In this document: positions 1-64,000 of the stretch, one piece after another
How the letters are laid out: each line of letters starts with the position of its first letter
How positions within the stretch are numbered: position 1 is the first letter of the stretch
Origin: Schmidtea polychroa
Taxonomy: Eukaryota
DNA: 64,000 nucleotides
Direction: 5' to 3'
Assembly: GCA_044892525.1 (NCBI GenBank)
Contig: CM097885.1
Span: 109,430,001 to 109,494,000 of the forward strand
Position numbers and translations under genes: made by a program
Notes under the pieces: generated by a model
The model's input: only the letters and a program-made list of their open reading frames with translations
What the model was told of the DNA's origin: nothing
The model's database searches: none

Positions 1-622
1 CATAGAACAATCTTTTATCACCTTCTACTCTATTACAAACTAATTCTATAAAAACATTATGAAGTATACGATTATAGTTTTGAAGGAATCCAAACAAGTG
101 TTTTAATTCAAAATAACCTTCAAATTTTTTAGATTTATAAAGTTCAGCTCTTTTATAGTAACCATAATTTATATCTAAACCATCTTTATCTAAATCTCCT
201 TTATTAACATCAGGAATCCAGCCTGTTAATTCACCATATTCATTTTTATAATCACAACCAGTCAAAATAAAATTTAACATCGTAGAATATACTCCCGGAT
301 GCAAAACAGTTTCAATTTCTGATGATCCTAGTTTTAATCTCATGTTGGAGAATAAATTTGGAAAGAAATTATTTTCTAGGGTTATATCTTTGTTTGCTTC
401 AATTTCTAATTCGATTTTATAATATAATTTGGCATTACAAATATCTATAGGGTTTGATGTTTGAAGAGATTGAAAAACTATATCACCCCTACGATTTAAG
501 TTTGCAATAGATCCTGAAGTTGGGGAGATTTTAAGTACATCGTTTTTCTTGATTTCATGAGTAAATTCTTTATTATAATCAAGATTTAATTTATTTTTTT
601 CTTGAATTTTTATATTATTCAT
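1..622 (-). CDS. Maverick/Polinton major capsid protein (double jelly-roll), N-terminal 207 aa; runs off the window
   Basis: Manual translation (absent from the track because it has no stop in the window): MNNIKIQEKNK...ISPTSGSIANLNRRGDIVF...NNFFPNLFSNMRLKLGSSEIETVLHPGVYSTML...LKHLFGFLQNYNRILHNVFIELVCNR. The NLN..G.I, LFSN....L...EIE.V.HPG..TML and L.HLFGF...Y motifs match Maverick capsid proteins as I recall them. Confidence 0.85.
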   Translation of the reverse strand, partial: MNNIKIQEKNKLNLDYNKEFTHEIKKNDVLKISPTSGSIANLNRRGDIVFQSLQTSNPIDICNAKLYYKIELEIEANKDITLENNFFPNLFSNMRLKLGSSEIETVLHPGVYSTMLNFILTGCDYKNEYGELTGWIPDVNKGDLDKDGLDINYGYYKRAELYKSKKFEGYFELKHLFGFLQNYNRILHNVFIELVCNRVEGDKRLFY

Positions 623-678
623 TTTTATATATTAAAATTTACACACACAAAATAGGATTAATTAAATATATTATGTAA

Positions 679-760
679 GCCATTATAGCGGAGTGGGAAT
701 AGGCTTCAATTTTATCACCGGGAGTACCGGGTTCAATTTTCGATTTTGGTCAATTTTTTT
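679..760 (+). ncRNA. tRNA-like Pol III unit 1 (A box TAGCGGAGTGG 686-696; imperfect B box GGTTCAATTTT 730-740; T7 terminator 754-760)
   Basis: The A box starts at tRNA position 8 counted from G679. T-arm-like ccggg-ttcaatt-ttcga; ends in ggtca followed by a T run. No clean anticodon arm. Confidence 0.5.
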
Positions 761-922
761 CGATATTTTTTTTTCAACGGAATCTGATTCAGCGTACTGA
801 TTTTAGTATATATTTAAATTTTTAGATGGATCTGATTGGTAGTTGTCGAGAAAATGAATAATTAATTATTAATTTCATCAATAAATAGTCACACATTAAC
901 AACTTATTTTATATTGAGTATT

Positions 923-1003
923 ACTCTAATAGCTTAGTGATAATAGCACTCGACTGCATTGCCAATACCAATGGGTTCAAATCCCACTTCGGTCATTTTT
1001 TTT
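923..1003 (+). ncRNA. tRNA-like Pol III unit 2 (A box TAGCTTAGTGA 930-940; B box GGTTCAAATCC 974-984; T8 996-1003)
   Basis: Perfect B box within a T-arm tggg-ttcaaat-ccca; D-arm-like gct...agc; ends in ggtca plus T8. About 60 bp downstream resembles the sequence after unit 1. Confidence 0.6.
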
Positions 1004-1167
1004 CAAATATTTTTTTTAACGAAATATTGATCAGCATACTCGATTTAGTACTTGTACAAATTTTTAAGGAGATTGGTCAACGGCAACTCTTGGAAATTTA
1101 AGATCAAAAACGTTTTAACTTAAGCTACCAAAAATTAATATATCCAATAAAAAAAATATTTATAAAA

Positions 1168-1359
1168 ATGGATGAGTTAAAAGAAAGAATGAGAAATGAA
1201 TTGAATGAAGTTAAACATAAGAGAATGAAAAGAAGAGAAGAAGAACCATTAGAATACATCAAAGAGTTGATGGTAGAGAATGAAAAGTATCGACATTTTT
1301 ACATGAAAGCTGTAGAAGTTGCTGAGATAAGGTTGAAGAAAATGAAACAATTACAGTAA
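1168..1359 (+). CDS. Small E/K/R-rich coiled-coil ORF inside the Maverick (63 aa)
   Basis: ATG in the same TATAAAAATG context as the capsid gene, with coding-like composition. The frame continues RVKELESIIYSLKNEKN after the TAA, so the stop may be premature. Confidence 0.4.
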   Translation: MDELKERMRNELNEVKHKRMKRREEEPLEYIKELMVENEKYRHFYMKAVEVAEIRLKKMKQLQ

Positions 1360-1414
1360 AGAGTTAAAGAACTTGAATCGATTATTTATAGTCTAAAAAA
1401 TGAGAAAAATCCAA

Positions 1415-1496
1415 ACCTAGATAGCGCAGTGGGCTAGACTGGCACAGTGGTTCAAATGGATGGTGGTTCAAATCCTAACTGTGGTTAGTTTTTTTT
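1415..1496 (+). ncRNA. tRNA-like Pol III unit 3 (A box TAGCGCAGTGG 1422-1432; B box GGTTCAAATCC 1465-1475; T8 1489-1496)
   Basis: Consensus A and B boxes at tRNA-like spacing, ending in ggtta plus T8 like units 1 and 2. Confidence 0.6.
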
Positions 1497-1650
1497 CAAC
1501 ATAAAATAATATTAAAAATTTGAAAATAATAGTGTGGGTATCTTAGATTAATAAAGTAGTTGTATATTTTATTTTATTTATTTTATTTATTTTATTTTTT
1601 TATTAATTAATTAATTTTTAAACATAAATATGAAAAAAAAAATATTGAAA

Positions 1651-1728
1651 CGGGTGTGATGGCGAACCGGTAATTATCGTCACCAGTCTTTCGAACACAC
1701 CCGGATCGATCCCTTTCTCAGTTGTTTT
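1651..1728 (+). ncRNA. Possible fourth Pol III / structured RNA unit (A-box-like TGGCGAACCGG 1660-1670; B-box-like GGATCGATCCC 1703-1713)
   Basis: D-arm-like stem GGCGA/TCGTC; alternative stem cgggtgtg/cacacccg; only a weak T run (ttgtttt). Confidence 0.35.
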
Positions 1729-1993
1729 CGGACCTCTTTCGGATTCGCTTTCGAATTCATTTGTACTTTCAAGATCGAATTGATTCTGATGTATGAGTCT
1801 GGCCAGCTTGTATATTGGAAGAGATTTAATAAACGAAAGAGGTTGAAATGATCCGGATCAAAAAAACAGTGAAAAAAAAAAATACCACTGTCCCCTCACA
1901 GCAGTTTTACTATTTTTCATTTATTTTTTAATTTATATAATTTAAAATCAATAATCTGATAAAGATCAACTCCGGAGTTTGATTGCGATCAAA

Positions 1994-2245
1994 AGTAGTG
2001 TGTATATAGCCCTATCCCAAATAGCCCTCTAACTTTTTCATAATGCCATTTTCTTTTCTATTCTCTTTTTAGTTTGAAGCTTTTGAGTTTGAAGCTTTAA
2101 AGATTAAGGGTGGTTGTTGTTTAAAATATGGGGTTAAAATACTATAAAATCATAGGTTTTATGTTGTTTTTCTAATGGTTTAAGCATAATGGAGGTATGT
2201 TCTTGTTGGGAGGGTTGTTTGGGTTAGGGCTATATACACACTACT
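1994..2245. repeat. Inverted repeat at the Maverick terminus: about 36-bp arms (1994-2029 and 2210-2245), 3 mismatches
   Basis: agtagtgtgtatatagccctatcccaaatagccctc against the reverse complement of the terminus, agtagtgtgtatatagccctaacccaaacaaccctc. The flanks (atcaaa and tgccac) do not form a TSD. Confidence 0.9.
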
Positions 2246-2740
2246 TGCCACAGTCGGTATTTTCAGTGGGGCTTAGCCAGGCCTCCATTATACATCGCTC
2301 CACCCAGCTTCATATTCTTGTCGCACTTCAGGCTTAATTGCGAATTTGGCACCGTTGTTACGCAATATAGGGGGTTTGTTTTCCATTTTCACGATATCGC
2401 TAACTTGATTCCGTCAAAACTCGTTTAAAAATCCTCGTCATCAATTGCCACTTGTTCTTAAACAAATGCTGGCATAGATACTCGGGTGCATTCACCAAAC
2501 CGTACGCCATAGTTGTCAATTGAGACTCCCCCAAGATGTTCAATCTAGAGAATCCAATCCCGGGATCCCAGGAATATCGGCTTATTTGTGGCACCAGAAT
2601 CCCGGTGCTGAGAATCTTCGAATCCCGGGATTTCGGTACTGACTACTTGTATGTGAAATTATGCGAAAATATTCAAAATAAACTCAAGTGTTGTCAAATT
2701 CAGTACCGAAAAAAATTTAAAAAGTGAGTTCTGAAAACTT

Positions 2741-2935
2741 TTGATTTCCATAGGAATAGTAAATATTAATTTCAAATAGTTAAAGTGATTTTTTGAAATA
2801 AACTAAGTAGTCCTCAAACTCAGTCAATACAAAAAAAAAGTTCGGCAAAAATTTGATTTCCATAGGAATAGTAAATATTAATTTGAAATAATTAAAGAGC
2901 AGTTTTAAAATAAACTAAGTAGTCCTCAAACTCAG
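2741..2935 (+). repeat. Subterminal direct repeat in the hAT (about 83-bp matching blocks, 112-bp period), followed by (aaaaatattt)x4 at 2941-2980
   Basis: ttgatttccataggaatagtaaatattaatt...aaataaactaagtagtcctcaaactcagt at 2741 and again at 2853. Confidence 0.85.
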
Positions 2936-3000
2936 TGCTGAAAAAATATTTAAAAATATTTAAAAATATTTAAAAATATTTGATTTGAATTTGATAGTAA

Positions 3001-3144
3001 TTTAATATATTATACTTTTAATGTTTGGCACTATTATGATAACTGAAATTTCACGACTACTTAGTTTTAATGCTGTTTAACTAAGTAGTCGTGAAATTTC
3101 AGTTATCATAATAGTGCCAAACATTAAAAGTATAATATATTAAA
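3001..3144. repeat. Perfect 66-bp inverted repeat with a 12-nt loop, 100 bp upstream of the hAT transposase ATG
   Basis: 3001-3066 is the exact reverse complement of 3079-3144; the loop is ttaatgctgttt. Confidence 0.97.
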
Positions 3145-3244
3145 CAATTTGCATTGTTCATCAAGTCAGGTAAAGTTTTTTTTATTATAAAAATTTAGTT
3201 TTCAATATTTAAAATAAAAATTTTCTAGTCCTTATAAACCAACC

Positions 3245-5201
3245 ATGTCCACAAACAAAATCAAGGAATACGTAGAGTGCACTCGAAACTTAATTGAAAA
3301 AACTCCTATATGGGGTTATTTCTTACGTGAAAAATCAGGAGAATTCGCAAAATGTAAGACGTGTAAGTTTAATAAAGAATTAAAAACGGGTGGCGGTTCA
3401 ACCAGTGGACTACATAAGCACATGATGTCAGTTCACTCCATCAATACGTTAAAAAAACCTGCATCCAATCTTCAATTATCGTCAATCGTTTCAACTAGTA
3501 GTAACTCAGCAAACAATGCAAAAAATCAATAATTACAAGTTTTTTCAACCTTTATGACAACTCACTTGATGCAGTATTAGCCAGAATGACCGCTGTTGAT
3601 GGTTTGCCATTTAGAATCTTTGTAGCATCTGTGGAGCTGTGCAAATCCTTATCTGCCCGTGGATTTGATGTGCCCGAATGGGAGTCTACGATTCGTTATA
3701 TGGTAATCAAATATGGTAAATTTATTCGAAAAAAATTAGCTGTCGAACTGCAAAGATTGAAATCCAACGGCGAGCGATTCAGTCTATCTTTCGATGAATG
3801 GACTTCTACAAGAAATCGTCAATATCTGAATTTAAACCTGCATATCAAAGGAAAACATTGGAATTTGGGGTTATTACGAGTGCATGGATCGTTACCAGCA
3901 GAAAAGTGCATCACACAGATTTCTGAAAATTTAAAATCATTTGGTTTGAGCTTGTATGAAGACGTCATTTGTATTACAACCGATGGAGCTTCGGTCATGA
4001 AAAAAGTTGGCAGATTGTTAACCTGTGATCAACAGCTATGTTTTGCACATGCAATCCATCTAGCAGTAGTCGATATTTTGTATAAGAAGCCTGCACAGAT
4101 AGTCCAGCAGAAAACAGTTGAAATCGAAGCCAATAATGACGAGTTCGAATCAGAATTTGATCACTACGATAGCGGATTTCAATTAATTTTTGAGGAAACT
4201 GAACCAGATTTATTAGATGAGCTATTACCATTGATAACAAAAGTAAGAAGTATCGTCAGATTGTTCCGACACTCACCAACTAAAAATGACGATATTCTTC
4301 AAAAATATATCAAAGCAGAGTTTGGTAGAGAAAAATCGTTCTTAATTGACATAAAAACTCGCTGGAACAGTCTTTATGTTATGCTAGAACGTTTTTTTTT
4401 GAAGTAAAAAATGCTGTACTGAAATCATTGATTGATATCAAATCACCGTTATCGTTCAATGAAGAAGAAATGGACTTGATTAGGAATTTTCTGTCAACAC
4501 TAGAGCCAGTTAAAATAGCTGTTGAAGCATTATGCCGTCGTGATTCAACACTTTTGACAGCAGATGCAACTATTTCTTTTCTAATCAATAATTTGGGCAA
4601 CAACTATTTAGCTCTTCATCTCAAAGAAGCAATAATCCGTCGAATAAACGAGCGTCGAACCAACTTATCTAATTTGCTACAATATTTGCAGCAAGGAAAT
4701 AAAGTTTACGATGACTTTGATCTAGACTTGTGTTTAAACTTTAAACAGCTAACAAAAACTCAGATTATTAACTTAATTTTTGAGTTGGTTAATCGTATGT
4801 CCAAACCGTTTACCAGCGAACCACCGCAGGAATGCGAATCAGACAAAGAAATTGAAATAACTGTAGATGTAGAAGCATTGGTGTCTCTACAAGAAAAACT
4901 GGACAGAGCAATTAGTCAAGAAACTAATTCCAAAATTGTACCAAAAACGACAAAAACAGCAAACGATATAGTAAGTATTGTCAAAAAGAGCTGGCAGTTT
5001 TCGAGGCAGAAGGTTGTCGCGGATCCATACTCGAAAAAAACTTACAACTACTTGAATTCTGTACCACCTACCAGCGTAGAATCGGAGCGAGTTTTTTCCG
5101 GATGTTCAATAGTTGCAACTAAAATTCGATCATCATTAAATGATGAAAGCTTGGATATATTGTGCTTTCTTCGATCATATTTTAAACTTGCCAACAACTG
5201 A
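3245..5201 (+). pseudogene. hAT transposase, frameshifted (BED zinc finger, DDE core, C-terminal dimerization domain)
   Basis: BED finger CKTC...HKHMMSVH; SFDEWTS; TTDGAS; CFAHAIHLAV; TRWNS; PPTSVESERVFS. Split into three ORFs by single-base frameshifts at A6 (about 3520) and T8 (about 4393). Confidence 0.92.
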
Positions 5202-7189
5202 ATTTATTAATTATTTTCTATTTCTACTGAATTCTATTCATTTTTGTATTTCATTTTTATTTTTTGTTTGATTTACTATAAAAAATCTTTTGATATATCC
5301 ATTTTTCTTTTAATATATTTCAGTTTCAGATTTCTCTTCAGTCCCGGTGCCAGTACCGGGAACCCGGTACTGAAAAAATCTAGTACCGAAATCCCGGGAT
5401 CAAAAAAATTGACCGGTATTGGATGCTCTAGTTCAATCGCATCAAGATCTGAAATAACATCCACTCCGGCTAGAAGATTTGTCATTAATAAGCAATTTAA
5501 CACAAAACTTGTTCCTTGAACAGATAAATGGCACTGACTCTCCTTCACAGCGTAATCTTCTTCCACTAACTGCAACAATATACATGGTTTCACCAATTCC
5601 TTCTGCAAAGATCCGGGAAACAATGGTTTGAGAACATCCAGAATCAATTAGTCCAGTGCACGACTTTCTATTCACTCTGAGTCTGACAAGTAACCTCACC
5701 ATCCCAGACATCACTGAGAAACCGATAGTGCTTCAGTTTCTCTTCTGACGTTTCCATGTGGGTTTGAAGAGCATTGTCTGAATGAATGCCGTTTGATGCC
5801 GCATATCCAACACTCTTGAGAAGGGCATTCATTGTCCAAATTTTCAACAGTTAGCACAGTTTGATTTCTTTACCCGGCCCAAAACCACTTCCCTTCACTC
5901 CAATTAGGCCAGAAGAGCCGTTTTGTTCGGATATTAGTTGAAATACTTCTGAAAGGTTCATTTCGAAGATCCTTGCTAAAGCTCTGAGCTGATGGGAGTT
6001 CAACTACAAACACTCTCTTGAGGACCCCGTTATCATTTATCCAGGCCAGCGTAGCTAATTGCTGCAGATCCGCAAGAAAAACATCAAATGACTCTCCATT
6101 CCATAGTCAATTGCGAAATGTATCGTAAGCCTGGAAGCCATCCATCAAAAAGGCATCTGTGAAAGCATTTTCTATTGCGTCGCTGTTTTCTTTGTCCTTC
6201 TCGTTCAGGTGGTTGTAAATGATGGTCGTAAACGAGAAAGCTGTTCCATCACACAGCAATGGGAGGAAAAAAGTAAAATATCCGATTTTTTGATGCTTAG
6301 CCACTACTTTCAGTATTTTAAACCAAGTAGAAAACTCACCGACTCCATTGTAAAGCTTTATAAATTTATTTTATACAGACCACTTAGTTCAAATTCAATT
6401 TTACATTTTTACGTTAAAACTTAAATTAAAAAATGTCAACTGGTAATTTTGAGTGTTCAGTCTATATTGAATAAGCGAGAAATAGAATTTTTTTTCAGAA
6501 TCAAAAAAACAGTTCTATTACATATTTTCAAAAATGAGAAAGAATAAAATTACTTTCATGCGATATTCACGAATCATAAATGTTTAAAAAATTTTAACTA
6601 TGTCGCCGCATGCCACACAATTTTTTTTCCGTGCCAGCTGAATCAACGAATAGAGGACGAGCATGTGATGGAACAGATCAGACCGCTGATTCCAATATAA
6701 AAGACTGTTTTCAAAACTCGAATCGAACAGCTACGAAGGACTAGTGTCTAGGAAGCCTCGCGATCGAGCTTGACGACGGGCTCATAAGGAAATCCGTATC
6801 GCAAGGAGTTTGGGGAAGAAACTAGTCAGCCTTGATTCACATAGTGAGGTGTACACACATTCTTACTTTGATTACTAACTAAAATAGTAGAGCGACTCGT
6901 CACTAGTCTTTATCCCATCCGTAACTAGGAATAATGCGCAGTTTACGATTTCCCGTGTTGGGGCCTTTAATCATTGACATACATAACGACTATTACTGTA
7001 AATAACCTCGAACAGATGAATAATGGCGCCGGAATTTAATTTATAATGTTATTTCAATGGAAAGACGCTTAAAAGCGCAACAAACAAAATTGCAACAGCT
7101 GAGATAGACAAGGCAGCAGTTACTAGAGGCCATACCGCGGCGATAGAAGACTAAGCTATACTAAAATAAATCGTAGTGCGATTGTTAAT

Positions 7190-7375
7190 ACGACTTTGTT
7201 ATAGTTAACGTTATTACTTCTTAACCCTTGTTAAGAGATCGGCGAAATAAAGAAGGGACCTAAAACCAAGTCCGATATATGCTTTCTAACGGTATTCCAC
7301 GAACCCACTCGAGTGCTTGCCGATTATAGTGTAAAAAGGTACGTTCACTTTTTGCAAGTCCTCACCCATTCGATA
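7190..7375 (-). mobile_element. Possible heavily decayed LTR-retrotransposon integrase fragment
   Basis: IEWVRTCKK* ... SWNTV..HISDLVLGPF..(fs)NKG*EVITLTITK resembles the WV.SC..C and W..V..D..GP...S.KG...LT motifs; needs frameshifts. Confidence 0.35.
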
Positions 7376-10107
7376 TTGATTACTCAACGGTTATTGAGTG
7401 GTAAAGGAACATGGAAACAGCATGAAAAGATAAAATGTGAATTACCTTTAACCCACCATGAATAAAGAACCAACAGATTGAAATTCATTGCTTTAAAGTA
7501 AAAGAAAATGCTTTAAAGAAACTATTAGTAAGTACAAACATTGTTCAACAAATAAAAATGACATTAATGTTTTGCCTTTACAATTTCTGAACCATCATGA
7601 TGTCAGTTCAAATGCTAAAATTCTTGCTTATTGTTTTCCCTAAAATATTAATTATATTAATAAATATTATTACTAAATATAATAATAATAAATAAAAATT
7701 ACTATTAATAAATATTATTAATTAAGAGATTGAAGCCACATAGCTTTCTATAAAAATTTTCACATTTTTAATGAATTTGAGGAGATAAACTGAGTGTCTA
7801 ATCGATACGAAATATTGCACAGTTATATACCAACCCATCCTGTGTCACGCCAACATATCTATTTGTGTTTGCAGTTCGCAAAAATTATTTTATTCTGTTT
7901 TTGAGAAAGTAGATACTTTTCCCTAAATTATGTATCAAAACGCACAATTTTCCACGAATCTTGTTAATGTTATGCAAAAGCTATTAGTTTCACGTTGTTC
8001 TACATAATATTTGGTTTAGAACAACTTACTTATGACTTAAAAGGGTAGTACGCAATTCCTGGCTGATTCGCGGAAGGCGAAAATTGTTAGCAAAACTATA
8101 ATTTTGAGAAACACCACATTCATCTGTAAAACATAAAGACATTCAAGGTCACTTGTCACTACTAATAGGTGATTTTCACCAACTTGCTGACTCCACTCAA
8201 CAGCACAATTTTAACTCAATGATTCATGGACATGTTCCTTCGAAAAATATAATATTTACAATTTAAAAAAGTTTTTAATTTATGCACTTTATTTTCCATT
8301 TAAATGTAATAAACATTTTAAATACCAATACGCACCTCACAGTATCGTAGATTAATCGAGTTCATCTTACTGCCAAGATTTTATAAATATAAAAAACACA
8401 AATTTGATAAAATGTTTGAACCATGAAAAACATGAATGTTTACTTCTAATTTGCAAGCTCATAAAGCTTGTGAAATGGAATGAAATCTTTCATATTATTT
8501 TCATGTCAAAATGACATCTAGCGTTGTTGTAGTTAATACATTTTTCCCAATGTTTTAGTGTTAACATTGAAAAAATGAGTACTAAAATCGAACATATTAT
8601 TTCATTTAACCACTTAACAGTCTATTTTTTTTTGAAAAGATTTCCAAATGTCCACCTACCAACACTCAAAGCGCAACTAGCACATTCGTGTTTTAATTCA
8701 CTAGCACCCATGAACTAGCACGGTTAGTGAAAATCACTCTTTACAAGTCAAAACAGAATTTGCCCGAACGAGGCTCGGGTATGTTACTACATCAACAAAA
8801 TCAATGCTCGAGTCACGCTCGTGCAAAACTGTTAAGTGATTAATATTTTCAAAGGATCTCATTCAAAGCTATAAAAAAAGAAATGAAATATGACAGAACA
8901 ATAAGCTCTATGTGTTATTTTATCAAAGGGGATACTTTGGTCCTCTTGAATACTTACGGGTTAATTTTCCTGATAAAAACACGCATTTTCAAATTTTCTA
9001 TGTAGAAAAGATGAAGCTAAACCTATTTCTTTTTCAACAGCTATTCTAAATTAAATAAAATTGCTTTATACAATTTTAATCACAATTTTCTTGAAGATAT
9101 TTTTTAAGGATTTAATTTTAATTAATTTCAGACATTTTATTTAATTTTATAGTTAATTCACATAAAAAAGACATTATGTTAAAAAATATAAAACTAATTC
9201 CAAATTTAGATAAAACTTAACAATTAAAACAAAATAATTTGCGATCTTATACTTCTATAAAATTTATGGACAGACGAGTAATATAATACGGTTGAGATGC
9301 AAATTTAGCGGTTCTTTTCAATTGCCTAATTAAATATATAATATATTATTATTTAATGAAGATGCATACTAATTAATTGGACAATTCAAAATTGTTCTTG
9401 ATAGACAGTTAACAAAAAGGCATATTAAATTATTTGTATTAAACATTTTGAACGTTAGTAACCCTCTAAAAAATAACAAAAAATAAATTTGGGATCTATA
9501 ATGCAGTTTGAAATCATTTTTTGGATAAATATTCAATAAATATTTTTCTCTGTTTTACATAACTTAAATAAAAACAAATCTCCTTAACATCATAAGTTCT
9601 ATTATTCATAGTGGATTTAGATATTTTATTATTAATTAAAAATTTTTGTAAAATTATTAAATCATTCTAATTTAAATTGCATATGAAATTAATATATATC
9701 GGGAAAATGTAAGATTTTAGCAACTGCATTTATTTAAAAATTAACTTCGTGACACTGGTAGTATATATGAATAGGGTGACCGTCAGTAGTATTTTATTTC
9801 ATACAACTTTTTATTTTATTAAAGAAAAAAAACTTTCAGTTTTAATGCCAAAATGACTTCATTCTTAATTAGGAACTGAAATATAAACTGTAGAATTCTA
9901 CGTGATTAAAGCTTTTCAATAAGTTTAACCCTTTACTGCGCAATTTTGAAATATTTAAAATATAAATTACTTATTTTTTAAATTTTTAGTCGGTGTCCAT
10001 TTAAATTATGTAAAGAGTTGCACGTCAAATATAATAAATTGAGTTACTGCAAGATACTAATGAATATCCATTGAGAACTTTAGTTGTCGTTGCATATGTA
10101 TATCAAA

Positions 10108-10545
10108 CAGGCCCCTCGACAGCAGTTCCGGGGCCTAGGCAGAGCACTTCATGGACCACTAAACAATTGTTAATTGTACAACGCATAAAATAGCAGATGA
10201 CGTTTTATTTGACGTAGTGGCCTGTGACCCGTTGGTGTGTTCTATATACACAAATGATACGCATGATTTCAGTTTCAGTAATCATGGTTAGTAAATATAA
10301 CAGTTTTTAATTCCAGCATCGAAAAAACTGAAAACTTTATTTAGTTTATTTTTGAATATTGATACAGATGTTGATCTAACTACTTGTTGATGTTCGTTCA
10401 ATTTATTCTGATGGAATTCAGATATTTGAACTTTACCCTAATTGTGGTTAAGTCAACTGAAGTGTCAGTAATATTATATTTGAATACATAACAAATCGAA
10501 CCCGGGCCACTGGCATTTGCACCCATACCCCTCTCAGTGGGCCTA
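10108..10545. mobile_element. Non-autonomous hAT-type MITE (438 bp)
   Basis: Ends CAGGCCC... / ...GGGCCTA; perfect 8-bp TSD atatcaaa at 10100-10107 and 10546-10553. Confidence 0.8.
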
Positions 10546-10664
10546 ATATCAAAGTGCTGCAAAGGATTAAATTGGATTATTTTATCAGGGAAATTCTATT
10601 TTATATTATTCTATTTCTATTTAATTTTTATTTTGCCATTCTTGTAAGTGTTTAGAATTCGAAC

Positions 10665-11050
10665 TTATATTTTTTTTTCACATATCACACGTTCAAAACA
10701 ATTATCAAACTTTTTTGATAAGATTTTAAAATCAGACATTCCTAATTCTCTCATACAGATTTTATTGTGATCCTTAATATTGGACATTCCCTTCGGTCGA
10801 CAGTGTTCTTGAACTCGAGTACAGAGATGACGGGAAGTCTCTCCAATGTATGTGGCATTACACCCATTATATGTGAATTGATAAACGAGATCCGAACACA
10901 ATCCAACCGGCGTTTGAGATTTACTAACAACCATACTACGTACTTTGCACGATTTTGAAACAATTCTATAATTCAATGTACCCAACTGTTTACCAATCTT
11001 TCTTTTGAAATCTTTATATCCTTCAGAATACGGCAATACCATCGTATATT
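10665..11050 (-). mobile_element. Penelope-like retroelement fragment (GIY-YIG endonuclease)
   Basis: LPYSEG...LVYQFTYNGCNATYIGETSRHLCTRVQEH...DFKIL: the VY...C..C...YIGET.R.L..R..EH motif of Penelope-type GIY-YIG domains. Confidence 0.85.
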
Positions 11051-11254
11051 TTGGCTCATCTTGTTTGTTAGTATCAATATTCATATTCACTACATCATTC
11101 GACATATCAGTCAATTTACATTCATTCATACTAAGATTCTTAGTATTCCAGGAGCTGGGCGTTCTATGTCTACTTGGAAACCTTTAAAAAATTGTTGTGT
11201 GTTTGAACCTGATTTTAGCTACTGCTGTCATTTGTTTAACTATGAATTCCCTCA

Positions 11255-11362
11255 TCGCTACATCTCGTTTAGTATCTTAATGAGGTGTGCAATGCCTTGT
11301 ATCATGTATTCGTCAATGTTTGGCACTATGCCTAAACCTATGCCTAAAATTTTCAGTGTGCA
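11255..11362 (-). mobile_element. Possible non-LTR retrotransposon post-RT fragment
   Basis: GIGLGIVPNIDEYMIQGIAHLIKILNE resembles the GLG...DE......H...LN block that follows the RT in RLE-type non-LTR elements, and the block at about 12080-12145. Confidence 0.35.
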
Positions 11363-11585
11363 TAGATAAAATTGTTGTTAATATTTTGATGTATGTCATG
11401 TTGAAGAATATTAGTTTTATTTGAATTAATTGACTTTTTCGATTTTTCGAAAATTATTTGTGATTCTGTTTGTTTGAATTTGTGATTTTAGATTTAATAA
11501 AAGTTTGTAAAATTTAAAAATAAATTATTTTGCAAATTCTAATTTATAAGTTAAATTTTATAAAATATCTTCAATTCCCTATTAA

Positions 11586-11818
11586 CCCTTTCGCCCCTAT
11601 TGGGACAATACGTCCCAGAAACTTTCATCATGATCCTACTGGGATATTTTCAAATGGTCCATAAAAGCCTATTGGGACTTATTATCCCAGGACTTTCTAG
11701 GATATTCAGAAGCGCCACGATTACAAAAATGAGAATATTTCATATTTAGGTCAATATTAACAAGTTCCAATATATAAATTTAGCATAGTGTCATTAGCGG
11801 AAAGTCGGTGCGAAAGGG
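11586..11818. mobile_element. piggyBac-type MITE (233 bp)
   Basis: TIR CCCTTTCGC(C)CC / GG(T)GCGAAAGGG, flanked by TTAA on both sides (11582-11585 and 11819-11822). Confidence 0.85.
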
Positions 11819-11842
11819 TTAATTACTAGTATTTTTCTAAAA

Positions 11843-12066
11843 ATGGATAGTTATGTTAATATTCAAGATAACATTAGTTTAAATAATGAATTTCAAGATT
11901 ACTGGACAGAGATTATGAATCTCTATTCTAAAAAATTATGGCATCAGATTAGTGTTGATTTGAAAAACCTTTATGATCAACTTATTTCATCATTCGAAAA
12001 TAAAATAAATTCGTTGGCTCTGGCAAGGATTTCTATATTAATTAGTTTCCAGATTTTAGAGAAAGA
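11843..12066 (+). pseudogene. PSMD13: 5' fragment of 26S proteasome lid subunit Rpn9/PSMD13
   Basis: YWTEIMNLYSKKLWHQIS...LYDQLISSFENKINSLALARI matches the PSMD13 N-terminus (W..LEELYTKKLWHQL...[21 protein letters not shown]). It is intronless here, about 15 aa between the two blocks are missing, and it ends at an antisense RT fragment. Confidence 0.75.
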
Positions 12067-12069
12067 AGG

Positions 12070-12565
12070 GCCGTTTCTATCGGGTTTAAAGAGTGAAATG
12101 CATGATCAACATATATTAAAAGAATTTGGTCCCAATCCGGTTGAGACTAAACACGAAAAATGTCATCTAGTGTATCTTTTAATATTCTTTTGATTTTCTG
12201 GTCATATTCTAATTGCTTGGGTCTGTTTTGTACGACTTTGTTCCTATTGCTGTCAAGAATCATGTGATTAATTGTGCAGTTCCTAAAGAAGAATATTAAT
12301 CTAGAGTGGATAAATGTTTTATATGCTTGTATTTTTTGCGCAGGGTGTAAGTCAGAAGTCATTACTTTTGTTGTGTATTCAATTTCTTTAAAAATTGTAT
12401 CGTCAATGTCGTGTTTGTCCTTTTGACCAAAGTCAACTCCTAAGTATTTGTATATGTTATCTTGATCAATGATTGGTATGTTTTCACTATATATTGTTAA
12501 GGGTATCTCTTTGTGGTTTCGTTGAAGTTGGAAGTACCCACATTTAGAGGGTCTGAATTTCATTT
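12070..12565 (-). mobile_element. Non-LTR retrotransposon RT C-terminal fragment (RLE clade, NeSL/R2/R4-like)
   Basis: KFRPSKC...YKYLG...SDLHPAQKIQAYKTFIHSRLIFFFRN: RT domains 6-7 plus the L.P.QK..A.K.F..PRL.F thumb motif; then a frameshifted GLG...VDHAFHSLN. Confidence 0.8.
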
Positions 12566-12665
12566 CTACATATATTAAAATAAAGGGAAATAAAAAATTA
12601 AATTACTTAAATTATTACTCTATAACAGCGTTGAAACATCAATAATTACAGTTTTATTCATTTAA

Positions 12666-12848
12666 CTGAAAATTATACAACTCTGCATTATAAACTATAT
12701 ACACTATAGTGTTGGTTTGGTTCTATCTTCTACTTACACCTTGTTTTTACAAATTCCAAGCAAATCTTGCGAGCTTTGGCGGCTGCAAAATCTGAAAATT
12801 ATACAACTCTGCATTATAAACTATATACACCATAGTGTTGGTTTGGTT
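12666..12848 (+). repeat. 57-bp direct repeat (12666-12722 and 12792-12848, 1 mismatch)
   Basis: ctgaaaattatacaactctgcattataaactatatacac(t/c)atagtgttggtttggtt occurs twice; the second copy marks where the ZMYM1-like fragment breaks off. Confidence 0.85.
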
Positions 12849-14025
12849 ATTCTCCTTGGACAATGGCCATTAGACGTTGAAATACACTATGCCAACGAGC
12901 CTTTTCACTATTTATTAATTTTTGGCTCTGTTTGTCAATTTTACATCGTTTTGTTAGTCTATTTTCCAGCTCAAACCATTCCAAAGTAGATGTCATATGT
13001 CCCTTTGATTTCTCATGATCAGAGAGTCTCACACTGGCATTTTCTTGTCACAAATCCCGTTGGATTCCAGAGCAGACAATGTGTTGCCAAAAAGTTTGCA
13101 ACAGAAACAAAACATTTGTTCTTAGCTGCTGAATATATAATTCATTTTCAGTTGACAACTTCTCCATTTCCCTTATGTCATTTGCAGTAGGTTGTAGAAA
13201 GATTCCGTCTATTGCTATATGCTGGAAAATCTTTTTCATCAATTTTTTTGGCCCATTGCAAATAATTGTAGAACGAGTGTCTGCATTCAAATATTCTGGT
13301 CGAGTTGCTGGATCACTAAAATCATCATTTATCAAACCAACAAAATCTTCTGTTTCTTATTTTGCAGTTGCAGATATCCGTGTTCCTGTAATCTGAGAAG
13401 TATCAACACTTCCAACATCAGAAGTATCGATACTAGACTCTGTGTTATTTTCATAAGTTGCTGAATCCTTGTATTCTTCAGAAGTTGACGATGTTGACGA
13501 ACTTCGATGTTGTTGTACAAGAAATTTATTGAGAGATTGTGTTAATGCCTTAATTATGGGCGTCCGCAAGGGGGGGGGGGCAAGTGGGGGCACTTGCCTC
13601 CCCCGAATTTCCCAAACAATTCTATTTTTCGATTAATTTAAACACATTTTAATAGATGCACTCAAACAATGTTGGAAAAACCCAAGACAAAAAAAAATTT
13701 AATTTAAAGAGGCTTCCTGTTTTTTTTAATGTTATTAATTATATCTGAAAATCAATGATTTCAAATCATCTTATTTGTATAAAAACTTTCAATATTAACT
13801 GACGTTCTGGTTTAAAAAAAAGTGTTCTATTTTATAAAAAAACGAAAAAAAGTCCTATTTTGTCTTAGGCCCCAAATATTTATTATACACATGCCTTTTT
13901 TAACTCTTCTCCCTAGAAAAATTGTCTACTTGGTAAAAATATTTTTGCCCCCTCCCTTGGAATAATTCCTGCGGACGCCCATGGCCTTAATTTGGCTTTC
14001 TTGCGCTGCTTTTTGTTTTTACCTG
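12847..14025 (-). mobile_element. Decayed ZMYM1-like (TTF zinc finger) hAT transposase 5' fragment, interrupted by a MITE
   Basis: Basic start SGKNKKQRKKA, then FSDPA..., then RLSDHEKSKGHMTSTLEWFELENRL...IDKQSQKLINSEKARWHSVFQRLMAIVQ, typical of ZMYM1-like hAT transposases; stops and frameshifts present. Confidence 0.75.
13555..13983. mobile_element. Non-autonomous hAT-type MITE (429 bp)
   Basis: TIR (T/C)ATGGGCGTCCGCA / TGCGGACGCCCATG; perfect 8-bp TSD gccttaat at 13547-13554 and 13984-13991. Confidence 0.92.
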
Positions 14026-14033
14026 AATTAAAT

Positions 14034-14255
14034 TACACACACCATGCTGTTAATCACAAATTGGAATATGTTAACCAAGAAACTGGTGTTCATACCAACA
14101 CTATTGAACGATTATGGGTAATTTAAAAACTGATTTAAGAAGTAGAAGAGGAATGTCATTTACCGAAAAAAATGACTTTTATTGATTTTAAAATGTGGTT
14201 AAGAATGCAAAATACAACAGAAAATCATTTATTAGATTTGATTTATTTATTATTT
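14034..14255 (+). mobile_element. Merlin (IS1595/ISXO2-like) transposase C-terminal fragment
   Basis: YTHHAVNHKLEYVNQETGVHTNTIERLW(fs)GNLKTDLRSRRG: the VNH...V...TG.HTNTIE.LW motif carrying the third catalytic residue (E). Confidence 0.75.
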
Positions 14256-14570
14256 AATTATTTTTTTTGGGATGTGTATAGTAAACCGTCGCCAAATAAA
14301 AAAAACTTTAAAGACTTTCAACAAAATAACAAAATAGCAAATTTATTAAATTTAAGTTAATATTATTTGATTACTTAAATAAATTGAACAATGAACTTTT
14401 TATTACAAAAATTTTAAAATAATCAAATTACAAAATAAAAAAAAGTTATTTCGTGAAAATATACAATAAAATCACGTTATCACACTTTGACTGTCGTCGG
14501 TATCAAAAGAATAAGTATCTGAAACTGAAAATTTAATATTAATATTCTAAATATTTCAATTATAATTTAA

Positions 14571-14928
14571 CTCTTTTGCGACTCCTCTTACACAGGGTTG
14601 GATTTAGACTTTTGTGGGTCTTAGGCAGAGGTAGATTTGAGGCCATTTTTTGCAATTTTTACTTTCTCCCACGGTGAATCGTGCAAAAATTCAATATTTT
14701 ATATTTGAAAATTTGTTTCTGTATTTGGAAATGCAATTTCCATATTTTTTTTAATCATACTATATATATATATATATGACGATTGCTTACTTGGACAATT
14801 AGTTTTAGGGCCCCCAAGAAAGTGGGAACCTAAGGTATATGTTATGTAGCTTATATGTAAATTCTGCACTGCTCGTACACATATGTACCTCTACATTTTA
14901 TGTAAGAAAGAAATACGTTGCCAAAAGG
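14571..14928. mobile_element. Possible tiny piggyBac-type element hosting the 14593-14871 MITE
   Basis: TTAA-CTCTTTTGCGAC ... GTTGCCAAAAGG-TTAA; imperfect TIRs, and only about 71 bp remain once the nested MITE is removed. Confidence 0.35.
14593..14871. mobile_element. Non-autonomous hAT-type MITE (279 bp), older
   Basis: Imperfect TIR CAGGGTTGGATTTA / TAAATTCTGCACTG; TSD ctcttaca / ctcgtaca (7 of 8 match). Confidence 0.65.
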
Positions 14929-15540
14929 TTAATAAAGCCCAAAATTGTTTAATTTTCTAAAAAATAAAATGGTAGCAAAATACCTTATCCTATATTGTCC
15001 TTCCTGAACAATTGAGAGAATAGCAAAAGAGTTGTTGTTTTATACTAATTTGAATTTAAATATTTCGAATAAATATAGTTCATCTATTTGTGTCAATAAT
15101 GATAAAATCACCGAAGTCCTCAAAATACAATCTAACGGAATCATATTTTCACAAATGATGTTAACAATTCCAAAAGTTACAAATTTTTTTCAATACTTGC
15201 ATATGTACAATATTTTTCAAAAATATAATAAATAAAAATTATATTACAATGAAATTTTATAATTTATGAAAACAAAGGCGATCAATGTCACTCATTCAAT
15301 TTGTCACTAATCGATACCTCTGTTACAGAAAATACTTAAGAGTTCTTTATTTGTCCAATATATTTTACTGCTTAGTCACACGTGTTGTAACAACGTAATC
15401 TAGCTTTCTAGATAGTTATTGAAGCCGAAAGGAATAAGCATTTATTTTTATTATTTAAAATTTTGATACTGGAGAAAAGAGTAACCAATCAAAGCAGAAA
15501 GAAATCTTTAAAAAAATTAATACATGTGAACAATAACAAA

Positions 15541-15546
15541 TTTATT
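15541..15546 (-). terminator. Candidate polyadenylation signal AATAAA of the giant-protein gene
   Basis: AATAAA on the minus strand about 75 nt after the stop. The context is AT-rich, so a chance match is likely. Confidence 0.3.
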
Positions 15547-15618
15547 TAAATTTCAATTTAGAGCGATTAAGGCTATATTATAGCAGAAAATTAAGAAAAA
15601 TATTTATAAATTTACCAT

Positions 15619-15769
15619 TTATTTATTATTTAATTTGTCTCTAGAACTCCTAATAATATTTGCAGTTTCTTCTAACAATTTTTTGGATTTTTGAATATCA
15701 AAATTAGATCTTCTGTATAATGATTGAGTGCTTTGTGACGGGGATAAATTTGTCCTTTGTGATACAGAC
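15619..15769 (-). CDS. Giant-protein gene, terminal exon (RSVSQRTNLSPSQSTQSLYRRSNFDIQKSKKLLEETANIIRSSRDKLNNK-stop)
   Basis: Acceptor TTTCAG at 15771-15770 after a 49-nt intron; 50 in-frame codons ending in TAA at 15621-15619. Confidence 0.8.
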
Positions 15770-15818
15770 CTGAAATAAATACTAGATCAGAAGAAAATTA
15801 TTAAAGCTCTTTTATCAC

Positions 15819-15886
15819 CTAAATGTTTGAAGGGGGGTGATATGTCTTTCTTTGTATTTTCGCCAAATTGAGGCAGGCTGTTTATT
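15819..15886 (-). CDS. Giant-protein gene, tail exon 5 (68 nt; NKQPASIWRKYKERHITPLQTF)
   Basis: Acceptor CCTTATAG at 15888-15887 after a 143-nt AT-rich intron; donor AG|GTGATA at 15819/15818; in frame. Confidence 0.75.
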
Positions 15887-16029
15887 CTATAAGGACATAA
15901 ACAATATGGTAATCATTATATTATTTTTGAACAATAAGATTTTATTATTAAATTAAAAATTATTTAAATTGCAAAACTTAAGTGTTATAAAAATTAAAAG
16001 AACAAATAAAATAAAGAAAAGTATCATAC

Positions 16030-16093
16030 TTCACTGTTTGTCCTATCGAAGGTCACCTTCTCAGTGGAAATTGAAGAAATAGATTTATTATAT
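16030..16093 (-). CDS. Giant-protein gene, tail exon 4 (64 nt; RYNKSISSISTEKVTFDRTNSE)
   Basis: Acceptor TTTAG at 16095-16094 after a 41-nt intron; donor GAA|GTATGA at 16030/16029. Confidence 0.8.
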
Positions 16094-16134
16094 CTAAATT
16101 CAAATAACAAAATATAAAAGGTAAAATAAAATAC

Positions 16135-16786
16135 CTAGAAAGGCGATTTCTAACATCAGAAATACGATTACGATGTTCTTGCAACTGTTTCTCAACATCA
16201 ACACGAGAAAGAGATGCAGAACTTAAAATAACTTCATTTTGCTTTTTTAATAAATCAAGAAAATGAAAAAGTTGAGATGGACCATTAGAATCAGGAAAAG
16301 GAGAAGAGATTCTTGAAGGATCGTTTTTTGAGATAGAAGCATTAGAAGATCGACGACTTGAGAAATAATTACTGAAATTATTCTCGAGAGATTCAAGCCT
16401 CAAATTAGCATTGTCAGTTACATGAAGCAAATGATCATTATCAAAGAAATGATCAGATTCGATTTCAACACGGGCTTGATTTTTGTCAAAAGCTGACGCA
16501 AAAGCGTCCGTTTGACCTTCTAAATATTTCAATTCCATTTCAAAGATATGCATCCAGTTAGAAGGTTTTTTAGAATTCAAATTCAAATTAGATTCTTCAT
16601 CTAAAGGCTGATATTGAGAAGGAAAAAGAGGTAGATCAGAGGAATTAAAATGAGAAAAAACATTGGAATCAGCATAATATCCGATTTCAGAAGATTTTTC
16701 AAAGTCAGAAATTGATTGATCATGTTGAGATTGAAACGAAATAGAAATATCATCGGTCAAATCATCAGAATGACTGTTAACATCAA
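16135..16786 (-). CDS. Giant-protein gene, tail exon 3 (652 nt; Ser/Asp-rich, with a coiled-coil-like LLKKQNE...RISDVRNRLSR segment)
   Basis: Corresponds to ORF 16053..16760. Acceptor TTTCTAG at 16788-16787 and donor AG|GTATTT at 16135/16134. Length is 2+648+2, which keeps the frame. Confidence 0.88.
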
Positions 16787-16825
16787 CTAGAAACGAAATA
16801 ATAAATTAAAATAAATAAAAATTAC

Positions 16826-16867
16826 TTCGAGAACTAGATGGAGAAAAGGAATCTAGTAATTTTCTAT
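16826..16867 (-). CDS. Giant-protein gene, tail exon 2 (42 nt; DRKLLDSFSPSSSR)
   Basis: Acceptor TTTTAG at 16869-16868, with an alternative in-frame AG 6 nt upstream at 16875-16874. Donor A|GTAATT at 16826/16825. The frame is preserved on both sides. Confidence 0.75.
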
Positions 16868-16919
16868 CTAAAACTAAAAAGTAAATAAAGAAAACGGAAG
16901 AAATCAAAAATAAACATAC

Positions 16920-17018
16920 CAATAGGCTGAACAATATTCAAAATATTAGGAGAAGGTTTAGAGTTTGATTCAGGGACAGAACCGACAGAATAATGACGAC
17001 CAAGTAAATGAACCGGAA
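16920..17018 (-). CDS. Giant-protein gene, tail exon 1 (99 nt, phase 1/1; VPVHLLGRHYSVGSVPESNSKPSPNILNIVQPI)
   Basis: Acceptor TTTTTTAG at 17020-17019 and donor G|GTATGT at 16920/16919. In frame with the giant exon across a 39-nt intron. Confidence 0.85.
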
Positions 17019-17057
17019 CTAAAAAAGAATTTAACAAACAAAAATAAAATTATATAC

Positions 17058-20000
17058 CAGAAAATTCAGGAACAATAATTTCTTCAAATTGATGAGGAAA
17101 AATAGAAGGATGATCAAAATTATCGATGGGGAACAATAATGTGGAATCTGGAACAATGGATTCTGAGATATCTTTGCACAATTTCCTTAATCTTTCAGCC
17201 TCTTCTTTATTCAATTCCAATTCCTTCGATTTGCAATCAACCACTTCTTGTAGTTTAGGAAGAACTGATTCCAATAAAGTTTTATTTGCTTTCCATTTGT
17301 TGGATCTTTCTGAGTCTGGCGTTTCATTGATTTTACTTTCAACTTTATCCATAGCCTTTGACAATTTCGATAAATCTTGTCCTTTCAATTTTATTTGATC
17401 ATTCTTTGAATTTTCCACTAATTCTTTCAAGATTGTTTCAATTGGTCGTCGACTATTTTCAATTTCATCATGTCGAGATCTTCTAATTCGTTCCGCAATA
17501 TCAGGAATGCTAGATTGAATTTGTACTGCTTCACATAAAATACCCATCAGAGGCTCATTAACAGTTGCGGTTAGTTTTACGAGATCTTTTCCCTCCGAAA
17601 CTTCTTTCAATAACATTTCTTCTAATTCAATCAGTTTCGATTCACTAATTTCATTTTTCAAAGCATCTTTAGCGACTTTTATTCCATCAAGTAAATTCTC
17701 AACGTCTTTCCTGTTCAATAGTTTCTCTTTATCACCTTCTTCGTCATCAAATAAACATTTAATTGCCTCCAATATTTTGTTACTATCCTCATCGCTATTA
17801 TCTAATCGCTTTTCACTCTTTATGCCTAATGCTTTTAATTGTTCACAAATAGATTTGTCAATTTTCACTTTAGATCCACTTTCTAAAGACCTGTTTAAAT
17901 CGTTTATAATTTCTTCCACAAATCTTCTTTCTTTTTCTCCAGTCTTTGATTTCGGAATCAATGATTTCATAATTTCCAAACTTTCAACTAGTTCTTTGCC
18001 TTTCAAGTTGTTCAATTCACCTTTCTCCAGAGTATCGCATAATAATTTCTGACCACTTTCAAGTCCTACTTTTCGTTCCATAGTTACTTCATCAATAATT
18101 TCGTCAACAATGTCTGCATTTCTAATTACTGTCGAATCTGGTACAATGGATTCTGAGATATCTTTGCACAATTTCCTTAATCTTTCAGCCTCTTCTTTAT
18201 TCAATTCCTTTTCCTTCGATTTGCAATCAATCACTTCTTGTAGTTTAGGAAGAACTGATTCCAATAAAGTTTTATTTGCTTTCCATTCGTTGGATCTTTC
18301 TGAGTCTGGCGTTTCATTGATTTTACTTTCAACTTTATCCATAGCCTTTGACAATTTCGATAAATCTTGTCCTTTCAATTTTATTTGATCATTCTTTGAA
18401 TTTTCCACTAATTCTTTCAAGATTGTTTCAATTGGTCGTCGACTATTTTCAATTTCATCATGTCGAGATCTTCTAATTCGTTCCGCAATATCAGGAATGC
18501 TAGATTGAATTTGTACAGCTTCACATAAAATACCCATCAGAGGCTCATTAACAGTTGCGGTTAGTTTTACGAGATCTTTTCCCTCCGAAACTTCTTTCAA
18601 TAACATTTCTTCTAATTCAATCAGTTTCGATTCACTAATTTCATTTTTCAAAGCATCTTTAGCGACTTTTATTCCATCAAGTAAATTCTCAACGTCTTTC
18701 CTGTTCAATAGTTTCTCTTTATCACCTTCTTCGTCATCAAATAAACATTTAATTGCCTCCAATATTTTGTTACTATCCTCATCGCTATTATCTAATCGCT
18801 TTTCACTCTTTATGCCTAATGCTTTTAATTGTTCACAAATAGATTTGTCAATTTTCACTTTAGATCCACTTTCTAAAGACCTGTTTAAATCGTTTATAAT
18901 TTCTTCCACAAATCTTCTTTCTTTTTCTCCAGTCTTTGATTTCGGAATCAATGATTTCATAATTTCCAAACTTTCAACTAGTTCTTTGCCTTTCAAGTTG
19001 TTCAATTCACCTTTCTCCAGAGCATCGCATAATAATTTCTGACCACTTTCAAGTCCTACTTTTCGTTCCATAGTTACTTCATCAATAATTTCGTCAACAA
19101 TGTCTGCATTTCTAATTACTGTCGAATCTGGTACAATGGATTCTGAGATATCTTTGCACAATTTCCTTAATCTTTCAGCCTCTTCTTTATTCAATTCCAA
19201 TTCCTTCGATTTGCAATCAATCACTTCTTGTAGTTTAGGAAGAACTGATTCCAATAGAGTTTTATTTGCTTTCCATTCGTTGGATCTTTCTGAGTCTGGC
19301 GTTTCATTGATTTTACTTTCAACTTTATCCATAGCCTTTGACAATTTCGATAAATCTTGTCCTTTCAATTTTATTTGATCATTCTTTGAATTTTCCACTA
19401 ATTCTTTCAAGATTGTTTCAATTGGTCGTCGACTATTTTCAATTTCATCATGTCGAGATCTTCTAATTCGTTCCGCAATATCAGGAATGCTAGATTGAAT
19501 TTGTACAGCTTCACATAAAATACCCATCAGAGGCTCATTAACAGTTGCGGTTAGTTTTACGAGATCTTTTCCCTCCGAAACTTCTTTCAATAACATTTCT
19601 TCTAATTCAATCAGTTTCGATTCACTAATTTCATTTTTCAAAGCATCTTTAGCGACTTTTATTCCATCAAGTAAATTCTCAACGTCTTTCCTGTTCAATA
19701 GTTTCTCTTTATCACCTTCTTCGTCATCAAATAAACATTTAATTGCCTCCAATATTTTGTTACTATCCTCATCGCTATTATCTAATCGCTTTTCACTCTT
19801 TATGCCTAATGCTTTTAATTGTTCACAAATAGATTTGTCAATTTTCACTTTAGATCCACTTTCTAAAGACCTGTTTAAATCGTTTATAATTTCTTCCACA
19901 AATCTTCTTTCTTTTTCTCCAGTCTTTGATTTCGGAATCAATGATTTCATAATTTCCAAACTTTCAACTAGTTCTTTGCCTTTCAAGTTGTTCAATTCAC

Positions 20001-23000
20001 CTTTCTCCAGAGCATCGCATAATAATTTCTGACCACTTTCAAGTCCTACTTTTCGTTCCATAGTTACTTCATCAATAATTTCGTCAACAATGTCTGCATT
20101 TCTAATTACTGTCGAATCTGGTACAATGGATTCTGAGATATCTTTGCACAATTTCCTTAATCTTTCAGCCTCTTCTTTATTCAATTCCAATTCCTTCGAT
20201 TTGCAATCAATCACTTCTTGTAGTTTAGGAAGAACTGATTCCAATAAAGTTTTATTTGCTTTCCATTCGTTGGATCTTTCTGAGTCTGGCGTTTCATTGA
20301 TTTTACTTTCAACTTTATCCATAGCCTTTGACAATTTCGATAAATCTTGTCCTTTCAATTTTATTTGATCATTCTTTGAATTTTCCACTAATTCTTTCAA
20401 GATTGTTTCAATTGGTCGTCGACTATTTTCAATTTCATCATGTCGAGATCTTCTAATTCGTTCCGCAATATCAGGAATGCTAGATTGAATTTGTACAGCT
20501 TCACATAAAATACCCATCAGAGGCTCATTAACAGTTGCGGTTAGTTTTACGAGATCTTTTCCCTCCGAAACTTCTTTCAATAACATTTCTTCTAATTCAA
20601 TCAGTTTCGATTCACTAATTTCATTTTTCAAAGCATCTTTAGCGACTTTTATTCCATCAAGTAAATTCTCAACGTCTTTCCTGTTCAATAGTTTCTCTTT
20701 ATCACCTTCTTCGTCATCAAATAAACATTTAATTGCCTCCAATATTTTGTTACTATCCTCATCGCTATTATCTAATCGCTTTTCACTCTTTATGCCTAAT
20801 GCTTTTAATTGTTCACAAATAGATTTGTCAATTTTCACTTTAGATCCACTTTCTAAAGACCTGTTTAAATCGTTTATAATTTCTTCCACAAATCTTCTTT
20901 CTTTTTCTCCAGTCTTTGATTTCGGAATCAATGATTTCATAATTTCCAAACTTTCAACTAGTTCTTTGCCTTTCAAGTTGTTCAATTCACCTTTCTCCAG
21001 AGCATCGCATAATAATTTCTGACCACTTTCAAGTCCTACTTTTCGTTCCATAGTTACTTCATCAATAATTTCGTCAACAATGTCTGCATTTCTAATTACT
21101 GTCGAATCTGGTACAATGGATTCTGAGATATCTTTGCACAATTTCCTTAATCTTTCAGCCTCTTCTTTATTCAATTCCAATTCCTTCGATTTGCAATCAA
21201 TCACTTCTTGTAGTTTAGGAAGAACTGATTCCAATAAAGTTTTATTTGCTTTCCATTCGTTGGATCTTTCTGAGTCTGGCGTTTCATTGATTTTACTTTC
21301 AACTTTATCCATAGCCTTTGACAATTTCGATAAATCTTGTCCTTTCAATTTTATTTGATCATTCTTTGAATTTTCCACTAATTCTTTCAAGATTGTTTCA
21401 ATTGGTCGTCGACTATTTTCAATTTCATCATGTCGAGATCTTCTAATTCGTTCCGCAATATCAGGAATGCTAGATTGAATTTGTACTGCTTCACATAAAA
21501 TACCCATCAGAGGCTCATTAACAGTTGCGGTTAGTTTTACGAGATCTTTTCCCTCCGAAACTTCTTTCAATAACATTTCTTCTAATTCAATCAGTTTCGA
21601 TTCACTAATTTCATTTTTCAAAGCATCTTTAGCGACTTTTATTCCATCAAGTAAATTCTCAACGTCTTTCCTGTTCAATAGTTTCTCTTTATCACCTTCT
21701 TCGTCATCAAATAAACATTTAATTGCCTCCAATATTTTGTTACTATCCTCATCGCTATTATCTAATCGCTTTTCACTCTTTATGCCTAATGCTTTTAATT
21801 GTTCACAAATAGATTTGTCAATTTTCACTTTAGATCCACTTTCTAAAGACCTGTTTAAATCGTTTATAATTTCTTCCACAAATCTTCTTTCTTTTTCTCC
21901 AGTCTTTGATTTCGGAATCAATGATTTCATAATTTCCAAACTTTCAACTAGTTCTTTGCCTTTCAAGTTGTTCAATTCACCTTTCTCCAGAGTATCGCAT
22001 AATAATTTCTGACCACTTTCAAGTCCTACTTTTCGTTCCATAGTTACTTCATCAATAATTTCGTCAACAATGTCTGCATTTCTAATTACTGTCGAATCTG
22101 GTACAATGGATTCTGAGATATCTTTGCACAATTTCCTTAATCTTTCAGCCTCTTCTTTATTCAATTCCAATTCCTTCGATTTGCAATCAATCACTTCTTG
22201 TAGTTTAGGAAGAACTGATTCCAATAAAGTTTTATTTGCTTTCCATTCGTTGGATCTTTCTGAGTCTGGCGTTTCATTGATTTTACTTTCAACTTTATCC
22301 ATAGCCTTTGACAATTTCGATAAATCTTGTCCTTTCAATTTTATTTGATCATTCTTTGAATTTTCCACTAATTCTTTCAAGATTGTTTCAATTGGTCGTC
22401 GACTATTTTCAATTTCATCATGTCGAGATCTTCTAATTCGTTCCGCAATATCAGGAATGCTAGATTGAATTTGTACAGCTTCACATAAAATACCCATCAG
22501 AGGCTCATTAACAGTTGCGGTTAGTTTTACGAGATCTTTTCCCTCCGAAACTTCTTTCAATAACATTTCTTCTAATTCAATCAGTTTCGATTCACTAATT
22601 TCATTTTTCAAAGCATCTTTAGCGACTTTTATTCCATCAAGTAAATTCTCAACGTCTTTCCTGTTCAATAGTTTCTCTTTATCACCTTCTTCGTCATCAA
22701 ATAAACATTTAATTGCCTCCAATATTTTGTTACTATCATCATCGCTATTATCTAATCGCTTTTCACTCTTTATGCCTAATGCTTTTAATTGTTCACAAAT
22801 AGATTTGTCAATTTTCACTTTAGATCCACTTTCTAAAGACCTGTTTAAATCGTTTATAATTTCTTCCACAAATCTTCTTTCTTTTTCTCCAGTCTTTGAT
22901 TTCGGAATCAATGATTTCATAATTTCCAAACTTTCAACTAGTTCTTTGCCTTTCAAGTTGTTCAATTCACCTTTCTCCAGAGCATCGCATAATAATTTCT

Positions 23001-26000
23001 GACCACTTTCAAGTCCTACTTTTCGTTCCATAGTTACTTCATCAATAATTTCGTCAACAATGTCTGCATTTCTAATTACTGTCGAATCTGGTACAATGGA
23101 TTCTGAGATATCTTTGCACAATTTCCTTAATCTTTCAGCCTCTTCTTTATTCAATTCCAATTCCTTCGATTTGCAATCAATCACTTCTTGTAGTTTAGGA
23201 AGAACTGATTCCAATAAAGTTTTATTTGCTTTCCATTCGTTGGATCTTTCTGAGTCTGGCGTTTCATTGATTTTACTTTCAACTTTATCCATAGCCTTTG
23301 ACAATTTCGATAAATCTTGTCCTTTCAATTTTATTTGATCATTCTTTGAATTTTCCACTAATTCTTTCAAGATTGTTTCAATTGGTCGTCGACTATTTTC
23401 AATTTCATCATGTCGAGATCTTCTAATTCGTTCCGCAATATCAGGAATGCTAGATTGAATTTGTACTGCTTCACATAAAATACCCATCAGAGGCTCATTA
23501 ACAGTTGCGGTTAGTTTTACGAGATCTTTTCCCTCCGAAACTTCTTTCAATAACATTTCTTCTAATTCAATCAGTTTCGATTCACTAATTTCATTTTTCA
23601 AAGCATCTTTAGCGACTTTTATTCCATCAAGTAAATTCTCAACGTCTTTCCTGTTCAATAGTTTCTCTTTATCACCTTCTTCGTCATCAAATAAACATTT
23701 AATTGCCTCCAATATTTTGTTACTATCCTCATCGCTATTATCTAATCGCTTTTCACTCTTTATGCCTAATGCTTTTAATTGTTCACAAATAGATTTGTCA
23801 ATTTTCACTTTAGATCCACTTTCTAAAGACCTGTTTAAATCGTTTATAATTTCTTCCACAAATCTTCTTTCCTTTTCTCCAGTCTTTGATTTCGGAATCA
23901 ATGATTTCATAATTTCCAAACTTTCAACTAGTTCTTTGCCTTTCAAGTTGTTCAATTCACCTTTCTCCAGAGCATCGCATAATAATTTCTGACCACTTTC
24001 AAGTCCTACTTTTCGTTCCATAGTTACTTCATCAATAATTTCGTCAACAATGTCTGCATTTCTAATTACTGTCGAATCTGGTACAATGGATTCTGAGATA
24101 TCTTTGCACAATTTCCATAATCTTTCAGCCTCTTCTTTATTCAATTCCAATTCCTTCCATTTGCAATCAATCACTTCTTGTAGTTTAGGAAGAACTGATT
24201 CCAATAGAGTTTTATTTGCTTTCCATTCGTTGGATCTTTCTGAGTCTGGCGTTTCATTGATTTTACTTTCAACTTTATCCATAGCCTTTGACAATTTCGA
24301 TAAATCTTGTCCTTTCAATTTTATTTGATCATTCTTTGAATTTTCCACTAATTCTTTCAAGATTGTTTCAATTGGTCGTCGACTATTTTCAATTTCATCA
24401 TGTCGAGATCTTCTAATTTGTTCCGCAATATCAGGAATGCTAGATTGAATTTGTACTGCTTCACATAAAATACCCATCAGAGGCTCATTAACAGTTGCGG
24501 TTAGTTTTACGAGATCTTTTCCCTCCGAAACTTCTTTCAATAACATTTCTTCTAATTCAATCAGTTTCGATTCACTAATTTCATTTTTCAAAGCATCTTT
24601 AGCGACTTTTATTCCATCAAGTAAATTCTCAACGTCTTTCCTGTTCAATAGTTTCTCTTTATCACCTTCTTCGTCATCAAATAAACATTTAATTGCCTCC
24701 AATATTTTGTTACTATCCTCATCGCTATTATCTAATCGCTTTTCACTCTTTATGCCTAATGCTTTTAATTGTTCACAAATAGATTTGTCAATTTTCACTT
24801 TAGATCCACTTTCTAAAGACCTGTTTAAATCGTTTATAATTTCTTCCACAAATCTTCTTTCTTTTTCTCCAGTCTTTGATTTCGGAATCAATGATTTCAT
24901 AATTTCCAAACTTTCAACTAGTTCTTTGCCTTTCAAGTTGTTCAATTCACCTTTCTCCAGAGCATCGCATAATAATTTCTGACCACTTTCAAGTCCTACT
25001 TTTCGTTCCATAGTTACTTCATCAATAATTTCGTCAACAATGTCTGCATTTCTAATTACTGTCGAATCTGGTACAATGGATTCTGAGATATCTTTGCACA
25101 ATTTCCTTAATCTTTCAGCCTCTTCTTTATTCAATTCCAATTCCTTCGATTTGCAATCAATCACTTCTTGTAGTTTAGGAAGAACTGATTCCAATAAAGT
25201 TTTATTTGCTTTCCATTCGTTGGATCTTTCTGAGTCTGGCGTTTCATTGATTTTACTTTCAACTTTATCCATAGCCTTTGACAATTTCGATAAATCTTGT
25301 CCTTTCAATTTTATTTGATCATTCTTTGAATTTTCCACTAATTCTTTCAAGATTGTTTCAATTGGTCGTCGACTATTTTCAATTTCATCATGTCGAGATC
25401 TTCTAATTCGTTCCGCAATATCAGGAATGCTAGATTGAATTTTTACTGCTTCACATAAAATACCCATCAGAGGCTCATTAACAGTTGCGGTTAGTTTTAC
25501 GAGATCTTTTCCCTCCGAAACTTCTTTCAATAACATTTCTTCTAATTCAATCAGTTTCGATTCACTAATTTCATTTTTCAAAGCATCTTTAGCGACTTTT
25601 ATTCCATCAAGTAAATTCTCAACGTCTTTCCTGTTCAATAGTTTCTCTTTATCACCTTCTTCGTCATCAAATAAACATTTAATTGCCTCCAATATTTTGT
25701 TACTATCCTCATCGCTATTATCTAATCGCTTTTCACTCTTTATGCCTAATGCTTTTAATTGTTCACAAATAGATTTGTCAATTTTCACTTTAGATCCACT
25801 TTCTAAAGACCTGTTTAAATCGTTTATAATTTCTTCCACAAATCTTCTTTCTTTTTCTCCAGTCTTTGATTTCGGAATCAATGATTTCATAATTTCCAAA
25901 CTTTCAACTAGTTCTTTGCCTTTCAAGTTGTTCAATTCACCTTTCTCCAGAGCATCGCATAATAATTTCTGACCACTTTCAAGTCCTACTTTTCGTTCCA

Positions 26001-29000
26001 TAGTTACTTCATCAATAATTTCGTCAACAATGTCTGCATTTCTAATTACTGTCGAATCTGGTACAATGGATTCTGAGATATCTTTGCACAATTTCCTTAA
26101 TCTTTCAGCCTCTTCTTTATTCAATTCCAATTCCTTCGATTTGCAATCAATCACTTCTTGTAGTTTAGGAAGAACTGATTCCAATAAAGTTTTATTTGCT
26201 TTCCATTCGTTGGATCTTTCTGAGTCTGGCGTTTCATTGATTTTACTTTCAACTTTATCCATAGCCTTTGACAATTTCGATAAATCTTGTCCTTTCAATT
26301 TTATTTGATCATTCTTTGAATTTTCCACTAATTCTTTCAAGATTGTTTCAATTGGTCGTCGACTATTTTCAATTTCATCATGTCGAGATCTTCTAATTCG
26401 TTCCGCAATATCAGGAATGCTAGATTGAATTTTTACTGCTTCACATAAAATACCCATCAGAGGCTCATTAACAGTTGCGGTTAGTTTTACGAGATCTTTT
26501 CCCTCCGAAACTTCTTTCAATAACATTTCTTCTAATTCAATCAGTTTCGATTCACTAATTTCATTTTTCAAAGCATCTTTAGCGACTTTTATTCCATCAA
26601 GTAAATTCTCAACGTCTTTCCTGTTCAATAGTTTCTCTTTATCACCTTCTTCGTCATCAAATAAACATTTAATTGCCTCCAATATTTTGTTACTATCCTC
26701 ATCGCTATTATCTAATCGCTTTTCACTCTTTATGCCTAATGCTTTTAATTGTTCACAAATAGATTTGTCAATTTTCACTTTAGATCCACTTTCTAAAGAC
26801 CTGTTTAAATCGTTTATAATTTCTTCCACAAATCTTCTTTCCTTTTCTCCAGTCTTTGATTTCGGAATCAATGATTTCATAATTTCCAAACTTTCAACTA
26901 GTTCTTTGCCTTTCAAGTTGTTCAATTCACCTTTCTCCAGAGCATCGCATAATAATTTCTGACCACTTTCAAGTCCTACTTTTCGTTCCATAGTTACTTC
27001 ATCAATAATTTCGTCAACAATGTCTGCATTTCTAATTACTGTCGAATCTGGTACAATGGATTCTGAGATATCTTTGCACAATTTCCATAATCTTTCAGCC
27101 TCTTCTTTATTCAATTCCAATTCCTTCCATTTGCAATCAATCACTTCTTGTAGTTTAGGAAGAACTGATTCCAATAGAGTTTTATTTGCTTTCCATTCGT
27201 TGGATCTTTCTGAGTCTGGCGTTTCATTGATTTTACTTTCAACTTTATCCATAGCCTTTGACAATTTCGATAAATCTTGTCCTTTCAATTTTATTTGATC
27301 ATTCTTTGAATTTTCCACTAATTCTTTCAAGATTGTTTCAATTGGTCGTCGACTATTTTCAATTTCATCATGTCGAGATCTTCTAATTCGTTCCGCAATA
27401 TCAGGAATGCTAGATTGAATTTGTACTGCTTCACATAAAATACCCATCAGAGGCTCATTAACAGTTGCGGTTAGTTTTACGAGATCTTTTCCCTCCGAAA
27501 CTTCTTTCAATAACATTTCTTCTAATTCAATCAGTTTCGATTCACTAATTTCATTTTTCAAAGCATCTTTAGCGACTTTTATTCCATCAAGTAAATTCTC
27601 AACGTCTTTCCTGTTCAATAGTTTCTCTTTATCACCTTCTTCGTCATCAAATAAACATTTAATTGCCTCCAATATTTTGTTACTATCCTCATCGCTATTA
27701 TCTAATCGCTTTTCACTCTTTATGCCTAATGCTTTTAATTGTTCACAAATAGATTTGTCAATTTTCACTTTAGATCCACTTTCTAAAGACCTGTTTAAAT
27801 CGTTTATAATTTCTTCCACAAATCTTCTTTCTTTTTCTCCAGTCTTTGATTTCGGAATCAATGATTTCATAATTTCCAAACTTTCAACTAGTTCTTTGCC
27901 TTTCAAGTTGTTCAATTCACCTTTCTCCAGAGCATCGCATAATAATTTCTGACCACTTTCAAGTCCTACTTTTCGTTCCATAGTTACTTCATCAATAATT
28001 TCGTCAACAATGTCTGCATTTCTAATTACTGTCGAATCTGGTACAATGGATTCTGAGATATCTTTGCACAATTTCCTTAATCTTTCAGCCTCTTCTTTAT
28101 TCAATTCCAATTCCTTCGATTTGCAATCAATCACTTCTTGTAGTTTAGGAAGAACTGATTCCAATAAAGTTTTATTTGCTTTCCATTCGTTGGATCTTTC
28201 TGAGTCTGGCGTTTCATTGATTTTACTTTCAACTTTATCCATAGCCTTTGACAATTTCGATAAATCTTGTCCTTTCAATTTTATTTGATCATTCTTTGAA
28301 TTTTCCACTAATTCTTTCAAGATTGTTTCAATTGGTCGTCGACTATTTTCAATTTCATCATGTCGAGATCTTCTAATTCGTTCCGCAATATCAGGAATGC
28401 TAGATTGAATTTGTACTGCTTCACATAAAATACCCATCAGAGGCTCATTAACAGTTGCGGTTAGTTTTACGAGATCTTTTCCCTCCGAAACTTCTTTCAA
28501 TAACATTTCTTCTAATTCAATCAGTTTCGATTCACTAATTTCATTTTTCAAAGCATCTTTAGCGACTTTTATTCCATCAAGTAAATTCTCAACGTCTTTC
28601 CTGTTCAATAGTTTCTCTTTATCACCTTCTTCGTCATCAAATAAACATTTAATTGCCTCCAATATTTTGTTACTATCCTCATCGCTATTATCTAATCGCT
28701 TTTCACTCTTTATGCCTAATGCTTTTAATTGTTCACAAATAGATTTGTCAATTTTCACTTTAGATCCACTTTCTAAAGACCTGTTTAAATCGTTTATAAT
28801 TTCTTCCACAAATCTTCTTTCTTTTTCTCCAGTCTTTGATTTCGGAATCAATGATTTCATAATTTCCAAACTTTCAACTAGTTCTTTGCCTTTCAAGTTG
28901 TTCAATTCACCTTTCTCCAGAGCATCGCATAATAATTTCTGACCACTTTCAAGTCCTACTTTTCGTTCCATAGTTACTTCATCAATAATTTCGTCAACAA

Positions 29001-32000
29001 TGTCTGCATTTCTAATTACTGTCGAATCTGGTACAATGGATTCTGAGATATCTTTGCACAATTTCCTTAATCTTTCAGCCTCTTCTTTATTCAATTCCAA
29101 TTCCTTCGATTTGCAATCAATCACTTCTTGTAGTTTAGGAAGAACTGATTCCAATAAAGTTTTATTTGCTTTCCATTCGTTGGATCTTTCTGAGTCTGGC
29201 GTTTCATTGATTTTACTTTCAACTTTATCCATAGCCTTTGACAATTTCGATAAATCTTGTCCTTTCAATTTTATTTGATCATTCTTTGAATTTTCCACTA
29301 ATTCTTTCAAGATTGTTTCAATTGGTCGTCGACTATTTTCAATTTCATCATGTCGAGATCTTCTAATTCGTTCCGCAATATCAGGAATGCTAGATTGAAT
29401 TTGTACTGCTTCACATAAAATACCCATCAGAGGCTCATTAACAGTTGCGGTTAGTTTTACGAGATCTTTTCCCTCCGAAACTTCTTTCAATAACATTTCT
29501 TCTAATTCAATCAGTTTCGATTCACTAATTTCATTTTTCAAAGCATCTTTAGCGACTTTTATTCCATCAAGTAAATTCTCAACGTCTTTCCTGTTCAATA
29601 GTTTCTCTTTATCACCTTCTTCGTCATCAAATAAACATTTAATTGCCTCCAATATTTTGTTACTATCCTCATCGCTTTTATCTAATCGCTTTTCACTCTT
29701 TATGCCTAATGCTTTTAATTGTTCACAAATAGATTTGTCAATTTTCACTTTAGATCCACTTTCTAAAGACCTGTTTAAATCGTTTATAATTTCTTCCACA
29801 AATCTTCTTTCTTTTTCTCCAGTCTTTGATTTCAGAATCAATGATTTCATAATTTCCAAACTTTCAACTAGTTCTTTGCCTTTCAAGTTGTTCAATTCAC
29901 CTTTCTCCAGAGCATCGCATAATAATTTCTGACCACTTTCAAGTCCTACTTTTCGTTCCATAGTTACTTCATCAATAATTTCGTCAACAATGTCTGCATT
30001 TCTAATTACTGTCGAATCTGGTACAATGGATTCTGAGATATCTTTGCACAATTTCCTTAATCTTTCAGCCTCTTCTTTATTCAATTCCAATTCCTTCGAT
30101 TTGCAATCAATCACTTCTTGTAGTTTAGGAAGAACTGATTCCAATAAAGTTTTATTTGCTTTCCATTCGTTGGATCTTTCTGAGTCTGGCGTTTCATTGA
30201 TTTTACTTTCAACTTTATCCATAGCCTTTGACAATTTCGATAAATCTTGTCCTTTCAATTTTATTTGATCATTCTTTGAATTTTCCACTAATTCTTTCAA
30301 GATTGTTTCAATTGGTCGTCGACTATTTTCAATTTCATCATGTCGAGATCTTCTAATTCGTTCCGCAATATCAGGAATGCTAGATTGAATTTGTACTGCT
30401 TCACATAAAATACCCATCAGAGGCTCATTAACAGTTGCGGTTAGTTTTACGAGATCTTTTCCCTCCGAAACTTCTTTCAATAACATTTCTTCTAATTCAA
30501 TCAGTTTCGATTCACTAATTTCATTTTTCAAAGCATCTTTAGCGACTTTTATTCCATCAAGTAAATTCTCAACGTCTTTCCTGTTCAATAGTTTCTCTTT
30601 ATCACCTTCTTCGTCATCAAATAAACATTTAATTGCCTCCAATATTTTGTTACTATCCTCATAGCTATTATCTAATCGCTTTTCACTCTTTATGCCTAAT
30701 GCTTTTAATTGTTCACAAATAGATTTGTCAATTTTCACTTTAGATCCACTTTCTAAAGACCTGTTTAAATCGTTTATAATTTCTTCCACAAATCTTCTTT
30801 CTTTTTCTCCAGTCTTTGATTTCGGAATCAATGATTTCATAATTTCCAAACTTTCAACTAGTTCTTTGCCTTTCAAGTTGTTCAATTCACCTTTCTCCAG
30901 AGCATCGCATAATAATTTCTGACCACTTTCAAGTCCTACTTTTCGTTCCATAGTTACTTCATCAATAATTTCGTCAACAATGTCTGCATTTCTAATTACT
31001 GTCGAATCTGGTACAATGGATTCTGAGATATCTTTGCACAATTTCCTTAATCTTTCAGCCTCTTCTTTATTCAATTCCAATTCCTTCGATTTGCAATCAA
31101 TCACTTCTTGTAGTTTAGGAAGAACTGATTCCAATAAAGTTTTATTTGCTTTCCATTCGTTGGATCTTTCTGAGTCTGGCGTTTCATTGATTTTACTTTC
31201 AACTTTATCCATAGCCTTTGACAATTTCGATAAATCTTGTCCTTTCAATTTTATTTGATCATTCTTTGAATTTTCCACTAATTCTTTCAAGATTGTTTCA
31301 ATTGGTCGTCGACTATTTTCAATTTCATCATGTCGAGATCTTCTAATTCGTTCCGCAATATCAGGAATGCTAGATTGAATTTGTACTGCTTCACATAAAA
31401 TACCCATCAGAGGCTCATTAACAGTTGCGGTTAGTTTTACGAGATCTTTTCCCTCCGAAACTTCTTTCAATAACATTTCTTCTAATTCAATCAGTTTCGA
31501 TTCACTAATTTCATTTTTCAAAGCATCTTTAGCGACTTTTATTCCATCAAGTAAATTCTCAACGTCTTTCCTGTTCAATAGTTTCTCTTTATCACCTTCT
31601 TCGTCATCAAATAAACATTTAATTGCCTCCAATATTTTGTTACTATCCTCATAGCTATTATCTAATCGCTTTTCACTCTTTATGCCTAATGCTTTTAATT
31701 GTTCACAAATAGATTTGTCAATTTTCACTTTAGATCCACTTTCTAAAGACCTGTTTAAATCGTTTATAATTTCTTCCACAAATCTTCTTTCTTTTTCTCC
31801 AGTCTTTGATTTCGGAATCAATGATTTCATAATTTCCAAACTTTCAACTAGTTCTTTGCCTTTCAAGTTGTTCAATTCACCTTTCTCCAGAGCATCGCAT
31901 AATAATTTCTGACCACTTTCAAGTCCTACTTTTCGTTCCATAGTTACTTCATCAATAATTTCGTCAACAATGTCTGCATTTCTAATTACTGTCGAATCTG

Positions 32001-35000
32001 GTACAATGGATTCTGAGATATCTTTGCACAATTTCCTTAATCTTTCAGCCTCTTCTTTATTCAATTCCAATTCCTTCGATTTGCAATCAATCACTTCTTG
32101 TAGTTTAGGAAGAACTGATTCCAATAAAGTTTTATTTGCTTTCCATTCGTTGGATCTTTCTGAGTCTGGCGTTTCATTGATTTTACTTTCAACTTTATCC
32201 ATAGCCTTTGACAATTTCGATAAATCTTGTCCTTTCAATTTTATTTGATCATTCTTTGAATTTTCCACTAATTCTTTCAAGATTGTTTCAATTGGTCGTC
32301 GACTATTTTCAATTTCATCATGTCGAGATCTTCTAATTCGTTCCGCAATATCAGGAATGCTAGATTGAATTTTTACTGCTTCACATAAAATACCCATCAG
32401 AGGCTCATTAACAGTTGCGGTTAGTTTTACGAGATCTTTTCCCTCCGAAACTTCTTTCAATAACATTTCTTCTAATTCAATCAGTTTCGATTCACTAATT
32501 TCATTTTTCAAAGCATCTTTAGCGACTTTTATTCCATCAAGTAAATTCTCAACGTCTTTCCTGTTCAATAGTTTCTCTTTATCACCTTCTTCGTCATCAA
32601 ATAAACATTTAATTGCCTCCAATATTTTGTTACTATCCTCATCGCTATTATCTAATCGCTTTTCACTCTTTATGCCTAATGCTTTTAATTGTTCACAAAT
32701 AGATTTGTCAATTTTCACTTTAGATCCACTTTCTAAAGACCTGTTTAAATCGTTTATAATTTCTTCCACAAATCTTCTTTCTTTTTCTCCAGTCTTTGAT
32801 TTCGGAATCAATGATTTCATAATTTCCAAACTTTCAACTAGTTCTTTGCCTTTCAAGTTGTTCAATTCACCTTTCTCCAGAGCATCGCATAATAATTTCT
32901 GACCACTTTCAAGTCCTACTTTTCGTTCCATAGTTACTTCATCAATAATTTCGTCAACAATGTCTGCATTTCTAATTACTGTCGAATCTGGTACAATGGA
33001 TTCTGAGATATCTTTGCACAATTTCCTTAATCTTTCAGCCTCTTCTTTATTCAATTCCAATTCCTTCGATTTGCAATCAATCACTTCTTGTAGTTTAGGA
33101 AGAACTGATTCCAATAAAGTTTTATTTGCCTTCCATTCGTTGGATCTTTCTGAGTCTGGCGTTTCATTGATTTTACTTTCAACTTTATCCATAGCCTTTG
33201 ACAATTTCGATAAATCTTTTCCTTTCAATTTTATTTGATCATTCTTTGAATTTTCCACTAATTCTTTCAAGATTGTTTCAATTGGTCGTCGACTATTTTC
33301 AATTTCATCATGTCGAGATCTTCTAATTCGTTCCGCAATATCAGGAATGCTAGATTGAATTTGTACTGCTTCACATAAAATACCCATCAGAGGCTCATTA
33401 ACAGTTGCGGTTAGTTTTACGAGATCTTTTCCCTCCGAAACTTCTTTCAATAACATTTCTTCTAATTCAATCAGTTTCGATTCACTAATTTCATTTTTCA
33501 AAGCATCTTTAGCGACTTTTATTCCATCAAGTAAATTCTCAACGTCTTTCCTGTTCAATAGTTTCTCTTTATCACCTTCTTCGTCATCAAATAAACATTT
33601 AATTGCCTCCAATATTTTGTTACTATCCTCATCGCTATTATCTAATCGCTTTTCACTCTTTACGCCTAATGCTTTTAATTGTTCACAAATAGATTTGTCA
33701 ATTTTCACTTTAGATCCACTTTCTAAAGACCTGTTTAAATCGTTTATAATTTCTTCCACAAATCTTCTTTCTTTTTCTCCAGTCTTTGATTTCGGAATCA
33801 ATGATTTCATAATTTCCAAACTTTCAACTAGTTCTTTGCCTTTCAAGTTGTTCAATTCACCTTTCTCCAGAGCATCGCATAATAATTTCTGACCACTTTC
33901 AAGTCCTACTTTTCGTTCCATAGTTACTTCATCAATAATTTCGTCAACAATGTCTGCATTTCTAATTACTGTCGAATCTGGTACAATGGATTCTGAGATA
34001 TCTTTGCACAATTTCCTTAATCTTTCAGCCTCTTCTTTATTCAATTCCAATTCCTTCGATTTGCAATCAATCACTTCTTGTAGTTTAGGAAGAACTGATT
34101 CCAATAAAGTTTTATTTGCTTTCCATTCGTTGGATCTTTCTGAGTCTGGCGTTTCATTGATTTTACTTTCAACTTTATCCATAGCCTTTGACAATTTCGA
34201 TAAATCTTGTCCTTTCAATTTTATTTGATCATTCTTTGAATTTTCCACTAATTCTTTCAAGATTGTTTCAATTGGTCGTCGACTATTTTCAATTTCATCA
34301 TGTCGAGATCTTCTAATTCGTTCCGCAATATCAGGAATGCTAGATTGAATTTGTACTGCTTCACATAAAATACCCATCAGAGGCTCATTAACAGTTGCGG
34401 TTAGTTTTACGAGATCTTTTCCCTCCGAAACTTCTTTCAATAACATTTCTTCTAATTCAATCAGTTTCGATTCACTAATTTCATTTTTCAAAGCATCTTT
34501 AGCGACTTTTATTCCATCAAGTAAATTCTCAACGTCTTTCCTGTTCAATAGTTTCTCTTTCTCACCTTCTTCGTCATCAAATAAACATTTAATTGCCTCC
34601 AATATTTTGTTACTATCCTCATCGCTATTATCTAATCGCTTTTCACTCTTTATGCCTAATGCTTTTAATTGTTCACAAATAGATTTGTCAATTTTCACTT
34701 TAGATCCACTTTCTAAAGACCTGTTTAAATCGTTTATAATTTCTTCCACAAATCTTCTTTCTTTTTCTCCAGTCTTTGATTTCGGAATCAATGATTTCAT
34801 AATTTCCAAACTTTCAACTAGTTCTTTGCCTTTCAAGTTGTTCAATTCACCTTTCTCCAGAGCATCGCATAATAATTTCTGACCACTTTCAAGTCCTACT
34901 TTTCGTTCCATAGTTACTTCATCAATAATTTCGTCAACAATGTCTGCATTTCTAATTACTGTCGAATCTGGTACAATGGATTCTGAGATATCTTTGCACA

Positions 35001-38000
35001 ATTTCCTTAATCTTTCAGCCTCTTCTTTATTCAATTCCAATTCCTTCGATTTGCAATCAATCACTTCTTGTAGTTTAGGAAGAACTGATTCCAATAAAGT
35101 TTTATTTGCTTTCCATTCGTTGGATCTTTCTGAGTCTGGCGTTTCATTGATTTTACTTTCAACTTTATCCATAGCCTTTGACAATTTCGATAAATCTTGT
35201 CCTTTCAATTTTATTTGATCATTCTTTGAATTTTCCACTAATTCTTTCAAGATTGTTTCAATTGGTCGTCGACTATTTTCAATTTCATCATGTCGAGATC
35301 TTCTAATTCGTTCCGCAATATCAGGAATGCTAGATTGAATTTGTACTGCTTCACATAAAATACCCATCAGAGGCTCATTAACAGTTGCGGTTAGTTTTAC
35401 GAGATCTTTTCCCTCCGAAACTTCTTTCAATAACATTTCTTCTAATTCAATCAGTTTCGATTCACTAATTTCATTTTTCAAAGCATCTTTAGCGACTTTT
35501 ATTCCATCAAGTAAATTCTCAACGTCTTTCCTGTTCAATAGTTTCTCTTTCTCACCTTCTTCGTCATCAAATAAACATTTAATTGCCTCCAATATTTTGT
35601 TACTATCCTCATCGCTATTATCTAATCGCTTTTCACTCTTTATGCCTAATGCTTTTAATTGTTCACAAATAGATTTGTCAATTTTCACTTTAGATCCACT
35701 TTCTAAAGACCTGTTTAAATCGTTTATAATTTCTTCCACAAATCTTCTTTCTTTTTCTCCAGTCTTTGATTTCGGAATCAATGATTTCATAATTTCCAAA
35801 CTTTCAACTAGTTCTTTGCCTTTCAAGTTGTTCAATTCACCTTTCTCCAGAGCATCGCATAATAATTTCTGACCACTTTCAAGTCCTACTTTTCGTTCCA
35901 TAGTTACTTCATCAATAATTTCGTCAACAATGTCTGCATTTCTAATTACTGTCGAATCTGGTACAATGGATTCTGAGATATCTTTGCACAATTTCCTTAA
36001 TCTTTCAGCCTCTTCTTTATTCAATTCCAATTCCTTCGATTTGCAATCAATCACTTCTTGTAGTTTAGGAAGAACTGATTCCAATAAAGTTTTATTTGCT
36101 TTCCATTCGTTGGATCTTTCTGAGTCTGGCGTTTCATTGATTTTACTTTCAACTTTATCCATAGCCTTTGACAATTTCGATAAATCTTGTCCTTTCAATT
36201 TTATTTGATCATTCTTTGAATTTTCCACTAATTCTTTCAAGATTGTTTCAATTGGTCGTCGACTATTTTCAATTTCATCATGTCGAGATCTTCTAATTCG
36301 TTCCGCAATATCAGGAATGCTAGATTGAATTTTTACTGCTTCACATAAAATACCCATCAGAGGCTCATTAACAGTTGCGGTTAGTTTTACGAGATCTTTT
36401 CCCTCCGAAACTTCTTTCAATAACATTTCTTCTAATTCAATCAGTTTCGATTCACTAATTTCATTTTTCAAAGCATCTTTAGCGACTTTTATTCCATCAA
36501 GTAAATTCTCAACGTCTTTCCTGTTCAATAGTTTCTCTTTATCACCTTCTTCGTCATCAAATAAACATTTAATTGCCTCCAATATTTTGTTACTATCCTC
36601 ATCGCTATTATCTAATCGCTTTTCACTCTTTATGCCTAATGCTTTTAATTGTTCACAAATAGATTTGTCAATTTTCACTTTAGATCCACTTTCTAAAGAC
36701 CTGTTTAAATCGTTTATAATTTCTTCCACAAATCTTCTTTCTTTTTCTCCAGTCTTTGATTTCGGAATCAATGATTTCATAATTTCCAAACTTTCAACTA
36801 GTTCTTTGCCTTTCAAGTTGTTCAATTCACCTTTCTCCAGAGCATCGCATAATAATTTCTGACCACTTTCAAGTCCTACTTTTCGTTCCATAGTTACTTC
36901 ATCAATAATTTCGTCAACAATGTCTGCATTTCTAATTACTGTCGAATCTGGTACAATGGATTCTGAGATATCTTTGCACAATTTCCTTAATCTTTCAGCC
37001 TCTTCTTTATTCAATTCCAATTCCTTCGATTTGCAATCAATCACTTCTTGTAGTTTAGGAAGAACTGATTCCAATAAAGTTTTATTTGCCTTCCATTCGT
37101 TGGATCTTTCTGAGTCTGGCGTTTCATTGATTTTACTTTCAACTTTATCCATAGCCTTTGACAATTTCGATAAATCTTTTCCTTTCAATTTTATTTGATC
37201 ATTCTTTGAATTTTCCACTAATTCTTTCAAGATTGTTTCAATTGGTCGTCGACTATTTTCAATTTCATAATGTCGAGATCTTCTAATTCGTTCCGCAATA
37301 TCAGGAATGCTAGATTGAATTTGTACTGCTTCACATAAAATACCCATCAGAGGCTCATTAACAGTTGCGGTTAGTTTTACGAGATCTTTTCCCTCCGAAA
37401 CTTCTTTCAATAACATTTCTTCTAATTCAATCAGTTTCGATTCACTAATTTCATTTTTCAAAGCATCTTTAGCGACTTTTATTCCATCAAGTAAATTCTC
37501 AACGTCTTTCCTGTTCAATAGTTTCTCTTTATCACCTTCTTCGTCATCAAATAAACATTTAATTGCCTCCAATATTTTGTTACTATCCTCATCGCTATTA
37601 TCTAATCGCTTTTCACTCTTTACGCCTAATGCTTTTAATTGTTCACAAATAGATTTGTCAATTTTCACTTTAGATCCACTTTCTAAAGACCTGTTTAAAT
37701 CGTTTATAATTTCTTCCACAAATCTTCTTTCTTTTTCTCCAGTCTTTGATTTCGGAATCAATGATTTCATAATTTCCAAACTTTCAACTAGTTCTTTGCC
37801 TTTCAAGTTGTTCAATTCACCTTTCTCCAGAGCATCGCATAATAATTTCTGACCACTTTCAAGTCCTACTTTTCGTTCCATAGTTACTTCATCAATAATT
37901 TCGTCAACAATGTCTGCATTTCTAATTACTGTCGAATCTGGTACAATGGATTCTGAGATATCTTTGCACAATTTCCTTAATCTTTCAGCCTCTTCTTTAT

Positions 38001-41000
38001 TCAATTCCAATTCCTTCGATTTGCAATCAATCACTTCTTGTAGTTTAGGAAGAACTGATTCCAATAAAGTTTTATTTGCTTTCCATTCGTTGGATCTTTC
38101 TGAGTCTGGCGTTTCATTGATTTTACTTTCAACTTTATCCATAGCCTTTGACAATTTCGATAAATCTTGTCCTTTCAATTTTATTTGATCATTCTTTGAA
38201 TTTTCCACTAATTCTTTCAAGATTGTTTCAATTGGTCGTCGACTATTTTCAATTTCATCATGTCGAGATCTTCTAATTCGTTCCGCAATATCAGGAATGC
38301 TAGATTGAATTTGTACTGCTTCACATAAAATACCCATCAGAGGCTCATTAACAGTTGCGGTTAGTTTTACGAGATCTTTTCCCTCCGAAACTTCTTTCAA
38401 TAACATTTCTTCTAATTCAATCAGTTTCGATTCACTAATTTCATTTTTCAAAGCATCTTTAGCGACTTTTATTCCATCAAGTAAATTCTCAACGTCTTTC
38501 CTGTTCAATAGTTTCTCTTTCTCACCTTCTTCGTCATCAAATAAACATTTAATTGCCTCCAATATTTTGTTACTATCCTCATCGCTATTATCTAATCGCT
38601 TTTCACTCTTTATGCCTAATGCTTTTAATTGTTCACAAATAGATTTGTCAATTTTCACTTTAGATCCACTTTCTAAAGACCTGTTTAAATCGTTTATAAT
38701 TTCTTCCACAAATCTTCTTTCTTTTTCTCCAGTCTTTGATTTCGGAATCAATGATTTCATAATTTCCAAACTTTCAACTAGTTCTTTGCCTTTCAAGTTG
38801 TTCAATTCACCTTTCTCCAGAGCATCGCATAATAATTTCTGACCACTTTCAAGTCCTACTTTTCGTTCCATAGTTACTTCATCAATAATTTCGTCAACAA
38901 TGTCTGCATTTCTAATTACTGTCGAATCTGGTACAATGGATTCTGAGATATCTTTGCACAATTTCCTTAATCTTTCAGCCTCTTCTTTATTCAATTCCAA
39001 TTCCTTCGATTTGCAATCAATCACTTCTTGTAGTTTAGGAAGAACTGATTCCAATAAAGTTTTATTTGCTTTCCATTCGTTGGATCTTTCTGAGTCTGGC
39101 GTTTCATTGATTTTACTTTCAACTTTATCCATAGCCTTTGACAATTTCGATAAATCTTGTCCTTTCAATTTTATTTGATCATTCTTTGAATTTTCCACTA
39201 ATTCTTTCAAGATTGTTTCAATTGGTCGTCGACTATTTTCAATTTCATCATGTCGAGATCTTCTAATTCGTTCCGCAATATCAGGAATGCTAGATTGAAT
39301 TTGTACTGCTTCACATAAAATACCCATCAGAGGCTCATTAACAGTTGCGGTTAGTTTTACGAGATCTTTTCCCTCCGAAACTTCTTTCAATAACATTTCT
39401 TCTAATTCAATCAGTTTCGATTCACTAATTTCATTTTTCAAAGCATCTTTAGCGACTTTTATTCCATCAAGTAAATTCTCAACGTCTTTCCTGTTCAATA
39501 GTTTCTCTTTCTCACCTTCTTCGTCATCAAATAAACATTTAATTGCCTCCAATATTTTGTTACTATCCTCATCGCTATTATCTAATCGCTTTTCACTCTT
39601 TATGCCTAATGCTTTTAATTGTTCACAAATAGATTTGTCAATTTTCACTTTAGATCCACTTTCTAAAGACCTGTTTAAATCGTTTATAATTTCTTCCACA
39701 AATCTTCTTTCTTTTTCTCCAGTCTTTGATTTCGGAATCAATGATTTCATAATTTCCAAACTTTCAACTAGTTCTTTGCCTTTCAAGTTGTTCAATTCAC
39801 CTTTCTCCAGAGCATCGCATAATAATTTCTGACCACTTTCAAGTCCTACTTTTCGTTCCATAGTTACTTCATCAATAATTTCGTCAACAATGTCTGCATT
39901 TCTAATTACTGTCGAATCTGGTACAATGGATTCTGAGATATCTTTGCACAATTTCCTTAATCTTTCAGCCTCTTCTTTATTCAATTCCAATTCCTTCGAT
40001 TTGCAATCAATCACTTCTTGTAGTTTAGGAAGAACTGATTCCAATAAAGTTTTATTTGCTTTCCATTCGTTGGATCTTTCTGAGTCTGGCGTTTCATTGA
40101 TTTTACTTTCAACTTTATCCATAGCCTTTGACAATTTCGATAAATCTTGTCCTTTCAATTTTATTTGATCATTCTTTGAATTTTCCACTAATTCTTTCAA
40201 GATTGTTTCAATTGGTCGTCGACTATTTTCAATTTCATCATGTCGAGATCTTCTAATTCGTTCCGCAATATCAGGAATGCTAGATTGAATTTGTACTGCT
40301 TCACATAAAATACCCATCAGAGGCTCATTAACAGTTGCGGTTAGTTTTACGAGATCTTTTCCCTCCGAAACTTCTTTCAATAACATTTCTTCTAATTCAA
40401 TCAGTTTCGATTCACTAATTTCATTTTTCAAAGCATCTTTAGCGACTTTTATTCCATCAAGTAAATTCTCAACGTCTTTCCTGTTCAATAGTTTCTCTTT
40501 CTCACCTTCTTCGTCATCAAATAAACATTTAATTGCCTCCAATATTTTGTTACTATCCTCATCGCTATTATCTAATCGCTTTTCACTCTTTATGCCTAAT
40601 GCTTTTAATTGTTCACAAATAGATTTGTCAATTTTCACTTTAGATCCACTTTCTAAAGACCTGTTTAAATCGTTTATAATTTCTTCCACAAATCTTCTTT
40701 CTTTTTCTCCAGTCTTTGATTTCGGAATCAATGATTTCATAATTTCCAAACTTTCAACTAGTTCTTTGCCTTTCAAGTTGTTCAATTCACCTTTCTCCAG
40801 AGCATCGCATAATAATTTCTGACCACTTTCAAGTCCTACTTTTCGTTCCATAGTTACTTCATCAATAATTTCGTCAACAATGTCTGCATTTCTAATTACT
40901 GTCGAATCTGGTACAATGGATTCTGAGATATCTTTGCACAATTTCCTTAATCTTTCAGCCTCTTCTTTATTCAATTCCAATTCCTTCGATTTGCAATCAA

Positions 41001-44000
41001 TCACTTCTTGTAGTTTAGGAAGAACTGATTCCAATAAAGTTTTATTTGCTTTCCATTCGTTGGATCTTTCTGAGTCTGGCGTTTCATTGATTTTACTTTC
41101 AACTTTATCCATAGCCTTTGACAATTTCGATAAATCTTGTCCTTTCAATTTTATTTGATCATTCTTTGAATTTTCCACTAATTCTTTCAAGATTGTTTCA
41201 ATTGGTCGTCGACTATTTTCAATTTCATCATGTCGAGATCTTCTAATTCGTTCCGCAATATCAGGAATGCTAGATTGAATTTTTACTGCTTCACATAAAA
41301 TACCCATCAGAGGCTCATTAACAGTTGCGGTTAGTTTTACGAGATCTTTTCCCTCCGAAACTTCTTTCAATAACATTTCTTCTAATTCAATCAGTTTCGA
41401 TTCACTAATTTCATTTTTCAAAGCATCTTTAGCGACTTTTATTCCATCAAGTAAATTCTCAACGTCTTTCCTGTTCAATAGTTTCTCTTTATCACCTTCT
41501 TCGTCATCAAATAAACATTTAATTGCCTCCAATATTTTGTTACTATCCTCATCGCTATTATCTAATCGCTTTTCACTCTTTATGCCTAATGCTTTTAATT
41601 GTTCACAAATAGATTTGTCAATTTTCACTTTAGATCCACTTTCTAAAGACCTGTTTAAATCGTTTATAATTTCTTCCACAAATCTTCTTTCTTTTTCTCC
41701 AGTCTTTGATTTCGGAATCAATGATTTCATAATTTCCAAACTTTCAACTAGTTCTTTGCCTTTCAAGTTGTTCAATTCACCTTTCTCCAGAGCATCGCAT
41801 AATAATTTCTGACCACTTTCAAGTCCTACTTTTCGTTCCATAGTTACTTCATCAATAATTTCGTCAACAATGTCTGCATTTCTAATTACTGTCGAATCTG
41901 GTACAATGGATTCTGAGATATCTTTGCACAATTTCCTTAATCTTTCAGCCTCTTCTTTATTCAATTCCAATTCCTTCGATTTGCAATCAATCACTTCTTG
42001 TAGTTTAGGAAGAACTGATTCCAATAAAGTTTTATTTGCCTTCCATTCGTTGGATCTTTCTGAGTCTGGCGTTTCATTGATTTTACTTTCAACTTTATCC
42101 ATAGCCTTTGACAATTTCGATAAATCTTTTCCTTTCAATTTTATTTGATCATTCTTTGAATTTTCCACTAATTCTTTCAAGATTGTTTCAATTGGTCGTC
42201 GACTATTTTCAATTTCATAATGTCGAGATCTTCTAATTCGTTCCGCAATATCAGGAATGCTAGATTGAATTTGTACTGCTTCACATAAAATACCCATCAG
42301 AGGCTCATTAACAGTTGCGGTTAGTTTTACGAGATCTTTTCCCTCCGAAACTTCTTTCAATAACATTTCTTCTAATTCAATCAGTTTCGATTCACTAATT
42401 TCATTTTTCAAAGCATCTTTAGCGACTTTTATTCCATCAAGTAAATTCTCAACGTCTTTCCTGTTCAATAGTTTCTCTTTATCACCTTCTTCGTCATCAA
42501 ATAAACATTTAATTGCCTCCAATATTTTGTTACTATCCTCATCGCTATTATCTAATCGCTTTTCACTCTTTACGCCTAATGCTTTTAATTGTTCACAAAT
42601 AGATTTGTCAATTTTCACTTTAGATCCACTTTCTAAAGACCTGTTTAAATCGTTTATAATTTCTTCCACAAATCTTCTTTCTTTTTCTCCAGTCTTTGAT
42701 TTCGGAATCAATGATTTCATAATTTCCAAACTTTCAACTAGTTCTTTGCCTTTCAAGTTGTTCAATTCACCTTTCTCCAGAGCATCGCATAATAATTTCT
42801 GACCACTTTCAAGTCCTACTTTTCGTTCCATAGTTACTTCATCAATAATTTCGTCAACAATGTCTGCATTTCTAATTACTGTCGAATCTGGTACAATGGA
42901 TTCTGAGATATCTTTGCACAATTTCCTTAATCTTTCAGCCTCTTCTTTATTCAATTCCAATTCCTTCGATTTGCAATCAATCACTTCTTGTAGTTTAGGA
43001 AGAACTGATTCCAATAAAGTTTTATTTGCTTTCCATTCGTTGGATCTTTCTGAGTCTGGCGTTTCATTGATTTTACTTTCAACTTTATCCATAGCCTTTG
43101 ACAATTTCGATAAATCTTGTCCTTTCAATTTTATTTGATCATTCTTTGAATTTTCCACTAATTCTTTCAAGATTGTTTCAATTGGTCGTCGACTATTTTC
43201 AATTTCATCATGTCGAGATCTTCTAATTCGTTCCGCAATATCAGGAATGCTAGATTGAATTTGTACTGCTTCACATAAAATACCCATCAGAGGCTCATTA
43301 ACAGTTGCGGTTAGTTTTACGAGATCTTTTCCCTCCGAAACTTCTTTCAATAACATTTCTTCTAATTCAATCAGTTTCGATTCACTAATTTCATTTTTCA
43401 AAGCATCTTTAGCGACTTTTATTCCATCAAGTAAATTCTCAACGTCTTTCCTGTTCAATAGTTTCTCTTTCTCACCTTCTTCGTCATCAAATAAACATTT
43501 AATTGCCTCCAATATTTTGTTACTATCCTCATCGCTATTATCTAATCGCTTTTCACTCTTTATGCCTAATGCTTTTAATTGTTCACAAATAGATTTGTCA
43601 ATTTTCACTTTAGATCCACTTTCTAAAGACCTGTTTAAATCGTTTATAATTTCTTCCACAAATCTTCTTTCTTTTTCTCCAGTCTTTGATTTCGGAATCA
43701 ATGATTTCATAATTTCCAAACTTTCAACTAGTTCTTTGCCTTTCAAGTTGTTCAATTCACCTTTCTCCAGAGCATCGCATAATAATTTCTGACCACTTTC
43801 AAGTCCTACTTTTCGTTCCATAGTTACTTCATCAATAATTTCGTCAACAATGTCTGCATTTCTAATTACTGTCGAATCTGGTACAATGGATTCTGAGATA
43901 TCTTTGCACAATTTCCTTAATCTTTCAGCCTCTTCTTTATTCAATTCCAATTCCTTCGATTTGCAATCAATCACTTCTTGTAGTTTAGGAAGAACTGATT

Positions 44001-47000
44001 CCAATAAAGTTTTATTTGCTTTCCATTCGTTGGATCTTTCTGAGTCTGGCGTTTCATTGATTTTACTTTCAACTTTATCCATAGCCTTTGACAATTTCGA
44101 TAAATCTTGTCCTTTCAATTTTATTTGATCATTCTTTGAATTTTCCACTAATTCTTTCAAGATTGTTTCAATTGGTCGTCGACTATTTTCAATTTCATCA
44201 TGTCGAGATCTTCTAATTCGTTCCGCAATATCAGGAATGCTAGATTGAATTTGTACTGCTTCACATAAAATACCCATCAGAGGCTCATTAACAGTTGCGG
44301 TTAGTTTTACGAGATCTTTTCCCTCCGAAACTTCTTTCAATAACATTTCTTCTAATTCAATCAGTTTCGATTCACTAATTTCATTTTTCAAAGCATCTTT
44401 AGCGACTTTTATTCCATCAAGTAAATTCTCAACGTCTTTCCTGTTCAATAGTTTCTCTTTCTCACCTTCTTCGTCATCAAATAAACATTTAATTGCCTCC
44501 AATATTTTGTTACTATCCTCATCGCTATTATCTAATCGCTTTTCACTCTTTATGCCTAATGCTTTTAATTGTTCACAAATAGATTTGTCAATTTTCACTT
44601 TAGATCCACTTTCTAAAGACCTGTTTAAATCGTTTATAATTTCTTCCACAAATCTTCTTTCTTTTTCTCCAGTCTTTGATTTCGGAATCAATGATTTCAT
44701 AATTTCCAAACTTTCAACTAGTTCTTTGCCTTTCAAGTTGTTCAATTCACCTTTCTCCAGAGCATCGCATAATAATTTCTGACCACTTTCAAGTCCTACT
44801 TTTCGTTCCATAGTTACTTCATCAATAATTTCGTCAACAATGTCTGCATTTCTAATTACTGTCGAATCTGGTACAATGGATTCTGAGATATCTTTGCACA
44901 ATTTCCTTAATCTTTCAGCCTCTTCTTTATTCAATTCCAATTCCTTCGATTTGCAATCAATCACTTCTTGTAGTTTAGGAAGAACTGATTCCAATAAAGT
45001 TTTATTTGCTTTCCATTCGTTGGATCTTTCTGAGTCTGGCGTTTCATTGATTTTACTTTCAACTTTATCCATAGCCTTTGACAATTTCGATAAATCTTGT
45101 CCTTTCAATTTTATTTGATCATTCTTTGAATTTTCCACTAATTCTTTCAAGATTGTTTCAATTGGTCGTCGACTATTTTCAATTTCATCATGTCGAGATC
45201 TTCTAATTCGTTCCGCAATATCAGGAATGCTAGATTGAATTTTTACTGCTTCACATAAAATACCCATCAGAGGCTCATTAACAGTTGCGGTTAGTTTTAC
45301 GAGATCTTTTCCCTCCGAAACTTCTTTCAATAACATTTCTTCTAATTCAATCAGTTTCGATTCACTAATTTCATTTTTCAAAGCATCTTTAGCGACTTTT
45401 ATTCCATCAAGTAAATTCTCAACGTCTTTCCTGTTCAATAGTTTCTCTTTATCACCTTCTTCGTCATCAAATAAACATTTAATTGCCTCCAATATTTTGT
45501 TACTATCCTCATCGCTATTATCTAATCGCTTTTCACTCTTTATGCCTAATGCTTTTAATTGTTCACAAATAGATTTGTCAATTTTCACTTTAGATCCACT
45601 TTCTAAAGACCTGTTTAAATCGTTTATAATTTCTTCCACAAATCTTCTTTCTTTTTCTCCAGTCTTTGATTTCGGAATCAATGATTTCATAATTTCCAAA
45701 CTTTCAACTAGTTCTTTGCCTTTCAAGTTGTTCAATTCACCTTTCTCCAGAGCATCGCATAATAATTTCTGACCACTTTCAAGTCCTACTTTTCGTTCCA
45801 TAGTTACTTCATCAATAATTTCGTCAACAATGTCTGCATTTCTAATTACTGTCGAATCTGGTACAATGGATTCTGAGATATCTTTGCACAATTTCCTTAA
45901 TCTTTCAGCCTCTTCTTTATTCAATTCCAATTCCTTCGATTTGCAATCAATCACTTCTTGTAGTTTAGGAAGAACTGATTCCAATAAAGTTTTATTTGCC
46001 TTCCATTCGTTGGATCTTTCTGAGTCTGGCGTTTCATTGATTTTACTTTCAACTTTATCCATAGCCTTTGACAATTTCGATAAATCTTTTCCTTTCAATT
46101 TTATTTGATCATTCTTTGAATTTTCCACTAATTCTTTCAAGATTGTTTCAATTGGTCGTCGACTATTTTCAATTTCATCATGTCGAGATCTTCTAATTCG
46201 TTCCGCAATATCAGGAATGCTAGATTGAATTTGTACTGCTTCACATAAAATACCCATCAGAGGCTCATTAACAGTTGCGGTTAGTTTTACGAGATCTTTT
46301 CCCTCCGAAACTTCTTTCAATAACATTTCTTCTAATTCAATCAGTTTCGATTCACTAATTTCATTTTTCAAAGCATCTTTAGCGACTTTTATTCCATCAA
46401 GTAAATTCTCAACGTCTTTCCTGTTCAATAGTTTCTCTTTATCACCTTCTTCGTCATCAAATAAACATTTAATTGCCTCCAATATTTTGTTACTATCCTC
46501 ATCGCTATTATCTAATCGCTTTTCACTCTTTACGCCTAATGCTTTTAATTGTTCACAAATAGATTTGTCAATTTTCACTTTAGATCCACTTTCTAAAGAC
46601 CTGTTTAAATCGTTTATAATTTCTTCCACAAATCTTCTTTCTTTTTCTCCAGTCTTTGATTTCGGAATCAATGATTTCATAATTTCCAAACTTTCAACTA
46701 GTTCTTTGCCTTTCAAGTTGTTCAATTCACCTTTCTCCAGAGCATCGCATAATAATTTCTGACCACTTTCAAGTCCTACTTTTCGTTCCATAGTTACTTC
46801 ATCAATAATTTCGTCAACAATGTCTGCATTTCTAATTACTGTCGAATCTGGTACAATGGATTCTGAGATATCTTTGCACAATTTCCTTAATCTTTCAGCC
46901 TCTTCTTTATTCAATTCCAATTCCTTCGATTTGCAATCAATCACTTCTTGTAGTTTAGGAAGAACTGATTCCAATAAAGTTTTATTTGCTTTCCATTCGT

Positions 47001-50000
47001 TGGATCTTTCTGAGTCTGGCGTTTCATTGATTTTACTTTCAACTTTATCCATAGCCTTTGACAATTTCGATAAATCTTGTCCTTTCAATTTTATTTGATC
47101 ATTCTTTGAATTTTCCACTAATTCTTTCAAGATTGTTTCAATTGGTCGTCGACTATTTTCAATTTCATCATGTCGAGATCTTCTAATTCGTTCCGCAATA
47201 TCAGGAATGCTAGATTGAATTTGTACTGCTTCACATAAAATACCCATCAGAGGCTCATTAACAGTTGCGGTTAGTTTTACGAGATCTTTTCCCTCCGAAA
47301 CTTCTTTCAATAACATTTCTTCTAATTCAATCAGTTTCGATTCACTAATTTCATTTTTCAAAGCATCTTTAGCGACTTTTATTCCATCAAGTAAATTCTC
47401 AACGTCTTTCCTGTTCAATAGTTTCTCTTTCTCACCTTCTTCGTCATCAAATAAACATTTAATTGCCTCCAATATTTTGTTACTATCCTCATCGCTATTA
47501 TCTAATCGCTTTTCACTCTTTATGCCTAATGCTTTTAATTGTTCACAAATAGATTTGTCAATTTTCACTTTAGATCCACTTTCTAAAGACCTGTTTAAAT
47601 CGTTTATAATTTCTTCCACAAATCTTCTTTCTTTTTCTCCAGTCTTTGATTTCGGAATCAATGATTTCATAATTTCCAAACTTTCAACTAGTTCTTTGCC
47701 TTTCAAGTTGTTCAATTCACCTTTCTCCAGAGCATCGCATAATAATTTCTGACCACTTTCAAGTCCTACTTTTCGTTCCATAGTTACTTCATCAATAATT
47801 TCGTCAACAATGTCTGCATTTCTAATTACTGTCGAATCTGGTACAATGGATTCTGAGATATCTTTGCACAATTTCCTTAATCTTTCAGCCTCTTCTTTAT
47901 TCAATTCCAATTCCTTCGATTTGCAATCAATCACTTCTTGTAGTTTAGGAAGAACTGATTCCAATAAAGTTTTATTTGCTTTCCATTCGTTGGATCTTTC
48001 TGAGTCTGGCGTTTCATTGATTTTACTTTCAACTTTATCCATAGCCTTTGACAATTTCGATAAATCTTGTCCTTTCAATTTTATTTGATCATTCTTTGAA
48101 TTTTCCACTAATTCTTTCAAGATTGTTTCAATTGGTCGTCGACTATTTTCAATTTCATCATGTCGAGATCTTCTAATTCGTTCCGCAATATCAGGAATGC
48201 TAGATTGAATTTTTACTGCTTCACATAAAATACCCATCAGAGGCTCATTAACAGTTGCGGTTAGTTTTACGAGATCTTTTCCCTCCGAAACTTCTTTCAA
48301 TAACATTTCTTCTAATTCAATCAGTTTCGATTCACTAATTTCATTTTTCAAAGCATCTTTAGCGACTTTTATTCCATCAAGTAAATTCTCAACGTCTTTC
48401 CTGTTCAATAGTTTCTCTTTATCACCTTCTTCGTCATCAAATAAACATTTAATTGCCTCCAATATTTTGTTACTATCCTCATCGCTATTATCTAATCGCT
48501 TTTCACTCTTTATGCCTAATGCTTTTAATTGTTCACAAATAGATTTGTCAATTTTCACTTTAGATCCACTTTCTAAAGACCTGTTTAAATCGTTTATAAT
48601 TTCTTCCACAAATCTTCTTTCTTTTTCTCCAGTCTTTGATTTCGGAATCAATGATTTCATAATTTCCAAACTTTCAACTAGTTCTTTGCCTTTCAAGTTG
48701 TTCAATTCACCTTTCTCCAGAGCATCGCATAATAATTTCTGACCACTTTCAAGTCCTACTTTTCGTTCCATAGTTACTTCATCAATAATTTCGTCAACAA
48801 TGTCTGCATTTCTAATTACTGTCGAATCTGGTACAATGGATTCTGAGATATCTTTGCACAATTTCCTTAATCTTTCAGCCTCTTCTTTATTCAATTCCAA
48901 TTCCTTCGATTTGCAATCAATCACTTCTTGTAGTTTAGGAAGAACTGATTCCAATAAAGTTTTATTTGCCTTCCATTCGTTGGATCTTTCTGAGTCTGGC
49001 GTTTCATTGATTTTACTTTCAACTTTATCCATAGCCTTTGACAATTTCGATAAATCTTTTCCTTTCAATTTTATTTGATCATTCTTTGAATTTTCCACTA
49101 ATTCTTTCAAGATTGTTTCAATTGGTCGTCGACTATTTTCAATTTCATCATGTCGAGATCTTCTAATTCGTTCCGCAATATCAGGAATGCTAGATTGAAT
49201 TTGTACTGCTTCACATAAAATACCCATCAGAGGCTCATTAACAGTTGCGGTTAGTTTTACGAGATCTTTTCCCTCCGAAACTTCTTTCAATAACATTTCT
49301 TCTAATTCAATCAGTTTCGATTCACTAATTTCATTTTTCAAAGCATCTTTAGCGACTTTTATTCCATCAAGTAAATTCTCAACGTCTTTCCTGTTCAATA
49401 GTTTCTCTTTATCACCTTCTTCGTCATCAAATAAACATTTAATTGCCTCCAATATTTTGTTACTATCCTCATCGCTATTATCTAATCGCTTTTCACTCTT
49501 TACGCCTAATGCTTTTAATTGTTCACAAATAGATTTGTCAATTTTCACTTTAGATCCACTTTCTAAAGACCTGTTTAAATCGTTTATAATTTCTTCCACA
49601 AATCTTCTTTCTTTTTCTCCAGTCTTTGATTTCGGAATCAATGATTTCATAATTTCCAAACTTTCAACTAGTTCTTTGCCTTTCAAGTTGTTCAATTCAC
49701 CTTTCTCCAGAGCATCGCATAATAATTTCTGACCACTTTCAAGTCCTACTTTTCGTTCCATAGTTACTTCATCAATAATTTCGTCAACAATGTCTGCATT
49801 TCTAATTACTGTCGAATCTGGTACAATGGATTCTGAGATATCTTTGCACAATTTCCTTAATCTTTCAGCCTCTTCTTTATTCAATTCCAATTCCTTCGAT
49901 TTGCAATCAATCACTTCTTGTAGTTTAGGAAGAACTGATTCCAATAAAGTTTTATTTGCTTTCCATTCGTTGGATCTTTCTGAGTCTGGCGTTTCATTGA

Positions 50001-53000
50001 TTTTACTTTCAACTTTATCCATAGCCTTTGACAATTTCGATAAATCTTGTCCTTTCAATTTTATTTGATCATTCTTTGAATTTTCCACTAATTCTTTCAA
50101 GATTGTTTCAATTGGTCGTCGACTATTTTCAATTTCATCATGTCGAGATCTTCTAATTCGTTCCGCAATATCAGGAATGCTAGATTGAATTTGTACTGCT
50201 TCACATAAAATACCCATCAGAGGCTCATTAACAGTTGCGGTTAGTTTTACGAGATCTTTTCCCTCCGAAACTTCTTTCAATAACATTTCTTCTAATTCAA
50301 TCAGTTTCGATTCACTAATTTCATTTTTCAAAGCATCTTTAGCGACTTTTATTCCATCAAGTAAATTCTCAACGTCTTTCCTGTTCAATAGTTTCTCTTT
50401 ATCACCTTCTTCGTCATCAAATAAACATTTAATTGCCTCCAATATTTTGTTACTATCCTCATCGCTATTATCTAATCGCTTTTCACTCTTTATGCCTAAT
50501 GCTTTTAATTGTTCACAAATAGATTTGTCAATTTTCACTTTAGATCCACTTTCTAAAGACCTGTTTAAATCGTTTATAATTTCTTCCACAAATCTTCTTT
50601 CTTTTTCTCCAGTCTTTGATTTCGGAATCAATGATTTCATAATTTCCAAACTTTCAACTAGTTCTTTGCCTTTCAAGTTGTTCAATTCACCTTTCTCCAG
50701 AGCATCGCATAATAATTTCTGACCACTTTCAAGTCCTACTTTTCGTTCCATAGTTACTTCATCAATAATTTCGTCAACAATGTCTGCATTTCTAATTACT
50801 GTCGAATCTGGTACAATGGATTCTGAGATATCTTTGCACAATTTCCTTAATCTTTCAGCCTCTTCTTTATTCAATTCCAATTCCTTCGATTTGCAATCAA
50901 TCACTTCTTGTAGTTTAGGAAGAACTGATTCCAATAAAGTTTTATTTGCTTTCCATTCGTTGGATCTTCCTGAGTCTGGCGTTTCATTGATTTTACTTTC
51001 AACTTTATCCATAGCCTTTGACAATTTCGATAAATCTTGTCCTTTCAATTTTATTTGATCATTCTTTGAATTTTCCACTAATTCTTTCAAGATTGTTTCA
51101 ATTGGTCGTCGACTATTTTCAATTTCATCATGTCGAGATCTTCTAATTCGTTCCGCAATATCAGGAATGCTAGATTGAATTTGTACAGCTTCACATAAAA
51201 TACCCATCAGAGGCTCATTAACAGTTGCGGTTAGTTTTACGAGATCTTTTCCCTCCGAAACTTCTTTCAATAACATTTCTTCTAATTCAATCAGTTTCGA
51301 TTCACTAATTTCATTTTTCAAAGCATCTTTAGCGACTTTTATTCCATCAAGTAAATTCTCAACGTCTTTCCTGTTCAATAGTTTCTCTTTATCACCTTCT
51401 TCGTCATCAAATAAACATTTAATTGCCTCCAATATTTTGTTACTATCCTCATCGCTATTATCTAATCGCTTTTCACTCTTTATGCCTAATGCTTTTAATT
51501 GTTCACAAATAGATTTGTCAATTTTCACTTTAGATCCACTTTCTAAAGACCTGTTTAAATCGTTTATAATTTCTTCCACAAATCTTCTTTCTTTTTCTCC
51601 AGTCTTTGATTTCGGAATCAATGATTTCATAATTTCCAAACTTTCAACTAGTTCTTTGCCTTTCAAGTTGTTCAATTCACCTTTTTCCAGAGCATCGCAT
51701 AATAATTTCTGACCACTTTCAAGTCCTACTTTTCGTTCCATAGTTACTTCATCAATAATTTCGTCAACAATGTCTGCATTTCTAATTACTGTCGAATCTG
51801 GTACAATGGATTCTGAGATATCTTTGCACAATTTCCTTAATCTTTCAGCCTCTTCTTTATTCAATTCCAATTCCTTCGATTTGCAATCAATCACTTCTTG
51901 TAGTTTAGGAAGAACTGATTCCAATAAAGTTTTATTTGCTTTCCATTCGTTGGATCTTTCTGAGTCTGGCGTTTCATTGATTTTACTTTCAACTTTATCC
52001 ATAGCCTTTGACAATTTCGATAAATCTTGTCCTTTCAATTTTATTTGATCATTCTTTGAATTTTCCACTAATTCTTTCAAGATTGTTTCAATTGGTCGTC
52101 GACTATTTTCAATTTCATCATGTCGAGATCTTCTAATTCGTTCCGCAATATCAGGAATGCTAGATTGAATTTGTACTGCTTCACATAAAATACCCATCAG
52201 AGGCTCATTAACAGTTGCGGTTAGTTTTACGAGATCTTTTCCCTCCGAAACTTCTTTCAATAACATTTCTTCTAATTCAATCAGTTTCGATTCACTAATT
52301 TCATTTTTCAAAGCATCTTTAGCGACTTTTATTCCATCAAGTAAATTCTCAACGTCTTTCCTGTTCAATAGTTTCTCTTTATCACCTTCTTCGTCATCAA
52401 ATAAACATTTAATTGCCTCCAATATTTTGTTACTATCCTCATCGCTATTATCTAATCGCTTTTCACTCTTTATGCCTAATGCTTTTAATTGTTCACAAAT
52501 AGATTTGTCAATTTTCACTTTAGATCCACTTTCTAAAGACCTGTTTAAATCGTTTATAATTTCTTCCACAAATCTTCTTTCTTTTTCTCCAGTCTTTGAT
52601 TTCGGAATCAATGATTTCATAATTTCCAAACTTTCAACTAGTTCTTTGCCTTTCAAGTTGTTCAATTCACCTTTCTCCAGAGCATCGCATAATAATTTCT
52701 GACCACTTTCAAGTCCTACTTTTCGTTCCATAGTTACTTCATCAATAATTTCGTCAACAATGTCTGCATTTCTAATTACTGTCGAATCTGGTACAATGGA
52801 TTCTGAGATATCTTTGCACAATTTCCTTAATCTTTCAGCCTCTTCTTTATTCAATTCCAATTCCTTCGATTTGCAATCAATCACTTCTTGTAGTTTAGGA
52901 AGAACTGATTCCAATAAAGTTTTATTTGCTTTCCATTCGTTGGATCTTTCTGAGTCTGGCGTTTCATTGATTTTACTTTCAACTTTATCCATAGCCTTTG

Positions 53001-56000
53001 ACAATTTCGATAAATCTTGTCCTTTCAATTTTATTTGATCATTCTTTGAATTTTCCACTAATTCTTTCAAGATTGTTTCAATTGGTCGTCGACTATTTTC
53101 AATTTCATCATGTCGAGATCTTCTAATTCGTTCCGCAATATCAGGAATGCTAGATTGAATTTGTACTGCTTCACATAAAATACCCATCAGAGGCTCATTA
53201 ACAGTTGCGGTTAGTTTTACGAGATCTTTTCCCTCCGAAACTTCTTTCAATAACATTTCTTCTAATTCAATCAGTTTCGATTCACTAATTTCATTTTTCA
53301 AAGCATCTTTAGCGACTTTTATTCCATCAAGTAAATTCTCAACGTCTTTCCTGTTCAATAGTTTCTCTTTATCACCTTCTTCGTCATCAAATAAACATTT
53401 AATTGCCTCCAATATTTTGTTACTATCCTCATCGCTATTATCTAATCGCTTTTCACTCTTTATGCCTAATGCTTTTAATTGTTCACAAATAGATTTGTCA
53501 ATTTTCACTTTAGATCCACTTTCTAAAGACCTGTTTAAATCGTTTATAATTTCTTCCACAAATCTTCTTTCTTTTTCTCCAGTCTTTGATTTCGGAATCA
53601 ATGATTTCATAATTTCCAAACTTTCAACTAGTTCTTTGCCTTTCAAGTTGTTCAATTCACCTTTCTCCAGAGCATCGCATAATAATTTCTGACCACTTTC
53701 AAGTCCTACTTTTCGTTCCATAGTTACTTCATCAATAATTTCGTCAACAATGTCTGCATTTCTAATTACTGTCGAATCTGGTACAATGGATTCTGAGATA
53801 TCTTTGCACAATTTCCTTAATCTTTCAGCCTCTTCTTTATTCAATTCCAATTCCTTCGATTTGCAATCAACCACTTCTTGTAGTTTAGGAAGAACTGATT
53901 CCAATAAAGTTTTATTTGCTTTCCATTCGTTGGATCTTTCTGAGTCTGGCGTTTCATTGATTTTACTTTCAACTTTATCCATAGCCTTTGACAATTTCGA
54001 TAAATCTTGTCCTTTCAATTTTATTTGATCATTCTTTGAATTTTCCACTAATTCTTTCAAGATTGTTTCAATTGGTCGTCGACTATTTTCAATTTCATCA
54101 TGTCGAGATCTTCTAATTCGTTCCGCAATATCAGGAATGCTAGATTGAATTTGTACTGCTTCACATAAAATACCCATCAGAGGCTCATTAACAGTTGCGG
54201 TTAGTTTTACGAGATCTTTTCCCTCCGAAACTTCTTTCAATAACATTTCTTCTAATTCAATCAGTTTCGATTCACTAATTTCATTTTTCAAAGCATCTTT
54301 AGCGACTTTTATTCCATCAAGTAAATTCTCAACGTCTTTCCTGTTCAATAGTTTCTCTTTATCACCTTCTTCGTCATCAAATAAACATTTAATTGCCTCC
54401 AATATTTTGTTACTATCCTCATCGCTATTATCTAATCGCTTTTCACTCTTTATGCCTAATGCTTTTAATTGTTCACAAATAGATTTGTCAATTTTCACTT
54501 TAGATCCACTTTCTAAAGACCTGTTTAAATCGTTTATAATTTCTTCCACAAATCTTCTTTCTTTTTCTCCAGTCTTTGATTTCGGAATCAATGATTTCAT
54601 AATTTCCAAACTTTCAACTAGTTCTTTGCCTTTCAAGTTGTTCAATTCACCTTTCTCCAGAGCATCGCATAATAATTTCTGACCACTTTCAAGTCCTACT
54701 TTTCGTTCCATAGTTACTTCATCAATAATTTCGTCAACAATGTCTGCATTTCTAATTACTGTCGAATCTGGTACAATGGATTCTGAGATATCTTTGCACA
54801 ATTTCCTTAATCTTTCAGCCTCTTCTTTATTCAATTCCAATTCCTTCGATTTGCAATCAATCACTTCTTGTAGTTTAGGAAGAACTGATTCCAATAAAGT
54901 TTTATTTGCTTTCCATTCGTTGGATCTTTCTGAGTCTGGCGTTTCATTGATTTTACTTTCAACTTTATCCATAGCCTTTGACAATTTCGATAAATCTTGT
55001 CCTTTCAATTTTATTTGATCATTCTTTGAATTTTCCACTAATTCTTTCAAGATTGTTTCAATTGGTCGTCGACTATTTTCAATTTCATCATGTCGAGATC
55101 TTCTAATTCGTTCCGCAATATCAGGAATGCTAGATTGAATTTGTACTGCTTCACATAAAATACCCATCAGAGGCTCATTAACAGTTGCGGTTAGTTTTAC
55201 GAGATCTTTTCCCTCCGAAACTTCTTTCAATAACATTTCTTCTAATTCAATCAGTTTCGATTCACTAATTTCATTTTTCAAAGCATCTTTAGCGACTTTT
55301 ATTCCATCAAGTAAATTCTCAACGTCTTTCCTGTTCAATAGTTTCTCTTTATCACCTTCTTCGTCATCAAATAAACATTTAATTGCCTCCAATATTTTGT
55401 TACTATCCTCATCGCTATTATCTAATCGCTTTTCACTCTTTATGCCTAATGCTTTTAATTGTTCACAAATAGATTTGTCAATTTTCACTTTAGATCCACT
55501 TTCTAAAGACCTGTTTAAATCGTTTATAATTTCTTCCACAAATCTTCTTTCTTTTTCTCCAGTCTTTGATTTCGGAATCAATGATTTCATAATTTCCAAA
55601 CTTTCAACTAGTTCTTTGCCTTTCAAGTTGTTCAATTCACCTTTCTCCAGAGCATCGCATAATAATTTCTGACCACTTTCAAGTCCTACTTTTCGTTCCA
55701 TAGTTACTTCATCAATAATTTCGTCAACAATGTCTGCATTTCTAATTACTGTCGAATCTGGTACAATGGATTCTGAGATATCTTTGCACAATTTCCTTAA
55801 TCTTTCAGCCTCTTCTTTATTCAATTCCAATTCCTTCGATTTGCAATCAACCACTTCTTGTAGTTTAGGAAGAACTGATTCCAATAAAGTTTTATTTGCT
55901 TTCCATTCGTTGGATCTTTCTGAGTCTGGCGTTTCATTGATTTTACTTTCAACTTTATCCATAGCCTTTGACAATTTCGATAAATCTTGTCCTTTCAATT

Positions 56001-59000
56001 TTATTTGATCATTCTTTGAATTTTCCACTAATTCTTTCAAGATTGTTTCAATTGGTCGTCGACTATTTTCAATTTCATCATGTCGAGATCTTCTAATTCG
56101 TTCCGCAATATCAGGAATGCTAGATTGAATTTGTACTGCTTCACATAAAATACCCATCAGAGGCTCATTAACAGTTGCGGTTAGTTTTACGAGATCTTTT
56201 CCCTCCGAAACTTCTTTCAATAACATTTCTTCTAATTCAATCAGTTTCGATTCACTAATTTCATTTTTCAAAGCATCTTTAGCGACTTTTATTCCATCAA
56301 GTAAATTCTCAACGTCTTTCCTGTTCAATAGTTTCTCTTTATCACCTTCTTCGTCATCAAATAAACATTTAATTGCCTCCAATATTTTGTTACTATCCTC
56401 ATCGCTATTATCTAATCGCTTTTCACTCTTTATGCCTAATGCTTTTAATTGTTCACAAATAGATTTGTCAATTTTCACTTTAGATCCACTTTCTAAAGAC
56501 CTGTTTAAATCGTTTATAATTTCTTCCACAAATCTTCTTTCTTTTTCTCCAGTCTTTGATTTCGGAATCAATGATTTCATAATTTCCAAACTTTCAACTA
56601 GTTCTTTGCCTTTCAAGTTGTTCAATTCACCTTTCTCCAGAGCATCGCATAATAATTTCTGACCACTTTCAAGTCCTACTTTTCGTTCCATAGTTACTTC
56701 ATCAATAATTTCGTCAACAATGTCTGCATTTCTAATTACTGTCGAATCTGGTACAATGGATTCTGAGATATCTTTGCACAATTTCCTTAATCTTTCAGCC
56801 TCTTCTTTATTCAATTCCAATTCCTTCGATTTGCAATCAACCACTTCTTGTAGTTTAGGAAGAACTGATGCCAATAAAGTTTTATTTGCTTTCCATTCGT
56901 TGGATCTTTCTGAGTCTGGCGTTTCATTGATTTTACTTTCAACTTTATCCATAGCCTTTGACAATTTCGATAAATCTTGTCCTTTCAATTTTATTTGATC
57001 ATTCTTTGAATTTTCCACTAATTCTTTCAAGATTGTTTCAATTGGTCGTCGACTATTTTCAATTTCATCATGTCGAGATCTTCTAATTCGTTCCGCAATA
57101 TCAGGAATGCTAGATTGAATTTGTACTGCTTCACATAAAATACCCATCAGAGGCTCATTAACAGTTGCGGTTAGTTTTACGAGATCTTTTCCCTCCGAAA
57201 CTTCTTTCAATAACATTTCTTCTAATTCAATCAGTTTCGATTCACTAATTTCATTTTTCAAAGCATCTTTAGCGACTTTTATTCCATCAAGTAAATTCTC
57301 AACGTCTTTCCTGTTCAATAGTTTCTCTTTATCACCTTCTTCGTCATCAAATAAACATTTAATTGCCTCCAATATTTTGTTACTATCCTCATCGCTATTA
57401 TCTAATCGCTTTTCACTCTTTATGCCTAATGCTTTTAATTGTTCACAAATAGATTTGTCAATTTTCACTTTAGATCCACTTTCTAAAGACCTGTTTAAAT
57501 CGTTTATAATTTCTTCCACAAATCTTCTTTCTTTTTCTCCAGTCTTTGATTTCGGAATCAATGATTTCATAATTTCCAAACTTTCAACTAGTTCTTTGCC
57601 TTTCAAGTTGTTCAATTCACCTTTCTCCAGAGCATCGCATAATAATTTCTGACCACTTTCAAGTCCTACTTTTCGTTCCATAGTTACTTCATCAATAATT
57701 TCGTCAACAATGTCTGCATTTCTAATTACTGTCGAATCTGGTACAATGGATTCTGAGATATCTTTGCACAATTTCCTTAATCTTTCAGCCTCTTCTTTAT
57801 TCAATTCCAATTCCTTCGATTTGCAATCAATCACTTCTTGTAGTTTAGGAAGAACTGATTCCAATAAAGTTTTATTTGCTTTCCATTCGTTGGATCTTTC
57901 TGAGTCTGGCGTTTCATTGATTTTACTTTCAACTTTATCCATAGCCTTTGACAATTTCGATAAATCTTGTCCTTTCAATTTTATTTGATCATTCTTTGAA
58001 TTTTCCACTAATTCTTTCAAGATTGTTTCAATTGGTCGTCGACTATTTTCAATTTCATCATGTCGAGATCTTCTAATTCGTTCCGCAATATCAGGAATGC
58101 TAGATTGAATTTGTACTGCTTCACATAAAATACCCATCAGAGGCTCATTAACAGTTGCGGTTAGTTTTACGAGATCTTTTCCCTCCGAAACTTCTTTCAA
58201 TAACATTTCTTCTAATTCAATCAGTTTCGATTCACTAATTTCATTTTTCAAAGCATCTTTAGCGACTTTTATTCCATCAAGTAAATTCTCAACGTCTTTC
58301 CTGTTCAATAGTTTCTCTTTATCACCTTCTTCGTCATCAAATAAACATTTAATTGCCTCCAATATTTTGTTACTATCCTCATCGCTATTATCTAATCGCT
58401 TTTCACTCTTTATGCCTAATGCTTTTAATTGTTCACAAATAGATTTGTCAATTTTCACTTTAGATCCACTTTCTAAAGACCTGTTTAAATCGTTTATAAT
58501 TTCTTCCACAAATCTTCTTTCTTTTTCTCCAGTCTTTGATTTCGGAATCAATGATTTCATAATTTCCAAACTTTCAACTAGTTCTTTGCCTTTCAAGTTG
58601 TTCAATTCACCTTTCTCCAGAGCATCGCATAATAATTTCTGACCACTTTCAAGTCCTACTTTTCGTTCCATAGTTACTTCATCAATAATTTCGTCAACAA
58701 TGTCTGCATTTCTAATTACTGTCGAATCTGGTACAATGGATTCTGAGATATCTTTGCACAATTTCCTTAATCTTTCAGCCTCTTCTTTATTCAATTCCAA
58801 TTCCTTCGATTTGCAATCAATCACTTCTTGTAGTTTAGGAAGAACTGATTCCAATAAAGTTTTATTTGCTTTCCATTCGTTGGATCTTTCTGAGTCTGGC
58901 GTTTCATTGATTTTACTTTCAACTTTATCCATAGCCTTTGACAATTTCGATAAATCTTGTCCTTTCAATTTTATTTGATCATTCTTTGAATTTTCCACTA

Positions 59001-62000
59001 ATTCTTTCAAGATTGTTTCAATTGGTCGTCGACTATTTTCAATTTCATCATGTCGAGATCTTCTAATTCGTTCCGCAATATCAGGAATGCTAGATTGAAT
59101 TTGTACTGCTTCACATAAAATACCCATCAGAGGCTCATTAACAGTTGCGGTTAGTTTTACGAGATCTTTTCCCTCCGAAACTTCTTTCAATAACATTTCT
59201 TCTAATTCAATCAGTTTCGATTCACTAATTTCATTTTTCAAAGCATCTTTAGCGACTTTTATTCCATCAAGTAAATTCTCAACGTCTTTCCTGTTCAATA
59301 GTTTCTCTTTATCACCTTCTTCGTCATCAAATAAACATTTAATTGCCTCCAATATTTTGTTACTATCCTCATCGCTATTATCTAATCGCTTTTCACTCTT
59401 TATGCCTAATGCTTTTAATTGTTCACAAATAGATTTGTCAATTTTCACTTTAGATCCACTTTCTAAAGACCTGTTTAAATCGTTTATAATTTCTTCCACA
59501 AATCTTCTTTCTTTTTCTCCAGTCTTTGATTTCGGAATCAATGATTTCATAATTTCCAAACTTTCAACTAGTTCTTTGCCTTTCAAGTTGTTCAATTCAC
59601 CTTTCTCCAGAGCATCGCATAATAATTTCTGACCACTTTCAAGTCCTACTTTTCGTTCCATAGTTACTTCATCAATAATTTCGTCAACAATGTCTGCATT
59701 TCTAATTACTGTCGAATCTGGTACAATGGATTCTGAGATATCTTTGCACAATTTCCTTAATCTTTCAGCCTCTTCTTTATTCAATTCCAATTCCTTCGAT
59801 TTGCAATCAATCACTTCTTGTAGTTTAGGAAGAACTGATTCCAATAAAGTTTTATTTGCTTTCCATTCGTTGGATCTTTCTGAGTCTGGCGTTTCATTGA
59901 TTTTACTTTCAACTTTATCCATAGCCTTTGACAATTTCGATAAATCTTGTCCTTTCAATTTTATTTGATCATTCTTTGAATTTTCCACTAATTCTTTCAA
60001 GATTGTTTCAATTGGTCGTCGACTATTTTCAATTTCATCATGTCGAGATCTTCTAATTCGTTCCGCAATATCAGGAATGCTAGATTGAATTTGTACTGCT
60101 TCACATAAAATACCCATCAGAGGCTCATTAACAGTTGCGGTTAGTTTTACGAGATCTTTTCCCTCCGAAACTTCTTTCAATAACATTTCTTCTAATTCAA
60201 TCAGTTTCGATTCACTAATTTCATTTTTCAAAGCATCTTTAGCGACTTTTATTCCATCAAGTAAATTCTCAACGTCTTTCCTGTTCAATAGTTTCTCTTT
60301 ATCACCTTCTTCGTCATCAAATAAACATTTAATTGCCTCCAATATTTTGTTACTATCCTCATCGCTATTATCTAATCGCTTTTCACTCTTTATGCCTAAT
60401 GCTTTTAATTGTTCACAAATAGATTTGTCAATTTTCACTTTAGATCCACTTTCTAAAGACCTGTTTAAATCGTTTATAATTTCTTCCACAAATCTTCTTT
60501 CTTTTTCTCCAGTCTTTGATTTCGGAATCAATGATTTCATAATTTCCAAACTTTCAACTAGTTCTTTGCCTTTCAAGTTGTTCAATTCACCTTTCTCCAG
60601 AGCATCGCATAATAATTTCTGACCACTTTCAAGTCCTACTTTTCGTTCCATAGTTACTTCATCAATAATTTCGTCAACAATGTCTGCATTTCTAATTACT
60701 GTCGAATCTGGTACAATGGATTCTGAGATATCTTTGCACAATTTCCTTAATCTTTCAGCCTCTTCTTTATTCAATTCCAATTCCTTCGATTTGCAATCAA
60801 TCACTTCTTGTAGTTTAGGAAGAACTGATTCAAATAAAGTTTTATTTGCTTTCCATTCGTTGGATCTTTCTGAGTCTGGCGTTTCATTGATTTTACTTTC
60901 AACTTTATCCATAGCCTTTGACAATTTCGATAAATCTTGTCCTTTCAATTTTATTTGATCATTCTTTGAATTTTCCACTAATTCTTTCAAGATTGTTTCA
61001 ATTGGTCGTCGACTATTTTCAATTTCATCATGTCGAGATCTTCTAATTCGTTCCGCAATATCAGGAATGCTAGATTGAATTTGTACTGCTTCACATAAAA
61101 TACCCATCAGAGGCTCATTAACAGTTGCGGTTAGTTTTACGAGATCTTTTCCCTCCGAAACTTCTTTCAATAACATTTCTTCTAATTCAATCAGTTTCGA
61201 TTCACTAATTTCATTTTTCAAAGCATCTTTAGCGACTTTTATTCCATCAAGTAAATTCTCAACGTCTTTCCTGTTCAATAGTTTCTCTTTATCACCTTCT
61301 TCGTCATCAAATAAACATTTAATTGCCTCCAATATTTTGTTACTATCCTCATCGCTATTATCTAATCGCTTTTCACTCTTTATGCCTAATGCTTTTAATT
61401 GTTCACAAATAGATTTGTCAATTTTCACTTTAGATCCACTTTCTAAAGACCTGTTTAAATCGTTTATAATTTCTTCCACAAATCTTCTTTCTTTTTCTCC
61501 AGTCTTTGATTTCGGAATCAATGATTTCATAATTTCCAAACTTTCAACTAGTTCTTTGCCTTTCAAGTTGTTCAATTCACCTTTCTCCAGAGCATCGCAT
61601 AATAATTTCTGACCACTTTCAAGTCCTACTTTTCGTTCCATAGTTACTTCATCAATAATTTCGTCAACAATGTCTGCATTTCTAATTACTGTCGAATCTG
61701 GTACAATGGATTCTGAGATATCTTTGCACAATTTCCTTAATCTTTCAGCCTCTTCTTTATTCAATTCCAATTCCTTCGATTTGCAATCAATCACTTCTTG
61801 TAGTTTAGGAAGAACTGATTCCAATAAAGTTTTATTTGCTTTCCATTCGTTGGATCTTTCTGAGTCTGGCGTTTCATTGATTTTACTTTCAACTTTATCC
61901 ATAGCCTTTGACAATTTCGATAAATCTTGTCCTTTCAATTTTATTTGATCATTCTTTGAATTTTCCACTAATTCTTTCAAGATTGTTTCAATTGGTCGTC

Positions 62001-64000
62001 GACTATTTTCAATTTCATCATGTCGAGATCTTCTAATTCGTTCCGCAATATCAGGAATGCTAGATTGAATTTGTACTGCTTCACATAAAATACCCATCAG
62101 AGGCTCATTAACAGTTGCGGTTAGTTTTACGAGATCTTTTCCCTCCGAAACTTCTTTCAATAACATTTCTTCTAATTCAATCAGTTTCGATTCACTAATT
62201 TCATTTTTCAAAGCATCTTTAGCGACTTTTATTCCATCAAGTAAATTCTCAACGTCTTTCCTGTTCAATAGTTTCTCTTTATCACCTTCTTCGTCATCAA
62301 ATAAACATTTAATTGCCTCCAATATTTTGTTACTATCCTCATCGCTATTATCTAATCGCTTTTCACTCTTTATGCCTAATGCTTTTAATTGTTCACAAAT
62401 AGATTTGTCAATTTTCACTTTAGATCCACTTTCTAAAGACCTGTTTAAATCGTTTATAATTTCTTCCACAAATCTTCTTTCTTTTTCTCCAGTCTTTGAT
62501 TTCGGAATCAATGATTTCATAATTTCCAAACTTTCAACTAGTTCTTTGCCTTTCAAGTTGTTCAATTCACCTTTCTCCAGAGCATCGCATAATAATTTCT
62601 GACCACTTTCAAGTCCTACTTTTCGTTCCATAGTTACTTCATCAATAATTTCGTCAACAATGTCTGCATTTCTAATTACTGTCGAATCTGGTACAATGGA
62701 TTCTGAGATATCTTTGCACAATTTCCTTAATCTTTCAGCCTCTTCTTTATTCAATTCCAATTCCTTCGATTTGCAATCAATCACTTCTTGTAGTTTAGGA
62801 AGAACTGATTCAAATAAAGTTTTATTTGCTTTCCATTCGTTGAATCTTTCTGAGTCTGGCGTTTCATTGATTTTACTTTCAACTTTATCCATAGCCTTTG
62901 ACAATTTCGATAAATCTTGTCCTTTCAATTTTATTTGATCATTCTTTGAATTTTCCACTAATTCTTTCAAGATTGTTTCAATTGGTCGTCGACTATTTTC
63001 AATTTCATCATGTCGAGATCTTCTAATTCGTTCCGCAATATCAGGAATGCTAGATTGAATTTGTACTGCTTCACATAAAATACCCATCAGAGGCTCATTA
63101 ACAGTTGCGGTTAGTTTTACGAGATCTTTTCCCTCCGAAACTTCTTTCAATAACATTTCTTCTAATTCAATCAGTTTCGATTCACTAATTTCATTTTTCA
63201 AAGCATCTTTAGCGACTTTTATTCCATCAAGTAAATTCTCAACGTCTTTCCTGTTCAATAGTTTCTCTTTATCACCTTCTTCGTCATCAAATAAACATTT
63301 AATTGCCTCCAATATTTTGTTACTATCCTCATCGCTATTATCTAATCGCTTTTCACTCTTTATGCCTAATGCTTTTAATTGTTCACAAATAGATTTGTCA
63401 ATTTTCACTTTAGATCCACTTTCTAAAGACCTGTTTAAATCGTTTATAATTTCTTCCACAAATCTTCTTTCTTTTTCTCCAGTCTTTGATTTCGGAATCA
63501 ATGATTTCATAATTTCCAAACTTTCAACTAGTTCTTTGCCTTTCAAGTTGTTCAATTCACCTTTCTCCAGAGCATCGCATAATAATTTCTGACCACTTTC
63601 AAGTCCTACTTTTCGTTCCATAGTTACTTCATCAATAATTTCGTCAACAATGTCTGCATTTCTAATTACTGTCGAATCTGGTACAATGGATTCTGAGATA
63701 TCTTTGCACAATTTCCTTAATCTTTCAGCCTCTTCTTTATTCAATTCCAATTCCTTCGATTTGCAATCAATCACTTCTTGTAGTTTAGGAAGAACTGATT
63801 CAAATAAAGTTTTATTTGCTTTCCATTCGTTGGATCTTTCTGAGTCTGGCGTTTCATTGATTTTACTTTCAACTTTATCCATAGCCTTTGACAATTTCGA
63901 TAAATCTTGTCCTTTCAATTTTATTTGATCATTCTTTGAATTTTCCACTAATTCTTTCAAGATTGTTTCAATTGGTCGTCGACTATTTTCAATTTCATCA
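17058..64000 (-). CDS. Giant coding exon (partial, open at the window edge) of an unrecognised giant alpha-helical repeat protein; about 47.3 x 330-aa repeats
   Basis: One stop-free frame from 63999 down to 17050. It continues upstream of the track start (63960 is an internal TTG). At the end, TCT G|GTATAT gives a 5' splice donor at 17058/17057, just before the apparent TAA, and splicing there joins in frame to the downstream exons. The repeat is E/K/L/S/D-rich with amphipathic helical patterning. Confidence 0.93.
17142..64000 (-). repeat. Coding tandem repeat array, 990-bp unit, about 47.3 copies in the window, near-identical
   Basis: Exact 990-bp periodicity: the antisense ORFs recur at 18110+990k. 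Only scattered substitutions and no indels were seen. The array breaks at about 17142, where PDST|VIRNAD becomes PDST|LLFPID. Confidence 0.99.

Follow-up and report, generated by a model that had tools for sequence, protein, structure and literature searches.

Mavericks (Polintons) are likely relatives of adenoviruses. In the 64,000-nt stretch of DNA analysed here, called the window below, one such element carries four tRNA-like units between its capsid gene and its terminus. The original prediction was that they may be Pol III small-RNA genes of the element, or insulators made of TFIIIC-bound boxes. The locus thus raises the question of whether Mavericks encode Pol III RNAs of their own and where such units come from.

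The Maverick element around the units

The element is a complete Maverick of about 15 kb, and the start of the window falls inside it (features in Table 1). We found the full set by which Mavericks/Polintons are recognised: pPolB, integrase, ATPase, protease and capsid genes, terminal inverted repeats (TIRs) and a 6-bp target duplication, identical copies of which flank both ends (terminus at 2245). The capsid ORF matches PF21738 with an E-value of 1.5e-4, under the curated cut-off. The other ORFs lie in the neighbouring assembly sequence upstream of the window; pPolB, ATPase and protease were named by motif reading and the integrase by Pfam rve on its homologues, and the polymerase ORF of this copy is fragmented. 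The setting between capsid gene and element terminus is thus as predicted. Units 3 and 4 lie inside the TIR and are therefore present at both ends, while units 1 and 2 lie outside it. Of the other matches to positions 640-1780, the best 40 run the full length with few exceptions and show 92-96% identity. A count for a capsid 24-mer (323) covers a variable site and was set aside.

Several features of the element are recorded here in their own right. Maverick termini are 236-255-bp modules flanked by inverted arms that open with the terminal motif. They come in five or more sequence types, which are swapped among elements, and the inner arm is missing in some copies. The left end of the window's element has a 106-bp tandem duplication of the terminus, with the target duplication flanking the outer copy. 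In the integrase ORF (stretch L031:7924-9315, minus strand) the N-terminal region contains a PLA2-like motif, and most of the ORF's listed homologues carry PF08398 together with PF00665. The small ORF between units 2 and 3 is charged.

Table 1. Features at the right end of the Maverick, in window coordinates.
Feature	Position	Strand	Remarks
Major capsid (double jelly-roll) ORF, 5' part	2..631	-	First ATG near 622; PF21738
Captured rDNA-spacer piece	634..1131	+	497 bp; carries units 1-2; sister Maverick lineages lack it
Unit 1	679..760	+	A box 686, imperfect B box 731, internal T4 runs, T7 754-760; host rDNA-spacer unit
Unit 2	923..1003	+	A box 930, B box 975, T8 996-1003; host rDNA-spacer unit
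Small ORF	1168..1359	+	63 aa here, 70 aa in 25/30 copies; missing from some lineages
Right terminal inverted repeat	1381..2245 (start approximate)		Partner about 11.6-12.7 kb upstream of the window
Unit 3	1415..1496	+	A box 1422, B box 1466, T8 1489-1496; constrained boxes, variable body
Unit 4	1651..1728	+	A box 1660, B box 1704, T4 1725-1728; promoter head of the long structured segment
Multibranch domain	1725..1848	+	10-bp closing helix; arm of about 68 nt after 1773 deleted in this copy
25-bp G-U-rich hairpin	1774..1835	+	7-nt loop, pre-miRNA-sized; folds on this strand only
Terminal hairpin, A-rich loop	1861..1917	+	This copy has lost part of the 5' arm; T4 1905-1908 and T5 1913-1917 come next
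Self-inverted terminal module	1994..2245		37-nt arms, 180 nt apart; exchangeable among sequence types

Elsewhere in the window, a single open frame of at least 15,649 codons occupies 17050-63999 on the minus strand and is still open at the window end. It consists of near-identical 990-bp (330-aa) repeats rich in Glu, Lys and Leu, and no Pfam family passed in its last 649 aa. A broken hAT transposon with split transposase ORFs (PF05699) adjoins the Maverick at 2714-5201; it contains 112-bp subterminal repeats (2714-2936) and a perfect 66-nt inverted repeat (3001-3144), which gives miRNA-family Rfam matches below cut-off. A 172-aa ORF at 10665-11183 on the minus strand has a weak GIY-YIG match (E 0.004, below cut-off) and is perhaps a retroelement fragment. 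In the genome, the host tRNA and 7SL genes form long tandem arrays, with about 1,000 matches for tRNA-Cys at a 281-bp period, 424 for tRNA-Lys, 278 for tRNA-Arg and 593 for 7SL.

Four promoter-type units

A scan of positions 633-1990 for an A box, a B box and a T4 run returned four units, all on the plus strand and at the places predicted; the same scan gave no further unit on the other strand and none in window positions 2250-17000. When the 633-1990 sequence was shuffled 2000 times, 1997 shuffles gave no unit and three gave one. All four units thus have the layout of type-2 Pol III genes, with A and B boxes at tRNA spacing (45, 45, 44 and 44 nt for units 1 to 4) and a T-run downstream. Unit 1 departs from it in its imperfect B box and contains three internal T4 runs.

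The units are not proper tRNAs, because ARAGORN found no tRNA within the window, Rfam tRNA (RF00005) was unmatched in window positions 1-6000 and in a later Rfam scan, and the folding of the units of about 80 nt is no better than that of shuffled sequences (z of -0.05 to 0.6). With the threshold lowered to 70%, tRNA calls for the units were only inconsistent. tRNA genes were rejected on these grounds, and the predicted lack of a proper anticodon arm was borne out. Folded 80-nt RNAs from units 1-3 are likewise unsupported, as their z-scores stay near those of shuffles and no common fold was found for unit 3. Among the exact matches of unit 2 and of the long segment, sampled on chromosome 1, we did not find the free dispersed copies with target duplications of their own that mark a tRNA-derived SINE.

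Units 1 and 2 match the host rDNA spacer

At 96% identity, the piece of the element with units 1 and 2 matches the intergenic spacer of the host 45S rDNA. A 24-mer of unit 2 has 3,001 exact matches genome-wide. We sampled 20 of these loci by taking one in five from the first 100 in the list, which are all on chromosome 1: 19 were Maverick and one was rDNA, which matched the window only over 634-1131. A spacer-type 26-mer has 1,063 matches, and the listed ones lie mostly about 13 kb apart on unplaced contigs and chromosome tips. This 13-kb repeat is the 45S rDNA, since Rfam identified 18S, 5.8S and 28S genes in the three regions scanned, out of four fetched. The idea that all 3,001 unit-2 matches are Maverick copies was rejected, given the one rDNA locus among the 20 and the 1,063 spacer-type matches that are mostly rDNA.

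All six spacer arrays that were read carry units 1 and 2. Each of them comprises an extra unit that is missing from the Maverick, then unit 1, then one to three copies of unit 2. The array units are spaced by 237-244 nt and, in the three regions scanned, run antisense to the rRNA. No Maverick sequence beyond the shared piece was seen in the rDNA repeat of these six arrays. The rDNA intergenic spacer also holds 104-bp subrepeats. On the Maverick side, the ends of the piece correspond to the empty site of lineages that lack it, with short A/T microhomology. Secondary loss of the insert in three copies was rejected, as another filler of the empty site is present there.

Of the 498 positions of the captured piece, 11 differ from the rDNA letter, and within unit 1 most of 30 copies show no difference at all. 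These comparisons indicate that units 1 and 2 are a recent capture of host spacer DNA and not viral genes. The probable direction of transfer is from rDNA to Maverick, because the boundaries match the empty site and the array is larger on the host side. The 5' half of unit 2 resembles host tRNA-Cys(GCA), the best match of only three host tRNAs compared. An antisense tRNA-like array of Pol III type in the host 45S rDNA spacer is a side result and a host feature of separate interest; a search by title and opening abstract found no description of one.

Unit 3 is constrained in its boxes

A degenerate 22-mer of unit 3 has 3,183 matches genome-wide. Its ratio to the 2,523 exact matches of the long segment is near the ratio of the two among the first-listed places on chromosome 1, so no large pool of unit 3 outside Mavericks is indicated.

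We then compared 98 copies of unit 3. Variants common to at least four copies occur in only one of 21 box columns as against 27 of 60 other columns (p 5e-4, columns counted by hand), and the sole shared box variant is an allowed purine swap. Because the A box and the middle of the unit served as anchors for collecting the copies, conservation of the A box is favoured; the unanchored B box (no shared variant in 10 columns) is therefore the cleaner case. No common fold was found among the copies (consensus energy -2.7 kcal/mol). Several lineages carry unit 3 as a diverged tandem pair. The unit stands head-to-head with the capsid ATG, about 45 nt away in lineages without the insertions, and with the polymerase ORF start, about 105 nt away. 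Unit 3 is thus likely kept for being bound or transcribed and not for an RNA fold.

Unit 4 heads a long structured segment

The original prediction ranked unit 4 as the weakest of the four. It emerges instead as the best VA/TMER-like candidate, as the head of a segment of about 350 nt and not 80. The window copy of this long segment has three deletions, most copies being about 100 nt longer, and this damaged copy folds with a z of -2.4. The intact copy in the left TIR of the same element reaches -8.15 on the promoter strand, compared with -3.70 on the other strand. Among 87 distinct copies the fold energy was lower on the promoter strand in every case. These copies came from 105 anchors, of which five had no 3' anchor; identical copies were merged and one short copy was dropped.

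The segment opens with the promoter head, which has a T4 near +88. A multibranch domain comes next, then A-rich linkers and a terminal hairpin, and T4 and T4-5 runs follow near +360. The hairpin and the T4/T5 runs that follow it are the predicted 3' end of the RNA. In the intact copy, the 25-bp arm has a z of -5.5 in the sense orientation against +1.2 antisense. Three further arms, one of them the terminal hairpin, fold on either strand. Taken as DNA, the long segment folds on both strands (z -5.7 and -4.4).

Variation among the 87 copies was examined at paired columns, where the common variants alternate G-U with A-U or G-C. One pair changes from G-C to A-U in 24 of the 87 copies, and only one of 102 pairs is changed on both sides in a compensatory manner. 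Pairing survives all 11 transitions common to at least four copies and 16 of the 24 private ones (Fisher p 0.03, with paired columns taken from a single-copy structure). The variants are not independent, because the copies recombine; counted as nine independent sites, the same test gave p values of 0.007-0.026. Variants found in two or three copies mostly break pairs (two keep, six break). On the antisense fold, too, four of five reference copies gave a significant result in a less strict form of the test. In the boxes of unit 4, the only shared variant is at one N position of the B box.

The layout of tRNA-like head, hairpin and poly-T is present, with the 25-bp hairpin in it; the head forms no cloverleaf and an internal T4 lies ahead of the hairpins. 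No Rfam match at cut-off was found for the long segment, VA RNA (RF00102) being absent even to E 10. Matches to MIR7526 and other miRNA families in Rfam are below cut-off and reflect plain hairpins. No target or partner emerged either, exact complementarity to the rest of the element not exceeding 12 nt. A 7SL origin of unit 4 was rejected (z -0.1 for the whole, -2.0 for the 5' end), as was an rDNA origin of units 3 and 4, for which the matches are AT-rich or B-box-sized only. The strongly folded stretch of about 350 nt headed by unit 4 is predicted to be a small RNA comparable to those with which some animal viruses counter RNA silencing by the host.

None of the sequencing runs listed for these sequences is on record as RNA, and no direct sign of a Pol III transcript was seen. 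In two studies, contigs from runs guessed to be RNA include unit 3 and the long segment's body, but equally capsid and polymerase sequence, and they carry no information on transcript level, strand or ends. Loose poly-A ends were rejected as transcript ends, since they match genomic A-tract variants.

Distribution of the cassette

The first 30 listed exact matches of the long segment all continue into Maverick end sequence. They comprise 14 left ends, 10 right ends with the captured rDNA piece, five right ends without it and one unclear case, so that the piece is present in 10 of the 15 classifiable right ends. In these samples, units 3 and 4 appear restricted to Maverick ends. The original prediction would have yielded to dispersed host sequence such as SINEs. 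Units 1 and 2 come close to that case as host rDNA spacer, though they are not SINEs; for units 3 and 4, the samples speak against host SINEs outside Mavericks.

The cassette of unit 3 and the long segment is not present in every element. Among 20 copies selected by their integrase, two complete but diverged elements are without any unit at either end. A mosaic element with another terminal module and a 72%-identical polymerase region carries unit 3 and the long segment at just one of its ends, and the long segment is common to unrelated types of terminal module. Judged from these copies, the cassette is probably an accessory module, which lineages acquire, exchange, double or dispense with. 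Outside this genome, weak tests found no homologue: a 27-mer had no exact match in metagenome contigs, and a capsid search of viral contigs gave none. The absence of A+B+T units from 82 integrase-related contigs is weak evidence, as these (238 kb) are mostly short, with their ends unchecked.

Possible roles of the units

The comparisons show that the four units are not of one kind: units 1 and 2 are host spacer DNA, and units 3 and 4 are borne by the element. The idea of Maverick-encoded Pol III small RNAs finds no support for the former and is supported in outline for the latter. Our main reading, to which we give a probability of roughly 0.4, is that unit 4 would direct a Pol III RNA of the TMER/VA type whose one-strand hairpin feeds or titrates small-RNA enzymes. 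TFIIIC would bind the A and B boxes and Pol III would start about 7 nt ahead of the A box. The polymerase might then halt at the T4 near +88, yielding a short form, or read through to the hairpin and T4/T5 near +360, yielding a long form that could be likened to TMERs in joining a tRNA-like head to downstream hairpins. The 25-bp G-U-rich arm may be cut by enzymes of the Dicer/Drosha type or occupy them, and the dose supplied by some 2,500 copies of the gene could weaken the silencing of the element. Two papers, available in part, are relevant if the host is a planarian, as might be guessed from its four large chromosomes, size and AT content: one in which planarian Polintons are described as piRNA-silenced (PMC8532177), and bioRxiv 10.64898/2026.01.28.702291. 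More doubtful is the wider proposal that animal Mavericks encode, in thousands of TIR-borne genes, a VA/TMER-like 350-nt Pol III RNA, Dicer substrate or decoy against host silencing, that was built by repeated capture of host units, the rDNA-spacer capture being the latest.

The main weakness of the unit 4 reading is the internal T4, which is present near +88 in nearly all copies, because the first run of at least four T in the host tRNA-Cys gene is itself a T4. With a run of this terminator type ahead of them, the hairpins may lie outside the Pol III product. Read-through of T4 by Pol III is reported in the accessible part of PMC8223928.

The boxes might also serve in cis. tRNA genes can act as chromatin barriers, and TFIIIC/TFIIIB bound to the boxes could open chromatin or stop heterochromatin near the capsid and polymerase starts, the RNA being a by-product. 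This possibility fits unit 3 best: that unit retains its boxes and neither its body nor a fold, it faces both gene starts, and it is doubled in tandem in several lineages; the lineage with two extra captured units is moreover common among right ends. As an account of the locus at large we consider it improbable, since the one-strand G-U-rich hairpin and the pair-keeping variants are left unexplained and elements without any unit are still complete. The same dispensability, together with the youth of the family as judged by its 92-96% identity, is what one would expect if the units were mere passengers, remnants of a now extinct SINE or of host Pol III genes, which entered at the ends and are copied along with the TIR and whose order and structure are inherited and unselected. 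For units 1 and 2, where the capture route is proven, this is the default reading. The long segment also has a SINE-like plan of tRNA head, body and A-rich tracts, and deletions occur in the window copy and in others. Extended to all units the passenger account is unlikely, given that no host source of units 3 and 4 turned up in the rDNA repeat, in 7SL or in Rfam at cut-off, that Maverick ends alone account for the genome-wide counts, and that the variants segregating among Maverick lineages avoid the boxes and leave pairing intact.

A role in protein-primed replication or packaging, in which the RNA (as with BocaSR or EBER2) or the folded DNA strand would act at the termini, has in its favour the position of the segment, which lies beside the terminus at each end. 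It can also draw on the fold-back modules that make up the termini, on the folding of either DNA strand of the segment, and on the case of BocaSR, according to the accessible text a genome-end Pol III RNA required for DNA replication. The G-U-rich arm, by contrast, folds on one strand only, the longest exact complementarity to the rest of the element is 12 nt at most, and one element has the cassette at a single end and two lack it, all of which makes this role rather unlikely in our view.

Should the Pol III RNA of unit 4 be real, a structured RNA borne in the TIR would give Mavericks a tool for counter-silencing or replication and would help explain how one Maverick family got to over a thousand copies. 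It would also suggest a route by which VA-type RNAs originate, namely the capture of host Pol III units. The idea lends itself to direct testing, since the genome holds thousands of near-identical copies of the gene.

Comparison with known systems

A Pol III RNA of Mavericks is a credible candidate and apparently so far undescribed: a search by title and opening abstract, with subscription journals and Repbase outside its range, found no description. In the available text of the adintoviruses paper (PMC8502044), tRNA has a lone mention, in a figure legend on other viruses. Viral precedents for Pol III RNAs are VA, EBER, TMER, BLV and foamy virus RNAs (PMC4378190) and BocaSR (PMC11194592), as far as the accessible parts of these papers go; the likenesses below draw on the same parts.

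A set of Polinton-like viruses (PLVs) and virophages has 558 tRNA and 10 miRNA Rfam hits (PMC12220804, available in part), so Polinton-class elements may carry host-type RNA genes. The PLV tRNAs are recognisable and are proposed there to serve codon compensation, whereas neither ARAGORN nor Rfam accepts the units described here, one of which is joined to a long structured body. Human bocavirus BocaSR (PMC11194592) is likewise a type-2 Pol III gene in a non-coding region beside the end of a small linear genome. It is, however, 140 nt long, single-copy and shown to aid replication. The Pol III pre-miRNAs of BLV and foamy viruses (PMC4378190) also come from clustered type-2 units in an integrating virus, the foamy-virus ones in terminal repeats; their short units each form a hairpin, unlike units 1-3 here, which do not fold.

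With adenovirus VA RNAI and VA RNAII (PMC4378190) the candidate has in common internal A and B boxes, strong double-stranded structure and a relative of linear, protein-primed DNA viruses as its carrier. VA RNA differs in being about 160 nt long and inhibiting PKR, and the Maverick cassette, for its part, sits in the TIR and lacks an Rfam VA match to E 10. The TMERs of MHV68 do not match it in sequence, and the Maverick segment differs from them in its head, which ARAGORN does not read as a cloverleaf, in its length of about 350 nt with a multibranch domain, and in being endogenous in thousands of copies. Yet the TMERs share with it a tRNA-like 5' head of type 2, followed by hairpins and poly-T, and units that are clustered in a DNA virus (PMC4378190, PMC8223928, each as far as accessible).

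Follow-up and report, generated by a model that had tools for sequence, protein, structure and literature searches.

A single coding exon of 80.4 kb

In the planarian Schmidtea polychroa we identified a genuine gene, both transcribed and spliced, with a single coding exon of 80.4 kb, which in the assembly holds exactly 79.0 tandem units of 990 bp in one open frame. Part of it lies in the window (the whole stretch of 64,000 nucleotides that was analysed, to which the positions below refer), where the ORF scan found a stop-free frame of 46,947 bp on the minus strand (17053-63999). This frame extends beyond the window edge to 80,418 bp (26,806 codons), still without stops. A six-frame search of the genome independently found the 79 in-frame copies inside a single 26,806-codon open frame, and there is no N or assembly gap anywhere in the array. 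The host genome is AT-rich, is assembled in four large scaffolds (781 Mb), and has introns of around 40 nt.

The 5’ boundary of the exon is a strong acceptor (tttttttag|GT, L005:3461/3460) in phase 1, and around 170 open codons precede the first methionine. Since the exon opens at a splice acceptor, coding exons must exist upstream. From this acceptor to the stop codon we count approximately 27,160 codons, and full-length translation would produce an acidic protein (pI 5) with a predicted mass of 3.08 MDa. The unique flanks share the frame of the array and encode an N-terminal part of 712 residues and a tail of 387 residues (Table 1).

The first-pass annotation had described a stop-free and indel-free frame that was open at the window edge, which we confirmed. 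Its coding exon of at least 46.9 kb is indeed single, transcribed and spliced to a tail, but the size was understated, as was that of the protein, which it had put at 16,000 residues or more. The extension of the window that it had suggested for finding the N-terminal exons revealed the start of the giant exon, but provided only candidates for the 5’ links.

Table 1. Features of the giant-exon gene (window positions unless a contig is given).
Feature	Position	Strand	Evidence or remarks
Giant exon, whole	C1:109,527,460 (33,460 bases past window end) to window 17058	-	80,403 bp
Giant coding exon, in-window part	17058..64000	-	no stops; donor 17058 from RNA joints
Tandem array of 990-bp (330-codon) units	17125..64000 in window	-	47.35 of 79.0 units; lag-990 identity
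Unique 3’ end of giant exon, ~28 codons after last repeat: LLFPIDNFDHPSIFPHQFEEIIVPEFS	17058..17140	-	translation; RNA contigs bridge 17173..17058 to next exon
Tail intron 1, 39 nt, GTATAT..TTTTAG	17019..17057	-	joint 17018/17058 in X1 and X2
Tail exon 2, 99 nt	16920..17018	-	flanking RNA joints
Tail exon 3, 48 nt	16826..16873	-	RNA joints 16873/16920 and 16786/16826
Tail exon 4, 652 nt, 216 whole codons	16135..16786	-	RNA contig of X1
Tail exon 5, 64 nt	16030..16093	-	RNA joints 16093/16135 and 15886/16030
Tail exon 6, 68 nt	15819..15886	-	RNA joints; last joint read with cut 2 places to right
Last exon, coding part	15619..15769	-	stop TAA 15621-15619, overlapped by AATAAA; RNA contigs end ~15616

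Transcription and splicing of the tail

RNA contigs from two studies (runs X1 and X2) contain six joints in the tail, all of them with GT..AG introns on the minus strand. The six mini-introns keep the frame, and the spliced exons add 359 residues, in agreement with the in-frame tail of about 360 residues expected from the first reading of the DNA; the joint that had been predicted at 17058/17018 was found exactly there in both runs. RNA contigs run from the tail into the last repeat and cover nearly the whole repeat unit, where they have no internal joints. The evidence for transcription comes from contigs over the tail, the last repeat and nearly a whole unit, and such contigs cannot establish a single mRNA of all 80 kb. 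Words of the repeat were 15 to 18.5 times deeper in RNA than words of the tail, and the intergenic stretch 15000-15603 had no cover in X1 and X2.

The largest spliced piece of the tail (exon 4) is rich in Ser, Asn and Asp and is single-copy, i.e., the genome search matched only itself; we found neither a Pfam match nor homologues for it. The tail has no transmembrane segment (the highest 19-residue hydropathy is 0.81), no KASH, no cysteine and no Pfam match, as the first-pass annotation had anticipated when it excluded transmembrane, KASH and Cys-rich segments. The 387-residue Ser-rich tail is probably disordered.

The repeat array

The units are 99.7% identical to their consensus, without any indel or stop. 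Shifted by 990 bp, the sequence is 99.6% identical to itself, versus around 30% at neighbouring lags, and the 47.35 units counted in the window, free of indels, match the earlier estimate of about 47.3 copies. The natural phase of the unit is DIVDEIIDEV...IVPDSTVIRNA. It is rich in Glu, Lys, Leu, Ser, Ile and Asp, and has six cysteines per 330 residues. The 79 units correspond to 44 distinct sequences with 63 distinct variants, and multi-unit, satellite-like higher-order patterns are visible among the copies.

Several observations bear on the coding nature of the unit. With the composition of the unit, a run of 330 open codons would arise by chance with a probability of ~1.6e-14, and each of the other five frames has between 3 and 49 stops per unit. 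None of the 63 distinct variants is a stop (4.6 expected, P = 0.006) and none is an indel, while 19 are synonymous (13.5 expected, P = 0.054). The dN/dS among copies is ~0.66; constraint this weak would be seen among copies that were freshly homogenised, but also under neutral expansion. We could rule out a non-coding satellite, since the unit length is three times 330 nt, only one frame is open, the coding flanks continue it, and splicing joins the array to the tail exons. A stray copy of the unit on another contig (C3), with 88% nucleotide identity, spans a unit-to-unit junction, which shows that the array is not of very recent origin. We see in the array a clean example of satellite-like concerted evolution under reading-frame constraint. 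We also searched for internal sub-repeats of 55-60 residues and found no support for them: the circular-offset z was at best 2.07 (95% null at 3.46), and the top local score of 43 exceeded the 99% null of 39 only marginally over 15 comparisons.

Homology and predicted structure

No Pfam family was matched by the unit, the N-terminal part or the tail. The search of PDB sequences with the unit gave no match, and the ESM atlas gave no usable match for the unit or the N-terminal part. An exhaustive HMMER search with the unit (1.84 billion proteins) gave two matches, of which we rejected one, the TPR-kinase P0002, as a helical-repeat artefact. The other, which we kept as the sole distant relative, is a fragment within the Pol of a retroelement, encoded on a metagenome contig (132-residue ungapped match, 30% identity). 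Two scans of metagenomes found no relatives of the unit or of P0001. The only Pfam matches obtained with three units were spurious, their scores being inflated by repetition. Word-indexed protein searches with the N-terminal part and the tail found none, and the same was observed for the N-terminal part with a longer reference that admits longer proteins, which left no transcript-derived proteins from which to locate the 5’ exons. These two parts have no similarity to the unit, and do not look like decayed repeat copies.

The unit, the N-terminal part and the tail all lack homologues in other sequenced animals, hence conservation cannot support function. The relative with 30% identity shows that the module predates the homogenisation, and the unit evolves as a protein. 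The first-pass annotation had called the repeat unrecognised and possibly a new giant-protein family. The former claim was borne out, apart from the one distant HMMER relative. As for the latter, the protein matches no described family in Pfam, PDB sequences, the ESM atlas or the exhaustive HMMER search, and new giant-protein family is therefore a fair description. We found no description of such a gene in the literature.

The unit is predicted to be all-alpha, with a hydrophobic period of 3.4-3.7 residues. The AlphaFold check that had been proposed gave all-alpha models with low confidence (AF2 pLDDT of 50.7 for the whole unit and 55.5 for residues 185-325). At this confidence the fold and any rod geometry are unproven, and fold matches to such models are meaningless. 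The unit has no Pfam match to the spectrin repeat, and the pLDDT of the all-alpha models is too low to judge the fold.

The N-terminal part and its candidate start

The 712 residues of the N-terminal part are unique and single-copy, open with a polybasic patch, and contain no CH domain or other Pfam domain. We found a candidate mini-exon 3 kb upstream of the giant exon, with an A at -3, which would encode the myristoylation-like start MGLTSSCTR. With its phase-1 donor (G|gtaaat), this mini-exon would join in frame to GKKHRKKRIRQKKK. The Met-Gly start would fit N-myristoylation, but the estimated chance occurrence of such an exon is roughly 0.1-0.2 and its link to the giant exon is a prediction. 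The identified parts have no signal peptide and no hydrophobic or transmembrane segment, and the two candidate 5’ ends (this mini-exon and the kinesin motor described below) are cytoplasmic in type. Hence, we infer an intracellular, presumably cytoplasmic, location. The intracellular half of the earlier proposal of an intracellular elastic filament is in line with these results, but nothing supports the term elastic.

Origin and possible role of the protein

The explanation that best accounts for these results is that a segment of 330 codons in an existing exon was amplified in tandem and in frame until there were 79 copies, which unequal crossing-over or gene conversion would keep nearly identical. 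The product would then consist of the part of 712 residues with its polybasic start, 79 helical modules, and the tail of 387 residues. Its most likely role in the cytoplasm would be that of a micrometre-long rod or tether, i.e., around 1.2 µm if the modules are spectrin-like bundles and up to 3.9 µm if they make a continuous helix. The rod might be fixed at its N-terminus to a membrane by the myristoyl-plus-polybasic start (with the MGLTSSCTR mini-exon), or to microtubules by the upstream kinesin motor, or to both by the use of alternative promoters. We regard the whole of this explanation, a genuine expressed coding gene with an in-frame-amplified exon, a product of ~27,160 residues that is all-alpha, and a likely function as a cytoplasmic tether, as quite probable.

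The same array could have arisen by a recent, effectively neutral runaway expansion, transcribed but with a full-length product that is neither made nor needed and a length that varies freely between individuals. The near identity of the copies with their satellite-like patterns, the dN/dS, and the lack of orthologues would fit such a history, as would the copy number of 39-65 suggested by the ratio of repeat to unique depth in another sample (short reads of the DNA-like run X12). Yet, there are no stops and no indels in 78 kb (the P-value given above concerns stops alone), the unit length is a multiple of three, the unique flanks are in frame on both sides, RNA is abundant, and the stray copy speaks against a brand-new array, the distant relative against a module as young as the homogenisation. 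We find it unlikely. The depth in X12 could also mean that the assembly inflated the copy number (around 70-79 by k-mers) and that the true array is much shorter. This is a crude measure, from a contig set of unknown library type, and the 79 units include 44 distinct sequences. Perfect self-matches of the shifted array reach 6.6 kb at most, so that reads above 7 kb are placed uniquely, and the array has no duplication as long as a read. An inflated array is therefore improbable too, and with the lower estimate of 39 copies the exon would still measure 41 kb and the protein ~14,000 residues. A secreted structural or adhesive material, like the Balbiani ring proteins or the spidroins, would have a similar gene architecture (a huge exon of homogenised repeats with small unique ends) and might explain the very high apparent RNA abundance in run X6. 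Against it, the identified parts lack a signal peptide, Pfam terminal domains, and Gly/Ala/Ser/Pro/Thr-rich or Cys-framed repeats. The amphipathic helices rich in Glu, Lys, Leu and Ile, with their six cysteines per unit, are unlike silks, mucins and Balbiani ring proteins, and the candidate starts do not point to secretion. We consider a secreted product very unlikely.

The remaining alternative overlaps the amplified-exon explanation and could coexist with it by means of a motor-less isoform: the giant exon may be the tail of a kinesin, with the order motor, linker exons, 712-residue region, 79 repeats and tail. An intact kinesin motor is encoded 21-44 kb upstream of the giant exon on the same strand, in collinear PF00225 pieces (profile positions 58-327) that lie 73 to 54.6 kb beyond the window end. 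The motifs of the superfamily are intact (P-loop GMTGTGKT, SSRSH, DLAG|SER) and occur in these upstream exons only; one of the pieces scores best against KIF13B, KIF14 and KIF1A. The motor is followed by no other long ORF for a tail, the giant exon is internal and is entered in phase 1, and between the two there is an ORF of 181 codons, where 0.08 such ORFs are expected by chance. This ORF is probably expressed, with 56% of its words present in the RNA-like run X1. Yet, it ends in a true TAA, where the kinesin may stop, and the donor at its end, in phase 2, does not directly fit the phase-1 acceptor of the giant exon; matching the phases of the intermediate ORFs to the giant exon gave no simple chain. 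The 21 kb between motor and giant exon contain retroelement insertions, and the proposed link from motor to repeats is drawn from strand and order. A six-frame search of the genome for FHA (PF00498) gave 17 matches, none at the locus (an FHA split by introns could be missed), and Pfam identified no START domain in the tail. Hence, the architecture is not STARD9-like. We see the kinesin tail as a real possibility that falls somewhat short of an even chance. A titin-scale kinesin, in which a kinesin-3-like motor is spliced to the 80.4-kb exon (more than 27,500 residues) and an internal promoter provides a lipid-anchored isoform without motor, can be put forward tentatively. Such a protein would exceed all other kinesins in size, and it could bridge a distance of micrometres from a microtubule to a membrane or organelle; the literature search turned up no kinesin with a comparable tail of tandem repeats.

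Comparison with other giant genes

AHNAK, epiplakin and filaggrin are intracellular proteins encoded by single giant exons (~12-18 kb) of tandem modules of 100 to several hundred residues, in repeat families that are recognisable and diverged, whereas the present exon measures 80.4 kb and repeats an unrecognised module in copies that are 99.7% identical. STARD9 has a large central exon. It is a very large kinesin (PMC10203878), and its likeness to the present gene, as that of other kinesin-3, is the motor upstream on the same strand, whose link to the repeats is only a candidate; the difference is the lack of FHA at the locus and of START in the tail.

The ANC-1 protein of Caenorhabditis elegans, orthologous to Nesprin-1/2, has tandem repeats that are predicted to be helical, are almost 100% identical in nucleotides and are not recognised as spectrin repeats by sequence (PMC8139857). 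Both proteins are giant, cytoplasmic (presumably so here), and have a core of large near-identical repeats predicted to be helical, and by this analogy ANC-1 may be the closest functional counterpart for a cytoplasmic tether or cross-linker. They have no sequence similarity; ANC-1 has six repeats of 903 residues, versus 79 of 330 here, and our protein has no N-terminal CH domain and no C-terminal KASH or transmembrane segment. The Balbiani ring genes have ~40 kb and four introns (PMC4192438), and the aggregate spidroin AgSp1 has a coding sequence of 42,270 bp divided between two similarly sized exons, ~21 kb each (PMC6553539). These genes share with ours the very long exons of homogenised repeats, the short unique ends and the few small introns, but their products are secreted and silk- or glue-like, whereas we found an amphipathic helical module and no signal peptide. 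The present exon is around twice the size of a whole Balbiani ring gene and four times that of an AgSp1 exon. Titin exceeds 3 MDa (PMC12680273), a mass of the same order as the one predicted here. It is encoded in hundreds of exons with Ig and Fn3 domains, whereas the present gene amounts to little more than a single exon of helical repeats.

If the assembly and translation hold, this protein is among the largest of animals after titin. The longest coding exons that are usually cited are those of TTN (~17 kb) and MUC16 (~22 kb). If the assembly holds, the exon described here is around four times as long as these and as those of AgSp1, and would to our knowledge be the longest animal coding exon. 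Planarians are models of regeneration in which RNAi and in situ hybridisation are routine, which makes the function of a micrometre-scale repeat protein directly testable. Annotation can miss genes with exons of such length: one planarian annotation pipeline explicitly discards transcripts that have “excessively long exons” (10.1101/2025.04.16.649076).

Extent of the giant exon

The feature is confirmed as real and expressed, and its size exceeds what was first apparent. It had been described in the first-pass annotation as a single coding exon of at least 46.9 kb, still open at the window edge. In the window, the minus-strand frame 17053-63999 runs for 46,947 bp without a stop (the runner-up open stretch is 900 bp long) and holds 47.35 units with zero indels. 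Identity is 99.6% at a lag of 990 bp versus around 30% at 989 or 991 bp, and from 18 kb onwards, as far as the window end, both the GC and the AT skew stay flat with a strong strand bias. Tandem Repeats Finder did not report the array, only because its maximum period is 500. The unit's own base composition predicts one stop per 11 codons, so 330 open codons would occur by chance with a probability of about 1.6e-14. The remaining five frames contain 3 to 49 stops per unit.

The host genome has 781 Mb in four large scaffolds (32% GC), of which the window is C1:109,430,001-109,494,000; we analysed a further 90 kb past the window end. Over the window and the sequence beyond it the frame is open for 80,418 bp, i.e., 26,806 codons. 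The exon is coding and open past the window edge, as described; its size had been understated. A six-frame search of the genome with one unit retrieved 79 in-frame copies, each within this frame, and no other match except a 44-residue fragment on another scaffold (C3). The array spans 78,210 bp (79.0 units) with no N in any part of it; it begins with DIVDEIIDEV and ends with ...IVPDST, five residues under a whole number of units. Unique sequence flanks it on both sides, with 712 residues before and 28 after, up to the donor. The array has the appearance of an inner part of a pre-existing exon that underwent in-frame amplification. Counted from acceptor to stop, the predicted product has about 27,160 codons (3.08 MDa, pI 5.0); the earlier bound of at least 16,000 aa holds and is well exceeded.

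Variation among copies and copy number

The units are on average 99.7% identical to their consensus. We found 63 distinct variants among the copies, with neither indels nor stops, whereas 4.6 stops were expected under the observed mutation spectrum (P = 0.006). Synonymous variants numbered 19 for 13.5 expected (P = 0.054). Amino acids are under weak constraint (~0.66), the frame under clear constraint. Distinct sequences account for 44 of the 79 units, and variants recur in multi-unit patterns, e.g., units 46-63 read A B C, A B C C, A B C C C, etc., a pattern characteristic of block-wise unequal exchange. No perfect self-match exceeds 6.6 kb, whatever the shift, and long reads can therefore be placed in the array; no falsely duplicated block is visible in its self-comparison.

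The assembly contains the consensus 31-mers 49-79 times each (median 77). We compared this with X12, a sequencing-run contig set that behaves as DNA, i.e., its contigs pass straight through the introns. Its depth is 17.8 and 11.4 on unique sequence and 687-736 on the repeat, a ratio implying 39-65 copies in that sample, which supports tens of copies and not the exact assembled figure of 79. Polymorphism, library bias or some assembler inflation may account for the difference.

Transcription and splicing

Two studies, both under one organism label, supplied the contig sets X1 and X2, which behave as RNA: they leave the intergenic stretch 15000-15603 uncovered. Their contigs contain six joints, each of them GT..AG when read on the minus strand (see the table). 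The first of these matches exactly the splice joint that had been predicted from the sequence, and the reading frame is kept across six out of six introns, in agreement with the proposal that the array is spliced in frame into a C-terminal tail. Record 17 of X2 bridges two introns from 17173, a position within the final stretch of the last repeat. RNA contigs cover the unit at nearly every position without an internal joint, with a repeat depth 15 (X1) and 18.5 (X2) times that of the tail, although such contigs cannot prove that all 79 units lie in one molecule. The frame closes with a TAA at 15621-15619, overlapped by an AATAAA. The tail's translation has no cysteine and no hydrophobic stretch, which bears out the claim that it lacks Cys-rich and transmembrane segments.

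The intron at 15887-16029 is an outlier at 143 nt, the other five tail introns having 39-49 nt. The 3' end of the gene (15607-15635) shows structural variation: X12 has a 3-base deletion at 15614, several contigs diverge, and one X1 RNA contig carries 44 letters unlike the assembly past 15616. The likely cause is that the 3' UTR differs between strains or haplotypes. In X6, a contig set from organism B, the depth of repeat contigs reaches ~40,000 within 17114-19500. Their poly-T loose ends and Nextera adaptor suggest that oligo-dT primed at A-rich sites within a very abundant RNA. Many of them are only 90-99% identical, a hint that the array of that strain or species is more heterogeneous.

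Coordinates of features at the locus, in the window and elsewhere ("beyond" indicates distance past the window end, which is the upstream direction for the giant exon)
Feature	Location	Strand	Size or evidence
Tail intron 1	joint 17058/17018	minus	39 nt, RNA contigs
Tail intron 2	joint 16920/16873	minus	46 nt, RNA contigs
Tail intron 3	joint 16826/16786	minus	39 nt, RNA contigs
Tail intron 4	joint 16135/16093	minus	41 nt, RNA contigs
Tail intron 5	joint 16030/15886	minus	143 nt, RNA contigs
Tail intron 6	joint 15819/15769	minus	49 nt, RNA contigs
MGLTSSC mini-exon (candidate)	3 kb upstream of giant exon, 36.47 kb beyond	same as giant exon	sequence, phase
Retroelement integrase ORFs	L005:7762-9126, 37.8-39.1 kb beyond	minus	Integrase_H2C2
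181-codon ORF	between motor and giant exon, 45.8-46.3 kb beyond
Kinesin motor exons	54.6-77.6 kb beyond	same as giant exon	PF00225 matches
P0001 gene	L023 (JGI metagenome 3300013315, 2,071-bp contig), 427-2001		BEL/Pao-like Pol fragment
Stray array piece	G000:C3:66411561-66411692 (L011/L012)	plus	125 bp, 88% DNA identity, 84-codon open frame
BED zinc finger of decayed hAT transposase	3245-3529	plus
hAT dimerisation region of decayed hAT transposase	4428-5198	plus

Protein features and homology

The unit is rich in Glu, Lys, Leu, Ser, Ile and Asp, has a net charge of -15, and includes 6 Cys, 7 Pro, 12 Gly and 3 aromatic residues. AF2 predicts 13 helices of 5-51 residues each with short loops between them, at low confidence (pLDDT 50.7, and 55.5 on residues 185-325), and hydrophobic residues are spaced 3.4-3.7 positions apart. 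Together, the predicted helices and this period suggest that the unit would be a chain of amphipathic helices.

The 330-aa repeat, initially reported as unrecognised, has indeed no match in Pfam, PDB sequences or atlas clusters. Among 1.84 billion representative proteins its single credible relative is P0001, a metagenomic protein (132 residues ungapped, 30% identity, library E-value 5.7e-6). P0001 has BEL/Pao-like protease and integrase ends, with the 132-residue unit-homologous segment in place of the reverse transcriptase; its integrase end matches ~80 Pol frames of the Schmidtea polychroa genome at ~50% identity. We read it as a piece of a host gene that a retroelement captured in some distant relative; it shows that the module has a past as protein sequence. 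The C3 fragment crosses a unit-to-unit junction (VIRNA|DIV), hence the tandem arrangement predates the departure of that copy. An 884-nt contig of X1 (RNA-like) and a 2,369-nt contig of X12 (DNA-like) match this diverged copy and not the array. Domain, genome and protein searches revealed no domains, paralogues or homologues of the 712-residue N-terminal part or of the tail. We ruled out that these regions are decayed repeat copies, as they show no such relation to the unit.

Upstream exons and the N-terminus

The giant exon begins at a strong acceptor (tttttttag|GT, phase 1), nine bases past the last in-frame stop, and its first Met lies ~170 codons inward. The start codon must therefore be in an upstream exon. 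The candidate MGLTSSC mini-exon (ATG GGC TTG ACT TCG TCA TGT ACA CGT G|gtaaat) has an A at -3 and ends in phase 1. Its predicted join to the giant exon, MGLTSSCTR-G-KKHRKKRIRQKKK, reads as a myristoylation consensus with a polybasic patch after it. A lipid-anchored start through this exon is plausible, if somewhat short of probable.

The giant exon might also be joined to the upstream kinesin motor in a kinesin-fused isoform, to which we give slightly less than an even chance. The motor lies upstream on the same strand, its exon pieces are collinear and match PF00225 positions 58-327, and its motifs are intact (P-loop, SSRSH, DLAG|SER); one piece slightly favours kinesin-3 structures. The intervening 181-codon ORF is not explained by chance and X1 contains 56% of its words, which argues for such a fusion, but this ORF closes with a genuine TAA and the donor at its end has phase 2. 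The fusion is also disfavoured by the lack of an FHA domain at the locus and by the retroelement integrase ORFs, which fall in the interval that separates motor and giant exon. The lipid-anchored start and the kinesin-fused isoform, which we rate as about equally likely, are not mutually exclusive.

The motor P-loop (L009:2863-3072, minus strand, ~73 kb beyond the window end) reads GMTGTGKT, versus the usual GQTG(S/A)GK(T/S). The motor exons span >23 kb and their intervening introns are transposon-laden.

Proposed role and novelty

These facts fit an intracellular structural protein, given that there is no secretion or membrane-spanning signal, that the modules are acidic, amphipathic and predicted helical, and that each of the two candidate N-termini is of a cytoplasmic type. 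The 79 modules would extend over ~1.2 um as spectrin-like bundles and up to 3.9 um as a continuous helix. Giant repeat proteins from giant exons are a kind already known, which includes AHNAK, a giant repeat protein encoded by a giant exon, as well as ANC-1, the Balbiani ring genes and AgSp1. The module and the scale are new here, and possibly the motor. The Balbiani ring genes have ~40 kb (PMC4192438) and AgSp1 has two exons of ~21 kb each (PMC6553539). ANC-1 has six 903-residue repeats, almost identical at the nucleotide level and predicted helical, that are required for organelle positioning (PMC8139857). Like the planarian protein it has near-identical, predicted helical repeats, and it is the closest analogue in behaviour, which is why we favour the inference that the planarian protein would serve as a tether or spacer, with its N-terminus as the anchored end.

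Our literature search found no paper on this gene, perhaps because a planarian annotation pipeline discards very long exons (10.1101/2025.04.16.649076). The window also encodes a decayed hAT transposase (3245-5198, plus strand), split into three ORFs.

What the first reader, a model, noticed from the sequence alone, without database searches (positions are those of the whole stretch)
32300..49600. Satellite-style higher-order repeats inside the protein-coding array
Seen: linked variants recur as blocks. VQI>VKI at 32371, 36331, 41281, 45241 and 48211. GQD>GKD (with a linked synonymous gct>gcc) near 33218, 37178, 42128, 46088 and 49058. GIK>GVK at 33662, 37622, 42572, 46532 and 49502. Spacings are 3960, 4950, 3960 and 2970 bp, so blocks are 4, 5, 4 and 3 units long. 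The difference is entirely the copy number of the GDK>GEK unit (2, 3, 2 and 1 copies: 34561, 35551 | 38521, 39511, 40501 | 43471, 44461 | 47431). HDE>HYE marks only blocks 2 and 3 (37268, 42218). Inference: multi-unit unequal crossover plus single-unit expansion and contraction, as in centromeric alpha-satellite HORs, but here in an open reading frame. The array is probably length-polymorphic.
Basis: partly seen in the sequence, partly recalled or inferred. Interest (0 to 1): 0.72.

Follow-up and report, generated by a model that had tools for sequence, protein, structure and literature searches.

The report
Block duplications inside giant coding repeat
A flatworm gene has one 80-kb exon made of 79 almost identical 990-base units, and marker changes show that runs of 3 to 5 units were recently copied as blocks; this is the ordinary trace of misaligned recombination, seen here in an unusually large coding array.

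Summary
Units 16-33 read I-O-P-P | I-Q-P-P-P | I-Q-P-P | I-O-P | I-O, with spacings of 3960, 4950, 3960 and 2970 bp. Shuffling unit order never reproduced this (0 of 10^6).

The array is much larger than the finding: 79 units without indels, window 17144 to about 95331, which is 31 kb past the window end. All lie in one minus-strand open exon of about 26,800 codons. Other block duplicates occur at lags of 2, 3 and 6 units.

An RNA-like run covers the exon, skips the intron and is spliced to an upstream exon. A DNA-like run has the unit 84-97 times as deep as its flank.

The alpha-satellite comparison holds for mechanism only. Unit types differ by 1-5 bases in 990, the period is irregular, and only 18 of 79 units take part. 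Closer precedents are coding arrays such as NBPF/Olduvai triplets and filaggrin.

Length polymorphism is plausible but not shown, because no long reads could be laid.

The scan had already reported this giant exon and the kinesin motor upstream from an overlapping window (s1-229089, s1-229113), but not the block pattern.

The parts
17144..64000 (-). In-window part of the 990-bp (330-codon) tandem array: units 1-47 plus 327 bp of unit 48. The array continues to about 95331 in extended window coordinates (G000:C1:109447144-109525331), 79 units in all.
   Evidence: Lag-990 identity is 99.6%. The unit matrix has no indels. A six-frame search found 79 copies, all in this array.
17050..17143 (-). 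Non-repeat coding tail after the last unit, up to the first in-frame stop at 17052-17050. That stop lies inside a candidate 39-nt GT..AG intron (17057-17019).
   Evidence: Translation; sequence; frame check of the candidate introns.
31994..49813 (-). The block-structured stretch, units 16-33: I O P P | I Q P P P | I Q P P | I O P | I O. I carries Q204K, O carries K281 synonymous + Q252K + I104V, Q is O plus D222Y, and P carries D134E.
   Evidence: Matrix; unit-type string; codon check; order shuffles.
31994..35953 (-). Block 1 (4 units: I, O, P, P)
35954..40903 (-). Block 2 (5 units: I, Q, P, P, P)
40904..44863 (-). Block 3 (4 units: I, Q, P, P)
44864..47833 (-). Block 4 (3 units: I, O, P)
47834..49813 (-). 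Block 5 (2 units: I, O), followed by a consensus unit
33664..45242 (.). Stretch with an exact 4,950-bp (5-unit) period. 33664-40292 equals 38614-45242 with no mismatch. This is the longest exact internal repeat of the whole array (6,629 bp).
24074..28033 (-). A second, smaller multi-unit echo. Units 8 and 11 share three variants at a 3-unit offset, and the two units between them (9, 10) carry the I-type variant.
16053..17018 (-). Candidate downstream exons. Three tiny GT..AG introns (39, 46 and 39 nt) would keep the frame open from the giant exon into the 235-codon ORF 16760-16053. There is no RNA evidence for this.

Best explanation
**What it is.** The stretch is part of one giant coding exon of a planarian gene, about 80.4 kb and about 26,800 codons. 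The exon has 713 unique codons, then 79 tandem 330-codon units, then a short tail. Genome statistics match Schmidtea polychroa.

**How the units stay alike.** Repeated misaligned exchange between copies keeps them almost identical. This could be unequal sister-chromatid or homologue crossover, or repair or replication template switching in a shifted register.

**How the blocks arose.** When the register shift is several units, a run of units is duplicated or deleted together. In units 16-33, four marker types record at least four such events, at shifts of 3, 4 and 5 units. They also record one point change (D222Y) that arose in one block before that block was copied, and gains or losses of single P units. 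Every shift is a multiple of 990 bp, so the frame is never broken; the protein only changes length in 330-residue steps.

**Shown:**
- the pattern itself and its non-random order;
- exact multi-kilobase identities at multi-unit offsets;
- mosaic units;
- the open frame;
- transcription and splicing of the exon.

**Inferred:**
- the recombination mechanism;
- its recency;
- that alleles differ in length;
- that the upstream kinesin-3-type motor exons belong to the same protein.
For: **Pattern and order**
- Searches give the unit matrix and the type string IOPP IQPPP IQPP IOP IO.
- the order is not reached by any of 10^6 whole-array shuffles, and by 6.9e-5 of local shuffles.
- neighbouring units are more alike than distant ones (z = -10.5 at lag 1, decaying to about -2 at lag 11), as local exchange predicts.

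**Block copies**
- an exact 6,629-bp identity at a 5-unit offset, and 3.6-3.9 kb exact runs at 3- and 4-unit offsets.
- other block echoes (units 62-65 vs 68-71; 75/77 vs 76/78; 8 vs 11).
- the outer units, above all 61-79, are the most diverged. This is the edge effect expected of arrays homogenised by unequal exchange (established model, from my own knowledge).

**Exchange within units**
- 53 of 465 pairs of informative columns show all four allele combinations, so units are mosaics.

**Coding status and expression**
- no stop and no indel over about 26,800 codons.
- run X7 covers the exon but not the intron. It leaves the genome at the predicted AG acceptor (97462/97460) and continues into an exon at about 100,664-100,75x.
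- run X15 has contigs ending in poly-A in the sense of the minus strand.

**Reality of the array**
- in run X1, contig word depth is 4,550-5,250 in the unit against 54 in the flank.
- contigs of two other organism labels join unit end to unit start at period 990.
- the genome's size and contig count match an assembly built from 14-22-kb HiFi reads, longer than the longest exact internal repeat.
Against: - No raw long reads could be laid. The phasing of variants into blocks therefore rests on the assembly alone.
- The block region is exactly where the longest exact repeats lie, so block counts could be off by one block.
- Unequal crossover cannot be told apart from long-tract gene conversion or replication-based duplication on sequence alone.
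- Selection within the array is weak or undetectable: 16 synonymous and 34 non-synonymous changes, pN/pS about 0.53.
- The word-depth ratio (84-97) exceeds the 79 assembled units. This may mean a longer second allele, a partial collapse, or library bias.
Confidence: 0.8

Rival explanations
1. Assembly artefact: the assembler or the polishing step falsely duplicated, collapsed or mis-phased near-identical units, so the blocks do not exist in any one DNA molecule.
For: - Units are 99.5-100% alike.
- The block region holds the longest exact repeats of the array.
- Only contigs, not reads, could be laid.
- The depth ratio of 84-97 does not equal 79.
Against: - The longest exact internal repeat is 6.6 kb, or 6.8 kb allowing one mismatch. 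That is well under the 14-22-kb HiFi reads reported for the assembly whose statistics match this genome, so single reads should span 3-5 blocks.
- Five separate occurrences of a three-site linked haplotype, with the same neighbours each time, are not what random mis-phasing gives.
- An independent read set supports a copy number of this order.
- The polishing described there applies only homozygous calls, which would erase rare variants rather than create periodic ones (inference).
Confidence: 0.1
2. Long-tract gene conversion without any change in length: patches several units long were copied over neighbouring units, giving the periodic look while the array length stayed constant.
For: - Mosaic units and four-gamete failures show exchange of patches between units.
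- The P-type and I-type variants also occur far away, in units 56-78 and in units 9 and 10.
Against: - Blocks differ in the number of P units (2, 3, 2, 1, 0). That is most simply a change in length.
- Conversion tracts of 4-7 kb in a shifted register need the same misalignment as unequal crossover, so this is a variant of the best explanation rather than a true alternative.
Confidence: 0.07
3. A functional super-repeat: the I-O-P(n) order is kept by selection because the protein needs a longer structural period, as in the titin or nebulin super-repeats.
For: - The pattern lies in an open, transcribed exon.
- Most marker changes alter an amino acid.
Against: - Types differ by one to three mostly conservative residues (Q>K, I>V, D>E) out of 330.
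- The period varies from 3 to 5 units.
- Only 18 of 79 units take part.
- The copies are identical at synonymous sites too, which points to recency rather than selection.
Confidence: 0.03

Closest known systems
NBPF 3-mer higher-order repeats (Olduvai triplets) in human NBPF genes (PMC9584774)
   Same: Both are higher-order tandem organisation inside protein-coding sequence. Multi-unit blocks are amplified in tandem, and copy number changes by whole blocks while the frame is kept.
   Different: - The three NBPF monomers of a triplet are clearly diverged, and the period is a regular 3. Here the unit types differ by 0.1-0.5% and the period varies from 3 to 5.
- NBPF units are exon-intron cassettes of about 1.6 kb. 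Here all units lie in one uninterrupted exon.
Filaggrin (FLG) exon 3: 972-bp units with intragenic copy-number alleles of 10, 11 or 12 units (PMC3236450)
   Same: Both have one giant exon of near-identical units of about 1 kb (324 against 330 codons). Particular units are duplicated, and the frame is kept.
   Different: - FLG has 10-12 units; this array has 79.
- FLG length alleles are demonstrated in populations. Here length variation is only inferred.
- The proteins are unrelated: one search gave no Pfam match above threshold and one search found no relatives.
C. elegans ANC-1 (nesprin orthologue): six 903-residue tandem repeats almost 100% identical at the nucleotide level (PMC8139857)
   Same: Both are giant, predicted all-helical cytoskeleton-associated proteins whose bulk is a tandem array of very long, nearly identical coding units with no recognisable domain family.
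   Different: - ANC-1 has 6 units; this array has 79.
- No sequence similarity was found.
- ANC-1 has CH and KASH domains. Here the only recognisable neighbour is a kinesin-3-type motor upstream, and its link to the exon is not proven.
Centromeric alpha-satellite higher-order repeats
   Same: Both are tandem arrays homogenised by unequal exchange, in which multi-monomer blocks are copied together and the edge monomers are more diverged.
   Different: Alpha-satellite is non-coding, with 171-bp monomers that differ by tens of percent within a HOR and a fixed n-mer period over megabases. None of these features holds here.

Membership tests
Satellite-type higher-order repeat (alpha-satellite sense) | Head-to-tail tandem array of monomers of constant length | tested here: met
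   79 units of exactly 990 bp with no indels
Satellite-type higher-order repeat (alpha-satellite sense) | Monomers within one higher-order unit are clearly diverged from each other, while higher-order copies are near-identical | tested here: not met
   Unit types I, O, Q and P differ by 1-5 of 990 bases. The mean pairwise difference over the whole array is 4.7 bases.
Satellite-type higher-order repeat (alpha-satellite sense) | A fixed n-monomer period over most of the array | tested here: not met
   Blocks are 4, 5, 4, 3 and 2 units long and cover only units 16-33 of 79. Elsewhere there are isolated echoes at lags of 2, 3 and 6.
Coding tandem array with block-wise copy-number change (NBPF, FLG and LPA KIV-2 kind) | Unit length is a multiple of three and the reading frame stays open through the whole array | tested here: met
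   990 = 330 x 3. One open frame runs from 97470 to 17050 with no stop.
Coding tandem array with block-wise copy-number change (NBPF, FLG and LPA KIV-2 kind) | The array is transcribed as part of a spliced mRNA | tested here: met
   Run X7 contigs cover the array and the unique 5' part of the exon, are absent from the intron, and are spliced at the acceptor to an exon 3.2 kb upstream. These are contigs only, and the RNA label of the run is a guess by the tool.
Coding tandem array with block-wise copy-number change (NBPF, FLG and LPA KIV-2 kind) | Runs of several units duplicated together | tested here: met
   Exact 6,629-bp identity at a 5-unit offset, and linked markers that recur with the same neighbours
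Coding tandem array with block-wise copy-number change (NBPF, FLG and LPA KIV-2 kind) | Alleles or individuals differ in unit number | tested here: inconclusive
   - The genome holds a single copy of the locus and no second haplotype.
- Word-depth ratios of 84-97 (DNA-like X1) exceed the 79 assembled units, but they are not a copy-number measure.
- No raw long reads were on offer.
Kinesin-3 motor protein with a giant tail | Kinesin motor domain encoded upstream on the same strand | tested here: met
   PF00225 matches three minus-strand ORF pieces at extended coordinates 137072-136863, 135126-134884 and 120702-120466. The best solved relatives of one piece are KIF13B, KIF14 and KIF1A.
Kinesin-3 motor protein with a giant tail | Motor exons and giant exon joined in one transcript | not tested
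   The one spliced contig seen reaches only the next exon upstream, at about 100.7 kb.

The most novel reading that the evidence does not exclude
The array may be a fast-changing length module of a titin-scale motor or tether protein. Block duplications and deletions like those recorded in units 16-33 would make alleles differ by tens of 330-residue modules, so individuals or haplotypes would carry helical tails of very different length on a kinesin-3-type motor. The unit sequence itself would meanwhile stay nearly constant between Schmidtea species. Two hints point this way. Array contigs of two other organism labels are about 99% identical to this array, while contigs on the adjacent unique coding part are about 91-92% identical. 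The two S. mediterranea haplotypes have longest transcripts of 76.7 and 94.2 kb, though these were not tied to this gene.
Probability: 0.2. Interest if true: 0.7.

Novelty: new member of a known kind. Interest (0 to 1): 0.42.

Why it matters
- **A record of recent exchange.** The block pattern shows the size of recent misaligned exchanges (3-5 kb shifts) inside what may be one of the longest coding exons in any animal. It shows how such an exon can grow or shrink without ever losing its frame.
- **A testable prediction.** The protein's length should vary between alleles in steps of 330 residues. That is directly testable with long reads.
- **Practical markers.** The marker variants give unique anchors for checking the assembly and for genotyping the array.
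- **Extent of the gene.** The work extends the exon reported earlier by the scan (more than 35 kb, at least 33 units) to its full extent: 80.4 kb, 79 units and about 26,800 codons, with a spliced upstream exon and a probable continuation downstream.
- **Limits.** The phenomenon itself, multi-unit duplication in a homogenised coding array, is already known from NBPF, filaggrin and similar genes.

Tried and rejected
- **Tandem Repeats Finder** found nothing because its longest period is 500. A lag-identity script was used instead.
- **Own-genome DNA search** with one unit masked the array as too common and returned only a 103-base fragment on another chromosome. The protein search worked.
- **Pfam** on the unit, the 713-residue N-part and the neighbouring ORFs gave nothing above the curated cut-offs for unit or N-part.
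- **Search of 1.84 billion representative proteins** with the unit gave two weak hits. One (P0002) is TPR-repeat sequence and probably not a true relative.
- **Word-indexed protein search** with the N-part found nothing.
- **ESM Atlas** gave no usable hit.
- **AlphaFold2** on one unit without an alignment gave an all-helical model at mean pLDDT 48.8. That is too low for a fold search, so none was run.
- **Internal half-unit (165-residue) duplication:** a BLAST self-hit without composition correction looked significant. Local alignment scores against 500 composition-preserving shuffles were not (z 0.4-2.6), and no ungapped offset scored positive. I rejected it.
- **Bacterial promoter and terminator scan** of the 3' end has no meaning for an animal gene and is disregarded.
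- **Supplements of PMC11410931**, searched for the identity of the 76.7-kb and 94.2-kb transcripts, held nothing.
- **Phasing test with reads:** not possible, because all runs on offer are kept as contigs.
Full report
**1. What is in the sequence**

The window has no N and is T-rich on the + strand over its right three quarters. Identity at a lag of 990 bp is 99.6% from about 17144 to the window end. The left border is sharp at 17143/17144.

The array lies in one minus-strand reading frame that ends with a stop at 17050 and is still open at the window end. I fetched 80 kb beyond the window from the same chromosome. The array runs on to about 95331 in extended window coordinates.

In all there are 79 units of exactly 990 bp with no insertion or deletion. 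There are 63 variable columns, 15 of which only mark the right border unit. The frame stays open up to 97470. That makes one exon of about 80.4 kb and about 26,800 codons: 713 unique codons, 79 x 330 repeat codons, and about 30 tail codons.

A six-frame search of the whole genome found all 79 units here, plus a 38-residue fragment on another chromosome. The unique N-terminal part occurs once.

**2.

Every listed variant is present.
- VKI and GEK sit at exactly the stated codons.
- GKD, GVK and HYE are one base off the stated coordinate.

Naming each distinct unit sequence by a letter gives this string, unit 1 being the leftmost: ABCDEFGHIJKLMNN IOPP IQPPP IQPP IOP IO L R....
- I carries Q204K.
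- O carries a silent K281 change plus Q252K plus I104V.
- Q is O plus D222Y.
- P carries D134E.

The spacings of 3960, 4950, 3960 and 2970 bp follow from this. The order is far from random. None of 10^6 shuffles of all units gives five I-to-O/Q adjacencies (the maximum seen was 4). Shuffling only units 16-34 reaches that count in 6.9e-5 of trials.

**3.

- The same kind of echo occurs elsewhere. Units 62-65 resemble 68-71 at a 6-unit offset. Units 75 and 77 alternate with 76 and 78. Units 8 and 11 share three variants at a 3-unit offset.
- The I variant also sits in units 9 and 10. The P variant also sits in 16 units of the gene's 5' part.
- The most diverged units lie at the array's ends, above all units 61-79 with 3-11 differences from consensus. 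Units 34-49 are mostly pure consensus.
- Similarity falls off smoothly with distance along the array.
- 53 of 465 pairs of informative columns show all four allele combinations, so units are mosaics of one another.

**4. Mechanism**

The longest exact internal repeat of the array is 33664-40292 = 38614-45242. That is 6,629 bp at an offset of exactly five units. Exact runs of 3.6-3.9 kb occur at offsets of three and four units.

The pattern needs several things:
- at least four exchanges in registers shifted by 3-5 units;
- one point change (D222Y) that arose before its block was copied, since blocks 2 and 3 are adjacent and both carry it;
- changes in the number of P units.

Together with the edge effect, the decay of similarity with distance and the mosaic units, this is the expected picture of an array homogenised by misaligned exchange. 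I take that model from established work on tandem-array evolution, not from a test here.

Sequence alone cannot tell unequal crossover from shifted-register gene conversion or replication template switching.

Duplicates identical over 6.6 kb, silent sites included, must be very young. I give no date, because no mutation rate for this animal was at hand.

**5. Is it a real gene?**

*Selection within the array.* Within-array variants are 16 silent and 34 replacing, with pN/pS about 0.53. That is only weak evidence of constraint, as expected for very young variants.

*Run X7 (RNA-like).* Stronger evidence comes from reads laid on extended coordinates 94474-100473.
- X7 has contigs over the array and the unique 5' part of the exon, and none over the 3-kb intron.
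- One contig leaves the genome at 97462, at the predicted AG acceptor, and continues with letters that I located at 100666-100695.
- Those letters form the end of a small exon followed by GTAATA. That exon is open in the frame needed for the phase-1 junction.
- X7 differs from the assembly at 0.6-1.3% of positions in the unique part, so it comes from another strain.

*Run X15 (another organism label).* It has many short contigs on the array that end in poly-A in the sense of the minus strand.

*Run X1 (DNA-like).* It covers the intron exactly. Its contig word depths are 4,550-5,250 in the unit against 54 in the flank, a ratio of 84-97. This supports a copy number of the assembled order or somewhat more. 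The tool warns that such depths are not copy numbers.

*Tandem period elsewhere.* Contigs of X15 and X18 join unit end to unit start with 127 letters between. That restores the 990-bp period, so the tandem array also exists in those two organisms.

**6. Whose genome, and can the assembly be trusted?**

Earlier notes of the scan call the genome a planarian. Its size and contig count are 781,270,316 bp in 1012 contigs. These nearly equal those of schPol2, Schmidtea polychroa, in Table 1 of PMC11410931: 781,290,622 bp in 1013 contigs. The match is an inference.

That assembly used 14-22-kb HiFi reads and hifiasm. The longest exact internal repeat is 6.6 kb, or 6.8 kb with one mismatch. Single reads should therefore span several blocks, so the layout is resolvable in principle.

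I could not check this with reads. All runs on offer are kept as contigs, and only one laying call was allowed. I put an assembly artefact at about 0.1.

**7. The gene around the array**

*Upstream, minus strand.*
- A retroelement sits in the intron, with a Gag match and a captured proteasome-subunit fragment.
- Further up are three ORF pieces that match the kinesin motor domain.
- The best solved relatives of one piece are KIF13B, KIF14 and KIF1A, that is kinesin-3 type.
- Whether the motor and the array are one protein remains open. The spliced contig only reaches the next exon.
- The alternative start MGLTSSC noted by another reader (s1-229202) exists at 100473 and would join in frame. The one spliced contig seen uses a different, more upstream exon.

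*Downstream.* The stop at 17050 lies inside a candidate 39-nt GT..AG intron. Two more tiny candidate introns (46 and 39 nt) would keep the frame open into the 235-codon ORF 16760-16053. The gene may therefore continue.

I translated this joined model only in a script.

**8. The protein unit**

- The 330-residue unit is rich in E, K and L.
- It is predicted all-helical at low confidence, mean pLDDT 48.8.
- It has no Pfam family above threshold.
- It has no relatives among 1.84 billion representative proteins, apart from one 132-residue ungapped match of 30% identity inside a retroelement-like ORF on a 2-kb metagenome contig.
- ESM Atlas gave no usable hit for the unit.
- The N-part found nothing in the word-indexed protein search.
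- An apparent half-unit self-similarity did not survive a shuffle control.

**9. Comparison with what is known**

Higher-order organisation inside coding sequence is known.
- NBPF/Olduvai triplets are described explicitly as 3-mer HORs (PMC9584774).
- Filaggrin has 972-bp units with alleles of 10-12 units (PMC3236450).
- C. elegans ANC-1 has six 903-residue repeats nearly identical at the nucleotide level (PMC8139857).

Against the defining features of satellite HORs, this array meets only the tandem-array criterion. It fails on monomer divergence and on a fixed period. It meets the features of a coding array with block-wise copy-number change, except for demonstrated length polymorphism, which is untested. 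I therefore file it as a new and very large member of a known kind.

**10. A cross-species hint**

In runs X15 and X18, array contigs differ from this array at about 0-1.5% of positions. The few contigs on the adjacent unique coding part differ at about 7-9%. The one difference listed in both runs (L005:540) is silent.

This fits purifying selection on the unit's protein sequence between species. It rests on a handful of short contigs chosen at 90% likeness or more, so I treat it as a lead only.

**11. Relation to earlier notes of the scan**

The giant exon and the neighbouring motor were already reported from an overlapping window as more than 35 kb and at least 33 units (s1-229089, s1-229113).
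- the full extent of the exon and array;
- the block analysis;
- the splice to an upstream exon;
- the possible 3' continuation.

**12. Operators' rules**

- The laying call used 6,000 letters.
- No N had to be handled.

Noticed in passing
window 17019-17057, 16874-16919, 16787-16825 and ORF 16053-16760 (minus strand): The stop that ends the giant frame lies inside a candidate 39-nt GT..AG intron. Two more tiny candidate introns (46 and 39 nt) keep the frame open into a 235-codon ORF, so the gene may go on downstream of the array. There is no RNA evidence yet.
   Followed up: partly
L021 (JGI metagenome 3300013315, 2,071-bp contig), protein P0001 residues 252-383: The only sequence relative of the 330-residue unit is a 132-residue ungapped 30% match (pairwise BLASTP E 2e-14). 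It lies inside an ORF whose ends, by eye, resemble retroelement protease and integrase parts. This hints that part of the unit is shared with, or was captured by, a mobile element in another organism.
   Followed up: partly
L005:474-1336 against L005:1391-3420 (extended window 94474-95336 against 95391-97420), runs X15 and X18: Contigs of two other organism labels are about 99% identical to the array but only about 91-93% identical to the adjacent unique coding part of the same exon. The unit thus seems far better conserved between species than its flank.
   Followed up: partly
L001 = G000:C3:66410072-66413174: A lone 103-base, 87%-identical fragment of the unit's end (38 residues at 66% at protein level) lies on another chromosome. 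It is the only copy outside the array.
   Followed up: no
window 3586-5201 (+ strand): Two adjacent ORFs give a weak DUF659 match and a hAT C-terminal dimerisation match (PF05699, 24.2 bits, above its cut-off). They probably mark a decayed hAT transposase.
   Followed up: no
extended window 101,762-104,655 (L005/L006), minus strand: A retroelement sits in the intron upstream of the giant exon. It has a Gag p24 C-terminal match just below its cut-off and an in-frame proteasome-subunit fragment (PF00227, E 4e-27).
   Followed up: partly
extended window 107,956-108,229: A long (TA/TATA-type) simple repeat that reads YIYIYI in all frames lies within the putative intron between the motor exons and the giant exon.
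   Followed up: no
PMC11410931, Table 1: The longest annotated transcript is 76,733 nt in one S. mediterranea haplotype and 94,201 nt in the other, but only 32,100 nt in S. polychroa. This suggests that an orthologue of this gene may be annotated and length-variable in S. mediterranea, and that the 80-kb exon is not annotated in S. polychroa.
   Followed up: partly
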